A DNA stretch of 32,000 bases. Origin: Chlamydiota bacterium (GTDB lineage: Bacteria > Auribacterota > JACPWU01). The stretch is taken from assembly GCA_016196885.1 (NCBI GenBank), contig JACPWU010000002.1, positions 60,001 through 92,000 on the forward strand. The letters run 5' to 3'. The translations under genes were made by a program, and so were the position numbers. Positions 1 to 32,000 of this stretch are shown here, one piece after another. The notes below the pieces were generated by a model, which was not told the DNA's origin, did not search any database, and was given only the letters and a program-made list of their open reading frames with translations. Numbering within the stretch: position 1 is the first letter of the stretch; each line of letters opens with the position of its first letter.

Positions 1-70
1 GGGCCACCCGCATCAATAAAAGGACACACTTTTAAATACAGCATCCATTGATCTAGCCGTGTAGATTTAA

Positions 71-100
71 TTGACGCAAGGGCAAAAAGTTATGTAAAAT
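71..100 (+). promoter_or_regulatory. candidate sigma70-type promoter (TTGACG - 18 nt - TAAAAT)
   Basis: TTGACG at 71-76 and TAAAAT at 95-100, read directly. This would put the transcription start near 107, downstream of ATG 99 and upstream of GGAGG/GTG 138. Confidence 0.35.
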
Positions 101-137
101 GATATCTGTCGAGATCTTCAATGAAAGGAGGCCTTTC

Positions 138-893
138 GTGAATCTCCAACTTGCTTTAAGTTTTCCCTTTAAGGATTCAAATTGGGTGTTGAAGTTGTTG
201 ATCGGGGGTGTCTTGTCTTTGATTGGACTCTTGCCCATGGCGTTTGGGATTTTAGGGGTCGAGAGTGTTTTTTTCAGACTTCTCACTTATGTTTTATTTT
301 TCGGGCTTTTTGTTCTTTTCTTAGGGCCGTTGGGATACGGTTTTTCCATTCTTAAAAGTGCCGAAGAGGGACAATCCCCTTCTCTTCCAGAGTGGAAGGA
401 TTGGGGAGTTATTTTTAAAAATGGTTTGATGGTCTTGGGTGTTTGCTTGGCTTATGGTGTCATTATCTGGGTTTTGGCCTGGCTGGTGGGAATTTTGAGT
501 ACACGCATCCCTGTCTTTGGCTCGATTCTCTCGCTCTTGCAAATTGTGATAGGTTTTCTAACGCTTCTCATCGGGCCTGTGATTGCAATTGCGCTTTGCA
601 AATTGGCTCAAACGGGTCAAATTGCTGCTTCTTTTAAATTTATGGAAGTGCTTTCCGAATTAAAATCCAAAGCGGCAGAATACATCAGTGTTTCTTTGAT
701 TCTGATCGGGATCAAAGAGGTGGTCAAGACTTGCTTGGGACTGAATCTTTATCAATACATGATGGCCGCCCGCGTCTTTTGGAAACCTGCGGCGATGACT
801 TTTCCCTTGGTGGCGTGGCTGACCCCCTTTGCCCTGTTTTGGATTCTGATTGTTTCGTTTCGGATGTATGGGGAGATTTACGGGAAAAAGTAG
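138..893 (+). CDS. DUF4013-like polytopic membrane protein
   Basis: ORF track 99..893. LALSFPFKDSNWVLKLLIGGVLSLIG resembles the N-terminal signature I associate with DUF4013 proteins, and there are multiple hydrophobic helices. The in-frame GTG at 138 has GGAGG at 127-131, so I prefer it over ATG 99. Confidence 0.6.
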   Translation: MNLQLALSFPFKDSNWVLKLLIGGVLSLIGLLPMAFGILGVESVFFRLLTYVLFFGLFVLFLGPLGYGFSILKSAEEGQSPSLPEWKDWGVIFKNGLMVLGVCLAYGVIIWVLAWLVGILSTRIPVFGSILSLLQIVIGFLTLLIGPVIAIALCKLAQTGQIAASFKFMEVLSELKSKAAEYISVSLILIGIKEVVKTCLGLNLYQYMMAARVFWKPAAMTFPLVAWLTPFALFWILIVSFRMYGEIYGKK

Positions 894-959
894 AGGGGTA
901 AGAGAAAATTTATATTAGCAAGCGAGAACGATAGAATTGAGTTATTGAACGTCGCGGGG

Positions 960-1102
960 CCTGCCCCTCCTCACCCCCCCACCGGCGGCACAGAGGTTAT
1001 AGCCCCTGTGGGGTCGGTGTCGGGAAAGTTTTGAGAATAAATATTTAGAGTCGGGGGCTCCACCTGCTGGCGTCCGGTGGGGGACCCCCAGTCGGGTCAC
1101 CC
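960..1102 (+). repeat. terminal-box intergenic element, copy 1 (143 bp)
   Basis: The 5' box CCTGCCCCTCCTCA (960-973) and the 40-nt 3' box CCTGCTGGCGTCCGGTGGGGGACCCCCAGTCGGGTCACCC (1063-1102) recur in the same order and orientation at 5840-5853 and 5983-6022. The interiors differ but are hairpin-rich. Confidence 0.75.
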
Positions 1103-1108
1103 GCTCCT

Positions 1109-2452
1109 ATGACCCATTTGAGTTCTATTTTTCCGTTTAGAGGGGTGGGTGTGAATTTCAAAGATCGAGTTAAAGAACGTGATATTTGTGTGGGTGTGAT
1201 TGGTTTGGGCTATGTGGGTCTTCCTTTGGCGGTGGCTTTTGCCGAAGCTGGATTTCATACCTTGGGATTTGATCTTCTCAAAGAGAAAGTAGCCAAGATC
1301 AATCAAGGCCTTTCTTATATTCCGGATGTTGCAAAAAATCGTTTGAGGCCTCTCGTCAAAAAGGGTCTTCTCGAGGCCACTTCTGACTTTTCCCGTCTTC
1401 GAGAAGTGGATGCCATCAGCATTTGTGTTCCGACCCCTTTGAGGAAAACCAAAGATCCTGATATCTCTCATATCATTCAGTCTGTCGAGGCTGTGGCTCA
1501 ATATTTAAGGAAAGGGCAATTGGTTGTTCTGGAAAGCACGACTTATCCGGGAACGACAGAGGAGGTGGTTTTGCCAATTCTAGAGGGAAAAGGCAAAAAG
1601 GTAGGAAAAGATTTTTTTCTGGCTTTTTCTCCTGAGCGAATTGATCCTGGCAATGCGCATTATGAGACGCGAAATATTCCAAAGATTATCGGGGGTATGA
1701 CACCCCTTTGTACAGAGCGGGCAAAGACTTTGTATGAGAGCATCGTTGTTCAAGTCGTAAGTGTTTCTTCCACCCAAGTCGCAGAGATGGTAAAGCTTCT
1801 TGAGAATACCTTTCGTGCGGTGAACATTGGTCTTGTGAATGAGATGGCCATTCTGTGCCATAAAATGCGTATTGATATGTGGGAGGTGATTGAAGGGGCA
1901 CGGACGAAACCCTTTGGATTCATGGCTTTTTATCCAGGCCCTGGCTTGGGGGGACATTGCATTCCGGTGGATCCCATTTATCTTTCCTGGAAGGCAAAAC
2001 TCATTAATTCTGAAGCCCGGTTCATTGATTTGGCTGCGCAAGTGAATGGCCAAATGCCTCATCATGTGAGGGATTTGGTGGTGGAGGGTTTGAATCGGGA
2101 GAAAAAGGCGCTTAATGGCGCCAAGATTTTGATTTTGGGCGTCACCTACAAAAAAGATGTGGATGATGTCAGAGAATCTCCTGCGCTTGATATTTGGAAA
2201 TTGCTGTCAGAGGGAGGAGGGGACGTGTCTTATCACGATCCTTATGTTCCTCAACTTCGAATTGAACTGAAAACTTTTAAGTGTCAACCTCTGACGTCTA
2301 AAGTCTTAAAACAGGCAGACGCCGTTGTCATTATTTCCGATCACAGCGTGTTTAATTATGCAAAAATTGTGAAAGAAGCCCGTCTTGTTGTAGATACCCG
2401 CCATGCGACTCGGAATGTGAAGAGTGGGCGAGATAAGATTGTGAAAATATAG
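1109..2452 (+). CDS. nucleotide-sugar dehydrogenase (UDP-glucose/GDP-mannose dehydrogenase family; UDP-N-acetyl-hexosamine dehydrogenase-like)
   Basis: Rossmann motif VIGLGYVGLPLA, catalytic-Cys motif GLGGHCIPVDP, 447 aa. An alternative GTG start lies at 1151. Confidence 0.9.
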   Translation: MTHLSSIFPFRGVGVNFKDRVKERDICVGVIGLGYVGLPLAVAFAEAGFHTLGFDLLKEKVAKINQGLSYIPDVAKNRLRPLVKKGLLEATSDFSRLREVDAISICVPTPLRKTKDPDISHIIQSVEAVAQYLRKGQLVVLESTTYPGTTEEVVLPILEGKGKKVGKDFFLAFSPERIDPGNAHYETRNIPKIIGGMTPLCTERAKTLYESIVVQVVSVSSTQVAEMVKLLENTFRAVNIGLVNEMAILCHKMRIDMWEVIEGARTKPFGFMAFYPGPGLGGHCIPVDPIYLSWKAKLINSEARFIDLAAQVNGQMPHHVRDLVVEGLNREKKALNGAKILILGVTYKKDVDDVRESPALDIWKLLSEGGGDVSYHDPYVPQLRIELKTFKCQPLTSKVLKQADAVVIISDHSVFNYAKIVKEARLVVDTRHATRNVKSGRDKIVKI

Positions 2453-2477
2453 ATTATTTTAAGTGCCCAGGCTTGTG

Positions 2478-2590
2478 CATTTGACTCAAATGTCGTCTAT
2501 TTGTAGTCGCCCCATTCATGGGGCAATGTGTGGATTGCCCGATAAATCGGGCGACTACGCTTGACGGATCAAGGATACTTGAGTCAAGTG
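2478..2590 (+). repeat. nested palindromic structured element, copy 1
   Basis: Outer inverted repeat TTGACTCAA / TTGAGTCAA. A 10-bp stem GTAGTCGCCC (2503-2512) / GGGCGACTAC (2549-2558). Two inner 6-bp tetraloop hairpins, GCCCCAttcaTGGGGC and GCCCGAtaaaTCGGGC. A near-identical copy lies at 21644-21781. Confidence 0.85.
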
Positions 2591-2600
2591 TATAAGCATA

Positions 2601-2957
2601 TTAAGTGTGAATCAACAGTTTTAATTCGCTCGCATGTGCAAATCGTTTGAAGTCCTGATCTCTTGTAATTAAAGGAATTCCGTGGGCTAGGCAACTTTGG
2701 GCGATGAGTGTATCTGCCAGACGGGCCTTTTCTCCTTTGGCGAGTAGATGAGATCTTAAGAAACCGGCTCTTTCCCAATAACCTTGGTCAGAGACTAAGA
2801 AATATATTTTTTTCTTGCCCCTTGCCGCTTGCTGCTTGACCCTTGCCTTATGACCCTGTATTGTCATTCGTTTGGGGTGTTTGCCAGCTTTCGGAATCAT
2901 TGGTATGATGATGCCCATCGGGGCATTTCTTTTTGCGGTGTTTGTGGCAGATCCCAT
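2601..2957 (-). pseudogene. degenerate or truncated PIN-domain (VapC-like) toxin remnant
   Basis: The C-terminal 65 aa (WERAGFLRSHLLAKGEKARLADTLIAQSCLAHGIPLITRDQDFKRFA) look like the second half of a PIN domain. The N-terminal half lacks the DT..-type acidic motif, and there is no adjacent antitoxin. The 5' end overlaps the udg start region. Confidence 0.45.
2911..2935 (+). terminator. intrinsic-terminator-like hairpin with T-run
   Basis: ATGCCC-atcg-GGGCAT (2911-2926) followed by TTCTTTTTG. It lies just upstream of the udg ATG 2975, and its role is unclear (antisense terminator or attenuator). Confidence 0.3.
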
Positions 2958-2974
2958 ACAAGAGAAAACTAAAT

Positions 2975-3718
2975 ATGAACGAGCTTAAAAAAATTTTTCA
3001 AGAAATTTACAATCGCCTGATTTTGGAAAAACAGTCAGGGAAGAAAACCCTTTTTCTTCCGACCTTTTCAGAAAATTCTAAACTTTTTGCTGAAGGGGAG
3101 AAAGTTGAAAGGGTAACCGCTTCTGGGAAAGTAGAAATGTTGGGACATCGGCCTGTGGTTCAGATTGCATCGTCTTTTCGAGAGTTTCGTGAAAAGGTTT
3201 TGAAATGTGAGCGTTGTGCTTTAGCCGGGGGCAGAACCCAGGTTGTTTTTGGCACGGGCAATGAAAAGGCCTCTTTGCTTTTTGTAGGGGAGGCGCCTGG
3301 ATTTGATGAAGACCGTCTGGGAGAGCCTTTTGTGGGTAAGGCGGGACAGCTTCTGACAAAGATGATTGAGGCGATGGGGCTTAAAAGAGAGGATGTTTAC
3401 ATTGCCAATATTATTAAATGTCGTCCGCCTAACAACCGTACACCAGAGCCTTCAGAAATTGAGCAGTGTTATCCCTATCTTTTGGAACAGATTCGGCGTA
3501 TTTCTCCAAAGGTGATTTGTGCCTTGGGGAATGTCGCTGCGCAGACCCTGCTCGGAACAGAAAAGACGATTACGAGATTAAGGGGCCTTTTTCAGGATTG
3601 GAATGGAATTAAATTAATGCCCACTTTTCATCCCTCTTATCTCCTTAGAAATCCGGAGTACAAACGCGAGGTTTGGAGAGATTTACAGTGGGTGATGAAG
3701 GAGTTAGTAAGCGCGTAA
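2975..3718 (+). CDS. udg: uracil-DNA glycosylase, family 4
   Basis: Motifs GEAPGFDED, FVGKAGQLL and HPSYLLRN, plus an N-terminal CERC Cys pair. The track start 2933 is a TTG inside the hairpin/T-run, so ATG 2975 (MNELKK...) is preferred. Confidence 0.9.
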   Translation: MNELKKIFQEIYNRLILEKQSGKKTLFLPTFSENSKLFAEGEKVERVTASGKVEMLGHRPVVQIASSFREFREKVLKCERCALAGGRTQVVFGTGNEKASLLFVGEAPGFDEDRLGEPFVGKAGQLLTKMIEAMGLKREDVYIANIIKCRPPNNRTPEPSEIEQCYPYLLEQIRRISPKVICALGNVAAQTLLGTEKTITRLRGLFQDWNGIKLMPTFHPSYLLRNPEYKREVWRDLQWVMKELVSA

Positions 3719-3810
3719 GTGTCTAAGTGCTTAGGTGCTTAAGTTGAAAAGGAAATAAATTTATTCCTTATTAACTTAAGCACTTAGACACTTATCAACT
3801 TAAGCACTCA
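3716..3810. repeat. word hairpin WH1 (octamer TAAGTGCT-like arms)
   Basis: Left arm TAAGTGTCTAAGTGCTTAGGTGCTTAAGTT and right arm AACTTAAGCACTTAGACACTTATCAACTTAAGCACTCA are complementary, with an 8-nt bulge. The inner part AAGGAAATAAATTTATTCCTT is palindromic. WH1 fills the udg-priA spacer. Confidence 0.85.
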
Positions 3811-3821
3811 CATGTATTCTT

Positions 3822-5819
3822 ATGAACTACGCCCGTCTTTTTTTTGAAGTTCCATTAAAGCAAGGTTTTGATTACCTCATTCCTGAACACTTGCGATCCC
3901 AGGTGGTGGAAGGTTCTCGCGTCTTGGCCCCTTTCGGTCGCGCGAGGAAGTGGGGTTATGTGAAGGAACTTTTAGTCAAGCCGGATGTATCTGAAGTGAA
4001 AGAAATTTTAGAAATTGCAGAAGGCCCTCCCGTTTTTACGCCTGCCCTTTTTCAATTGGCCCAGTGGATGAGCGATTATTACCTTTCTCCTCTGGGCATG
4101 GTTTTGAGAACGATGTTGCCCGGTCCATTTCGAAAATTTCGTTCAGCGACATCGAGAGTGAAGGAGACTCTTTTCGAAGAAGAAAATGAAATGGAGTCCC
4201 CTCATCTCTTGAATGAAGAACAGAAAAAGGCCCAAGGGCTTATTTTTAAAAGATTAGATGAAGCCATTTTTTCCGTGGTTCTCATTCATGGTGTGACGGG
4301 CAGTGGAAAAACGGAGCTCTATCTTTCGAGTATTGAAAAAGTCTTGGCCCAAGGAAAAGATGTGATTGTGCTGGTGCCTGAAATTTCTTTGACGCCACAA
4401 ACAGTAGAGCGGGTAAAAAATCGCTTTGGTAAAATTGTGGCCTTGATGCACAGCCGCATGAGCGAGGGGGAGCGCGTTAAGGAATGGGAGAGAATTCAAA
4501 GGGGTGAGGCCCGCATTGGGGTAGGGCCTCGTTCTGCGGTGTTTGCGCCTTTTCGGAATTTAGGTCTGATCATTGTGGATGAAGAGCATGAGCGTACCTA
4601 TAAACAAGAAGAAATGCCGCGTTATCAGGGTCGGGATGTCGCGATCATGCGGGCCAAGTTCGAAAGGGCCGTGGTGCTTTTGGGATCGGCGACTCCGGCT
4701 TTGGAGTCCTATTTTAACGCAGAACAGGGAAAATACGATCTTGTGACTCTTTTGAAGCGCGTGATGAACCGGCCCATGCCGGAGGTGCGAGTTGTGGACA
4801 TGCGCAAAGAATCAGAAGCTTATGGACGACTTATTTCTTTTTCCAAAACGTTAAGTGATGAGATCAATGAACGGCTGAAGCGTCGGGAGCAAGTGATTCT
4901 ATTTTTAAATCGTCGCGGCTATGCCCCCATGGTTTTATGTCCCAAATGTGGTCATGTCATTATTTGCGTGGAGTGCGATCAGGCAATGACCTATCATCGG
5001 AACAGAGAATACATGCTTTGCCATCTATGTGAATCTCAAATTCCCATTCCTCAAAAGTGTCCGAAATGCGAGCATCCTAGGCTTCATCGCTTGGGGGTGG
5101 GAACGCAGCGCATTGAAACCCATTTGGAAAAAATTTTGCCTCATGCGACGCTTCGCCGCATGGATACGGACTCGACACGGACTAAAGATGCGCATGAAAA
5201 AATTCTACAGTCTTTTCGATCAGGGGAGGTTCAAATCCTGGTGGGAACCCAGATGATTGCGAAGGGGCTAGATTTCCCAAATGTCACTTTGGTGGGGGTG
5301 ATGAGTGCAGATGTGGCCATGAGTCTTCCGGATTTCAGAATGGGCGAGCATACGTTTCAGTTGTTAACCCAGGTGGCAGGCCGCTCAGGAAGGGGAGACA
5401 AAAAGGGGGTGGTGTTGATTCAGACGCTCACGCCCTTTCATCCTGTGATTCGAGCGGCGATGGCGCAAGATTATTTACAATTTTATAAAAGCGAATTGGT
5501 TTATCGCAAACAGTTGGTCTATCCTCCTTTTTCGCGCATTGTCTCCATGGAATTTGAAGGCAAGCCTGAGCCCAAGGTCATTCAGGTGGCGAAAGAAATG
5601 AGCGTCTTAGTCAAAAAACATCTTCCCTCCTCAACTCGCGTTTTCGGTCCTCATCAAGCGCCCATTTCCAAGATCAAAGGAAAATTCCGCTGGCAAATCA
5701 TTCTTTTTTATCCGCGTGGCCAATCCATTCATGAACCTTTGAGACGGGTTCTGGATGATTTTAATCAGGATAGATTAGTGAAGGTGATGATCGACGTGGA
5801 TCCGGTGAGTTTGATTTAG
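3822..5819 (+). CDS. priA: primosomal protein N' (replication restart helicase PriA)
   Basis: Walker A GVTGSGKTE, DEEH box, Cys-rich zinc region CPKCGHVIICVECDQ...CHLC...CPKCE, 665 aa. Confidence 0.95.
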   Translation: MNYARLFFEVPLKQGFDYLIPEHLRSQVVEGSRVLAPFGRARKWGYVKELLVKPDVSEVKEILEIAEGPPVFTPALFQLAQWMSDYYLSPLGMVLRTMLPGPFRKFRSATSRVKETLFEEENEMESPHLLNEEQKKAQGLIFKRLDEAIFSVVLIHGVTGSGKTELYLSSIEKVLAQGKDVIVLVPEISLTPQTVERVKNRFGKIVALMHSRMSEGERVKEWERIQRGEARIGVGPRSAVFAPFRNLGLIIVDEEHERTYKQEEMPRYQGRDVAIMRAKFERAVVLLGSATPALESYFNAEQGKYDLVTLLKRVMNRPMPEVRVVDMRKESEAYGRLISFSKTLSDEINERLKRREQVILFLNRRGYAPMVLCPKCGHVIICVECDQAMTYHRNREYMLCHLCESQIPIPQKCPKCEHPRLHRLGVGTQRIETHLEKILPHATLRRMDTDSTRTKDAHEKILQSFRSGEVQILVGTQMIAKGLDFPNVTLVGVMSADVAMSLPDFRMGEHTFQLLTQVAGRSGRGDKKGVVLIQTLTPFHPVIRAAMAQDYLQFYKSELVYRKQLVYPPFSRIVSMEFEGKPEPKVIQVAKEMSVLVKKHLPSSTRVFGPHQAPISKIKGKFRWQIILFYPRGQSIHEPLRRVLDDFNQDRLVKVMIDVDPVSLI

Positions 5820-5839
5820 ATTTTTATCCCATTGTGAGT

Positions 5840-6022
5840 CCTGCCCCTCCTCATCCAGCAAAGGAGGTTTTTCTGCCAGTGGCAGAAAAAAGCCGACTGC
5901 GGTAGTAAATGTTCTTTTTCCTCTGTCCCCATCGATGGCATCGGCTTCGTTAATGGTTTTTTGTTTAAGTCTTATGTCTCAGCCTGCTGGCACTCGATGG
6001 GGGACCCCCAGTCGGGTCACCC
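5840..6022 (+). repeat. terminal-box intergenic element, copy 2 (183 bp)
   Basis: It carries the same 5' box (5840-5853) and 3' box (5983-6022, 34/40 identical, including TGGGGGACCCCCAGTCGGGTCACCC) as copy 1. The interior is unrelated but hairpin-rich (TTCTGCCAgTGGCAGAA at 5871-5887). Confidence 0.75.
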
Positions 6023-6076
6023 ACAATGTGATAAAAAAGGGGTGGTGTGGTAAAAAAAATCATCTCAAAATTAATA

Positions 6077-6097
6077 ATCATACTATGATTGTATGAT
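6077..6097 (+). promoter_or_regulatory. palindromic operator-like site upstream of vapB
   Basis: ATCATAcTATGAT is a perfect 6+1+6 palindrome at 6077-6089, with a further TATGAT half-site at 6092-6097. It lies 25-45 nt upstream of the vapB start, which is typical geometry for antitoxin autoregulation. Confidence 0.3.
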
Positions 6098-6120
6098 AAA
6101 TAATGACGTATGAGAGGTGA

Positions 6121-6321
6121 ATGATGAAGATTACAACATATATTGATGGAGATCTCTTGAAGCGGGCTTTAAAGGAAACAGGATCTCATTCTCAGCGTGA
6201 GGTGATTGAGACAGGTCTCAGAAATCTCTTAGCTGATTTTAAAAGAAAGCGTTTTGTGAAGGATTTTAATAACCTGCGCCTCAATCTTTCTCTGGAAACC
6301 CTTAAAAAAGAGCGTTCATGA
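6121..6321 (+). CDS. vapB: VapB-type (ribbon-helix-helix/DUF2191-like) type II antitoxin
   Basis: MKITTYIDGDLLKRALKETGSHSQREVIETGLRNLL matches the familiar VapB pattern (T.dID.eLl..A...tg...krevv..aLr.l). 66 aa. The true start may be ATG 6124. Confidence 0.7.
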   Translation: MMKITTYIDGDLLKRALKETGSHSQREVIETGLRNLLADFKRKRFVKDFNNLRLNLSLETLKKERS

Positions 6322-6418
6322 CAAAGCTATCTTTCTTCATGCAGACATCGATTTTGACCGAATTGCTAAAATTTGCTCTCCACAGGTAGAGAGCTGTGTC
6401 AAAGAAACACGAGAGTAA
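6320..6418 (+). pseudogene. vapC (PIN) toxin remnant, last ~32 codons only
   Basis: The frame starting at 6320 reads DKAIFLHADIDFDRIAKICSPQVESCVKETRE*, a typical PIN C-terminal end (T.D.DF.rI). It is out of frame with the ATG (6318) that overlaps the vapB stop. The rest of the toxin is missing. Confidence 0.5.
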
Positions 6419-6432
6419 TAGGTTGAGTAAAT

Positions 6433-7827
6433 TTATTTCTGATACGCCTTCTGAACCCTCTGTGAGACGTCTTTGTAGGCGATGTCGACTTCGAAGATTT
6501 TTTTGTATTCCATGACGGCTTTGGGGATTTGATTCATGGCTTCGTAGACGAGGCCTAGATGGTAGAGGACGTCTTTTTTGAAGGCGTCCATGTCTGTGAG
6601 TTCTTCGGAAACTTTTAACAGTTGTTTTTCGGCCAGGTCATAAAATTTTTTCTCAAGGAAGCACAGACCCAGATAATAAAGGGCTTTGAGCCTTTTCTGA
6701 GGATCCTTCGCAGCTTGCTGAAATTCCTGGATGGCATGATCGAACTGCCCTGCTCCATAGTAAAGACTCCCCAGTTCGTAACGGTAAGGCAGTTGGTTAG
6801 GGTAGCGTTCGACCCGCTTTTTGCATTCTAAAAGGGCCATTTCACTTTTTTGCTTTTCGAGTTCTTGAATTTGTTGGGTGAGGGACGCATCCGTTGATTT
6901 TTTCGCGAATTCATTGCGGAGTCTAAAAAGTTTTTCTTCTGTTTTTCTGAGTGTCAAAATCGAGACTTGTTGAGCAAATCCGCCATCTGAAGGAAGAAGC
7001 TTGGCCAATTTTTCATAAGTGGCGATGGCGTGATCGTATTCTTTCCCTTGTTCATAGAACTTGGCCAATTCGCGTAATAAAGAAGTGTTATCCGGTTGAT
7101 TCTGCAATTTTTTCTGAAGATCAGCCACCAAGAGTGTCAAATCCTCTTCGCTTTTCACAACCCGGCCCTGGGTTTCCAGAAGGTTTGCCTCTTTCTCATC
7201 CCTGATTTTGTTCCGATAAGTCGAGGTGTCCGACCATTGTCCCTGTTGAATGGTGCGCATGGCCTCAATGTCCTTGAATCCTTTGGCGGCCACTGGATCG
7301 GATGAATTTTTCTTGAGCGCTTCTTGAAAATATTTTTTGGACTTTTCAAAATTTCCTTCCTTAAGATGGAGCTGAGCCAGTTGGTTTAAGACAGAGGTGT
7401 CTTGGGGGCAGAGTTTTCTCAAAATTTCAAAGGTGTCTTGCGCCGTTTGCGTCCAGCCTAAGAGAAGGGCGGTGAGGGCCAGTTTTTTTAAGGCATAGAT
7501 GTTTGTCGGATCAATTTTCAAAATAAGTTCCAGTGTTTGGGTTATGGCCAAATCTCTTTTTCTCATTTCTTGAATAAAAAGAAGACCCCATAAGGGAAGG
7601 GTAAAAATCCATTGAAAAACTTTTTTTGGGAGGAGAAATTTTCCGCTTTCCGCTTTTTGAAGCTGAAGCGTTCTAAGAAGAGCCCTCGCCTTGTGAAAAT
7701 CAGGGTAAGAGAGGAGAAGATTCTTGAGCAGCGTGGAGGCATATTTGAAATGGCCCATGTTGTAGGCCTCTTTCGCCTTCTCATAGAAATCAGTCGCTCT
7801 TTGAGATATTTCGTGCTGAGATCCCAT
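6433..7827 (-). CDS. TPR-repeat protein with one N-proximal hydrophobic segment
   Basis: 464 aa with repeated A..Y/F..A...P helical-pair motifs throughout, and a hydrophobic stretch VFQWIFTLPLWGLLFI. Confidence 0.75.
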   Translation of the reverse strand: MGSQHEISQRATDFYEKAKEAYNMGHFKYASTLLKNLLLSYPDFHKARALLRTLQLQKAESGKFLLPKKVFQWIFTLPLWGLLFIQEMRKRDLAITQTLELILKIDPTNIYALKKLALTALLLGWTQTAQDTFEILRKLCPQDTSVLNQLAQLHLKEGNFEKSKKYFQEALKKNSSDPVAAKGFKDIEAMRTIQQGQWSDTSTYRNKIRDEKEANLLETQGRVVKSEEDLTLLVADLQKKLQNQPDNTSLLRELAKFYEQGKEYDHAIATYEKLAKLLPSDGGFAQQVSILTLRKTEEKLFRLRNEFAKKSTDASLTQQIQELEKQKSEMALLECKKRVERYPNQLPYRYELGSLYYGAGQFDHAIQEFQQAAKDPQKRLKALYYLGLCFLEKKFYDLAEKQLLKVSEELTDMDAFKKDVLYHLGLVYEAMNQIPKAVMEYKKIFEVDIAYKDVSQRVQKAYQK

Positions 7828-7918
7828 TCCCTATCCTTTGCGATAAGTTTGTGTCAATGAATATTTTCTCTAAATTCTAAAAGACGAGTCTAGAGAAGGT
7901 ATGATATCATAAAGCCCT

Positions 7919-8464
7919 ATGATTCGAGAAATTCGTTTATACGGGGATCCTGTTTTGAGGCGCAAGGCTGAAGAGGTGAAGGCCTTTGATGCGCGGCTCA
8001 AGGCCCTCGTCCAGGATATGTTTGAGACCATGGAGGATGCGGGTGGAGTCGGGCTTGCGGCTCCACAGATTGGGATTTCCCAAAGGATTTTTGTGATTGA
8101 TTTAAAGGGTCCCGCGACGCGTTTAGGGGTGATCAATCCTCATCTAAAAATATCGGGTCCTTTGATCAAGGGATCAGAGGGGTGCCTTTCCATCCCTGGA
8201 ATTTCTGCTCAGGTGGCCAGGCCAGCGCATGTGCATCTTCAGGCGATGGATGAGGAGGGAAGGCCTTTTGAACTCGAGGCCGAGGGGCTCATGAGCCGGG
8301 CCCTGCAGCATGAATTGGATCATTTGGACGGCATTTTCTTTCTGGACCGCCTCAGTTTAACGCAGAGATCTCTCCTTTTAACAAAGGTCAAGCGGCTGGA
8401 GAAAGAGGTCGCTGCGGGTCACAAGGTGGAGAGGCCCCGGGAAAACGCCGAGAGTGTTCTTTAA
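7919..8464 (+). CDS. def: peptide deformylase
   Basis: Motifs GVGLAAPQIG, EGCLSIPG and HELDHLDG. Confidence 0.95.
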   Translation: MIREIRLYGDPVLRRKAEEVKAFDARLKALVQDMFETMEDAGGVGLAAPQIGISQRIFVIDLKGPATRLGVINPHLKISGPLIKGSEGCLSIPGISAQVARPAHVHLQAMDEEGRPFELEAEGLMSRALQHELDHLDGIFFLDRLSLTQRSLLLTKVKRLEKEVAAGHKVERPRENAESVL

Positions 8465-9256
8465 ATGCGAGACACCTTCCTTTGCGTCTTTCTTCATTCC
8501 CTGAGAGGTTTTCGCTATGTCTCTCTTGTGGTTCCATGGTCCGGCAAGCGGATCTTTGGATACTTATGCTTTCTGGGGTTGTGTTTTTCGCTGGTGTTTC
8601 TTTTTTTTCAACTTTCTCCTTTGATCAAGGGTCTAAACTCAACGACAGAATGGGCGATTCATGAACTTCCGACGTTCAGAATTGAAAATGGGCATCTTCG
8701 AATTTTAGAAGAATCCTCTCCTAAAAAAGAATCAGAGTCCAAAAAAGTTTATCGTCCGGTATGGAATCAATCCTTTGCCCTTTGGTTGGATGAGAATGCT
8801 CAAGGTTCAGATTTAGCTCCTTACCCCTTTGGCATGATTTTGAAATCGGGCGAGATGATTGTCAAAAGGGGACTCATGATTCAAAACGTTCACTATGGCC
8901 AGGATTTTTCTATCACCATTTCCCCGTATACCCTTCGGGAGGCTAGAGACATCCTCTTGTGGGTGTCTCCTCTTTTTCTCCTAGGGGCAGGCTGGTTCAA
9001 TTTGGTTTTGATCAAGGGCCTGGAGGCCATTTTCTTAGGGACGTTGGCCTGTGTGGGGAGCCGGCTCTTTGGAAGAAAAATTTCCTGGAAATCCTCTTTT
9101 ACCCTGGCTGTGGTGGCCTTAGCACCTGCTCTTCTTTTCTCATCGGTGCTGGGGATTTTTGGAATTTCCCTTCATTGGGGGAATCATTTTTATGATGGTC
9201 TTTATCTTCTCTTTTTTGGTGGGGCTTGTATTCAATGGGTGCGAGAGGTGAGATGA
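8465..9256 (+). CDS. DUF1189-like integral membrane protein
   Basis: The N-terminal pattern (...FRYVS..., a TM segment, then LPTFRIENGHLRI) resembles DUF1189 proteins, and there are C-terminal TM helices. The ATG directly abuts the def stop, and the stop TGA overlaps the fmt ATG (ATGA). Confidence 0.55.
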   Translation: MRDTFLCVFLHSLRGFRYVSLVVPWSGKRIFGYLCFLGLCFSLVFLFFQLSPLIKGLNSTTEWAIHELPTFRIENGHLRILEESSPKKESESKKVYRPVWNQSFALWLDENAQGSDLAPYPFGMILKSGEMIVKRGLMIQNVHYGQDFSITISPYTLREARDILLWVSPLFLLGAGWFNLVLIKGLEAIFLGTLACVGSRLFGRKISWKSSFTLAVVALAPALLFSSVLGIFGISLHWGNHFYDGLYLLFFGGACIQWVREVR

Positions 9257-10191
9257 AAATTGTTTTTATGGGGACGCCGCACGTAGCGGCCCTGGCCTTG
9301 GAGGGGGTGGCAAGGCATTTTCCAATCACGGGGGTGGTGACTCAACCCGATCGGCCTCGAGGACGTGGGCTTCATGTTTTTCCCTCTCCTGTGAAGGAAA
9401 TGGCCATTCGTTTGGGTCTTGCGGTTTTGGAACCCGTGAAAACAAGGGATCCCGTTTTTCTCGCAAATTTAAAAAGTTGGGCCCCTGATTTGATCGTGGT
9501 GGTGGCCTATGGTGGACTCTTGCCGCGCTCGGTTCTTGAAATTCCTTCCCTAGGTTGTGTGAACCTTCATTCTTCGCTTTTACCCAAATACCGCGGAGCG
9601 GCCCCGGTTCAATGGGCTTTTTTAAATGTGGAAAAGGAAACAGGATGGACCACTTTTTATCTTTCAGAGGGGATGGATTCTGGGGACATGATTCTTCAGA
9701 AAAAAATGTGGGTGCAACCTGAGGATGATGCCGCTTCTTTTTTTGAAAGGATGATTCCGTCAGGAATTGAATTGTTAAAAGAAACGATTCAGCAGGTTTT
9801 AAATGGAAGGGCGCCGCGCATCCCCCAAAATCATAGGGAGGCGACCCTCGCGCCTAAATTAAGCAAGGCCGACGGAAAAATAGATTGGAATCAGTCGGCT
9901 GTTTCCCTTTGGAATCGGGTTCGCGGGCTTCTCCCCTGGCCTGTGGCCTTTACCTCCTTTGAATGGAAAGGGAAGTTGCATGAGTTACGCATTTTTAAGG
10001 CATCTGTCGAAACGGGAAAATCACCTGCGCCGGGTAAGATCTTAGAAATTCGTTTGGATGGATTTTTGGTAGGGACGGGTCGGGATGCTTTATGGATTCA
10101 AGAAGTTCAGAAAGAAGGTTCTCGCCGGATGAGCGCGGAAGAATTTTTGAGAGGGCATGCGATTGCGGTCGGGACTGTTTTAGGGAAATAA
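9253..10191 (+). CDS. fmt: methionyl-tRNA formyltransferase
   Basis: MKIVFMGTP N-terminus and the HSSLLPKYRGAAPVQWA motif. ATG 9253 overlaps the upstream stop, so it is preferred over track start 9226. Confidence 0.95.
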   Translation: MKIVFMGTPHVAALALEGVARHFPITGVVTQPDRPRGRGLHVFPSPVKEMAIRLGLAVLEPVKTRDPVFLANLKSWAPDLIVVVAYGGLLPRSVLEIPSLGCVNLHSSLLPKYRGAAPVQWAFLNVEKETGWTTFYLSEGMDSGDMILQKKMWVQPEDDAASFFERMIPSGIELLKETIQQVLNGRAPRIPQNHREATLAPKLSKADGKIDWNQSAVSLWNRVRGLLPWPVAFTSFEWKGKLHELRIFKASVETGKSPAPGKILEIRLDGFLVGTGRDALWIQEVQKEGSRRMSAEEFLRGHAIAVGTVLGK

Positions 10192-10195
10192 AACA

Positions 10196-10293
10196 AATTT
10201 CCAATAACAAATGTCAAATTAATTTCCAATTCTCCAATGACCCATTGGGGATTGGAGCATGGGTCATTCATTTGATATTTGTTATTGGAAATT
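10196..10293. repeat. word hairpin WH2 (CCAAT/ATTGG words, nested)
   Basis: The outer arms AAATTTCCAATAACAAATGTCAAAT / ATTTGATATTTGTTATTGGAAATT have 1 mismatch. The inner stem is AATGACCCAT / ATGGGTCATT. WH2 fills the spacer between fmt and the rsmB remnant. Confidence 0.8.
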
Positions 10294-10303
10294 GGTTATT
10301 TCT

Positions 10304-10844
10304 ATGAGTCCTCGTGACGCTGCCTTTCACGCCCTTCAAAATTGGGAAAAGAAATCTTTGCCTATCTCTTACACCCTCGAGCCCTATTTTTTAAAGGCGA
10401 GTGAAGAAGATTTTTGAGAACATGAGGCGGTTGGGAATCAAAATGATTCTACCGATGGTGGCGGATGCGACGAAGATCAAAAATCTTTTTAAAATTCCTT
10501 TTGACCGCATTTTGGTAGATGTCCCGTGTTCTAATTGCGGAGTTTTTGCTAAAAGGGTCGAGGCCCGCTGACGGTTTTCTATGAAAGAAGTCAAGCGCTT
10601 GGCTGCGTTACAGATTCAAATTTTAAAAGAGGCGCTTCGGCTTCTAAAGTCAGGGGGGATTTTGGTGTATTCTACGTGCAGCATTGATCCTATCGAAAAT
10701 GAGGAAGTGGTTCGAGCTTCCTTGAAAGACCAAGCTCAATTCCAGCTCACCGATGAAAAAACAATATTTCAAACTCTTCAGCAGGCGGGGGGCTATTGGG
10801 CAAAGATAAGACTTTCCCTTGACAAGGGCGCTTTCCTAATTTAG
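10304..10844 (+). pseudogene. rsmB: decayed 16S rRNA m5C967 methyltransferase gene (rsmB/sun)
   Basis: 10304-10417 encodes MSPRDAAFHALQNWEKK...EEDF*, an RsmB-like N-terminus. 10422-10841, in another frame, encodes RRLGIK...FDRILVDVPCSNCGVFAKRVEAR*RFSMKEVKRLAALQIQILKEALRLLKSGGILVYSTCSI. This is the RsmB catalytic C-terminus, with TGA (10569-10571) at the conserved Trp position. About 250 codons, including SAM-binding motif I, are absent. The gene sits in the expected position after fmt. Confidence 0.75.
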
Positions 10845-10860
10845 ATTGAGTCTCAATTAA
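10819..10860 (+). promoter_or_regulatory. promoter (TTGACA-17-TAGATT) overlapped by a palindromic operator-like site
   Basis: TTGACA at 10819-10824, a 17-nt spacer, then TAGATT at 10842-10847. A perfect 6+1+6 palindrome ATTGAGtCTCAAT lies at 10845-10857, within TTAGATTGAGTCTCAATTAA. The SD AGGAG is at 10865-10869 and the ATG at 10876. Confidence 0.5.
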
Positions 10861-10875
10861 ACCCAGGAGTGTCAG

Positions 10876-12282
10876 ATGTTTGAATCGTTCATTATTACCT
10901 TGAGAGAAGGGATTGAGGCCTCCCTGGTGATCGGCATCCTTTTGGGGATTTTGAAAAAAATCTCGAGGGAGGACCTCGTTCGCTTCGTTTACGGGGGTGT
11001 GGGGGCCGCGGTCGTGGCCAGTGGCCTGGGGGCTCTTTTCCTCCAATCCTTTGTCATCAATGAAGAGGTGTATGAAGGGACCCTTTACCTTGTCGCCGCT
11101 TTTTTTGTGATCACCATGCTTTGTTGGATGCGCCGGCATGCCAGAACATTAAAGGGAGAAATTGAAACGGCTGTTCATCACATGACAGGTGGAGCCCAGA
11201 AAAAAGGAGAGGCCTGGGGAATTTTTGCCTTCACCTTTTTCATGGTTTTTCGGGAAGGGGTTGAGACGGTTCTTTTTTTAAGTGCCGTGGGTCTTACCAC
11301 GCAAAAGCTTTTGTCTTTTATCGCAGGACTGTTGGGTCTGGTGCTGGCCGTTCTTTTCTGCGTGGCTTTTGTGAAGGGGACCCTGCGGATTGATTTGGGG
11401 AGATTTTTCCGGGTGAGCACCGCCGTTTTATGGATTTTTGTTTTTCAATTGTGGGTCAATGGTTTTCACGAATTGTCCGAAGCTCAAATTTTACCTGCCA
11501 GTCAAAGGGAGATGGCCCTTGTAGGACCTTTGGTTAGAAACAATGCCTTTTTTATTTTGGCCATTCTGGCGATTCCCATTTTTATTTTTTTATTCTCTGC
11601 TCGGAAAAGGGAAAATTTACCCGATGAAATGTCAGGCCCTGAACGCAGACTGGCGTTGTCCAAGGCGAAAAGTGAAAGGCGCTGGCGTTTCAGTTGGTCG
11701 GCTGTCTCTTTTTTGATTCTTCTGTCTTTGGGGGCGCATACCGTTTATTCCAATCGGTCTGAAAAAATAGACCCTCCCCTTCTCGTAGAAAGCCAAGGCG
11801 GCTCGATTAAAATTCCTCTTTCTGAAGTAAATGATGGAAGGCTTCATCGGTTTGGCTTGAATGTTGGGGAAGGCATGGTTCGTTTTCTTGTCATTAAAAC
11901 CAGCGATGATCGTTATCGAACAGCCTTTGATCTTTGCGAAATCTGTGGAGATTATGGCTATCGCCAAGAAGGTGAGAATATTATTTGTCTCAATTGTACG
12001 GCGGCCATCCATCCTCCGACAATGGGTGTGGCAGGGGGATGCAATCCCATTCCTTTACAATCGTGGGTCGAGGGAGGGGAGCTTTTGGTTAAAGAGACAG
12101 ATTTAAAAGTGTTTCAAGATCATTTCAAAATGAAGGTGCTACCGGAAGTGACGTGCACCCTTTGTCACATGAAATTACATTTTGAAGAGGCAAAAGAAAT
12201 AAAGGCGAAGGGAAAAACTTTTTATCTTTGTCCGATGGAATCTTGCCAAAAAGAATTTGAGAAACGGTATTTGAATTATTAA
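10876..12282 (+). CDS. FTR1-family iron permease fused to a DUF2318-like Cys-rich domain and a C-terminal zinc ribbon (TRASH/YHS-like)
   Basis: Two REGxE motifs (REGIE aa 10-14, REGVE aa 126-130) and about 7 TM helices. After a further TM helix comes FDLCEICGDYGYRQEGENIICLNCTAAIHPPTMGVAGGCNPIPL, which I recognise as DUF2318/COG4393-like. The terminal ribbon is C427xxC430-x21-C452xxxxC457. Confidence 0.8.
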   Translation: MFESFIITLREGIEASLVIGILLGILKKISREDLVRFVYGGVGAAVVASGLGALFLQSFVINEEVYEGTLYLVAAFFVITMLCWMRRHARTLKGEIETAVHHMTGGAQKKGEAWGIFAFTFFMVFREGVETVLFLSAVGLTTQKLLSFIAGLLGLVLAVLFCVAFVKGTLRIDLGRFFRVSTAVLWIFVFQLWVNGFHELSEAQILPASQREMALVGPLVRNNAFFILAILAIPIFIFLFSARKRENLPDEMSGPERRLALSKAKSERRWRFSWSAVSFLILLSLGAHTVYSNRSEKIDPPLLVESQGGSIKIPLSEVNDGRLHRFGLNVGEGMVRFLVIKTSDDRYRTAFDLCEICGDYGYRQEGENIICLNCTAAIHPPTMGVAGGCNPIPLQSWVEGGELLVKETDLKVFQDHFKMKVLPEVTCTLCHMKLHFEEAKEIKAKGKTFYLCPMESCQKEFEKRYLNY

Positions 12283-12321
12283 AAACTAATTTGGACGAAA
12301 TTATTTTTAGAGACTTTTCCT

Positions 12322-13584
12322 ATGCTCTTACGAATCCTCAGTGAATCTTTCATGCGTCGCAAGCGGCGCAAAATACTGGGTGTTTTTGCCGTTTCCCTGG
12401 GCGCCAGCCTGGCGACGGCGGTGATTGGGATTTCCTTGGAAGTGGGAGATAAGGTGAGTCGTGAATTGAATGTTTATGGCTCGAATATCGTGGTTCATCC
12501 TTCGGATATTGTAGATGAAGAAGAGGGCCCCGTTCTGGGACAGCCCAGGCTCGACGAATCGGACCTTCCCAAAATGAAAACGATTTTCTGGGGCAATAAC
12601 ATCATGGATTTTGCCCCTTTTCTTTTGAGCGAGGTTACCCTCAAGGGCGAGACAATTTCTATTGAAGGAACATGGTTCTCTAAAGAAATGAGTGTCCCAG
12701 ATGGCCCATCCGTTAGAACGGGAGTCGAAACCCTTTTCCCTACCTGGCATGTGGAAGGGTCTTGGCCTCGAGATGATCAGGCCTTGAGAGAGGTGCTCGT
12801 AGGAAAAGAGATCGCGGCCCAGTTTAATATTCATCCTTCTCAAAAAATCACGATTGAGAAAAACGGAAAACCACTTGAGGTTTTAGCAACAGGAATTTTA
12901 AATTCGGGAGAGCAATACGATTCGAAAATTTTGGTGGATTTAGATTTGGCCCAAGGGCTCACTGGACTTCCTAAGGGAGTGGACCAAGTTTTCGTTCGAG
13001 CGCTCACCATTCCAGAAGATGATTTTCTGAAGCTTTACGCGCGTCATCCGCAGTCTCTTTCTCCTCAAGAGTATGAACGGTGGTCATGTTCCCCTTATGT
13101 CAGTACCGTTGCGGCTCAGCTTCAGGAGGCGATTGCGCATGCGGTTGCAGAGCCCATTCTTGAAGTTTCTCAAAGAGAAGGGGTTTTGCTTAAAAAGCTC
13201 AAAGGACTTTTTATTTTTATTTGTGCAGTTGCTTTATTAGCCGCTGGAGTTGCTTTAACCACTGTTTTAATGGCCACGGTGGTAGAAAGGCGTCAGGAGG
13301 TCGGGCTTTTAAGGGCTTTAGGCGCAGGCTCCAAAGATGTGGTTTTAATTTTTCTATCTGAATTGGCTGTCATGGCCATCCTCGGATCTTTTTTGGGGGG
13401 GGCCTTAGGCTATGGATTGGGACAATGGATATCCTTTCATTTGTTTCACTCTTTTATTCAACCTAATCCGATGGTTCTCTTTATTGTTGCGGGAGTGACA
13501 TTGACCATCTCTCTTATGGGAGGCCTTTTCCCTATACGATTTGCCCTCAAAGTAGACCCTGTGAGAGTCTTGCATGAAATTTAA
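12322..13584 (+). CDS. ABC transporter permease, FtsX/MacB type (N-terminal TM, large periplasmic domain, 3 C-terminal TM)
   Basis: 420 aa with MacB-like topology. FtsX-domain motif ERRQEVGLLRALGAGSKDV. Confidence 0.85.
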   Translation: MLLRILSESFMRRKRRKILGVFAVSLGASLATAVIGISLEVGDKVSRELNVYGSNIVVHPSDIVDEEEGPVLGQPRLDESDLPKMKTIFWGNNIMDFAPFLLSEVTLKGETISIEGTWFSKEMSVPDGPSVRTGVETLFPTWHVEGSWPRDDQALREVLVGKEIAAQFNIHPSQKITIEKNGKPLEVLATGILNSGEQYDSKILVDLDLAQGLTGLPKGVDQVFVRALTIPEDDFLKLYARHPQSLSPQEYERWSCSPYVSTVAAQLQEAIAHAVAEPILEVSQREGVLLKKLKGLFIFICAVALLAAGVALTTVLMATVVERRQEVGLLRALGAGSKDVVLIFLSELAVMAILGSFLGGALGYGLGQWISFHLFHSFIQPNPMVLFIVAGVTLTISLMGGLFPIRFALKVDPVRVLHEI

Positions 13585-14689
13585 AATGTTTTTAAAACTT
13601 TGTTTTGCTTCGATTTCTCATCAAAAGGGTAAATCAGCTTTGATGATGATTGTTTCTGTTATGGCCGTTGCGGTGACCACCAGTCTCTTGGGATTGATTT
13701 ATGATGTTCGGCTTCAAATGCAAAAGGAACTCATGGCCTTTGGCCCTAATTTTAAAGTCCAACCTCAATGGAATACCATTGGCAACATGATTTCGTGGGC
13801 CCAGTACGACGAAATTGAAAAAATGTTTTTCAGGCCAGATGCAATTATTTGCCCTGTTTTAGCGGGTGTGGTGTTGTGGAAAGATCGCTCTCAATTAATA
13901 GAAGGCGTTTTATTAGATGCTTACCAAAAGATTTCCAAGCATTGGATAGTGGAAGGTACATGGCCAAATAAGCCAGGAGAAGTTTTAGTGGGAGAAAAAG
14001 TCGCTCAGAAATTTCATTTAAAGTTGGGAGAGACTTTGACTTTTGATCAGTCCTCTCAAGCTTTTTTGATTCGAGGTTTTTTTCGATCAGGGACCCGAGA
14101 AGAAGAAAAAATAGTTTTCTCAATGAAAGGCGCGCAAAAAATTTTAAAAGAGGAAAAAAACTTTTCATTTGTTTTTGCCAGATTAAACAATTCTCTTCAG
14201 GAATTAGAAAATTTAAGCGAAAATATTGAAAAACATTTTCCTGATTTAAAGGCGGTTCCTATTCGAAGGGTTTCTTTGGCGGAGGGAGCGATTCTAGATC
14301 GTATTGGCAGTTTAGTGGGATGGGTGAATATCCTGATTTTGATGGTTGCTGCGTTGGCTTTGATGGCGACTTCAACAGTTTTGGTGGATGAGCGCCGTGA
14401 AGAGTTTGGCTTGCAGCGGGCCTTGGGAGCAAGTCCCGCTCAATTGATGCGGCTTTTTTACATGGAAACTTTTTTGAGTGCCTTCATCGTTTCACCCCTT
14501 GGTTTTTTACTAGGATTCTGGGGGCTAAAAATATTGGCTTATGAGGTTTTTTCGGCTCAAGCGACTTTTCGGTGGGAAATGGTTCCTGTGATTTTGATTG
14601 TTTTAATGGTTGTCATTCTTCTAGGAGAGAGTGTGGCTGTGAGAAGAATTGCGACCCTTGAGCCGGCGATGGTTTTAAAAGGGGAGTAA
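13574..14689 (+). CDS. ABC transporter permease, FtsX/MacB type (second subunit)
   Basis: 371 aa with the same topology. Motif ERREEFGLQRALGASPAQL. It overlaps the upstream gene by 11 nt. Confidence 0.85.
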   Translation: MKFKMFLKLCFASISHQKGKSALMMIVSVMAVAVTTSLLGLIYDVRLQMQKELMAFGPNFKVQPQWNTIGNMISWAQYDEIEKMFFRPDAIICPVLAGVVLWKDRSQLIEGVLLDAYQKISKHWIVEGTWPNKPGEVLVGEKVAQKFHLKLGETLTFDQSSQAFLIRGFFRSGTREEEKIVFSMKGAQKILKEEKNFSFVFARLNNSLQELENLSENIEKHFPDLKAVPIRRVSLAEGAILDRIGSLVGWVNILILMVAALALMATSTVLVDERREEFGLQRALGASPAQLMRLFYMETFLSAFIVSPLGFLLGFWGLKILAYEVFSAQATFRWEMVPVILIVLMVVILLGESVAVRRIATLEPAMVLKGE

Positions 14690-14698
14690 ATGAGTAAA

Positions 14699-14730
14699 GG
14701 ACGATGGACGATGGAAGATGGACGAAGATG
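14699..14730 (+). repeat. tandem heptamer array WH3 (GGACGAT GGACGAT GGAAGAT GGACGAA GATG)
   Basis: Read directly. It occupies essentially the whole permease-ATPase spacer and contains four ATGs (14704, 14711, 14718, 14728). There is no local complementary arm. Confidence 0.8.
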
Positions 14731-15801
14731 AGCAGCCTTATTCAAGCAAAAAATTTAACGCGTCGTTATAGTGACCATGTCATGGCCCTCGATCATGTAG
14801 ATTTAACAGTTGAACGAGGTGAATGGCTTGCCATGATGGGGCCTTCTGGGTCTGGGAAGACGACCTTGCTGAATTTATTGGGTTGTTTGGATCGTCCCAC
14901 GGAGGGAGAAATTTTCTTTGAAAATCGTTTGATCAGTACTTTCAGTGCTCAAGAGTTGAATCGCTTTCGCCGCGAAAATGTAGGGATCGTTTTTCAGCAA
15001 TTTCATTTGATTGGTTATTTGACGGCCCTGGAAAATGTAATGTTGGCTCAGTATTATCACAGCATGGTCGATCGTGAGGAGGCAAAGCGTGCCCTAGAGG
15101 ATGTCGGATTGGGTGAGCGGATTCATCATTATCCGTCACAACTTTCGGGAGGGGAGCAACAGCGGGTTTGCGTGGCCCGGGCCTTGATTAATCAGCCTAA
15201 ATTGATTTTGGCAGATGAACCTACAGGAAATTTGGACGAGAAAAGCGAAGAGACGGTGCTGGATCTTTTTCGGCGTTTGCACGCAAAGGGACACACTATT
15301 TTAATGGTCACGCATGACGTGACCGTTGGAAAAATGGCGGATCGTCAACTGCAATTGGAACACGGAAGAATAGCAGGATCTTATTTAAGTCCCCTTCAAG
15401 CAGAGGAGGATATTGAGAATTTTCTCAAGCGCTTATGGGAATTACGTGAAGAGGGTAAGCTTTCGTATGACTATTTGCAGAAAAATAATTTTTTGGATCA
15501 TGCGGGTGTTTTGAAATACATGCAGGCCAAAGAACTTTTGGAAGTGAAAGATCGAAAAATCTATTTTACTTCAGCAGGTGAGCTTCGTATGAGAGATATC
15601 ATTCGTCGCCACCGGCTGGCCGAAATACTTTTTTCTAAAGCTTTACACATGGATAAAGAAGAGTCGGCTGTTGAGGCCTGTCAATTTGAGCACATGCTCA
15701 ATCCCGATATCACAGAAAGAATCTGTACTTTTTTTCATCATCCAAAGAAATGTCCTCATGGGAAGGAAATTCCTGGAGGGAAATGCTGTGAAAGACCGTA
15801 G
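14728..15801 (+). CDS. ABC transporter ATP-binding protein (MacB/LolD type) with C-terminal DtxR/IdeR-like metal-dependent regulator domain
   Basis: The NBD has GPSGSGKTT, LSGGEQQR, LILADEPT and VTHD. The C-terminal ~135 aa read ENFLKRLWELREEG...RRHRLAEILF...EACQFEH...CPHGKEIP, colinear with DtxR EMYLRTIYELEEEG...RKHRLAERLL...EACRWEH...CPHGNPIP. The start is ATG 14728 (MSSLIQAKNL) or 14704. Confidence 0.85.
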   Translation: MSSLIQAKNLTRRYSDHVMALDHVDLTVERGEWLAMMGPSGSGKTTLLNLLGCLDRPTEGEIFFENRLISTFSAQELNRFRRENVGIVFQQFHLIGYLTALENVMLAQYYHSMVDREEAKRALEDVGLGERIHHYPSQLSGGEQQRVCVARALINQPKLILADEPTGNLDEKSEETVLDLFRRLHAKGHTILMVTHDVTVGKMADRQLQLEHGRIAGSYLSPLQAEEDIENFLKRLWELREEGKLSYDYLQKNNFLDHAGVLKYMQAKELLEVKDRKIYFTSAGELRMRDIIRRHRLAEILFSKALHMDKEESAVEACQFEHMLNPDITERICTFFHHPKKCPHGKEIPGGKCCERP

Positions 15802-15881
15802 CTCGTCTTTCGTCGTTCGTCTTCCGTTTATAAGCAAGAAGTTAGTAACGGACGACGAACAACTAACGAAGAACGACGAAC
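15802..15881. repeat. word hairpin WH4 (heptamers TTCGTCN / GACGAAC)
   Basis: The left arm CTCGTCTTTCGTCGTTCGTCTTCCGTT (15802-15828) is imperfectly complementary to the right arm AACGGACGACGAACAACTAACGAAGAACGACGAAC (15847-15881). WH4 starts immediately after the ATPase stop. Confidence 0.8.
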
Positions 15882-15911
15882 AAAAATTGTTCAAAAGAAA
15901 AACAGGTTGTT

Positions 15912-17189
15912 ATGAACCCCTATCATGGCTTATGGCTTAAGGCTCAAGAATTAATGCCCGGCGGTGTCAACAGTCCCGTACGGGCTTTTAAGTCTGTGGG
16001 GCTTGATCCGCTGATTGTTTCCAAAGCCAAGGGTTCCAAAATTTATGATGTTCGAGGCAAGGCCTATTTGGATTTGGTCATGTCCTGGGGACCTTTGATT
16101 TTAGGGCATGCGCATCCTGAGATTTTGAAAGCAGTAAAAGAGGCTTTGGAGGAGGGGTCTAGCTTTGGTGCCTTGTCTCATCGCGAAATTCTCTTGGCTG
16201 AGGCGATTTGTAACGCGCTGCCTTCCCTTGAAAAAATCCGTTTTGTCAGTTCGGGAACAGAAGCGGCCATGACAGCCATTCGTTTGGCGCGGGCTTTTAC
16301 TGGAAGGGATAAAATGATCAAGTTCGAAGGTTGCTATCACGGCCATTCCGATTTTCTTTTGGCCAAGGCGGGCTCTGGCCTTGCGACTTACAGTCTCGCA
16401 GGAAGCGCGGGGATTCCTAAAGAGGTTTTGAAATCTACGCTTGTTCTGCCATTCAATGATTGGGTGGCTCTTGAAAAAACAATGAATCGCTTCGGTCGTG
16501 AAATCGCCTGTATTTTGGTAGAACCCATTCCCGCCAACATGGGCTTGGTGTTTCCCGAAAAGGATATGCTTAAGACCTTAAGAAAAATGTGTACGCAAAA
16601 AGGAATCCTTTTAATCTTTGACGAAGTGATCACAGGTTTTCGAGTCGGATACGGAGGCGCACAAGAGCTTTATCACGTTCAACCTGATTTAACTATTTTA
16701 GGGAAAATCATTGGCGGCGGATTTCCCGTGGGTGCTGTCGGTGGGCGTAAAGAAATCATGGATCAATTGGCACCTTTGGGACCCGTGTATCAAGCAGGAA
16801 CCCTTTCTGGAAATCCGGTGGCCATGGCTGCGGGATTAAAAACTTTGGAAATTCTGAAGAGAAAAGGCGCTTATGAAAAACTTGAAAAGCTGGGCGCAAC
16901 TCTTGCTGGTGGTCTCGAAGAAATATTAAAGAAGAAAAAAATTTCCTTTCAGCTCCATCGCATCGGCTCCATGATGACTCTCTTTTTTAATGATCGGCCG
17001 ATTGAGAATTATCAGGATGTATTACAATGTAATACAGAAAAATTTAATCAATTCTTTAGAGAGATGTTTCGAAAAAGAATTTTCCTTCCTCCCTCTGCCT
17101 TTGAAACCTGGTTTTTGAGCTTGAGCCACTCTGCTCAAGACATCGAGAGCTTCTTAAAGGCAGCTGACCAGACGTTCAAGGCTTATTAA
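15912..17189 (+). CDS. hemL: glutamate-1-semialdehyde 2,1-aminomutase
   Basis: N-terminus ...MPGGVNSPVRAF, PLP-lysine region LGKIIGGGFPVGA, 425 aa. Confidence 0.95.
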   Translation: MNPYHGLWLKAQELMPGGVNSPVRAFKSVGLDPLIVSKAKGSKIYDVRGKAYLDLVMSWGPLILGHAHPEILKAVKEALEEGSSFGALSHREILLAEAICNALPSLEKIRFVSSGTEAAMTAIRLARAFTGRDKMIKFEGCYHGHSDFLLAKAGSGLATYSLAGSAGIPKEVLKSTLVLPFNDWVALEKTMNRFGREIACILVEPIPANMGLVFPEKDMLKTLRKMCTQKGILLIFDEVITGFRVGYGGAQELYHVQPDLTILGKIIGGGFPVGAVGGRKEIMDQLAPLGPVYQAGTLSGNPVAMAAGLKTLEILKRKGAYEKLEKLGATLAGGLEEILKKKKISFQLHRIGSMMTLFFNDRPIENYQDVLQCNTEKFNQFFREMFRKRIFLPPSAFETWFLSLSHSAQDIESFLKAADQTFKAY

Positions 17190-17245
17190 GAGCTCTTTTC
17201 CAACCCATTGTACAAGAAGGAGTAAGATTTTGTTCATTTTTGTTT

Positions 17246-17278
17246 AACTTAACTCATTCTTTAGCAAGGAGTTAAGTT
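17246..17278 (+). other. perfect 10-bp hairpin downstream of hemL (possible terminator; no T-run)
   Basis: AACTTAACTC (17246-17255) / GAGTTAAGTT (17269-17278) with a 13-nt loop. Confidence 0.3.
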
Positions 17279-17360
17279 CTGAAATATTAAATTATTCTTT
17301 TAATCTTTCTGAAATGAACAGTGTCTATATATATGGGTGGGGAGATAGGACGAGGAAGCC

Positions 17361-17504
17361 ATGTCAACGAGAGAGTATATTTTGAATCAAGTGGAGCTGA
17401 TCAAGAGAGATTGTGCAAAGTTGAAGATTACGCCAGAAGAATGGGTTTCAAGATTTGCCAAGAAGTACCATGATGAACATGCTTTGCAGGTGGTTGTGGC
17501 TTAA
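17361..17504 (+). CDS. hypothetical small protein (47 aa)
   Basis: ATG 17361 is preceded by GAGGAAG and encodes MSTREYILNQVELIKRDCAKLKITPEEWVSRFAKKYHDEHALQVVVA. I recognise no homology, and the ORF lies in an AT-rich unassigned region. Confidence 0.2.
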   Translation: MSTREYILNQVELIKRDCAKLKITPEEWVSRFAKKYHDEHALQVVVA

Positions 17505-17784
17505 TATCAAATCAGACTTTCTGCCCAATTTAACCTTACCTAGAGATCCAGGACTTTCTTCAGAACTCAGTTCATCCCAGTTAAACTCAGATTTTGCAAT
17601 AGACGCGTGGACTCAAGAGCAAGAGCTTGAGCCAGACAGGCCTTTGCAGTCCCTGTGGGATTGGCCTGAAGAAAACAAACAAATCAGGCAAACTTGTGCC
17701 AGTGGCACAAGGCAAACTGACGCGTTAGTAAATGAGTTCCTCTTTATAGCATGCAAAAATTTGCCTGTCGAGTATTTCTGAAGG

Positions 17785-18618
17785 TCAAGTGCCTTCGCAT
17801 ACGGTAACGCCGGCTGCTTTGAGAGCTTCTATCTTAGAAACTGCTGTTCCTGAACCTCCTGAAACAATAGCTCCGGCATGGCCCATTCTTTTGCCGGAGG
17901 GGGCGGTTGTGCCGCTGATAAAGGCGACCACGGGTTTAGTGAATTTTTCCCGAATGTATTCAGCGGCAATTTCTTCTTGGCTTCCTCCAATTTCTCCGAT
18001 GAGAATGACCGCTTCTGTTTGAGGATCTTTTTCGAAGAGTTCGAGAAGTTCAATGTAGCCGGTTCCAATAATAGGATCACCGCCAATTCCAATACAAGTA
18101 GATTGGCCCAAGCCTAAAGAGGTCAATTGCCAAACGGCTTCGTAAGTCAATGTTCCACTTCTTGAAATAACACCGATAGAGCCGGGTTTATGAATGTAGC
18201 CGGGCATAATGCCTATTTTACATTCACCCGGGGTGATAATGCCTGGGCAATTGGGCCCGATCAATGTAGTGTCTGTTCCCTGTAAAACCCTTTTGACTTT
18301 GGCCATGTCGAGCGTAGGGATCCCTTCAGTAATACAGGCAATCAGTTTGATGCCAGCCGCATGGGCTTCTAAAATGGCATCCGCGGCAAAAGGGGCTGGA
18401 ACATAAATCACAGACGCATTGGCCTGGGTTTTCTGAACAGCTTCCTGAACCGTGTCAAAAATGGGAATCTTTTCGAAATTTGTTCCGCCTTTGCCAGGGG
18501 TAACACCTGCTACCATTTTTGTCCCGTATTCCACCATTTGACGGGTATGGAAAGAGCCGGCTGAACCGGTGATGCCTTGGCAAATGACGCGGGTATTTTT
18601 GTCGACCAGAATAGACAT
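17785..18618 (-). CDS. sucD: succinyl-CoA ligase [ADP-forming] alpha subunit
   Basis: Motifs [20 protein letters not shown] and [10 protein letters not shown] (phosphohistidine loop). At 277 aa it ends about 20 codons earlier than typical homologues (see findings). Confidence 0.95.
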
Positions 18619-18635
18619 AATAGACTCTTTCTCTT

Positions 18636-18747
18636 AAAATTCGAAATACGAAACACAGAGTAAAAGCAGGCACGAAATACCAAGCACTAATTTTGAATTT
18701 GGGTATTAGAATTTGTTTCGAATTTTGTGCTTCGTTCTTCGAATTTT
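18636..18747. repeat. word hairpin WH5 (CTTCGNN / NNCGAAA heptamers), fills the sucC-sucD spacer
   Basis: AAAATTCGAAATACGAAACAC (18636-18656) pairs with GTGCTTCGTTCTTCGAATTTT (18727-18747) with 2 mismatches in 21. The interior has additional imperfect complementarity. Confidence 0.8.
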
Positions 18748-18752
18748 ATTCG

Positions 18753-19910
18753 TCATACCCTCTTCACGATTTCCTCTGCTGCTTGTGCCATGGTCTCAGC
18801 CGTTACAATCGGTAATCCTGATTCTTTTAATATTTTTCGTCCGGCCTCTACATTCGTTCCTTCGAGACGCACAACCAGGGGAATCTGGATTTTGACACCC
18901 CGAGCCGCCTCTACAATGCCGTTCGCAATCACATCGCATTTCATGATGCCGCCAAAAATGTTGACTAGGATTCCTTTCACTTCTGTGTGGGCTAATAAAA
19001 TTTTAAAAGCAGCCGTGACCATTTCGGTTGAAGCCCCACCTCCCACATCCAGAAAATTGGCAGGGGATCCACCGTGGAACTTAATAATATCCATCGTGGC
19101 CATGGCAAGACCCGCACCATTGACCATGCAGCCGATGTTTCCGTCTAGGCTGATGTAATTCAAGTTGTGTTCACCTGCTTGTACCTCGAGAGGATCTTCC
19201 TGGGTGATATCTCTAAAATTTTTGATATCGGCATGACGAAAAAGGGCGTTGTCGTCAAAATTGATTTTGGCATCGAGGGCCAAGACTTTCCCGTCTTGAG
19301 AAAGGACAAAGGGATTGATTTCCACCAGAGAGCAGTCTTTTTCAAGAAAAAGGCGACCGAGGGCAAGAAGGATTTGAGAGACTTCATTTGCCCATTTTTC
19401 TTTGAAACCGAGGGCATAGGCCACGAGTCGAGCCTGATAAGGTTGAAGTCCCATCACAGGATCCATCCATAATTTACAAATTTTTTCAGGTGTTTTTTTT
19501 GCGACTTCTTCGATTTCAACACCCCCTTCTATAGATGCGAGAATCACGGGCGCATTTTTTTGGCGGTCGAGTGCGATGCCAATGTAGTATTCATGGGCAA
19601 TGTCTGTACTTACCTCCACCCACACCTTTTCAACGGGAATGCCCTCAGGACCCGTTTGATGGGTGACGAGTCTCTTGCCCAAAATGGTTTCAGCAGCCTT
19701 TTGGGCATGAGCGGGAGAGGTTACGATTTTGACGCCGCCCGCCTTCCCTCGCCCCCCCGCATGAATCTGGGCCTTCACTGCCCATTTTTTGGCAGAGATA
19801 CCTTTCGCAATTTCAAAGGCGTCTTTAGGGGAAAAGGCAATTTTCCCTTCTACCACAGGAATTCCGTATTGTTTGAGCAATGCCTTCGCTTGATATTCGT
19901 GAATTTTCAT
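18753..19910 (-). CDS. sucC: succinyl-CoA ligase [ADP-forming] beta subunit
   Basis: MKIHEYQAKALLKQYGIPV N-terminus and an ATP-grasp region. 385 aa, with a canonical end at TGA. Confidence 0.95.
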   Translation of the reverse strand: MKIHEYQAKALLKQYGIPVVEGKIAFSPKDAFEIAKGISAKKWAVKAQIHAGGRGKAGGVKIVTSPAHAQKAAETILGKRLVTHQTGPEGIPVEKVWVEVSTDIAHEYYIGIALDRQKNAPVILASIEGGVEIEEVAKKTPEKICKLWMDPVMGLQPYQARLVAYALGFKEKWANEVSQILLALGRLFLEKDCSLVEINPFVLSQDGKVLALDAKINFDDNALFRHADIKNFRDITQEDPLEVQAGEHNLNYISLDGNIGCMVNGAGLAMATMDIIKFHGGSPANFLDVGGGASTEMVTAAFKILLAHTEVKGILVNIFGGIMKCDVIANGIVEAARGVKIQIPLVVRLEGTNVEAGRKILKESGLPIVTAETMAQAAEEIVKRV

Positions 19911-19922
19911 ATTGTGAGCGCT

Positions 19923-19951
19923 AATTTACCTGAAAAGGTTTGGATTTGCAA
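19923..19951 (-). promoter_or_regulatory. candidate sucCD promoter (TTGCAA-17-TAAATT) only 12 nt from the ATG
   Basis: On the minus strand TTGCAA is at 19951-19946 and TAAATT at 19928-19923. No Shine-Dalgarno lies between the -10 box and ATG 19910. Confidence 0.4.
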
Positions 19952-19983
19952 ATGTTGAGTGAGGAGTGCTTTAGACGGATATT

Positions 19984-20067
19984 CTATTTAAAAAGGTCTG
20001 AGTGCGTTCCCGTTCTTTCAAAGATAATTTGGTTTTCAGTTTGTCGTGTGTAGACAGGAATTAACAT
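19984..20067 (-). pseudogene. RelE/YafQ-family toxin remnant (27-codon mini-ORF)
   Basis: ATG at 20067-20065 overlaps the dinJ-like stop (TGATG). It encodes MLIPVYTRQTENQIIFERTGTHSDLFK*. The tail ...IIFERTGTHSDLF is the characteristic C-terminal strand of RelE/YafQ toxins. About 60 N-terminal codons are missing. Confidence 0.5.
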
Positions 20068-20327
20068 CAGATGCCCAATCGTTTGAACATATCATTTGTA
20101 TCACGACAGACAATTAAATCTCTCTTTGCATCTGTGTTTGTAAAAGTTTTGAGCGTATTCCTGTTGGGAATACTGACATCGAAGGGAAGTCCTCTTCTGA
20201 GGGTGATTTGTTTGTAAAATATTGTGACGGCTTGGGAGACTGAAAGTCCAAGCCGGTGCAGTAATCCTTCTGCCTCATTCTTAAGATGAGGCTCTATTCG
20301 CGCATGAATCGTAGCCGTTTTATTCAT
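20067..20327 (-). CDS. RelB/DinJ-family type II antitoxin
   Basis: MNKTATIHARIEPHLKNEAEGLLHRLGLSVSQAVTIFYKQITLRRGLPFDV follows the DinJ pattern. The RBS AAGGAG lies 8 nt upstream of ATG 20327. The longer track ORF start at 20441 is rejected. Confidence 0.8.
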   Translation of the reverse strand: MNKTATIHARIEPHLKNEAEGLLHRLGLSVSQAVTIFYKQITLRRGLPFDVSIPNRNTLKTFTNTDAKRDLIVCRDTNDMFKRLGI

Positions 20328-20428
20328 AGCATATCTCCTTGTTTGCCTTAGGGGAGATGTAGCACAACCAGTACACATATGCAAGTGTTTTTGTGCTTTT
20401 CCATTGTTGAGACAGGAACCCGAGAATT

Positions 20429-21562
20429 TTATCCTCCCCACATGCGTCGAAAGAATCCGGCTTTTTTCACTTCCTCTTTTGCTTCTATATTGACACGGGC
20501 CAGGGTTTCTTCATCCAGGGTCGCAATATATTGGGCAATGATTTGGCCTTGGGTGATGGGGGCTTCGAGTGAAGGGGGGATGAAAATGGAAAGTTTGACT
20601 TGGGAGGCCTTGTCTTTGGGGACCATGAAGAAAAGATTGTCACTTGCGATACCCTGATCAGAAGAAGGTTTGCCATGATGAATCGGAATGTCGAATACTT
20701 GGCCTTTACAGGGAACAACCACATTGGTGAAGCGGTTGAAGCCATCATTCAGAAGTTGTCTCGTATATTCGGAACGTTCTTTGTTGGTGAGGGCTCCCAA
20801 GAGAACAGAAATCAATCTCATGTTTCCCTGTTTGGCTACACCCACCAAGCAATAGAGGGCCTCGTCGGTATAACCTGTTTTAAGTCCGAGCATGCCAGGA
20901 TATTTTCCAATCAATTTATTCGTGTTGATGAAACGGTATTTTCCCTGCCGAATAAAGATTTGTTTTTGCGATGAATATTGAAAAACTTCTGGGTAATCTC
21001 TCCATATGGCCAATGTCAGGCGTACCAGATCACAGGCTGTTGTCGTATCTTTGGGGGTATCTAGAGCTGGGGGAAGTCCATGGGGGCTTCTGAAAACCGT
21101 TTGTTTGAGACCTAAGGTCTTGGCTTTTTCATTCATGAGCTGGACAAAATTTTCCTGAGAGCCAGAGATCATTTCGGCCAGGGCAGCCGCTGCGTCATTG
21201 GCGCTTCCGACAGCGGTTGCTTTCACAAGGTCACGGGCAGAAATTTTTTCACCCTGCCACATTTTGGCTTCGGATCCGCGAATGGCTGCAATTCTGAGCG
21301 GAACGGTGTAAAGGCTGTCCCAGTGAATTTTGCCCTGATGGACGGCTTCGAAGGTGAGGTAAAGGGTCATGATTTTGGTGAGGCTAGCCGGGGCATGCGG
21401 CGCGTCTTTATTTTTTTGGGTTAGAATGTCGCCTGTGTCTGCATTTACGACCAGATAGGAACTGACAGGAATGTCTGTGCCTTTAGGTTTTAACTCTTTT
21501 GCTTGCAAGGAAAAGGGAATGATGCTCAGTAAAAAAAAGATCGAAAGTGTTTGTTTTTTCAT
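20429..21562 (-). CDS. dacA: D-alanyl-D-alanine carboxypeptidase (PBP5/6-like, peptidase S11) with signal peptide
   Basis: SxxK (ASLTKIM), SxN (GSANDAA), KTG (LKTGYT), and a C-terminal PBP5_C-like beta domain. Confidence 0.9.
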   Translation of the reverse strand: MKKQTLSIFFLLSIIPFSLQAKELKPKGTDIPVSSYLVVNADTGDILTQKNKDAPHAPASLTKIMTLYLTFEAVHQGKIHWDSLYTVPLRIAAIRGSEAKMWQGEKISARDLVKATAVGSANDAAAALAEMISGSQENFVQLMNEKAKTLGLKQTVFRSPHGLPPALDTPKDTTTACDLVRLTLAIWRDYPEVFQYSSQKQIFIRQGKYRFINTNKLIGKYPGMLGLKTGYTDEALYCLVGVAKQGNMRLISVLLGALTNKERSEYTRQLLNDGFNRFTNVVVPCKGQVFDIPIHHGKPSSDQGIASDNLFFMVPKDKASQVKLSIFIPPSLEAPITQGQIIAQYIATLDEETLARVNIEAKEEVKKAGFFRRMWGG

Positions 21563-21643
21563 AAATGCACAGTCCTATTTTTGAGGACAGATTCTAACAT
21601 TTCTTAAAAAAAAGGAAATGATTTTGGGTTTATTTTTTTTATA

Positions 21644-21781
21644 GGCATATGCACTTGACTTAAAGATGTCGTCCATTTGTAGTCGCCCCATTTATGGGGC
21701 CGTGCCCCTTGCATGGATTGCCCGATAAATCGGGCGACTACGCTTGACGGATCAAGAATACTTGAGCCAAGTGCATATGCC
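21644..21781 (+). repeat. nested palindromic structured element, copy 2
   Basis: Perfect 14-bp terminal inverted repeat GGCATATGCACTTG / CAAGTGCATATGCC. The 42-nt core GGATTGCCCGATAAATCGGGCGACTACGCTTGACGGATCAAG is identical to copy 1, in the same orientation. Confidence 0.85.
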
Positions 21782-21808
21782 TTTTTTTTATTTTTTAAGG
21801 GGTTCATA

Positions 21809-21817
21809 TGATATAAT
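21809..21817 (+). promoter_or_regulatory. extended -10 box TGaTATAAT, 6 nt upstream of ATG 21824
   Basis: Read directly. No SD lies between the box and the ATG, which implies a leaderless or very short-leader mRNA. Confidence 0.35.
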
Positions 21818-21823
21818 GAAAGA

Positions 21824-22219
21824 ATGAGAATGAAGCTGGTTCCTGTTTTGATTCTCGTAGTGGCGTTAATAGGCTCTTGTAGTCTTTTCTCGGGCCGCTG
21901 TTGTGCTGCCCAACAAGAGAAGGGCAATCATCACTCCTGTCATTCTTCTCCTGGTTCTGAATCTTCTGGAAAATCTAATTTGAGCCCTTGTTGCTGTACC
22001 CTTTTTTCTGATCTTCCCAAAATTCCAGAACAAATATTAAGCTCTTTTCATTCAGGGTTTCTTTCCTTTTTTCAAGGAGAAGTTTTGGTTGAGAGCTTCC
22101 AAGGTTTTAAGAATATTTTCTGGGATTCTTTTTCAGATCCTCCACCCTGGGGTGATCTTCATTTCTACGATCTTGTTTTTTCCTCTCAAGCGCCTCCACA
22201 AGCAGCGTTCAGCGTATAG
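21824..22219 (+). CDS. Cys/His-rich small exported protein (lipobox-like LIGSC), paralogue of 28652..29047
   Basis: Signal-like N-terminus, then CC...NHHSCH...CCC, and a Phe/Ser-rich C-terminal half ending ...APP... The order of motifs matches the ORF at 28652. Confidence 0.55.
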   Translation: MRMKLVPVLILVVALIGSCSLFSGRCCAAQQEKGNHHSCHSSPGSESSGKSNLSPCCCTLFSDLPKIPEQILSSFHSGFLSFFQGEVLVESFQGFKNIFWDSFSDPPPWGDLHFYDLVFSSQAPPQAAFSV

Positions 22220-22286
22220 CGTACAGCGGACAGTAAGAAGGGGTACTTGTTTTTCCTGTCCGCTGAACGCTGTACGCTGTGCGCTG
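22203..22286. repeat. word hairpin WH6 (heptamer CAGCGTN)
   Basis: The left arm is CAGCGTTCAGCGTATAGCGTACAGCGGACAG and the right arm CTGTCCGCTGAACGCTGTACGCTGTGCGCTG. The core 10-bp stem is perfect, and TTCTTTTT follows. The left arm contains the stop codon of the upstream ORF. Confidence 0.85.
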
Positions 22287-22313
22287 TGAGTTCTTTTTAT
22301 GGAGGTATTCTCA

Positions 22314-23579
22314 ATGAAATTTATATTCGTCGTTTTTTTATCATCTCTCTATTTTTCATGCGCCTTTGCCGAAGAGAGAGAGAGGCTTTCTTTACCCGCT
22401 CTTATCGAGGAAGTTCTTCAAAAGAATCCTGACTTGAAGATGGCCGAGAAAAAATGGGAGGCTGCCCATGCCCAAATTCTTCAGGCGGGTGTTCTGGAAG
22501 ATCCGATGTTGGGAGTCGAAGTTGAAGGAATTCCCACCGATACGGTAGATGTGGGACGTTACAACGATATTGAATGGAGTTTCTCCCAGAATTTTCCTTT
22601 TCCTGGGAAGCTTTCACTCAAGAAAAAAATTGCTTGGGAAGAAGCAGAGAAGGCGCATCTTGAATATTTTGAAAAGAAAAATCAAATTGTTGCCGATGTC
22701 AAAATGGCATATGTGGATTATGATTTGATGTTTAGAACGATTCAAATCTTGGAAGACGATGAGCGGATTTTGAGTCAATTTGAAGAGAGTGCCCGAAGTA
22801 AGTATGAAGTAGGCAAAGTCTCTCAACAGGATGTTCTCAAGGCACAGGTTGAGTGGACGAAGATTAAAAATCAAATTCTGATTAAGAATCAAGAAAAAGA
22901 GACCTTGGCTGCAAGAATCAATATGTTACTCTCCCAGTCGCCTGGAGAATTATTGGGAGATCCGGAACCTTTGTCTGAAGAGACTTCAGAGTTGGATCTG
23001 GATTCACTCCTTTCAAGCGCCTTGGAGGGTCGTCCAGAACTGAAGATGAAAGAAGCTGAAATAAAAGGGATGGAATGGGCGCTTCGGTTGGCCCGGCGGC
23101 AGTATGAACCTGATTTTTTTACAAAACTTGAGAGCCGACAATTTCAAGGAGCAGGATTGGAAGAGTATGACGTCATGCTTGGGATGAGCATTCCGTGGCT
23201 GTGGACGCGTTCTCGCGTGGAGGGTGCAGTCCAAGAGGCCCGGGCCAATTTAGAGGCTGCACGAAATGAATACGAAGCAAAAAAATGGGCGATTTTATTT
23301 GAGGTTAAAGAATCGTGGGTGAAGGTTCATACCTCTGTCAGTCTGGTTAATCTTTATCGGTCCAATATTCTTCCGAAGGCGGATCAAATGATCAAAGTTT
23401 CTCAAATAAATTACGAGACGGATAAAATTGATTTTTTAATGCTTTTGGACAGCCTTAGAACTTTGGTGGCATTTCAATTGGAATATCGAGAGGCGATTGC
23501 GGATTATCATAAAAATTCTGCGCAGTTGGAGAGGAGAGTGGGAAAGCAGAATACAGAATTCAGAATTCAGAATAAATAA
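22314..23579 (+). CDS. cusC: TolC-family outer membrane efflux protein (CusC-like)
   Basis: Signal peptide MKFIFVVFLSSLYFSCAFA and two-repeat OEP architecture. GGAGG lies 8 nt upstream of ATG 22314, so that start is preferred over 22299. The gene is first of a C-B-A order. Confidence 0.85.
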   Translation: MKFIFVVFLSSLYFSCAFAEERERLSLPALIEEVLQKNPDLKMAEKKWEAAHAQILQAGVLEDPMLGVEVEGIPTDTVDVGRYNDIEWSFSQNFPFPGKLSLKKKIAWEEAEKAHLEYFEKKNQIVADVKMAYVDYDLMFRTIQILEDDERILSQFEESARSKYEVGKVSQQDVLKAQVEWTKIKNQILIKNQEKETLAARINMLLSQSPGELLGDPEPLSEETSELDLDSLLSSALEGRPELKMKEAEIKGMEWALRLARRQYEPDFFTKLESRQFQGAGLEEYDVMLGMSIPWLWTRSRVEGAVQEARANLEAARNEYEAKKWAILFEVKESWVKVHTSVSLVNLYRSNILPKADQMIKVSQINYETDKIDFLMLLDSLRTLVAFQLEYREAIADYHKNSAQLERRVGKQNTEFRIQNK

Positions 23580-23630
23580 GGAGGGGGTTGTTTTTATTCT
23601 GAATTCTGGATTCCGACTTCTGAATTCTAA
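23547..23630. repeat. word hairpin WH7 (heptamer CAGAATN)
   Basis: CAGAATA CAGAATT CAGAATT CAGAATA forms the left arm. A perfect 14-bp stem pairs CAGAATTCAGAATA (23561-23574) with TATTCTGAATTCTG (23595-23608). The left arm encodes the last residues of CusC (QNTEFRIQNK). Confidence 0.85.
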
Positions 23631-23642
23631 AAAAGGATCTTT

Positions 23643-25196
23643 ATGAAAACACGTATCTTTATCATATTGATAGTAGTTTTAGGACTCACGTCTTTTCTTT
23701 TGATTTATCGCCATTCTGTTTCTGGTAGGAAGCAGGATTCTTCTGAGAAAGTAGAGAGTGCGACGTATTACTGTCCCATGCATCCGACCTACACGAGTGA
23801 TCGGCCGGGGAACTGTCCGATTTGCAACATGACATTGGAGAAGAGAGAAGAAGTTCAGCCGTCTCCCTCGCAGTCTTTGAATTCAAAAGATATTTGCTTC
23901 ATGCACAATTGTCCCATGATGAAAGAGGGGGAAACATGCCCCATGATGGTGGTGGCGAAAGTTGGGGAGAAGGTTACCTGTCCTGTGTGTGGGTCTCATG
24001 TTGCACAGGAATCAAAGCAGGGCCCAGAAAAGAAAATTCTTTATTGGACGGATCCGATGATGCCGGATTTTCGTTCGGATAAACCCGGCAAGTCGCCTAT
24101 GGGCATGGACTGGGTCCCTGTTTATGAAGAAGAGGCAGTTGCTGGAGGGGATCATGCGGCTTCTCCATCAGGATATACCCCCATTCTGGTAAGTCCTCAA
24201 AAGATACAGTTGATTGGCGTTAAGACTGTTCTTGCCAAGAAGCAAAATTTAACAAAGCAAATTCGTACGGTAGGGCGAGTGACAGTGGATGAAACCCGCA
24301 TCGTTCGTGTTCATCCCAAAGTAGAGGGTTGGGTTGAGGAGATTTTTGCGAAGTATGAAGGGGATCGGGTGAATAAAGGTCAGCCGCTTTTTTCATTTTA
24401 CAGCCCTGATTTTGTCTCTGCCCAGGAAGAATATCTTTCGGCTTTGAAAATGCAAAGTGGGCTTCCCTCGGATGTGTCTAGCGATGCCCGAAGAGATGCC
24501 CAGGCCAATGTGGATTCTGCACAGAAGCGTCTTCAATGGTGGGATGTGACGGATGAACAAATTGAGGAGTTGAGAAAGCGTCAAGCCCCTCAAAAGACGC
24601 TTGTTTTGACGTCTCCTATCGATGGAGTCATTCTCAAGAAAAATGTTTTTGCGGGCCAGTTTATGGAAAGAGGTGCAGGCTTTTTTGAATTGGCGGATCT
24701 TTCGAGCGTGTGGGTGGATGCAGATTTATATGAGTATGATTTGCCTTGGGTCAAGGTGGGAGAAGAGGGGCGTGTCACATTGCCCAATGATTCCAAGAAT
24801 GAATGGAGCGGAAAGGTGATTTATGTGGCCCCTCTCTTAAAGGCGGAAACGCGAACCGCCGTGGCTCGTTTGGAGTTGTCGAATGCGGACAACGTTCTAA
24901 AGCCCGAGATGTACGTGACAGTCGAAATCTCTATTGATTTGGGAGAGCGGCTTGTTGTACCTGCGGAGGCTCTCTTGGATACGGGAGAGCGTAAAATTGT
25001 TTTTGTCAGCAAGGAGAATGGAATTTTTGAACCTCGAGAGGTGGTGATGGGGGCAAAGACGAATAAATCCGTCGAGATTGAAAAAGGGATTGATGAAGGG
25101 GAAGTCGTGGTGATCAATGGAAATTTTCTCATTGATTCTGAGAGCAGGTTGAAAGCGGCGATGGAGGGGATGGGAAGTGGAGAACATCAACATTGA
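23643..25196 (+). CDS. cusB: RND efflux periplasmic adaptor (CusB-like) with N-terminal HMBD and Met/Cys-rich extension
   Basis: YYCPMHPTYTSDRPGNCPICNMTLE (heavy-metal-binding-domain motif), CFMHNCPMMKEGETCPMM...CPVCG, the CusB-type LYWTDPMMPDFRSDKPGKSPMGMDWVPV, and then HlyD-like barrel-sandwich and beta-barrel regions. Confidence 0.9.
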   Translation: MKTRIFIILIVVLGLTSFLLIYRHSVSGRKQDSSEKVESATYYCPMHPTYTSDRPGNCPICNMTLEKREEVQPSPSQSLNSKDICFMHNCPMMKEGETCPMMVVAKVGEKVTCPVCGSHVAQESKQGPEKKILYWTDPMMPDFRSDKPGKSPMGMDWVPVYEEEAVAGGDHAASPSGYTPILVSPQKIQLIGVKTVLAKKQNLTKQIRTVGRVTVDETRIVRVHPKVEGWVEEIFAKYEGDRVNKGQPLFSFYSPDFVSAQEEYLSALKMQSGLPSDVSSDARRDAQANVDSAQKRLQWWDVTDEQIEELRKRQAPQKTLVLTSPIDGVILKKNVFAGQFMERGAGFFELADLSSVWVDADLYEYDLPWVKVGEEGRVTLPNDSKNEWSGKVIYVAPLLKAETRTAVARLELSNADNVLKPEMYVTVEISIDLGERLVVPAEALLDTGERKIVFVSKENGIFEPREVVMGAKTNKSVEIEKGIDEGEVVVINGNFLIDSESRLKAAMEGMGSGEHQH

Positions 25197-25295
25197 CTTC
25201 GCGTACTTCGTACATCGTACGTCGTACCTAGAACATCGAACATCGTTTCTTGCGTAGATTGTTTTACGAAGTCCGATGTCCGAAGTACGAAGTAC
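25197..25295. repeat. word hairpin WH8 (heptamers CTTCGTA / CGAAGTA)
   Basis: The left arm CTTCGCGTACTTCGTACATCGTACGTCGTACC (25197-25228) is imperfectly complementary to the right arm TACGAAGTCCGATGTCCGAAGTACGAAGTAC (25265-25295). Confidence 0.85.
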
Positions 25296-25308
25296 CAGGG
25301 TTAAGCTC

Positions 25309-28300
25309 ATGAATGAATACAAAAAAGAAGGTTTCATCGAGAGACTGATCGAATTTTCTGCTCGTAATAAATTTCTTATTCTTGCCCTTATTCTTGCGGC
25401 GGCAATCGGGGCGGGTTATACCCTTAAAAATATTCCTTTGGATGCGATTCCGGATCTTTCGGATACCCAGGTGATTGTTTACTCTCGCTGGGATCAGAGC
25501 CCCGATATTATTGAAGATCAAGTGACCTATCCCATTGTCACGGCTCTTTTGGGTGCACCCAATGTCAAGGCCATTCGGGGGTTCTCTGATTTTGGATTTT
25601 CTTATGTCTATGTGATTTTTAAAGATGGAACGGATATTTATTGGGCCCGGAGCCGGGTTCTCGAATACTTAAGCAAAATTACTGCGAAACTTCCTGAGGG
25701 AGTGAAGACCGAGTTGGGTCCGGATGCGACAGGGGTGGGATGGGTGTTTCAATATGCCTTGGTGGATACTTCTGGGAAACACGATCTCCAGGAGTTGAGG
25801 TCGTTTCAGGACTGGTATCTTAGGTACCATCTTCAAAGTGTGCAGGGAGTTTCTGAAGTGGCGTCCCTGGGGGGATTTGTGAAGCAATATCAGATCACCC
25901 TTGATCCCAATAAGCTTTTGGCCTATCACATTCCCATTTCGAAGGTCGTGGAGGCCATCCGCAGTGGAAATCAAGAAGTGGGCGGGCGGCTTCTTGAATT
26001 TTCCGGGGCAGAGTATATGGTGAGGAGCCGCGGATATGCGAAGTCTATAGAGGATCTTGAAAAAATTGTAGTGGGGGTTGACTCAAAAGGAACGCCCATT
26101 TTGGTGAAGCATGTTGCGAATGTGGCCATGGGGCCGGAGATTCGAAGAGGGCTGGCGGATTTAGATGGAGAAGGGGACGTAGTAACGGGGACTGTGATTA
26201 TGAGGTATGGGGAAAATGCCTTAAGGGTGATTGATCGGGTGAAGGGAAAATTAAAAGAGATGGAGTCTTCTTTTCCGTCAGGGGTCACCTGGAAAGTGAC
26301 TTATGACCGTTCAGAGCTGATTAAGAAATCCATAGAGACTTTGAAACATCAGTTGATTGAAGAAATGGTCATTGTCAGTTTTGTGATCATGATTTTTTTG
26401 TGGCATTTTCCCTCTAGTTTTATTCCGATTGTGACAATCCCCGTGGCCGTGTTTCTTTCTTTTATTCCCTTTGTGGGGCTTAAATTAACTTCAAACATTA
26501 TGTCGCTTTCAGGCATTGCGATTTCAATAGGAGTTCTCGTAGATGGGGCGATTGTGGAATTAGAAAATGCCTATAAGCGTTTGGAACAATGGAATGAGGG
26601 AGGAAGACAGGGGAGTTTTCATGCCATTCTTCTCAAGGCGATGAAAGAAGTGGGGCCTTCCGTTTTCTTTTCTCTTTTGGTGATTGCCGTTTCCTTCATG
26701 CCCATTTTTACATTGGTCGATCAGGAGGGGCGTTTGTTCAAGCCCTTGGCCTGGGCAAAAAATTTAGCGATGGTGACGGCTGCGATTTTGGCGGTGACTT
26801 TGGATCCTGCCCTCAGAATGCTTTTCACGCGAATGGATCCTTTTAAATTTAAACCGCTCTTTATTTCAAAGTTTTTTTCTACACTCTTGGTAGGAAAATA
26901 TTATTCAGAAGAGAAACATCCGGTGAGCCGCGTTCTTTTTAAAATTTATGAGCCGGTTTGTCGTTTTGTTTTAAGGCATCGAAAGGCTACGATTCTTGCC
27001 GCCACGTTGTGGGTGGCGACGACCGTTCCCGTTTATTTCAAATTGGGCGCTGAATTTATGCCCCCTCTTTGGGAAGGGGATCTTCTTTACATGCCAACGA
27101 CATTGCCCGGGATCTCTGTCACGGGGGCGCAAGACCTTTTACAAAAGCAGGATCAAATTCTTAAGAGTTTTCCGGAAGTCGAGCGGGTGTTTGGAAAATC
27201 GGGGCGCATTGAAAGTTCGACGGATCCGGCCCCCTTTTCCATGGGAGAAACCGTGGTCATGCTGAAGCCAGAAAGGGAGTGGAGAAACGTGAAGCGATGG
27301 TATTCGGATATCATCCCAGAATTTTTGCAAAGGCCTTTTCGTGCCATCTGGCCGGACCGGATTTCGAAGGAAGATTTAATTAATGAAATGGACAAGGCCT
27401 TGAAAATTCCTGGAACGACCAACGCATGGACCATGCCGATCAAAAACAGAATTGATATGTTGAGTACAGGCGTCAGAACTCCTATTGGGATTAAAATTTT
27501 GGGGGCTGATATTAAACAGATTGAAGAAATCGGGACGAATCTGGAAATGATTTTGAAAGATATTCACGGAACACGCAGTATTTATGCGGAGCGGGTGGCA
27601 GGCGGTTATTTCCTGGACTTTGATTTAAAGCGAGAAGAATTGGCCCGGTACGGTTTGTCTGTCGCAGATGTTCAAATGGTGATGATGTCTGCCATTGGCG
27701 GAGAACCCATCACGACGACGGTTGAAGGGCGAGAACGCTATACGGTGAATGTTCGTTATTCTCGTGAATTGAGGGATGATGTTGAAAAACTGAAACGGGT
27801 TTTGATTCCGACCCCTGCGGGGCCCCAAATCCCTCTGGCTCAACTTGCAGACATTCACAGAACCTCGGGTCCTGCCATGATTCGAAATGAGAATGGTCTT
27901 TTGGCTGGATATGTTTTTGTGGACATGACGGCGAGAGACATTGGAGGCTATGTGAGTGAGGCCAAACAAATTGTTTCTCAAAAACTTAAACTTCCTGAAG
28001 GGTATGGTCTGATTTGGAGCGGGCAATTTGAAAACATGTTGCGGGTGAGGAAACGGTTGAAGGTAGTGATTCCCCTGACTCTCTTTATTATTTCTCTTTT
28101 GCTTTACATGAATACAAAATCTGCGGTGAAGACAGGGATTGTTTTGCTCGCAGTCCCTTTTTCATTGATCGGGGCGGTGTGGCTGCTCTGGATTTTAGGA
28201 TATAATATTTCCATTGCGGTTTGGGTGGGGATGATTGCCCTCATGGGACTGGATGCGGAGACGGGCGTTTTCATGCTTCTTTTTTTGGATCTCTCGTATC

Positions 28301-28602
28301 AGGATGCTTTGGTGCGAGGACAGATGAATACAGAAAAGGATTTAGAGGAAGCAGTTGTTCAGGGGGCCGTGAAGCGGGTGCGTCCCAAAATGATGACGGT
28401 GATGGCTGCTTTTGTGGGGCTTCTTCCAATTATGTGGGCGACGGGAGCAGGCGCCGATGTGATGAAGCGAATCGCGGCTCCGATGGTGGGAGGGCTTGCG
28501 ACTTCATTTATGCTGGAGCTTTTGGTTTATCCAGCGATTTATGCGATGTGGAAATGGCATTTTGAAATGGACATGGGTAAAAATATGACTGCTGAAAAAT
28601 AA
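25309..28602 (+). CDS. cusA: heavy-metal efflux RND pump, CusA type (Cu(I)/Ag(I))
   Basis: About 1097 aa with 12-TM RND architecture. The three CusA methionine-triad contexts are present (LLYMPTTLPG, APFSMGET, RIDMLSTG). ATG 25309 (MNEYKKEGFIERLIEFS) is preferred, because track start 25276 lies inside WH8. Confidence 0.95.
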   Translation: MNEYKKEGFIERLIEFSARNKFLILALILAAAIGAGYTLKNIPLDAIPDLSDTQVIVYSRWDQSPDIIEDQVTYPIVTALLGAPNVKAIRGFSDFGFSYVYVIFKDGTDIYWARSRVLEYLSKITAKLPEGVKTELGPDATGVGWVFQYALVDTSGKHDLQELRSFQDWYLRYHLQSVQGVSEVASLGGFVKQYQITLDPNKLLAYHIPISKVVEAIRSGNQEVGGRLLEFSGAEYMVRSRGYAKSIEDLEKIVVGVDSKGTPILVKHVANVAMGPEIRRGLADLDGEGDVVTGTVIMRYGENALRVIDRVKGKLKEMESSFPSGVTWKVTYDRSELIKKSIETLKHQLIEEMVIVSFVIMIFLWHFPSSFIPIVTIPVAVFLSFIPFVGLKLTSNIMSLSGIAISIGVLVDGAIVELENAYKRLEQWNEGGRQGSFHAILLKAMKEVGPSVFFSLLVIAVSFMPIFTLVDQEGRLFKPLAWAKNLAMVTAAILAVTLDPALRMLFTRMDPFKFKPLFISKFFSTLLVGKYYSEEKHPVSRVLFKIYEPVCRFVLRHRKATILAATLWVATTVPVYFKLGAEFMPPLWEGDLLYMPTTLPGISVTGAQDLLQKQDQILKSFPEVERVFGKSGRIESSTDPAPFSMGETVVMLKPEREWRNVKRWYSDIIPEFLQRPFRAIWPDRISKEDLINEMDKALKIPGTTNAWTMPIKNRIDMLSTGVRTPIGIKILGADIKQIEEIGTNLEMILKDIHGTRSIYAERVAGGYFLDFDLKREELARYGLSVADVQMVMMSAIGGEPITTTVEGRERYTVNVRYSRELRDDVEKLKRVLIPTPAGPQIPLAQLADIHRTSGPAMIRNENGLLAGYVFVDMTARDIGGYVSEAKQIVSQKLKLPEGYGLIWSGQFENMLRVRKRLKVVIPLTLFIISLLLYMNTKSAVKTGIVLLAVPFSLIGAVWLLWILGYNISIAVWVGMIALMGLDAETGVFMLLFLDLSYQDALVRGQMNTEKDLEEAVVQGAVKRVRPKMMTVMAAFVGLLPIMWATGAGADVMKRIAAPMVGGLATSFMLELLVYPAIYAMWKWHFEMDMGKNMTAEK

Positions 28603-28651
28603 TAGTAATTATTGCTTTGTTGGCTTATGATGTCTGAAGGAAGGACTGTTT

Positions 28652-29047
28652 ATGAAAGCACTGATGATGGCCTTTTTTTATTTCATGGCTTCCATGACTT
28701 GTTCTTGGAGCCTGATGCAGGAATGTTGTTCCGGGAAAGTCCATCCTCGGGTTTGCGTTGAAAATCATCACTCCCATCGTGCTGATAAAGAAAACTCAAA
28801 ACATCATAGACATTCACAAACCAACAAGACTTGCTGTAGTCAACTGATAACCCCCCTTGTCGATTCTTTCAGACTCTTGCAGAAAAGTTTTTTGACGGAT
28901 TTTCAAGTGTGGATCAGAAATTTTCATCAGGGTTGTTTTGAATGGCAAAAATATTTTTCGATTTTTTATCGAGGGCCTCCATTTTCTATTCGTGGAAGGC
29001 CTCTTTATATCGTTCTTTTCTTTATCCATGCACCTCCCCATCCCTAG
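28652..29047 (+). CDS. Cys/His-rich small exported protein, paralogue of 21824..22219
   Basis: Hydrophobic N-terminus, then CC...NHHSHRADKENSKHHRH...CC, and an aromatic-rich C-terminal half ending ...APP... An SD-like GGAAGGA lies upstream. Confidence 0.5.
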   Translation: MKALMMAFFYFMASMTCSWSLMQECCSGKVHPRVCVENHHSHRADKENSKHHRHSQTNKTCCSQLITPLVDSFRLLQKSFLTDFQVWIRNFHQGCFEWQKYFSIFYRGPPFSIRGRPLYIVLFFIHAPPHP

Positions 29048-29143
29048 GCGATAAGGTGGCGTCTTTTTCTTCTCGTACGCGCAACCTTTCTATGTCTTGT
29101 CCCATTCTTATTTTTAAACGCAAATCAACTATAAGGAGGAGAT

Positions 29144-29416
29144 ATGAAAAAGTTGTTTGGATTTTTAGGGATTGTTTTTGTGGCTCTGGCCTTTAATGTT
29201 TTTGTTCAGGCGCATGAAGGACAGGAACATGGAGGAGGAACACAGACAGAGAGTTCTTCGGTATCTCAGGAAGATAATCAAGAATCAAGCACGGCCAGTG
29301 TTACCTACACTTGTCCGATGCATCCTGATGTGAGCGAGAAAGAGCCTGGAAAATGTCCTATCTGTGGCATGAATTTGGAGGAGAAAAAGCTTCCATCTGA
29401 GGCCAAGAAGGAATAA
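29144..29416 (+). CDS. secreted stand-alone heavy-metal-binding-domain (HMBD) protein
   Basis: Strong RBS AAGGAGG, signal peptide MKKLFGFLGIVFVALAFNVFVQA, and a His-rich HEGQEHGG segment. The motif YTCPMHPDVSEKEPGKCPICGMNLEE matches the CusB N-terminal motif. Confidence 0.8.
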   Translation: MKKLFGFLGIVFVALAFNVFVQAHEGQEHGGGTQTESSSVSQEDNQESSTASVTYTCPMHPDVSEKEPGKCPICGMNLEEKKLPSEAKKE

Positions 29417-29530
29417 GAAGCAAGAGAATCGTCTGTGTAAAAATATGATTTTGCTGAAAACTTATTGAGGCTGTCATCACATTCGCTTCGCTATTTTCAA
29501 AGGTCTCAATATCTAACAAAGGAGAGAAAG

Positions 29531-29899
29531 ATGAAAAAGATCGTGTTTGCAGTTCTTATGTCAGTGATAGGTTTATCAGCTTTTGCCCATGAAGAAGGTG
29601 AGGCGAAGGACGATAGCATTAAGGGTGAAGTGATGGATTTGGCGTGTTACGCGAGTCATCCGGATACAGGCAAAGGCGAAAGTCATGCAAAATGTGCCAT
29701 GCAATGTATGGAAAAGGGTTTGCCTGTAGGAGTTCTAACCTCAGATGGAGTTCTTTACATCGCTTTAGGCTCTGAGCATGTCTCTGCCAATAAGAAACTG
29801 GTCCCTTATGCCGGAAAAATTGTCACCGTCGAAGGGCATGTTTATGAGATGAATAACGTCAAGTTCATTGAAGTCGAGGAAGTTGAAGCAGGAGCGTAA
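29531..29899 (+). CDS. small periplasmic protein with conserved Cys/His cluster (function unknown)
   Basis: RBS AAGGAGAG precedes ATG 29531, followed by signal peptide MKKIVFAVLMSVIGLSAFA. The motif is DLACYASHPDTGKGESHAKCAMQCMEKGLPVG. Track start 29465 is a TTG and is rejected. Confidence 0.6.
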   Translation: MKKIVFAVLMSVIGLSAFAHEEGEAKDDSIKGEVMDLACYASHPDTGKGESHAKCAMQCMEKGLPVGVLTSDGVLYIALGSEHVSANKKLVPYAGKIVTVEGHVYEMNNVKFIEVEEVEAGA

Positions 29900-29912
29900 G
29901 AAACCATTTACC

Positions 29913-29942
29913 GAGGTCCTGTTTTTCTTGAGACAGGGCCTC
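29913..29942 (+). terminator. stem-loop after the small periplasmic protein gene (no clear U-tract)
   Basis: GAGGTCCTGT (29913-29922) pairs with ACAGGGCCTC (29933-29942), with one G-U pair. Confidence 0.3.
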
Positions 29943-29978
29943 GTGTGAATGATTAAGAAACGTGAAAAGGGGGGAACG

Positions 29979-31445
29979 ATGCAAATTTTTTTTAAGAAGG
30001 TAACCCTTTTTATTTTTAATGTGGGAGCCTTCGTGATCTTAGGGTGTGGGTCCATTCCAAAGAATCAAGATTCTCGTGAAGTGAATCAAGTTTTGGAAGA
30101 GCGTCTGGGATATTCTCGGCAGAGTGATGAGAAAAAGGCCGAGAATGAAATTGAAAAAAGAGTACAGGTTCTTTTTAATGAAAAATTAACTTCTGACTCA
30201 GCTGTTCAAATAGCACTTCTTAAAAATCCTTCGATTCAATCCGCTTTTGAAGATTTGGGGATTGCTCGAGCGGATTGGGTTCAAGCGGGTTTGCTTAAAA
30301 ATCCCATTTTTTCAGGGCATGCCCGTTTTCCTGAGGGAGGAGAGGGGGATACCAATGTCGAATGTGCAATTGGGACGGATCTTTTGGATGTTCTTTTTCT
30401 TCCCTTGCGCAAAAAGCTGGCCTCCTCTCAATTTGAGAAAGTAAAACTTCGTGTAAGTCATGAGATTATGGATGTGATCGCTGACGTAAAAACGCACTTT
30501 TATACCCTTCAGTTCACCATGCAAATTTGGACGATGAGGCAAATGGCTTTGAAGGCTGCCGAAATTTCTATGGAGTTTGCCTCTCGGCAGCATGAGGCTG
30601 GGAATATCAGTTCTCTGGACTGGGTGAATGAAAAAGTTGTTTATGAGCAAGCAGAGCTAGATCTCATTCATAGCGAGGCAGATGTTGAAGTGGCTCGAGA
30701 GAAGTTGATCCCCCTGCTAGGTTTGTCAGGAAAAGGGGAGATGAGCTTGCAAATAGAAAATCACTTGCCAGAACTTCCATCCAGCGACCCCTCTTTGGAG
30801 GAGCTTGAAGAGCGGGCACTTGCGCAGCGTTTGGATTTAGCTGCTGCAAGGAAGGAAATAGAGATTTTGCACAGATCATTGTCACTCACTCAAGTTGGGG
30901 TTATTCCCTCTGTGAATGTTGCGGCCAATACAGAAAAGGATTCAGATGGAACACGTGTGACAGGACCGATGTGGGAGTTGGAACTGCCTCTTTTTGATCA
31001 GAAGCAACCTGCCATCGCTCGGGTGAAGAATCAAATACGCAAGAGTCAATATGAACTTGCTGCAAAGGAAAACGAGATCCGTTCAGAGGTGAGAATTTTA
31101 AAAGGGAAAATGTTAACCGCGCGAAAAATAGTAGAAATCTATCGAGACAAAATGATTCCCCTTCGAGGTCAAGTCATCGTTCTTACACAGCAAAATTACA
31201 ATTATATGTTGATGGGGGTGTATCAACTTCTCCAGGCAAAACAAAATGAGATCTCTTCCCAGCGCGAGGGAATAGAGGCGCTCGGAGATTATTGGATTGC
31301 CCGGGTAGATTTAGAACAGGCCCTCGGGGGACGAGTTCCAGAAGCGGTGTCTGAAAAAAACTCAACGGTGTTGCCCATTCAACAAATAGAGGTCGAGCAA
31401 CCCTTGCAGAGTGAAATGCATCATCACCACGGAGGTGAGTCATGA
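29979..31445 (+). CDS. TolC-family outer membrane efflux lipoprotein (second copy) with His-rich C-terminus
   Basis: Lipobox FVILGCGS and OEP repeats. The C-terminal tail is SEMHHHHGGES. The RBS-like AAGGGGGG precedes ATG 29979, and the stop overlaps the next ATG (ATGA). Confidence 0.85.
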   Translation: MQIFFKKVTLFIFNVGAFVILGCGSIPKNQDSREVNQVLEERLGYSRQSDEKKAENEIEKRVQVLFNEKLTSDSAVQIALLKNPSIQSAFEDLGIARADWVQAGLLKNPIFSGHARFPEGGEGDTNVECAIGTDLLDVLFLPLRKKLASSQFEKVKLRVSHEIMDVIADVKTHFYTLQFTMQIWTMRQMALKAAEISMEFASRQHEAGNISSLDWVNEKVVYEQAELDLIHSEADVEVAREKLIPLLGLSGKGEMSLQIENHLPELPSSDPSLEELEERALAQRLDLAAARKEIEILHRSLSLTQVGVIPSVNVAANTEKDSDGTRVTGPMWELELPLFDQKQPAIARVKNQIRKSQYELAAKENEIRSEVRILKGKMLTARKIVEIYRDKMIPLRGQVIVLTQQNYNYMLMGVYQLLQAKQNEISSQREGIEALGDYWIARVDLEQALGGRVPEAVSEKNSTVLPIQQIEVEQPLQSEMHHHHGGES

Positions 31446-32000
31446 AAAGATTTTGGAGAATGTTTTTAGTGGTTCTTATTTTAAGCAATATTCACGGTTT
31501 GGTTTATGCACAGAATGATTCAGAAAAAACAGAGGAGAGCAACCTTCCTTACACACCCGTGATCACTCCCAATGGCAGCACCTTACCCTGGAAAATGGAA
31601 AATGGCGTGAAGGTTTTTCATCTTATTGCAGAACCGATCAAGCATGAGATTTCACCTGGTATGGTGATCAATGCTTGGGGTTACAATGGTCAAACCCCCG
31701 GGCCCACGATTGAAGCGGTGGAAGGGGATATTGTGCGCATTCTGGTGACCAATCAATTACCGGAGCCCACAGCGGTTCACTGGCATGGCGTGCTCGTTCC
31801 CAACGGTATGGATGGGGTGCAAGGGCTGACTCAAAAGCCTATTCTTCCTGGGGAAACGTTCGCGTATGAATTTACACTTCACCAGCATGGGACCCAGATG
31901 TACCATTCTCATGGGGATGAGATGACGCAGATGGGTTTAGGGACGATGGGATTTTTTATCATTCATCCCAAGAAGTCTGAGCACAAGATTGACCGCGATT
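31442..32000 (+). CDS. multicopper oxidase (CopA/PcoA/CueO-like), 5' partial, runs off the window
   Basis: Not in the ORF track because there is no stop in the window. Signal peptide MKRFWRMFLVVLILSNIHGLVYA, copper-ligand motifs HWHG and HSHG, and GYNGQTPGPTIE. Confidence 0.9.
   Translation, partial: MKRFWRMFLVVLILSNIHGLVYAQNDSEKTEESNLPYTPVITPNGSTLPWKMENGVKVFHLIAEPIKHEISPGMVINAWGYNGQTPGPTIEAVEGDIVRILVTNQLPEPTAVHWHGVLVPNGMDGVQGLTQKPILPGETFAYEFTLHQHGTQMYHSHGDEMTQMGLGTMGFFIIHPKKSEHKIDRD

Follow-up and report, generated by a model that had tools for sequence, protein, structure and literature searches.

The hairpins of tandem 7-8-nt words that recur at gene 3' ends and in intercistronic spacers of this Chlamydiota DNA are most likely gene-less copies of an insertion element, because their stems resemble both those of the 23S rRNA intervening sequences (IVS) and those flanking genes of the family PF05635 (here IVP), also called 23S_rRNA_IVP, S23p or “four helix bundle protein” and related to the DGR accessory protein bAvd. 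To the fuller account, in which they are gene-less hairpin elements of the IVS/STRR type, probably substrates of RNase III and further shaped by slippage of their units, we assign an even chance of being correct. The element class would be widespread and poorly characterised, each arm holding some four tandem words of 7-8 nt (about 28-32 bp), and one architecture would serve both as the stem of the 23S rRNA IVS and as the brackets around PF05635 genes; the heptamer STRR hairpins of cyanobacteria appear to belong to it as well. The eight loci of the window (the whole stretch of 32,000 nt that was analysed) would descend from IVP-type elements, either because the internal gene was lost or because gene-less copies spread. 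The arrays themselves drift afterwards through gain and loss of units and through concerted change.

Word hairpins of the window

A sequence-only reading had listed eight gene junctions, WH1 to WH8, as sharing one architecture. Seven of these fold as long hairpins, WH3 being confined to one arm; another single-arm array is absent from that list:

2814-2847, plus strand: extra single-arm array, CTTGCCC x4.9, in the spacer between UDP-glucose dehydrogenase and UDG.
WH1, 3712-3812, plus strand: hairpin reaching from the stop codon of UDG to within 10 nt of priA, -41.8 kcal/mol, z -7.3; arms are octamer arrays, TAAGTGCT x4 (3716-3747) and ACTTAAGC x4.4 (3774-3808; TRF period 8), the left arm having one unit more than the right.
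WH2, 10192-10297, plus strand: 44-pair hairpin beginning 1 nt past the fmt stop, -46.4 kcal/mol, z -8.0; outer arms of period 7, NNCAAAT x4, with a nested inner hairpin CCAATGACC/GGTCATT.
WH3, 14699-14729, plus strand: single-arm array GGACGAT x4 (TRF: 14699-14725, x3.9), filling the 37-nt spacer from the stop of an FtsX-like permease (14689) to the ATG of a probable ABC ATPase (14727).
WH4, 15800-15884, plus strand: hairpin directly after the ABC ATPase stop codon, -29.2 kcal/mol, z -3.2; arms TTCGTCN x3 and ACGAACG x4.9 (TRF 15803-15821, 15848-15881).
WH5, 18634-18749, minus strand: hairpin filling the sucC-sucD spacer (minus-strand genes), -29.6 kcal/mol, z -4.8; outer arms of TTCGAAA/TACGAAA words, weakly periodic, 2-3 units.
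WH6, 22201-22289, plus strand: hairpin ending about 10-25 nt before the TolC start, -59.8 kcal/mol, z -10.3; arms CAGCGTN x4.4 and CTGNACG x4.6 (TRF 22203-22233, 22256-22287).
WH7, 23545-23632, plus strand: hairpin, -32.6 kcal/mol, z -6.6; arms CAGAATN x4 and ATTCTGA x4.7 (TRF 23547-23574, 23596-23628).
WH8, 25195-25298, plus strand: hairpin reaching from the stop of CusB to within 10 nt of CusA (ATG 25309), -34.6 kcal/mol, z -3.8; arms CGTACNT x4 (plus two unpaired units) and TACGAAG x4.4 (TRF 25202-25246, 25265-25295).

WH3 has no partner arm nearby and takes up no structure on folding (z +0.7); its approximate complement lies 1.1 kb downstream, in the left arm of WH4. At the seven folding sites the stems comprise 27-44 bp, with loops of 8-40 nt and z-scores from -3.2 to -10.3, in line with IVS stems of at least about 28 bp made of about four 7-8-nt units per arm; arm length in the window ranges from 2.7 to 6.4 units. 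The expected excess of arrays over a shuffled control is borne out across the window, in which TRF finds 11 arrays of period 7, one of period 8 and four strict inverted pairs, whereas 100 dinucleotide shuffles of the window yield on average 0.26 period-7 arrays, at most three of periods 7 and 8 together and no inverted pair. Period 7 accounts for 11 of 13 arrays.

It is practically inconceivable that these structures are a product of chance or an artefact of a metagenome-assembled genome. The source is indeed a short-read MAG, and the window and the GenBank contig differ by a 148-nt indel, but an independent Logan assembly (L051) carries a sequence identical to the window, which is therefore not an assembly artefact, and similar hairpins are present in other MAGs as well as in finished plasmids of cyanobacteria. 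Chance is contradicted by the shuffles and by z-scores down to -10, and with the independent assembly added both forms of this explanation already stand refuted.

As the sequence-only reading had it, architecture and period are common to the loci and sequence is not. The eight loci have neither a sequence nor termini in common; at least five word groups are present in the 32 kb (a count for the window, not for the whole genome), with a shared CGAA/TTCG core in four loci, as that reading had noted, and CAGNNTN in two. Other details needed correction: the periodic word of WH2, read directly from the sequence, is NNCAAAT x4 and not CCAAT, and WH5 keeps its hairpin but is only weakly periodic. The location is mostly intergenic as claimed (nine of 12 arrays wholly so and two in 3' coding tails, in a window that is 85% coding), except that the left arms of WH6 and WH7 lie within the 3' coding tails of the upstream genes, the former overlapping the final codons of a small ORF (21824-22219) and the latter encoding the last ~10 residues of TolC. 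The degenerate “N” position of the proposed words does not stand out, as variation within arrays shows no significant preference for any single phase (P = 0.10), and a unit model of six templated positions and one random position was rejected on this ground.

Several further candidates were discarded. Recent inverted duplication finds little trace, the order of units being only weakly mirrored between arms and significantly so only in the TolC/CusB hairpin of the related genome L052 (P = 0.007; WH6, 0.08). A common loop motif was suggested by the similarity of the WH6 and WH7 loops (pairwise p = 0.002), which loses significance over 91 comparisons. Palindromic cores resembling restriction sites (GAATTC, TTCGAA, CTTAAG, GTAC) as the cause of self-complementarity occur in some words but, by eye, are absent from WH4, L001 and L002. 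A known RNA family was rejected because no Rfam 15 covariance model matches anywhere in the window at the gathering threshold; there is no rRNA in the window either, and all hairpin loci lie between protein-coding genes. Integron attC sites likewise conserve structure and not sequence; they are not known to be periodic, and they were rejected, the flanking genes here being housekeeping genes in conserved synteny. The window also holds two conventional dispersed repeats (2469-2602 with 21640-21790, and 1058-1102 with 5978-6022), which look quite unlike word hairpins.

PF05635 genes between word arrays

The same architecture brackets PF05635 genes in five phyla, a finding at odds with the proposal that the hairpins arose purely by local slippage and inverted duplication. 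In a relative from the Omnitrophota (locus L040), a PF05635 ORF (E 3e-37) lies in the loop of such a hairpin, between AGTGTCA x4 and TGACACA x3.4, and this insertion sits between CusB and CusA, the very junction that carries WH8 in the window. A survey covering Cyanobacteria, Alphaproteobacteria, Bacteroidota, Gemmatimonadota and Omnitrophota found a 7/8-nt array adjoining every one of 22 IVP genes, although Nostocales, in which heptamer arrays abound in any case, dominate the sample, and several of the loci represent orthologous copies and not independent insertions. Inverted arrays were called at 13 of the 22 by a strict automatic test and are visible by eye at most of the remainder, against 0 of 613 control ORFs, the sole control match being itself an IVP gene. 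The flanks comprise about 2.4-15 units, and in low-background controls, 50 kb each taken from the Bernardetia and Azospirillum plasmids, they make up two of the three period-7 arrays. One locus, the Azospirillum copy with the words GAGGACG/GTCTTCT, lies inside the LSU (23S) rRNA and is therefore a true IVS.

From one insertion site to another, the word stays with the lineage of the gene enclosed. An IVP clade of Omnitrophota (66-100% identity) carries NGTGTCA at three sites (CusB/CusA, lepB/pgsA and atpG/atpD), the MRQPAKTF clade has CAGGAGT/CAGAATT in six plasmids, and L067 and L068 both use AAAGCTA in different genera and contexts, with proteins that are visibly similar by eye. The word is inherited with the element lineage and not taken from the insertion site. 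One empty/filled pair was examined: the nrdB/nrdA spacer of Calothrix has no arrays, while in Nostoc edaphicum arrays and an IVP gene are inserted there, and in this pair comparison of the two sites has shown arms and gene to arrive together as an insertion.

WH7 provides a direct connection to such elements. Its left arm matches the arm of a Nostocales IVP clade at 27 of 31 positions, the inner end CAGAATAAAT included, and its right arm at 16 of 16 (GACTTCTGAATTCTAA), and both arms are probably homologous to those of the clade; the alignment score was reached by none of 200 shuffles, and P = 0.005 against synthetic word hairpins becomes about 0.05 once corrected for nine tests. BLAST of WH7 against 72,556 plasmids returned 43 records with 126 places, nearly all in Nostocales, and the Nostoc plasmids contain gene-less copies with the same arms as the copies that flank IVP genes. 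WH1, WH4, WH6 and WH8 gave only noise in the same search, and among the nine loci homology to known IVP-element arms is detectable for WH7 only. A profile HMM built from 12 proteins found no IVP gene or remnant either in the window or in ~240 kb of other array-bearing or related-genome loci, and none of the 120 best homologues is labelled Chlamydiae.

Junctions in relatives and rival explanations

The sucC/sucD spacer measures 134 nt in the window and 103 nt in L052, as against -4, 16 and 28 nt in L061-63; the CusB/CusA spacer measures 112 and 167 nt, as against overlapping genes in four relatives, and the TolC/CusB spacer 63 nt, as against -4 to 30 nt in three. As these junctions are tight or overlapping in relatives, the hairpin spacers are derived insertions or expansions. 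Comparison with an orthologous spacer had been proposed, and L052 keeps the structure with changed words; hairpins are present at both TolC/CusB and CusB/CusA in two genomes with 56% TolC identity, and the orthologous TolC tail carries the related words CAGAATT, AAAATTC and AAAAATC, which fit long vertical persistence as well as mobility. Metagenome scans for further orthologous loci gave none in the first round and two in the second.

A purely local origin is a serious though doubtful alternative. Here, replication slippage with a preferred step of 7 nt, as in heptanucleotide long simple-sequence repeats, would expand short seeds at gene ends, template switching at quasi-palindromes would make the inverted partner, and IVP genes would merely land or be tolerated in the loops, with no mobile element involved. 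Such a history would account for words that differ among loci with no common termini, for the single-arm states (WH3, 2814-2847 and L058), for heptamer arrays within the CusB coding linker of L001 and L002, for the possible seed CAAATCAAC in the array-less TolC tail of L059, and for a scattered occurrence among lineages of the kind that has been reported for these repeats (PMC4679880, PMC4692102). It is difficult to reconcile with the empty site that lacks arrays, with a word that tracks the IVP lineage over unrelated insertion sites, with the match of the WH7 arms to a Nostocales element down to the phases of their ends, and with close relatives that have the same genes and are essentially array-free over about 50 kb. 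Slippage clearly acts on the arrays, as the unit-level indels between the arms of WH1 and published changes of copy number between strains attest; it is probably secondary and not the origin.

A role in operon punctuation is less probable still, and we consider it distinctly unlikely. The hairpins would be kept as terminators or attenuators independent of a U-tract, as barriers to 3' exonucleases or as processing sites through which the expression ratio of adjacent cistrons is fixed, and repeats would be just the way in which stems grow. This could explain why hairpins lie strictly between a stop codon and the next ribosome-binding region, why the unit numbers of the arms are similar (for example 7.9 and 7.3, or 4.3 and 4.3) and why hairpins are kept at the two junctions shared by both genomes; moreover, a part in transcript stabilisation or translational coupling has been proposed for the STRR hairpins between hupS and hupL (PMC2670836). 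On the other hand, the two strands fold equally well, the sense strand being the more stable at four loci and the antisense strand at five, and nothing here shows an RNA-level role because this leaves no sense-strand G-U excess; selection on RNA structure, one of the origins suggested by the sequence-only reading, thus receives no support. Several hairpins lie inside operons, and relatives run the same operons with overlapping genes, while a strong terminator between sucC and sucD would do harm. That the hairpins are not simple terminators is upheld: in a scan limited to loops of 3-8 nt, none fits the pattern of a stem plus U-tract, and such matches are as frequent as in shuffles, so that canonical intrinsic terminators were rejected.

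Under the account of gene-less insertion elements, stems of 27-44 bp transcribed within an operon would be cut by RNase III as in the rRNA IVS, which would split the polycistronic RNA at that point and make insertions tolerable there. Such cleavage of the mRNA hairpins of the window is an extrapolation, as excision or cleavage by RNase III is published only for the rRNA IVS (PMC4990558).

Related repeat systems

Among the long simple repeats of bacteria, those with a unit of seven nucleotides are the commonest, and in 2007 Mrazek et al. reportedly described heptanucleotide long simple-sequence repeats; the STRRs (short tandemly repeated repetitive sequences) of cyanobacteria have been in use as typing markers since 1990, and the rRNA IVS has been known since about the same time. 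To our knowledge, no accepted origin exists for any of the three, and for PF05635 we know of solved structures but of no function. What is added here is a link between these phenomena, with word hairpins that enclose IVP genes in their loops in five phyla, words that travel with the gene lineage and gene-less copies in operons, a link which in the searchable literature had been reported only for the single IVS of Coxiella. Should this link be borne out, a number of repeat phenomena that lack an explanation could be treated as a single, testable problem of mobile elements, and RNase III processing sites are predicted in the operons of many uncultured lineages. For annotation, word hairpins explain variable C-terminal tails, overlong intercistronic spacers and contig breaks in MAGs.

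A bolder extension, that PF05635 genes and word-hairpin stems form one pan-bacterial mobile class occupying rRNA helices and operon spacers, is tentative and, taken with all its steps, rather unlikely. Which word is used would be specified by the element lineage itself. A short template, copied over and over at the two ends of a break, might give rise to the arms, possibly through a reverse transcriptase aided by the Avd-like protein, and gene-less copies would spread as non-autonomous forms. If true, this would place the rRNA IVS, STRRs, the heptamer pairs of Xanthomonas and the hairpins of the window in one framework and give the IVP family its first function.

Gene-less forms of the Salmonella IVS, of about 100 nt, are known. 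The 23S rRNA IVS of Coxiella, Leptospira, Salmonella and Alphaproteobacteria, with or without an S23p/IVP ORF, resembles the window elements in its long terminal inverted-repeat stem; the latter differ in lying in mRNA spacers and gene tails instead of helix 25 or 45 of 23S rRNA and, compared with ORF-bearing elements, in loops without a PF05635 ORF. In Coxiella the stem has 28 bp (4 x 7) with GACAGAT x3-4, the copy number of the heptamer varies between strains, and RNase III cuts within the stem (PMC4990558). The STRRs of cyanobacteria likewise consist of 7-bp tandem units in intergenic or intercistronic positions, can form hairpins inside operons, as at hupS-hupL (PMC2670836), and in a Nostocales family have the word and arm ends of WH7, although the phylum differs from the Chlamydiota MAG and its Omnitrophota and Elusimicrobia relatives. 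In the searchable literature they are described as a few genome-wide words, and no connection to PF05635 genes was found there.

The contrast drawn earlier with classical repeats stands in so far as REP/BIME, Correia, ERIC and MITE-like palindromes, which are also small intergenic palindromic insertions tolerated in operons and in some cases RNA structures relevant to RNase III or exonucleases, are near-identical copies with fixed termini and no internal periodicity, features that the window loci do not share. Its novelty was overstated, because heptanucleotide hairpins had already been described in cyanobacteria (STRR) and Xanthomonas. The GGGAATC repeats of the latter resemble the window arrays in period 7, mostly four units, intergenic location and convergent inverted pairs, which number 70-75 per genome; species agree in the position of the repeats but differ in their length and sequence (Rehm et al. 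2015, PMC4692102). There, a single G-rich word prevails in the genome and has been explained as a G-quadruplex (PMC4692102), whereas the window has many words and no G-runs; X. campestris encodes a PF05635 protein, XCC0516 (PDB 2gsc). The TAACTGA repeats of Beggiatoaceae, Cyanobacteria and Bacteroidetes are also tandem heptamers, mostly intergenic and near start codons and patchily distributed across phyla, but they consist of a single word and are almost always direct, with one inverted case in 170 (MacGregor 2015, PMC4679880). One such array, TAACTGA x5, was found in the Bernardetia plasmid control.

Periodic hairpins at the gene junctions of the window

The window, which has a G+C content of 45% and is 85% coding, contains ordinary housekeeping and transport genes arranged in long co-directional runs:
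UDP-glucose dehydrogenase, UDG and priA: gene group
def, fmt and a decayed rsmB: gene group
FTR1/FtsX/ABC: iron cluster
hemL: gene
sucD-sucC and PBP5: gene group
TolC-CusB-CusA: efflux operon

The same sequence is found across 3.4 kb in an independent Logan assembly, and its TolC-like protein matches one in GCA_016178005.1 (contig JACOUD010000070.1), a groundwater 'Chlamydiae bacterium' MAG, at 100% identity. Near position 17793, 148 nt of the GenBank contig (comparison locus L050, 5333-5477) including the 3' end of sucD are absent from the window, where sucD has 277 residues as against 288 in the contig; this could be a strain variant, an assembly variant or an edit of the window. Frame-broken remnants of rsmB (sun) were identified by eye downstream of fmt at 10294-10875, and as the ORF at 10581-10844 resembles the C-terminal part of the methyltransferase (by eye), the region is probably a pseudogene.

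The sequence-only reading had described eight junctions (WH1-WH8) with inverted arms made of tandem 7-8-nt words, and this periodicity is confirmed by Tandem Repeats Finder, which reports arrays of period 7 at WH3, WH4, WH6, WH7 and WH8 and of period 8 at WH1. When at least 2.5 copies are required, the window holds 11 period-7 arrays plus a single array each of periods 8 and 6, whereas 100 dinucleotide-preserving shuffles gave a mean of 0.26 period-7 arrays and at most three arrays of period 7 or 8. Inverted array pairs numbered four under a strict criterion as against none in any of the 100 shuffles, and seven of the eight loci each fold into one long hairpin (27-44 pairs; z-scores of -3.2 to -10.3). 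The word hairpins are a real and statistically robust feature. WH3, read as a single arm, indeed shows no structure on folding. Other details needed revision: the periodic word of WH2 is NNCAAAT and not CCAAT/ATTGG, WH5 is a hairpin with barely any periodicity, variation within the words is not statistically concentrated at one degenerate phase, and the list of eight loci had left out a single array at 2814-2847.

Apart from a weak array in hemL, every array is either outside coding sequence or confined to a gene's final codons, despite the high coding content of the window. Each hairpin begins at the upstream stop codon or within a few bases of it, and 10-30 nt separate its end from the next start codon, which keeps the ribosome-binding region clear. 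The left arms of WH6 and WH7 are translated; the CAGAATN units of WH7 encode the TolC tail KQNTEFRIQNK; beyond the conserved AELERxVG motif TolC is variable in both length and sequence in an alignment of eleven relatives. Unit numbers are similar between the two arms but unit variants are only weakly mirrored, and the arms of WH1 differ by a clean one-unit indel, therefore the arrays turn over by whole units. WH3 (14699-14729, GGACGAT) is approximately complementary to the left arm of WH4 (15802-15829, TTCGTCN), and the two flank a 1.1-kb ABC ATPase gene in a manner reminiscent of the gene-as-loop arrangement described below. The 49-nt spacer at 29900-29948, ahead of the second outer-membrane efflux gene, holds a strong hairpin without periodicity (-26 kcal/mol, z -6).

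No Rfam family is matched by the word hairpins. The statement that they are not simple terminators holds in a stem-plus-U-tract scan for loops of 3-8 nt, which called none of them and whose matches in the window were no commoner than in shuffles. Fold stability favoured the sense strand at four loci and the antisense strand at five, therefore no sign of RNA-level selection was found; a selected role of the hairpins as operon punctuation is a less likely reading. Nor are the hairpins copies of one sequence: as proposed, they have a common architecture without a common sequence. They look unlike the two conventional dispersed repeats of the window. One of these is a MITE-like, non-periodic palindromic element of about 130 nt with nested stems GTAGTCGCCCCATTCATGGGGC...ATTGCCCGATAAATCGGGCGACTAC, present in two copies (2469-2602 and 21640-21790; 92-94% identical). 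The other (1058-1102 and 5978-6022; 87% identical) includes GGGGGACCCCCAGTCGGGTCACCC, with both copies in long G+C-rich spacers.

Orthologous junctions in relatives

In L052, a second Chlamydiota MAG whose TolC is 56% identical to that of the window, word hairpins are present at both TolC/CusB and CusB/CusA, the orthologous junctions, and sucD/sucC has an array; the words all differ from those of the window. This bears out the expectation that orthologous spacers keep the structure while the words change.

Spacer lengths at three junctions
sucC/sucD: window 134 nt; L052 103 nt; other relatives -4, 16 and 28 nt
CusB/CusA: window 112 nt; L052 167 nt; four other loci overlap by 11-17 nt
TolC/CusB: window 63 nt; L052 107 nt; three loci 3, 30 and -4 nt; relatives with a hairpin, L056 56 nt and L054/L055 89 nt

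The periodic hairpins are insertions or expansions relative to relatives. In the relatives with tight or overlapping junctions, about 50 kb hold hardly any heptamer arrays; the long hairpin spacers are therefore derived. An array can evidently also persist and drift, as the words at the TolC tail are related across genomes (the window has CAGAATT and L052 AAAATTC; of two further loci, L058 has a single arm of AAAAATC and L054 has CCAAATN). Similar hairpins directly after stop codons are found in Omnitrophota, Elusimicrobia and Planctomycetota loci. The PBP5/small-ORF spacer of L052 carries a different, very long hairpin (-112 kcal/mol). In two Omnitrophota MAGs, arrays lie within the CusB coding region between the heavy-metal-binding motifs (L001 10097-10135, AGCACAC x5.6; L002 10112-10145, AGCGAGC x4.9), which shows that they are tolerable in protein linkers. 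A further word hairpin at L001 6924-7056 is followed at once by a near-consensus promoter-like TTGACA-N17-TATACT and therefore lies at a transcription-unit boundary.

Hairpins with a PF05635 gene as loop

The architecture is tied to PF05635 genes (23S_rRNA_IVP, S23p or four helix bundle protein; here IVP) and to a true rRNA intervening sequence (IVS). In the Omnitrophota locus L040, a PF05635 ORF of 125 residues intervenes between CusB and CusA. It lies exactly between AGTGTCA x4 and TGACACA x3.4; here the loop of a word hairpin is a gene. This ORF resembles two solved structures of uncharacterised proteins, five chains each, one being XCC0516 of Xanthomonas campestris. A tblastn search of 72,556 plasmids placed the family in 35 records, nearly all from heterocystous cyanobacteria, the classical organisms of short tandemly repeated repetitive (STRR) heptamers.

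The flanks of 22 IVP genes were surveyed by a uniform automatic test together with 613 control ORFs. Inverted arrays were found at 13 of the 22 and at least one adjacent array at all 22, as against 0/613 controls, the single control match being itself an IVP gene; in two repeat-poor genomes, of the three period-7 arrays found in 50 kb two are the IVP flanks. Inverted 7/8-nt arrays enclose IVP genes in Nostoc, Calothrix, Anabaena, Trichormus, Scytonema, Aulosira, Geminocystis, Picosynechococcus, Leptolyngbya and Stanieria, in Bernardetia (Bacteroidota) and Gemmatirosa (Gemmatimonadota), in three Omnitrophota contexts and in Azospirillum, where the gene lies inside LSU rRNA and the element is therefore a genuine IVS. 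A Bernardetia plasmid control (L078 2751-2786) carries a TAACTGA x5 array, a heptamer described for Beggiatoaceae, Cyanobacteria and Bacteroidetes (PMC4679880). PF05635 genes also sit within essential or tightly coupled operons (L096 1501-1878, L090 1501-1878, L066, L068, L070 and L074), the contexts being atpG/atpD, lepB/pgsA, nrdB/nrdA (opposite strand), cas6/cas4 (twice) and cas10/cmr3. Contigs with close IVP homologues are mostly very short (0.5-3 kb), as expected if the genes with their repeat arms occur in several copies and interrupt metagenome assemblies.

Origin of the arms

The arm word follows the IVP lineage: NGTGTCA is used by Omnitrophota IVPs of 66-100% identity at CusB/CusA, lepB/pgsA and atpG/atpD, CAGGAGT/CAGAATT occurs in six members of a Nostocales clade, and AAAGCTA is common to two IVPs visibly similar by eye from different genera and contexts. 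The nrdB/nrdA spacer of a Calothrix plasmid is an empty site of about 40 nt without arrays, while that of Nostoc edaphicum is filled with TAGGGAG x8, an IVP gene and TCCCTAC x5. Nostoc plasmids also carry gene-less hairpins with the same arms as the Nostocales clade, including the same inner end CAGAATAAAT. Together, these observations are evidence that the arms belong to the element.

WH7 has the same word as that Nostocales clade. In the left arm, 27 of 31 positions agree with the Nostocales copies up to their IVP start codon; the right arm and their outer end have an exact 16-mer in common. The match score was reached by 0/200 shuffles and 5/1000 synthetic word hairpins. BLAST against all plasmids found WH7 at 126 places in 43 records, almost all Nostocales, and only noise for WH1, WH4, WH6 and WH8. 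WH7 is the only locus with direct homology to IVP-element arms, and this is borderline after correction for nine loci; for the other loci, a relation to such elements is argued from shared architecture, unit number, position and derived spacers.

We infer that the window loci are gene-less members of the IVP/IVS-type class of hairpin elements. They would be transcribed within their operons and, by analogy, their stems may be cut by RNase III, with unit slippage then remodelling the arms. The main rival is purely local slippage with the IVP genes as secondary occupants, which explains the single arms, the coding-linker arrays of L001 and L002 and, as in the local generation that the sequence-only reading named as one of two options, the locus-specific words. 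However, it leaves the empty nrdB/nrdA site, the lineage-specific IVP words and the WH7 match to Nostocales arms unexplained.

For the IVP/IVS-type reading, the Coxiella IVS offers a parallel. It is regarded as a selfish element, its stem measures 28 bp, and the S23p ORF is preceded by GACAGAT repeats that number three or four depending on the strain; RNase III cleaves inside that stem, at the first of the repeats (PMC4990558). STRR hairpins with 7-bp units occur between hupS and hupL as well as upstream of hoxW (PMC2670836), and Xanthomonas has 70-75 inverted GGGAATC array pairs, mostly of four units (PMC4692102). As cited in later papers, Mrazek et al. 2007 found heptanucleotides over-represented among long simple bacterial repeats and proposed polymerase slippage as the cause (PMC4679880, PMC4692102), one of these papers naming them the most abundant class (PMC4679880). 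Heptanucleotide-repeat hairpins are of a kind already known and are new for this lineage. A limited literature search found no general statement of IVP genes embedded in heptamer hairpins, and the connection with rRNA intervening sequences and the PF05635 family to which the word hairpins led is apparently under-appreciated.

Small structured modules, CAGTCGGGGATTCAGACCCGCGACTG and GACCACCAAAT...ATTTGGTGGGGGTC among them, are present in the loops of the gene-less Nostoc hairpins (L087-L089). They may correspond to the small dispersed repeats that Elhai et al. 2008 reportedly described inside heptamer arrays in Nostoc.

Follow-up and report, generated by a model that had tools for sequence, protein, structure and literature searches.

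A four-gene, FTR1-fused relative of the Fet system in a Chlamydiota genome, most likely serving iron uptake

In other systems, FTR1 permeases depend on a redox or metal partner on the extracytoplasmic side, be it Fet3, P19/FetP, the cupredoxin FtrB or EfeO/EfeB. MacB, LolCDE and FtsEX, the characterised members of the FtsX/MacB class, work through mechanotransmission and lack a transmembrane channel for substrates. Copper and heavy metals are the classical associates of YHS and TRASH domains, and a Cys ligand in the primary site of DtxR-type proteins is typical of Fe-sensing, not Mn-sensing, members. FTR1 permeases are described as oxidase-dependent (PMC11966278), FetA as a protein of about eight TM helices with DUF2318 and YHS domains (PMC10783030), and Fet clusters of Gram-positive bacteria and spirochaetes are reported to include FMN-binding genes (PMC6083913).

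The DNA analysed here, referred to as the window, is a 32,000-nt stretch from the MAG of an environmental member of the Chlamydiota, in which positions 10876–15801 form one tightly packed operon with all four open reading frames present (Table 1). Judged from homology and context, this is most likely a metal-uptake operon with iron as its substrate. Genes 2–4 encode full-length orthologues of FetB, FetC and FetD in the same order as in E. coli and Campylobacter, with identities to the E. coli proteins of 37% (full length, E = 4e-98), 29% (E = 4e-54) and 57%, respectively, bearing out the kinship with Campylobacter cj1658–1665 (fetMP-fetABCDEF) proposed in the original prediction.

Table 1. Coordinates of the operon's features in the window
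Feature	Position	Strand	Remark
Sigma-70-type promoter TTGACA-N17-TAGATT	10819..10847	+	10/12 positions
Operator-like 7-1-7 palindrome AGATTGAG-T-CTCAATTA	10843..10859		on -10 box
FetA-like fusion, 468 aa: FTR1, TM8, periplasmic DUF2318, YHS/TRASH	10876..12282	+	
First REGxE (REGIE), residues 10–14, TM1	10903..10917	+	
Second REGxE (REGVE), residues 126–130, TM4	11251..11265	+	
DUF2318/FtrD-like domain, residues 318–417	11827..12126	+	PF10080
YHS/TRASH-type ribbon CxxC-x21-CxxxxC, residues 427–457	12154..12246	+	
FetB orthologue, type VII (MacB/LolC-like) ABC permease	12322..13584	+	FtsX PF02687
FetC orthologue, second type VII ABC permease	13574..14689	+	MacB_PCD + FtsX
FetD orthologue, LolD/MacB-type ABC ATPase domain	14704..15387	+	ABC_tran
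DtxR/IdeR-like tail on ATPase, residues 229–365	15388..15801	+	Fe_dep_repr_C
Weak terminator-like hairpin, operon end	15788..15813	+	pattern match only

The product of gene 1 had been predicted to join an FTR1 permease with both REGxE motifs, a DUF2318 domain in the 270–415 region and a terminal Cys ribbon, and all three modules were recovered. Pfam places FTR1 (PF03239, E = 6.6e-33) at residues 1–203 and FtrD-like/DUF2318 (E = 3.3e-28) at the residues given in Table 1, both far over the gathering score, and the ribbon, reading CTLC-x21-CPMESC, lies exactly where it had been located. In the protein, a seven-TM FTR1 channel is followed by an Arg-rich linker in the cytoplasm, TM helix 8 and the periplasmic DUF2318 and YHS/TRASH domains, the C-terminal 178 aa being extracytoplasmic according to hydropathy and the positive-inside pattern. 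R10, E11, G12 and E14 of REGIE and R126, E127, G128 and E130 of REGVE show no variation in 31 relatives. The DUF2318 domain carries a five-Cys motif, CEIC-x13-CLNC-x14-C (CxxC-x13-CxxC-x14-C), from residue 354 (nt 11935–12042), and these five Cys, together with a GGCNP motif, are invariant across relatives, enterobacterial FetA included. When the AF2 model of the domain (pLDDT 91.3) was compared with the PDB using Foldseek, the top 50 matches were all Rieske domains (about 110 aligned columns, probability 0.96–1.00), so the modelled domain resembles Rieske [2Fe-2S] domains, although its ligand set is Cys4 plus Cys rather than Cys2His2; the Cys set would suit redox-active disulfides or a mononuclear site for Fe, Zn or Cu equally well. 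The window ribbon on its own reaches an E value of 0.006 at best, with a TRASH model, and its family profile matches L24e/TRASH and the phenol hydroxylase YHS domain weakly in the PDB. Nor is it novel as an element: Pfam YHS (PF04945) occupies the same position in most relatives.

Genes 2–4 are a heterodimeric MacB/LolCDE-type (type VII) ABC machine orthologous to FetBCD, and their Pfam domains agree with the two FtsX/MacB-type permeases followed by an ATPase-DtxR fusion that had been predicted. The FetB orthologue has four TM helices and a 261-aa periplasmic domain, its closest PDB sequences being MacB, YtrF, LolC and YbbP; those of the FetC orthologue, whose gene overlaps the preceding one by 11 nt, are YtrF, YbbP, LolF and MacB. 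In the ATPase domain (ABC_tran, E = 4.6e-35), the Walker A, signature, Walker B and H-loop motifs are all invariant; an alternative gene call of 357 aa exists, and translation may in fact begin with the ATG at 14728. In L014, a locus with no FTR1, a DUF2318 protein of 169 aa has a gene of its own, after which come genes for one MacB_PCD/FtsX permease and an ABC ATPase, a pairing that ties DUF2318 to the ABC machine.

The promoter listed in Table 1 is the best match in 10200–16100, and a TTGACA-N17-(A/T)AGATT / AATACT arrangement also precedes the fur-like genes of L005 and L092, two related Chlamydiota MAGs. The palindrome overlapping the -10 box ends 17 nt before the ATG and is the sole copy in the window. 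Among 88 other loci, copies of the window contig excluded, the exact core ATTGAGNCTCAAT occurs in L005 only, upstream of fur and just after it, and L092 has the palindrome, with one or two mismatches, in front of both fur and hemP, so that in these relatives one site precedes fur and another lies between it and hemP. The palindrome is not close to the canonical Fur box, nor to that of DtxR. At the other end of the operon, a pattern search found a hairpin with a stem of nine pairs, three of them GC.

Protein clusters with the FTR1-DUF2318 architecture number at least 2,692, and GTDB species carrying it at least 542. The cassette, comprising FTR1-DUF2318 with or without YHS, two FtsX permeases and an ATPase with or without the DtxR tail, is ancient and widespread, not peculiar to the window genome; the suggestion of a streamlining special to this genome thus falls. 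A neighbourhood survey of such fusions, covering 85 loci from many phyla (the window and 84 others), found the predicted companions to be the rule, with two FtsX genes downstream in 77/85 and an ABC ATPase gene in 76/85. Pfam detected no domain of P19, EfeO, EfeB, a cupredoxin or a thioredoxin in window ORFs of at least 120 aa across the 32 kb, in agreement with the predicted local absence, and the 84 related loci have no gene for P19, EfeO, EfeB or thioredoxin within 10 kb of their cassettes; nor did scanning 135 flanking genes at 35 loci with Pfam reveal a recurrent partner family. Directly upstream, three close relatives of the fusion protein have either an RnfG-like FMN-binding gene (L005 and the contig of P0002) with a small TM protein, or a DUF6662 gene, and two of these three loci also contain fur and hemP. 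Because of these upstream genes, the window copy can be viewed as a cut-down form of a more extensive locus of the lineage.

Compared with FetD of E. coli and Campylobacter, the window ATPase has an additional DtxR-like tail, composed of a degenerate wHTH, a metal-binding/dimerisation domain (Fe_dep_repr_C, residues 289–357, E = 3e-22) and a C-terminal Cys/His cluster. In 65/76 loci the ATPase bears this tail, as do all 120 best database matches; L013 has a plain ATPase in the cassette and a separate DtxR-family gene 1.7 kb upstream. Invariant in the tail are R301, R302, E307, C326, E329, H330, C341, H346, C350, H352, C361 and C362, and C326, E329 and H330 align with the DtxR primary-site ligands C102, E105 and H106. 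We consider it rather unlikely that the tail, tethered or cleaved, truly represses transcription by binding DNA in the way of Chlamydia YtgCR and so exerts iron-responsive autoregulation via palindrome 10843–10859. Its alignment with residues 8–136 of DtxR/IdeR/SloR/ScaR (E = 6e-12) spans both the DNA-binding and the metal-binding domain, and because the AF2 model keeps the complete wHTH fold, helix-turn-helix and wing elements included, such binding retains some probability; the host is itself a Chlamydiota member, a Chlamydia DtxR-like repressor fused to an ABC permease is active after cleavage (PMC7755916), and both the overlap of palindrome and -10 box and the DtxR-family gene adjoining the cassette in L013 would suit a repressor. 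However, the HTH region (residues 250–288) is poorly conserved, being the least conserved part of the protein, the Pfam HTH PF01325 appears in none of the 120 best matches, and the helix2-helix3 region has a 5-residue deletion relative to IdeR. Fur autoregulation is the simpler explanation for the same palindrome before fur-like genes in two relatives, acidobacterial loci with the fused tail have other, Fur-box-like palindromes, and only the window copy of the palindrome looks like the flank of a DtxR box. A tail retaining its metal and dimerisation residues but no conserved HTH fits a putative allosteric iron feedback on the ATPase.

Iron itself may be questioned as the substrate, in that the operon could serve uptake, sensing or detoxification of copper or another thiophilic or heavy metal, with DUF2318 and YHS/TRASH as Cu(I)/Zn/Cd sites. 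Besides the classical association of YHS/TRASH with such metals, DUF2318 membrane proteins occur in the CsoR copper regulon of gut Firmicutes (PMC4938975), a CusCBA-like pump is encoded 6.5 kb downstream of the operon in the window, and some relatives adjoin heavy-metal efflux or resistance genes: in L006, a Czc RND pump is encoded beside the cassette, whose ATPase gene overlaps at its end with a gene for a ZntA-like P1B-type ATPase, and the L008 cassette lies in a metal-resistance island (ArsR, Metal_resist, Tn7-like genes). Yet both REGxE motifs, the defining mark of iron permeases, are invariant, the phenotypes of the orthologous FetABCD genes depend on iron (PMC10783030), the sensor tail retains the Fe-type DtxR ligands Cys, Glu and His, fur, hemP, DUF6662 and hemL are neighbours in three related Chlamydiota-type contigs, and fur is directly upstream in L020 and L048; copper, moreover, could be not the substrate but a cofactor with which iron is oxidised, as in P19 and Fet3, all of which renders this reading improbable. 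It is equally doubtful that the FetBCD-like machine is a conventional exporter of a reductant, thiol or small chelator, with FTR1 importing the resulting Fe2+ and DUF2318 a mere redox relay. Richardson-Sanchez et al. propose that FetBCD and FetA pass reducing power to FetMP (PMC10783030), and many Fet clusters are accompanied by thioredoxin or FMN-binding genes, but the permeases, with four TM helices and a large periplasmic domain, belong to a class known for mechanotransmission, and neither a thioredoxin nor an FMN-binding gene stands beside the cassette as reductant acceptor in the window and 83/84 other loci. A P19/FetP, EfeO or cupredoxin partner might also be encoded elsewhere in the genome: the window covers 32 kb of a draft MAG, and since it has lost the upstream fur-hemP-DUF6662 (and FMN_bind) block of its relatives, partner genes may be scattered. 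Against this, canonical systems always keep fetP beside fetM (PMC6083913), P19, EfeO and EfeB are found within 10 kb in 0/85 loci from many phyla, and the permease, with TM1 starting from residue 5, is without the large N-terminal periplasmic domain of FetM, making a distant partner quite unlikely.

For the iron-uptake operon that we prefer, the tethered DUF2318 domain would fill the role of the extracytoplasmic partner of FTR1, and a metal hand-off to FTR1 by DUF2318 and the ribbon is plausible. With its Rieske-like fold, a pair of CxxC knuckles and a fifth Cys that does not vary, DUF2318 could bind metal and/or transfer single electrons at the channel mouth, with YHS/TRASH as an auxiliary metal site. 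The type VII machine would carry no iron across the membrane; cytoplasmic ATP hydrolysis would perform mechanical work in the periplasm on DUF2318/YHS or the bound iron, e.g. loading, release or resetting. Two DtxR-like tails under the ATPase dimer may bind cytosolic Fe2+ and dimerise, thereby changing ATPase activity in a fast feedback comparable to trans-inhibition of MetN and ModC. Transcription would start from TTGACA-N17-TAGATT, with a lineage-specific metalloregulator, most likely of the Fur family, acting as repressor at the overlapping palindrome.

The observation behind the original prediction is confirmed and its interpretation partly supported: the FTR1-DUF2318 fusion is real, but the picture of modules separate in Campylobacter and fused here holds only for FTR1, as FetA already has DUF2318 and YHS. 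With moderate confidence, we regard the operon as a version, fused to FTR1, of the FetABCD half of the FetMP-FetABCDEF system known from Campylobacter and E. coli, self-contained and metal-regulated, and as representing a widespread but unstudied form that hints at the way the Fet system works. The upstream FMN-binding gene of the relatives L005 and P0002 matches those of Gram-positive and spirochaete Fet clusters. Compared with FetA of Campylobacter and E. coli, which shares the approximately eight TM helices, DUF2318 and YHS, the N-terminal membrane domain here is a live FTR1.

The four genes of the cassette follow one another with spacings of +39, -11 and +14 nt, in order. Their products were assigned by Pfam searches and compared by BLASTP with the E. 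coli IncF plasmid copy of fetMP-fetABCDEF.

Cassette genes and upstream signals, with the aligned E. coli Fet proteins
Feature	Position	Strand	Assignment	E. coli counterpart
Promoter	10819-10847		TTGACA-N17-TAGATT, best promoter match in the region	
Palindrome	10843-10859		AGATTGAG-T-CTCAATTA, overlaps the -10 box, unique in the window	
ORF1	10876-12282	+	Pfam FTR1 (residues 1-203, E 6.6e-33); FtrD-like/DUF2318 (residues 318-417, E 3.3e-28)	Residues 4-205: FetM permease core, 27% identity, E 3e-15; residues 257-463: FetA 235-443 (linker, TM8, DUF2318, YHS), 30% identity, E 1e-25
ORF2	12322-13584	+	Pfam FtsX	FetB, full length, 37% identity, E 4e-98
ORF3	13574-14689	+	Pfam MacB_PCD and FtsX	FetC, 29% identity, E 4e-54
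ORF4	14704-15801	+	Pfam ABC_tran and Fe_dep_repr_C (residues 289-357, E 3e-22)	NBD: FetD, 57% identity, E 1.8e-89

The original prediction described ORF1 as an FTR1 permease with both REGxE motifs, joined to a DUF2318-like domain and a terminal ribbon, and followed by two FtsX/MacB-type permeases and an ATPase-DtxR fusion; the present analysis confirms that these features are there. The FTR1 model (PF03239) scores 114.7 bits against a gathering cut-off of 25.3, and the two motifs, REGIE in TM1 (from residue 10) and REGVE in TM4 (from residue 126), are invariant among relatives. The topology predicted from hydropathy and charge distribution agrees with that of FTR1, with the N-terminus outside, seven TM helices and the C-terminus inside; there follow an Arg/Lys-rich cytoplasmic linker (10 K+R in 29 residues) and an eighth TM helix, predicted to place the final 178 residues outside the membrane. 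Against the EfeU equivalog (NCBIfam NF041756) the protein scores 141.8 bits, below the cut-off of 255. The noted lack of a periplasmic partner gene in the window is likewise confirmed: no P19 (PF10634), EfeO, EfeB, cupredoxin or thioredoxin domain was detected in window ORFs of at least 120 aa (32 kb), and no P19, EfeO or EfeB lies within 10 kb in any of the 85 loci surveyed.

The DUF2318 domain (PF10080) scores 98.2 bits against a cut-off of 26.3 and carries a five-Cys motif, CxxC-x13-CxxC-x14-C, at residues 354-389, with spacing identical to that published for Cj1660. A model of the periplasmic part (residues 291-468, pLDDT 91.3) retrieved Rieske [2Fe-2S] domains of oxygenases or ferredoxins as all 50 of the 50 best PDB structure matches (about 110 aligned columns, E ~5e-3, TM 0.35-0.40, Foldseek probability 0.96-1.00). 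The model sets both CxxC pairs at the ends of hairpins, in the manner of Rieske or rubredoxin knuckles. The ligands differ, CxxC...CxxC in ORF1 versus CxH...CxxH in Rieske proteins, and PDB sequence searches returned neither a match of this domain to any Rieske protein nor a solved relative of FTR1 or DUF2318. As the DUF2318 ligands are all Cys, we speak of a resemblance in fold to the Rieske domain, not of membership. The C-terminal ribbon, CTLC-x21-CPMESC (residues 427-457, nt 12154-12246), is, judged by alignment with relatives, probably a YHS/TRASH domain. Pfam YHS (PF04945) is called at this position in most full-length relatives, with the sequence DPVCGM...G.TYYFC.M..C..F; the window lineage has CxxC where relatives have PVC, which makes a four-Cys, TRASH-like ribbon. 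A family profile finds weak PDB matches to ribosomal protein L24e, which has the TRASH fold, and to a phenol hydroxylase YHS domain, and the window ribbon by itself is sub-threshold (TRASH model, E 0.006), its homology to YHS being drawn from alignment with relatives.

Both permeases show the features of type VII ABC transporters, namely an FtsX-type arrangement of four TM helices in which TM1 and TM2 are separated by a periplasmic domain; the NBD is of the LolD/MacB type with intact motifs. The ATPase gene has two start calls, at window 14704 (365 aa) and at 14728 (357 aa); its database representative begins at the second ATG (MSSLIQ...), and the first seven residues are modelled with pLDDT below 50.

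The last 140 residues of the ATPase align to residues 8-136 of DtxR, IdeR, SloR and ScaR (E 6e-12), with a five-residue deletion in the helix2-helix3 region. The metal-binding and dimerisation part matches Pfam PF02742 (78.8 bits), and all of the best 120 database relatives combine ABC_tran with Fe_dep_repr_C. The tail residues that are invariant across diverse fused ATPases are R301, R302, E307, C326, E329, H330, C341, H346, C350, H352, C361 and C362. Among them, C326, E329 and H330 align with C102, E105 and H106 of DtxR and correspond to its primary-site ligands; the equivalent of DtxR M10 is not conserved. A Cys primary-site ligand is typical of the Fe-sensing members of the DtxR/MntR family. 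DtxR has no counterpart of the CPHG and CC residues of the tail, which may form an extra site.

Two readings of this tail have to be weighed. It could be a repressor module like that of YtgCR (PMC7755916), and the AF2 model of the region (pLDDT 87.5) still draws a wHTH fold. The DNA-binding part is nevertheless poorly kept, in distinction from YtgCR: the Pfam HTH (PF01325) occurs in none of the best 120 homologues, the window tail has no match to it at E ≤0.1, and conservation across diverse fused ATPases is lowest at residues ~250-288, the HTH region. In one Nitrospirota locus the ATPase is plain and a DtxR-family gene stands by itself 1.7 kb upstream. We infer instead that the tail is a sensor that dimerises beneath the NBD pair and adjusts the activity of the ATPase. 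The tail might also bind the operator box, AGATTGAGNCTCAATCT, with Fur the likelier regulator. The exact core of the palindrome, ATTGAGNCTCAAT, was found only in L005, a related Chlamydiota-type contig, among the loci compared; there one copy is a perfect 7-1-7 site over the -10 box of an identically built promoter ahead of a Fur-like gene, and a second lies just 3' of fur. In L092, another contig of this type, the box stands directly upstream of fur and also 73 nt upstream of hemP. The Fur-like protein scores best against ferric-uptake regulators, and the operator shared with the fur and hemP promoters of the relatives probably places the cassette operon in the same regulon. The core conserved over the three genomes, (G)ATTGAG-N-CTCAAT(C), is a poor match to both the Fur and the DtxR consensus; Fur is the favoured regulator, and Fur autoregulation the simplest reading of the putative operator. 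Assignment as a DtxR/IdeR box was rejected, the TTAG flank being confined to the window copy. Acidobacterial loci have different palindromes, Fur-box-like in appearance.

Alternatives also concern the membrane part of ORF1. A twin-arginine-containing stretch, ERR...RRERF/W (residues 258-290, window 11650-11745), lies directly N-terminal to TM8; RR(E)R immediately ahead of this helix is kept in 113 of the 121 family members, and in E. coli FetA the stretch is present as QRRNALR. One explanation is an internal Tat-type signal that would serve to export a domain already loaded with its cofactor, as in actinobacterial Rieske proteins, and the positive-inside rule may explain it equally well. Regarding the N-terminal TM domain of FetA, hhalign of the enterobacterial FetA profile with that of the fused family gave P = 1e-4, a score owed mostly to the cytoplasmic linker that both share; comparison of the TM regions without it gave P = 0.04 versus 0.2 for the reversed control. 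Descent of this FetA domain from a degenerate, decayed FTR1 is one possibility, a domain swap the other.

Relatives of the fused protein number at least 2,692 at E ≤1e-5 among the candidates scored. In the best 120 of them FTR1 is always joined to DUF2318, sometimes with YHS in addition, and neither the two REGxE motifs nor the Cys motif is missing from any. A scan with one genome per species found relatives in at least 542 species; among the matches listed, the carriers are mostly Acidobacteriota (Terriglobia), with others in Omnitrophota, Planctomycetota, Nitrospirota, TA06, Myxococcota, Deferrimicrobium and Geobacter. Two FtsX genes lie downstream of the fused gene in 77 of 85 surveyed loci and an ABC ATPase is present in 76, the remaining loci being truncated contigs; in 65 of these 76 the ATPase is fused to the DtxR-like domain. 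Scanned with Pfam, 135 flanking genes from 35 non-redundant loci revealed no recurrent partner and no P19, cupredoxin or thioredoxin family, the commonest families being Asp_Glu_race (6), SprT-like (5), TonB_C (4) and FUR (2). Conservation across the 85 loci together with the lack of a recurrent flanking partner marks the four genes as a self-contained conserved unit, and the idea that the operon was streamlined specially in this genome has to be given up. These comparisons show the architecture and its conservation; the cassette is no rarity, and nothing about its general function is surprising. Its genes are already annotated in databases, as 'DUF2318 domain-containing protein' and 'FTR1 family protein', and our literature search found no description of the fused P19-less cassette or of the ATPase-DtxR fusion.

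DUF2318 also occurs with a type VII ABC system apart from FTR1. In the related locus L014 (16823-19255), 5 kb downstream of a full cassette and preceded by a sigma-54 response regulator, a minimal module without FTR1 consists of a DUF2318 protein of 169 aa that stands alone, a single MacB_PCD/FtsX permease and an ABC ATPase, which makes DUF2318 and the type VII ABC a recurrent core pair. As a caveat, DUF2318 proteins are also found in a copper regulon in gut Firmicutes (PMC4938975).

The Chlamydiota-type loci offer a view of the neighbourhood. L005, whose FTR1 protein is 61% identical to that of the window, and L092 share the order fur, hemP, DUF6662, cassette, hemL, and L005 has FMN_bind and Aq_1264_TM immediately 5' of the cassette. 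The contig of P0002, a relative of the fused protein, has the order DUF6662, FMN_bind, Aq_1264_TM, fused gene. This upstream block (L005 4777-7901, L092 4944-5979 and the P0002 contig) encodes a DUF6662 protein of 258 aa and an Aq_1264_TM protein of 170 aa. The FMN-binding protein is RnfG-like, and genes for FMN-binding proteins have likewise been reported from Fet clusters of Gram-positive bacteria and spirochaetes (PMC6083913). The uncharacterised DUF6662 and Aq_1264_TM proteins may be additional components of the system; one might, for example, be an outer-membrane entry route and the other a membrane electron donor. The window retains the downstream synteny (hemL, sucD) and has def, DUF1189, fmt and a fragmented rsmB in place of the upstream block. 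Directly 3' of def-DUF1189-fmt, three short ORFs (52, 56 and 87 aa) at window 10259-10844 all match the RsmB methyltransferase family; by these matches the stretch is a fragmented, truncated rsmB remnant, and its 3' end contains the promoter and operator of the Fet-like operon. On the other side, hemL lies 3' of the cassette in the window as well as in L005 and L092. The gap between the ATPase gene and hemL (window 15800-15890) holds GC-poor inverted repeats, TCGTCGTTCGTC...GACGACGAAC, with GAACGACGAAC repeated, which may form a long hairpin acting as a terminator or a hemL leader.

Other surroundings are variable. In L006 (12826-14988), from a marine lineage, the cassette ATPase gene overlaps at its end with a gene for a ZntA-like P1B ATPase, and a Czc pump is encoded upstream; in L008 (12888-17345), a Geobacter MAG, the cassette adjoins a Tn7-like element (TnsA/TniB/TniQ) and metal-resistance genes. 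These neighbours suggest that the cassette is mobile or part of metal islands. The window itself has a CusCBA/CzcCBA-like heavy-metal RND efflux set at 22299-31445 (OEP, a membrane-fusion protein with two HMBD heavy-metal-binding motifs and an AcrB-family pump), with a second OEP gene at 29949-31445 and two unassigned ORFs of 131 and 144 aa in between. Toxin-antitoxin remnants are scattered across it: a RelB-like antitoxin, a weak PIN-domain ORF and a weak VapB-like ORF, at 20067-20441 (-), about 2601-2918 (-) and about 6121-6321 (+), the latter two positions being mapped from gene calls of locus L001.

For the chemistry, coupling and allostery of the cassette we propose the following mechanism. 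The most likely partner of FTR1 is the tethered Rieske-like DUF2318 centre, with the YHS/TRASH ribbon as a second metal site; the type VII ABC machine would work mechanically on this centre, and cytosolic iron would act at two levels, on transcription via the operator and on ATPase activity via the tail. A bolder and rather doubtful reading makes the cassette a distinct class of FTR1 importer that dispenses with a soluble ferroxidase or P19. In it the tethered all-Cys Rieske-like centre would perform redox or hand-off chemistry at the channel mouth, a MacB-type mechanotransducer would power that step with ATP, and the DtxR-derived domain would stop the motor when cytosolic Fe2+ goes up. The roles of FetA and FetBCD in Fet uptake by Campylobacter, Yersinia and E. 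coli are an acknowledged open question (PMC10783030), to which the cassette brings concrete leads. Fusion of the DUF2318/YHS module of FetA to a live FTR1 channel argues for direct cooperation of the two; the occurrence of DUF2318 with a MacB-type ABC also without FTR1 makes this pairing look like the core functional unit; and the putative iron-sensor tail on the ATPase suggests the ATP-driven step as the control point of uptake. If the bolder reading is true, the fusion would serve as a Rosetta stone, implying that FetA and FetBCD of pathogens act directly on the FTR1 permease, and the tail would be the first case found of a metalloregulator fold taken over for the allosteric control (trans-inhibition) of an ABC ATPase. 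Four genes without P19 or thioredoxin should be easier to reconstitute than the eight-gene cluster of pathogens. The operon also shows that some environmental Chlamydiota possess an FTR1-type, putative iron route besides the Ytg-type system known from pathogenic chlamydiae.

Among the closest known systems, Fet (C. jejuni cj1658-cj1665/CJJ81176_1649-1656; E. coli IncF plasmids) shares with the window a FetA-like membrane protein with DUF2318 and, probably, YHS, the five-Cys spacing, and clearly orthologous FtsX-type FetB/FetC permeases and FetD ATPase, collinear with fetA-fetB-fetC-fetD of the E. coli plasmid. The expectation that the Campylobacter cluster encodes the same parts as separate genes needs correcting for FetA: the canonical protein (459-467 aa) already unites about eight TM helices with DUF2318 and YHS (PMC10783030). 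The window operon is thus a fetABCD homologue in which an intact FTR1 replaces the N-terminal membrane domain of FetA, a domain with no Pfam match and no REGxE motif. The window cassette lacks FetM, adjacent FetP (P19) and the FetE/FetF thioredoxin, and the window has no FMN-binding gene. E. coli FetD (231 aa) is without the DtxR-like tail, and the YHS of E. coli FetA has no Cys where the window ribbon has four.

FTR1 permeases are oxidase-dependent (PMC11966278), and with yeast Fet3p-Ftr1p, EfeUOB and FtrABCD the window shares the 7-TM FTR1 with two REXXE motifs and the expected extracytoplasmic metal or redox partner (PMC11966278). Here, however, this partner is neither a multicopper oxidase, a cupredoxin, P19 nor EfeO/EfeB; the FTR1 domain is accompanied by a fused Cys-rich Rieske-like domain and an ATP-driven type VII ABC machine. 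That machine resembles MacB, LolCDE, FtsEX, YbbP and YtrEF in its 4-TM FtsX fold, large TM1-TM2 periplasmic domain and LolD/MacB-like ATPase, and LolC/LolE in its heterodimeric permease pair. Its partner is the FTR1-DUF2318 protein, whereas type VII systems elsewhere work with TolC/MacA, lipoproteins or cell-wall hydrolases, and its ATPase, unlike those of the MacB/LolCDE/FtsEX class, carries a putative metal-sensor domain. YtgCR of Chlamydia trachomatis, from the same phylum Chlamydiota, also fuses a DtxR-family module to a metal-related ABC component (PMC7755916), there to the permease of a YtgABCD/TroABCD-type Mn/Fe importer, here to the ATPase of a type VII system, and the ATPase fusion is not chlamydia-specific, occurring mostly in Acidobacteriota. 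As an extra C-terminal NBD domain, the tail recalls the trans-inhibition domains of MetN (C2), ModC and MalK; its geometry suggests that, like them, it would dimerise beneath the two NBDs and might bind, on the cytoplasmic side, the species transported, those domains having an ACT-like or TOBE fold and the window tail deriving from a DtxR-type metalloregulator.

Follow-up and report, generated by a model that had tools for sequence, protein, structure and literature searches.

In the FetMP-FetABCDEF (P19/cFtr1) iron-uptake cluster of C. jejuni, a DUF2318 membrane protein with a CxxC motif is encoded together with two FtsX permeases and one ATPase. The motif CxxC-x13-CxxC-x14,15-C was defined for its FetA protein (PMC6083913), and what its FetBCD-type ABC module contributes to FTR1/P19 iron uptake has yet to be established (PMC10783030). 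A DtxR module attached to an ABC metal-uptake system is on record from Chlamydia: the permease-repressor fusion YtgC-YtgR (CT069 of C. trachomatis), with reports from 11 phyla, carries the module at the C-terminus of a transporter subunit encoded in the uptake operon, and the protein responds to iron (PMC5599777). Finally, MetN and ModC have C-terminal domains on their NBDs that form dimers, bind the substrate being imported and halt the transport cycle, a type of control for which a 2023 review has no metal-cation ABC example (PMC10710835).

The window (the whole stretch of 32,000 nucleotides that was analysed, from a Chlamydiota bacterium) contains an operon with these features:

10819..10847, + strand: sigma-70-like operon promoter (TTGACA, 17 nt spacer, TAGATT), matching at 10/12 positions and the best promoter-like site in 10200-16000
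10845..10857, no strand assigned: perfect 6-1-6 palindrome ATTGAGTCTCAAT over the -10, a probable repressor operator and the single exact match in the window
10876..12282, + strand: FetA-like protein of 468 aa, an FTR1-family iron permease with a periplasmic DUF2318/FtrD-like Cys-rich domain and a C-terminal CxxC tail (Pfam FTR1 6.6e-33, FtrD-like 3.3e-28)
12322..13584, + strand: FtsX-type ABC permease, FetB-like, 420 aa (Pfam FtsX 3.3e-17), 39 nt downstream of the previous gene
13574..14689, + strand: MacB_PCD plus FtsX ABC permease, FetC-like, 371 aa (Pfam FtsX 1.3e-17, MacB_PCD 2.8e-10), overlapping the previous gene by 11 nt
14704..15801, + strand: fusion ORF, ABC ATPase with a DtxR-like tail, 365 aa, with no stop or frame break
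15788..15813, + strand: weak terminator-like hairpin over the stop codon, from a consensus scan only and of a kind not above shuffle controls in the region

The promoter is followed by an AGGAG ribosome-binding site and then ATG 10876. The FetA-like protein carries both FTR1 REXXE motifs (REGIE at residues 10-14 and REGVE at 126-130) and, at residues 354-389, the pattern CxxC-x13-CxxC-x14-C. The cassette is of the C. jejuni FetA/FetBCD type, with the order FTR1/DUF2318 - FtsX - FtsX - ATPase, and the same cassette is present in the loci L002, L004, L005 and L090. It departs from the C. jejuni cluster in three ways. The DUF2318 protein itself bears the two REXXE motifs; P19/FetP, a separate FetM and the thioredoxins FetE/F are absent from the called genes within ~10 kb on either side; and the ATPase has a DtxR-like tail, whereas no extra domain is mentioned for FetD (PMC6083913, PMC10783030).

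The fusion of ATPase and tail is genuine, conserved and under selection. The product is identical in three assemblies, two from NCBI and one an independent Logan assembly. A search for the same fusion elsewhere, as the original prediction had proposed, gave more than 120 orthologues of 50-74% identity with the same single-ORF ATPase-DtxR architecture, from Chlamydiota, Acidobacteriota, Planctomycetota, Latescibacteria and other phyla, and the fusion is widespread in environmental bacteria. In a full-length protein search both PF00005 and PF02742 were found in 120/120 best matches (50-74% identity, 346-387 aa). A genome scan with a 6-sequence alignment placed tail and NBD on one ORF in at least 53-55 of the 80 species-representative loci listed, and FTR1/FtrD and FtsX genes lie colinear upstream in 48-50 of those 53-55; these figures are a sample among the matches listed. 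The true start may be ATG 14728, an alternative to 14704 that gives a protein of 357 aa and a better fit to the N-termini of the family. The tail is an optional addition to an otherwise complete transporter: a tail-less ATPase of 63% identity is found in the same FtsX-FtsX-ABC cassette, and no DtxR gene lies in its vicinity; P0255 is a tail-less orthologue of 227 aa in the same kind of cassette. The current database label of the fusion family is only 'ATP-binding cassette domain-containing protein'. Its members are plentiful among Acidobacteriota of soil and groundwater and among other uncultured phyla.

Within the fusion ORF three parts can be delimited:

14728..15384, + strand: nucleotide-binding domain (NBD) of MacB/LolD/FtsE type, residues 9-227, from Pfam, NCBIfam, Foldseek and motifs
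15391..15570, + strand: winged-helix-like subdomain, residues 230-289, with helices 230-249, 255-260 and 263-275 and a hairpin 279-288 in the AlphaFold model; fold like IdeR
15571..15789, + strand: metal-binding/dimerisation subdomain, residues 290-362 (PF02742), with H303, E307, C326, E329, H330, C350 and H352 and the clade-specific C341, H346, C361 and C362

The first ~225 residues form an ordinary MacB/LolD-type NBD, as the original prediction held. ABC_tran matches at E 4.6e-35; the best NCBIfam models are LolD, FtsE and MacB, all under their equivalog cutoffs; and the top Foldseek matches are MacB, MJ0796 and LolD (TM to target 0.86-0.93). The catalytic motifs are all intact (Walker A GPSGSGKT, Q-loop, LSGGE, D171-E172 and H204). 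The sequence and fold of the NBD and the FtsX and MacB_PCD domains of the neighbouring permeases identify the system as MacB/LolD/FtsE-type (type VII).

That the tail is the whole DtxR/IdeR core is borne out by four kinds of evidence. PF02742 matches the fusion protein with 78.8 bits (cutoff 27) and E 3e-22, and matches 23/23 tails. The NCBIfam DtxR model aligns its positions 9-134 with tail positions 8-128, and phmmer against the PDB finds IdeR/DtxR at E ~1e-11, aligning IdeR residues 8-134. A tail-only AlphaFold model (pLDDT 91.9) superposes on two-domain IdeR with a TM of 0.80 and an rmsd of 2.2 A over 127 columns. Residues ~230-362 are therefore colinear with the two-domain core of DtxR/IdeR, and the tail shares with DtxR, IdeR, MntR and ScaR both this fold and the equivalents of His79, Glu83, Cys102, Glu105 and His106.

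The residue equivalences, all taken from HMMER alignments, agree with most of those originally proposed. IENFLKRLWELREEG aligns with the DtxR-family TEMYLRTIYDLEEEG; RRHRLAE aligns with RKHRLAE, making H303 and E307 the counterparts of His79 and Glu83; and EACQFEH aligns with EACRWEH, making C326, E329 and H330 those of Cys102, Glu105 and His106. The equivalents of Met10 and His98 are lost, again as stated (N239 and A322, with E/D/N and E/S/D respectively in the wider family). The proposed match of CPHG to DtxR stands only in part, since the motif occurs in the tail clade and in other family members but DtxR/IdeR proper has SP(F/Y)GNPIPG. Across 119-121 orthologues R301, R302, R304, E307, C326, E329, H330, C341, H346, C350, H352, C361 and C362 are invariant, and H303 is retained in 94%.

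By homology, these ligands may be grouped into primary-type and ancillary-type sites. In the first, C326, E329 and H330 are aligned and invariant, and N, D or E at position 239, in place of Met10, could presumably serve as a metal ligand as in Mn-type DtxR members. The second keeps H303 and E307 and has A322 in place of His98, and the tail has no SH3 domain; the invariant C350 and H352 of CPHG, whose counterparts in ScaR/SloR are secondary-site ligands, could substitute. Beyond these the tail has the extra invariant C341, H346, C361 and C362, lacks the SH3/FeoA-like third domain of the DtxR group, and has its N-terminus occupied by a 225-aa ATPase.

Within the tail, conservation is high in the sensor part and low in the part that would read DNA. 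Superposed on IdeR, the AlphaFold model shows a winged-helix fold that is kept in full, with high model confidence. Of the Pfam domains expected in the original prediction, however, ABC_tran and PF02742 were found and PF01325 was not: it has no match in the protein at E<=0.1, matched 0/23 tails even at E<=1, and is absent among 240 precomputed annotations. A profile of the N-terminal part of the tails gave a weak match to DtxR 9-69 (E 0.03). The winged-helix stretch is indeed 5 residues shorter than in DtxR, with 3 of these missing at the helix-turn-helix turn. Residues 250-289 are the least conserved, with a top-residue frequency of 0.33 as against 0.69 in the dimerisation domain and 0.73 in the NBD; the putative recognition helix is the most variable part of the fusion protein, and at the position of DtxR Gln43 the family consensus is acidic or small (A/E/S). 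Charge is less telling. Helix 3 of the NBD-fused group has a mean charge of +0.55 (0 for IdeR), so neutral to slightly positive, and DNA binding therefore stays possible electrostatically; the net charge of the winged helix, -0.9 as against -2 for the same span of IdeR, is uninformative on DNA binding for this group and tells something only about the free-standing relatives described below, whose helix 3 is acidic.

NBD and tail are rigidly coupled, without a flexible linker. In the AlphaFold model only two residues lie between the last NBD strand (222-227) and the helix 230-249, and columns 215-254 contain no indels across 121 sequences. Such a junction argues against a cleavable linker. A free regulator produced from an internal translation start was also considered and was rejected because no Met lies between residues 226 and 273.

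The nearest free-standing relatives of the tail (38-45% identity), for example Geomonas agri, P0058, are proteins with PF02742 and a FeoA domain that are annotated in databases as metal-dependent transcriptional regulators. They are encoded directly downstream of feoB in 20/23 loci, with fur within the locus in 13/23. They share with the tail the W, C341/H346/CPHG/GxCC motifs, the shortened HTH and the absence of PF01325; unlike it they stand free of any ATPase, still possess the SH3/FeoA-like third domain, and have an acidic 'recognition helix' (helix 3; mean charge -2.5). In a neighbour-joining tree the NBD-fused tails form a single clade nested among these proteins. The free-standing members being linked to FeoB and the fused ones to FTR1, the tail clade is tied to Fe(II) importers.

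The palindrome previously noted as operator-like is indeed there at 10845-10857, lying over the -10 of the strongest promoter match in the region. In the sister genomes L002 and L090 this 13-mer also precedes hemP and, with 0-1 mismatch, fur. These sister fur/hemP 19-mers agree with the Fur-box consensus at 12-14/19 positions as against 6/19 for the DtxR operator, whereas the window's own site scores 9-10/19 for Fur and 10/19 for DtxR. We consider the window palindrome most likely to be a Fur-box variant, and a candidate operator. The fur gene adjoins the cassette region in L002, L004 and L090 and, together with the Fur-box-like operator, means that a separate transcriptional regulator is at hand. 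In 48 orthologous FTR1 upstream regions E. coli-type Fur boxes and DtxR operators were not enriched overall relative to shuffles, so that Fur regulation is not generalisable beyond the Chlamydiota group. A recurrent GTAGTTGCAAATCATTAAC motif was seen in the FTR1 upstream regions of Acidoferrum loci.

The reading we favour, and to which we would give about an even chance, is that the tail is a regulatory domain through which Fe(II) sensed in the cytoplasm acts back on the ATPase, transcription being left to Fur. A DtxR-derived metal sensor, most likely for Fe(II), would have been recruited as the C-terminal regulatory domain of a FetD-like ATPase. Given two distinct FtsX permeases and a single ATPase gene, one transporter should hold two ATPase copies, and their two tails could therefore pair through the DtxR-type dimerisation domains beneath the NBD dimer. 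As cytosolic Fe(II) rises, metal would enter the primary-type site (C326/E329/H330 with N/D/E 239 of helix alpha1) and the ancillary-type site (H303/E307 with C350/H352). Because helix alpha1 begins two residues after the last NBD strand, metal binding would fix the geometry of NBD and tail and restrict the opening and closing cycle of the NBDs. ATPase activity and iron uptake would then fall, as in the trans-inhibition of MetNI and ModBC but with a metalloregulator fold, and operon transcription would be controlled separately by Fur at the -10 palindrome. Most likely, then, cellular iron throttles the pump directly rather than switching genes. We infer metal binding, dimerisation of the tails, inhibition rather than activation, and Fur as the operator binder. 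The sign of the regulation could, however, be the opposite, and trans-inhibition of import is an analogy, since MacB-type systems are not classical importers and what FetBCD does is the unknown mentioned at the outset (PMC10783030).

The principle would be that of the MetNI C2 and ModBC regulatory domains, which are likewise attached at the C-terminal end of the NBD, can form a dimer beneath the two NBDs and, in the cytoplasm, bind the imported species or a proxy for it (PMC10710835). An extra folded domain directly C-terminal to the NBD, as in the MetN, ModC and MalK type, is present here; that the tails dimerise and bind an inhibitory cytoplasmic ligand is predicted from PF02742 and the invariant ligands. 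The fold differs, being a DtxR-like winged helix with a helical dimerisation domain where those of MetNI and ModBC are ACT-like and TOBE-like. The ligand would be a transition-metal cation, and the host is a type VII (MacB-like) ABC system, a class for which we know of no regulatory NBD domain.

In a different reading the tail is an iron-dependent DNA-binding repressor, released by proteolysis or tethered to the membrane, that acts through ATTGAGTCTCAAT on its own operon and perhaps on fur/hemP. The tethered form had been put forward in the original prediction. The tail does have a complete two-domain DtxR fold with helix-turn-helix and wing (TM 0.80 to DNA-bound IdeR structures), the palindrome overlaps the -10, and the window site is as close to the DtxR consensus (10/19) as to that of Fur. 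The window and a 74%-identical sister have both the operator and helix 3 (LDHAG[VT]LKYM) in common. The same phylum, moreover, supplies the YtgC-YtgR precedent (PMC5599777). There, however, the partner is the permease of a TroA/cluster-9-type importer, whereas here it is a cytoplasmic ATPase (PF00005) with FtsX/MacB-type permeases; YtgR is cleaved off and represses transcription, whereas here the HTH signature is lost and the operator is Fur-box-like; and the iron response that YtgC-YtgR displays is for our tail a proposal. We regard the repressor reading as unlikely. PF01325 is absent from every member tested, variability within the protein peaks at the positions of the recognition helix, with A/E/S for Gln43, and 3 residues are deleted at the HTH turn. 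The operator recurs before fur and hemP in the sisters, where it resembles a Fur box far more than a DtxR site, and no ATTGAGTCTCAAT-type site lies directly before the FTR1 gene in L002 or L090. With 2 residues and no indels, the junction does not look like a linker open to proteases. In DtxR/IdeR-DNA structures the N-terminus is close to the DNA, so an NBD attached at this end of the tail would be predicted to clash with DNA. The Fur-like sister sites, the 0/23 result for PF01325 and the poor conservation of the recognition helix lend no support to a tethered repressor on 10845-10857.

It is similarly improbable, in our view, that the tail has no part in sensing iron status and serves as a cytoplasmic Fe(II) acceptor for hand-off from FTR1, or as a dimerisation clamp with a structural metal, for example Zn on C341/H346/C361/C362. 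The Cys and His ligands are invariant, including the clade-specific Cys3His set, which is typical of structural Zn sites; the module is found at the cytoplasmic face of Fe(II) importers, whether fused to an NBD or beside FeoB; and PF02742 is by definition a dimerisation domain. Close relatives of the ATPase nevertheless occur without a tail in the same cassette, which means that the tail is not required for assembly, and both DtxR-type regulatory sites and the whole N-domain fold exceed the needs of a clamp. As to hand-off, we know of no iron chaperone with a DtxR-like fold.

A role as a redox or Fe-S sensor is very improbable. In this view C341, C350, C361 and C362, together with H346/H352, would serve as ligands of an Fe-S cluster or as redox-active thiols, giving a FeoC-like sensor of oxygen or Fe-S status. 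The four cysteines are invariant in NBD-fused and free-standing relatives and absent from IdeR/DtxR. FeoC, a winged-helix protein with a Cys-bound Fe-S cluster, controls FeoB (PMC10710835; PMC8749426), and the partner protein here has a periplasmic Cys-rich DUF2318 domain; a redox role has been proposed for the Fet system (PMC6083913, PMC10783030). But the reading is purely motif-based, no search gave any sequence similarity to FeoC, and CPHG, with its C350/H352, corresponds in the alignment to a motif that is common among DtxR-family members with mononuclear metal sites. Last, the concern that a stop or frameshift near 15390, or a sequencing or assembly error, had joined adjacent ATPase and regulator genes can be set aside as having virtually no chance of being right: it found no support, stems solely from the metagenome-assembled origin of the genome, and is refuted by the unbroken ORF, the identical protein in three assemblies and the more than 120 orthologues from several phyla with single-ORF architecture and an indel-free junction.

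A regulator-transporter fusion is not new in itself, the permease fusion YtgC-YtgR being already known (PMC5599777); the claim of novelty holds for the ATPase, in that our literature searches found no paper describing a DtxR module on an ABC ATPase, and the fusion is apparently undescribed. More tentatively, and with somewhat less than an even chance, we suggest that the whole DtxR-derived clade may have given up DNA reading and turned into a built-in gauge of cytosolic Fe(II) for importers of ferrous iron, attached via a FeoA/SH3 domain next to FeoB or, after a single transfer, fused to the ATPase of an FTR1/DUF2318-FetBCD system. If so, the tail would have no forerunner either as an ABC ATPase domain for trans-inhibition by a metal cation or as a regulatory domain on the NBD of a MacB-type system, and would be a clear instance of a transcription factor turned allosteric module of a transporter, perhaps with a further Cys3His site.

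Iron uptake must be shut off rapidly to avoid Fenton damage, and the known control of bacterial iron importers is almost all transcriptional, through Fur or DtxR. In a recent review of post-translational transporter control, FeoC is the one entry for iron, and the entries for ABC trans-inhibition are limited to MetNI and ModABC (PMC10710835). An iron sensor built into the uptake motor would, if the favoured reading is correct, be a direct feedback valve working within seconds. Gating of the ATPase by cytosolic iron would mean that the activity of the FetBCD-type module is a controlled step of uptake, and the tail would then offer a built-in ligand for biochemical and structural work on the role of this module (PMC10783030).

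The fusion ORF is the last of four closely packed genes on the + strand that, by ORF calls, make up one operon in the window (residues below are numbered from ATG 14704).

10819-10847, + strand, promoter-like site TTGACA-17-TAGATT, the top-scoring one in the region
10845-10857, perfect palindrome ATTGAGTCTCAAT, overlapping the -10
10876-12282, + strand, gene 1, FTR1-family permease fused to a DUF2318/FtrD-like domain (from domain matches)
12322-13584, + strand, gene 2, FtsX/MacB-type permease
13574-14689, + strand, gene 3, FtsX/MacB-type permease, different from gene 2
14704-15801, + strand, gene 4, fusion ORF of an ABC ATPase and a DtxR-like tail

Gene 1 has both REXXE motifs (REGIE 10-14, REGVE 126-130) and its DUF2318/FtrD-like domain carries CxxC-x13-CxxC-x14-C. 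The product also has a Cys-rich C-terminal tail (CTLC...C..C, residues 418-468), and is thus a single-polypeptide FTR1 plus FetA-like protein; its orthologue in L005, a locus of another genome, gives a weak YHS match. The fusion protein (MBI1884341.1/MBI3265518.1) is annotated solely as 'ATP-binding cassette domain-containing protein'. Profile, motif and fold searches bear out the original prediction that its first part is an ordinary MacB/LolD-type nucleotide-binding domain (NBD): residues 1-225 form a complete domain of the MacB/LolD/FtsE type, and its motifs predict catalytic competence. Either 14704 or 14728 may be the start codon. Family N-termini fit ATG 14728 (Met9) better, so the product may have 357 residues, and one public gene call starts there; at the gene start, a run of GATGGA(C/A)GA-like reiterations (14690-14730) contains four ATGs in a span of 40 nt.

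The fusion is genuine and widespread. An assembly artefact, in which two genes had been joined in error, can be ruled out for all practical purposes, since two NCBI assemblies and one Logan assembly all encode the same protein and many orthologues share the architecture. GCA_016178005.1 is labelled a Chlamydiota MAG by NCBI. The best 120 full-length matches (346-387 aa, 50-74% identity) all have both PF00005 (ABC_tran) and PF02742, the metal-binding and dimerisation domain of the DtxR family; where named, their phyla are Chlamydiae, Latescibacteria, Planctomycetes and Acidobacteria. Scanning species-representative genomes with the tail alignment gave at least 80 loci, in at least 53-55 of which tail and NBD share one ORF, and FTR1/FtrD and FtsX genes are colinear upstream in at least 48-50 of these 53-55, the exceptions being on truncated contigs. 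Gene-by-gene reading of four more loci (L002, L004, L005 and L090) showed the same cassette. At 50% clustering only a few representatives of the family remain. Among ATPases lacking the tail the closest are 63-65% identical; one of them has the same FtsX-FtsX-ABC cassette around it and no neighbouring DtxR gene, which argues that the tail is an accessory that an otherwise complete system can do without.

Residues ~230-362 match the DtxR/IdeR core, as had been proposed: PF02742 is found at E 3e-22, the NCBIfam DtxR model is colinear with the tail over model positions 9 to 134, and phmmer against the PDB retrieves IdeR/DtxR at ~1e-11. A monomeric AlphaFold model of the tail alone (pLDDT 91.9, pTM 0.85) fits the two-domain structures of IdeR/DtxR at a TM of 0.80 and an rmsd of 2.2 A. 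HMMER alignments likewise uphold the predicted ligand pattern, H303, E307, C326, E329 and H330 corresponding to His79, Glu83, Cys102, Glu105 and His106, with N239 at the Met10 position and A322 at that of His98; they also confirm that the winged-helix stretch is shorter by 5 residues. Two details of the prediction stood only in part. A CPHG motif is present but is not a DtxR feature, DtxR/IdeR having SP(F/Y)GNPIPG instead, and ABC_tran and PF02742 match as expected whereas PF01325, the DNA-binding-domain model of the DtxR family, does not. The latter gave no match in the window protein, and it matches 0/23 diverse tails even at E<=1 and 0/240 precomputed annotations.

Among 119-121 orthologues the invariant residues are W245, E249, R301, R302, R304, L305, E307, L309, C326, E329, H330, C341, H346, P347, C350, H352, P357, G359, C361 and C362, and H303 is kept in 94%. 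One conserved group coincides with the classical DtxR ligand positions; the other, a clade-specific group of Cys and His residues missing from IdeR/DtxR, comprises C341, H346, the CPHG motif and a G-x-C-C at the terminus. The least conserved region of the protein is 250-289, the would-be helix 2, recognition helix 3 and wing (top-residue frequency 0.33, against 0.69 in the dimerisation domain and 0.73 in the NBD). A profile of the N-terminal part alone finds DtxR 9-69 as its best PDB match only weakly (E 0.03), with 3 residues missing at the turn of the helix-turn-helix, and where DtxR has its base-contacting Gln43 the fused family has A, E or S. Despite this drift the modelled winged-helix fold survives: in AlphaFold's high-confidence prediction helices span 230-249, 255-260 and 263-275, followed by a hairpin at 279-288. 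In the model the final strand of the NBD ends at 227 and tail helix 1 begins at 230, and none of 121 sequences has an indel in columns 215-254. No Met lies between residues 226 and 273, which leaves no internal start for making a free tail.

The closest free-standing proteins (214-245 aa, 38-45% identity to the tail) consist of PF02742 and a FeoA/SH3-like domain, and again PF01325 was not found in them. In common with fused tails they have the W, C341, H346, CPHG and GxCC motifs as well as an HTH of reduced length, in a comparison where family reference sequences served as a visual guide only. Examples are L006 6001-6645 (Geomonas agri), L007 6001-6723 and about 20 loci among L010-L087. Among the loci listed, 20/23 lie directly downstream of feoB and 13/23 have fur in the locus, often upstream in the feoB-linked loci; a tblastn query found no second FeoA-domain match in the latter. 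Their 'recognition helix' is acidic (mean net charge -2.5, 78% at <=-2; IdeR 0, NBD-fused group +0.55). These proteins may stand in for FeoA (and FeoC?) instead of repressing. An N-domain, PF02742 and SH3/FeoA are the ordinary DtxR layout, so they could also be unusual repressors of feoB, a reading disfavoured by the acidic helix. In a neighbor-joining tree (IdeR as sole outgroup, no support values, biased sampling) the 119 fused tails form one clade inside the free-standing group, which suggests that the first two domains moved onto the ATPase once.

What does the tail do? From sequence, monomer models and gene context, we give about an even chance to a post-translational sensor. The data establish the architecture, its conservation, its setting and the fold, and from these we infer metal binding, tail dimerisation, the direction of the effect and which metal is involved. 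PF02742 serves in dimerisation and metal binding, and two ATPase copies per transporter would put two tails side by side. In DtxR, helix 1 supplies the N-terminal ligand of the primary site; here it would be a rigid connector to the NBD. With PF02742 ligands held invariant while the DNA-reading surface drifts, metal binding should change how NBD and tail are placed relative to each other and should affect the ATPase cycle. C326, the invariant Cys standing where DtxR has Cys102, is typical of Fe- rather than Mn-responsive family members. Iron-homeostasis logic and the analogy with MetNI and ModBC, precedents for C-terminal ATPase-regulating domains (PMC10710835), suggest that high cytosolic Fe(II) would inhibit. 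The working principle proposed is that of the MetN/ModC domains, with a module from the DtxR family.

A repressor resembling YtgR, cleaved from the ATPase or tethered to it, is unlikely, although the predicted fold is intact, helix-3 charge is neutral in the NBD-fused group, the window's own palindrome is ambiguous between Fur and DtxR consensus, and YtgC-YtgR sets a precedent in the same phylum (PMC5599777). That protein is likewise a transporter-regulator fusion but differs in both partner subunit and transporter class; and from DtxR-family members the tail differs in having no recognisable PF01325, no SH3 domain and a blocked N-terminus. It is also doubtful that the tail is non-regulatory, whether it accepts iron or acts as a structural clamp. 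That the extra cysteines make it a sensor of Fe-S or redox status is very improbable.

The palindrome predicted at the operon promoter is present, overlapping the -10, but a 6-1-6 palindrome by itself is unremarkable in 32 kb. In the sister Chlamydiota locus L002 (ATPase 74% identical) the identical 13-mer lies upstream of hemP, first gene of hemP-DUF6662-FTR1, and a 1-mismatch copy immediately before the fur start; L090, the other sister locus, has perfect copies before fur and between fur and hemP.

L002 2335-2347 and 2858-2870, sister palindrome sites
L090 1835-1847 and 2317-2329, sister palindrome sites

The order operator-fur-operator-hemP is thus kept with the same 13-mer in two sister MAGs. 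The L090 fur ORF as called (182 aa) probably begins too far upstream, because the palindrome falls inside it. As centred 19-mers the four sister sites score 12-14/19 against the E. coli-type Fur-box consensus (13/19 is reached by only 0.025% of all window 19-mers) and 6/19 against the DtxR operator; the window's site, with the same core and different flanks, scores 9-10/19 for Fur and 10/19 for DtxR. Directly before the FTR1 gene of L002 and L090 there is no such palindrome, whereas in the window's genome it lies right at the promoter of FTR1. Read most simply, the palindrome is a predicted lineage-specific Fur box serving fur autoregulation, hemP and the uptake operon. Scanning orthologous FTR1 upstream regions found no common operator across other phyla. 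The motif GTAGTTGCAAATCATT(A/T)AC recurs upstream of FTR1 in Acidoferrum-type genomes (L025, L037, L038, L042, L045, L069), and TTGCAAT-rich repeats precede fur in L004 (~3850-3890); these may be putative operators of those lineages.

The upstream block fur-hemP-DUF6662 of the sister genomes is absent from the window, where def-fmt and rsmB remnants stand instead, so the upstream context of the operon has been rearranged. Three consecutive short ORFs (52, 56 and 87 aa; 10259-10844), each matching the RsmB-F methyltransferase family, look like remnants of a broken rsmB right after def-fmt, reaching the iron-operon promoter. Elsewhere, a 145-bp indel separates the two public assemblies of the contig near the 3' end of sucD, for succinyl-CoA ligase alpha (window ~17793; L001, the locus in the other assembly, 13091-13235). 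The product has 277 aa in the window against 288 aa in L001, and outside the indel the two assemblies are 99.99% identical. A repeat of ~135 bp found by blastn (2469-2594 and 21643-21777, 85% identity, with gaps) appears intergenic in both copies by ORF coordinates and may be a small repeated element.

The operon corresponds to the FetA/FetB/FetC/FetD part of Campylobacter fetMP-fetABCDEF (PMC6083913; PMC10783030), without P19 and the thioredoxins; C. jejuni has separate FetM and FetA, whereas the window has the single FTR1 plus FetA-like polypeptide. Among the papers covered by our literature search none describes the DtxR-ATPase architecture, in keeping with the original view that it was undescribed. 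If the sensor reading is true, the transporter would have a built-in iron feedback valve. The fusion occurs commonly among uncultured phyla of soil and groundwater, and offers a handle on the role of FetBCD (PMC10783030).
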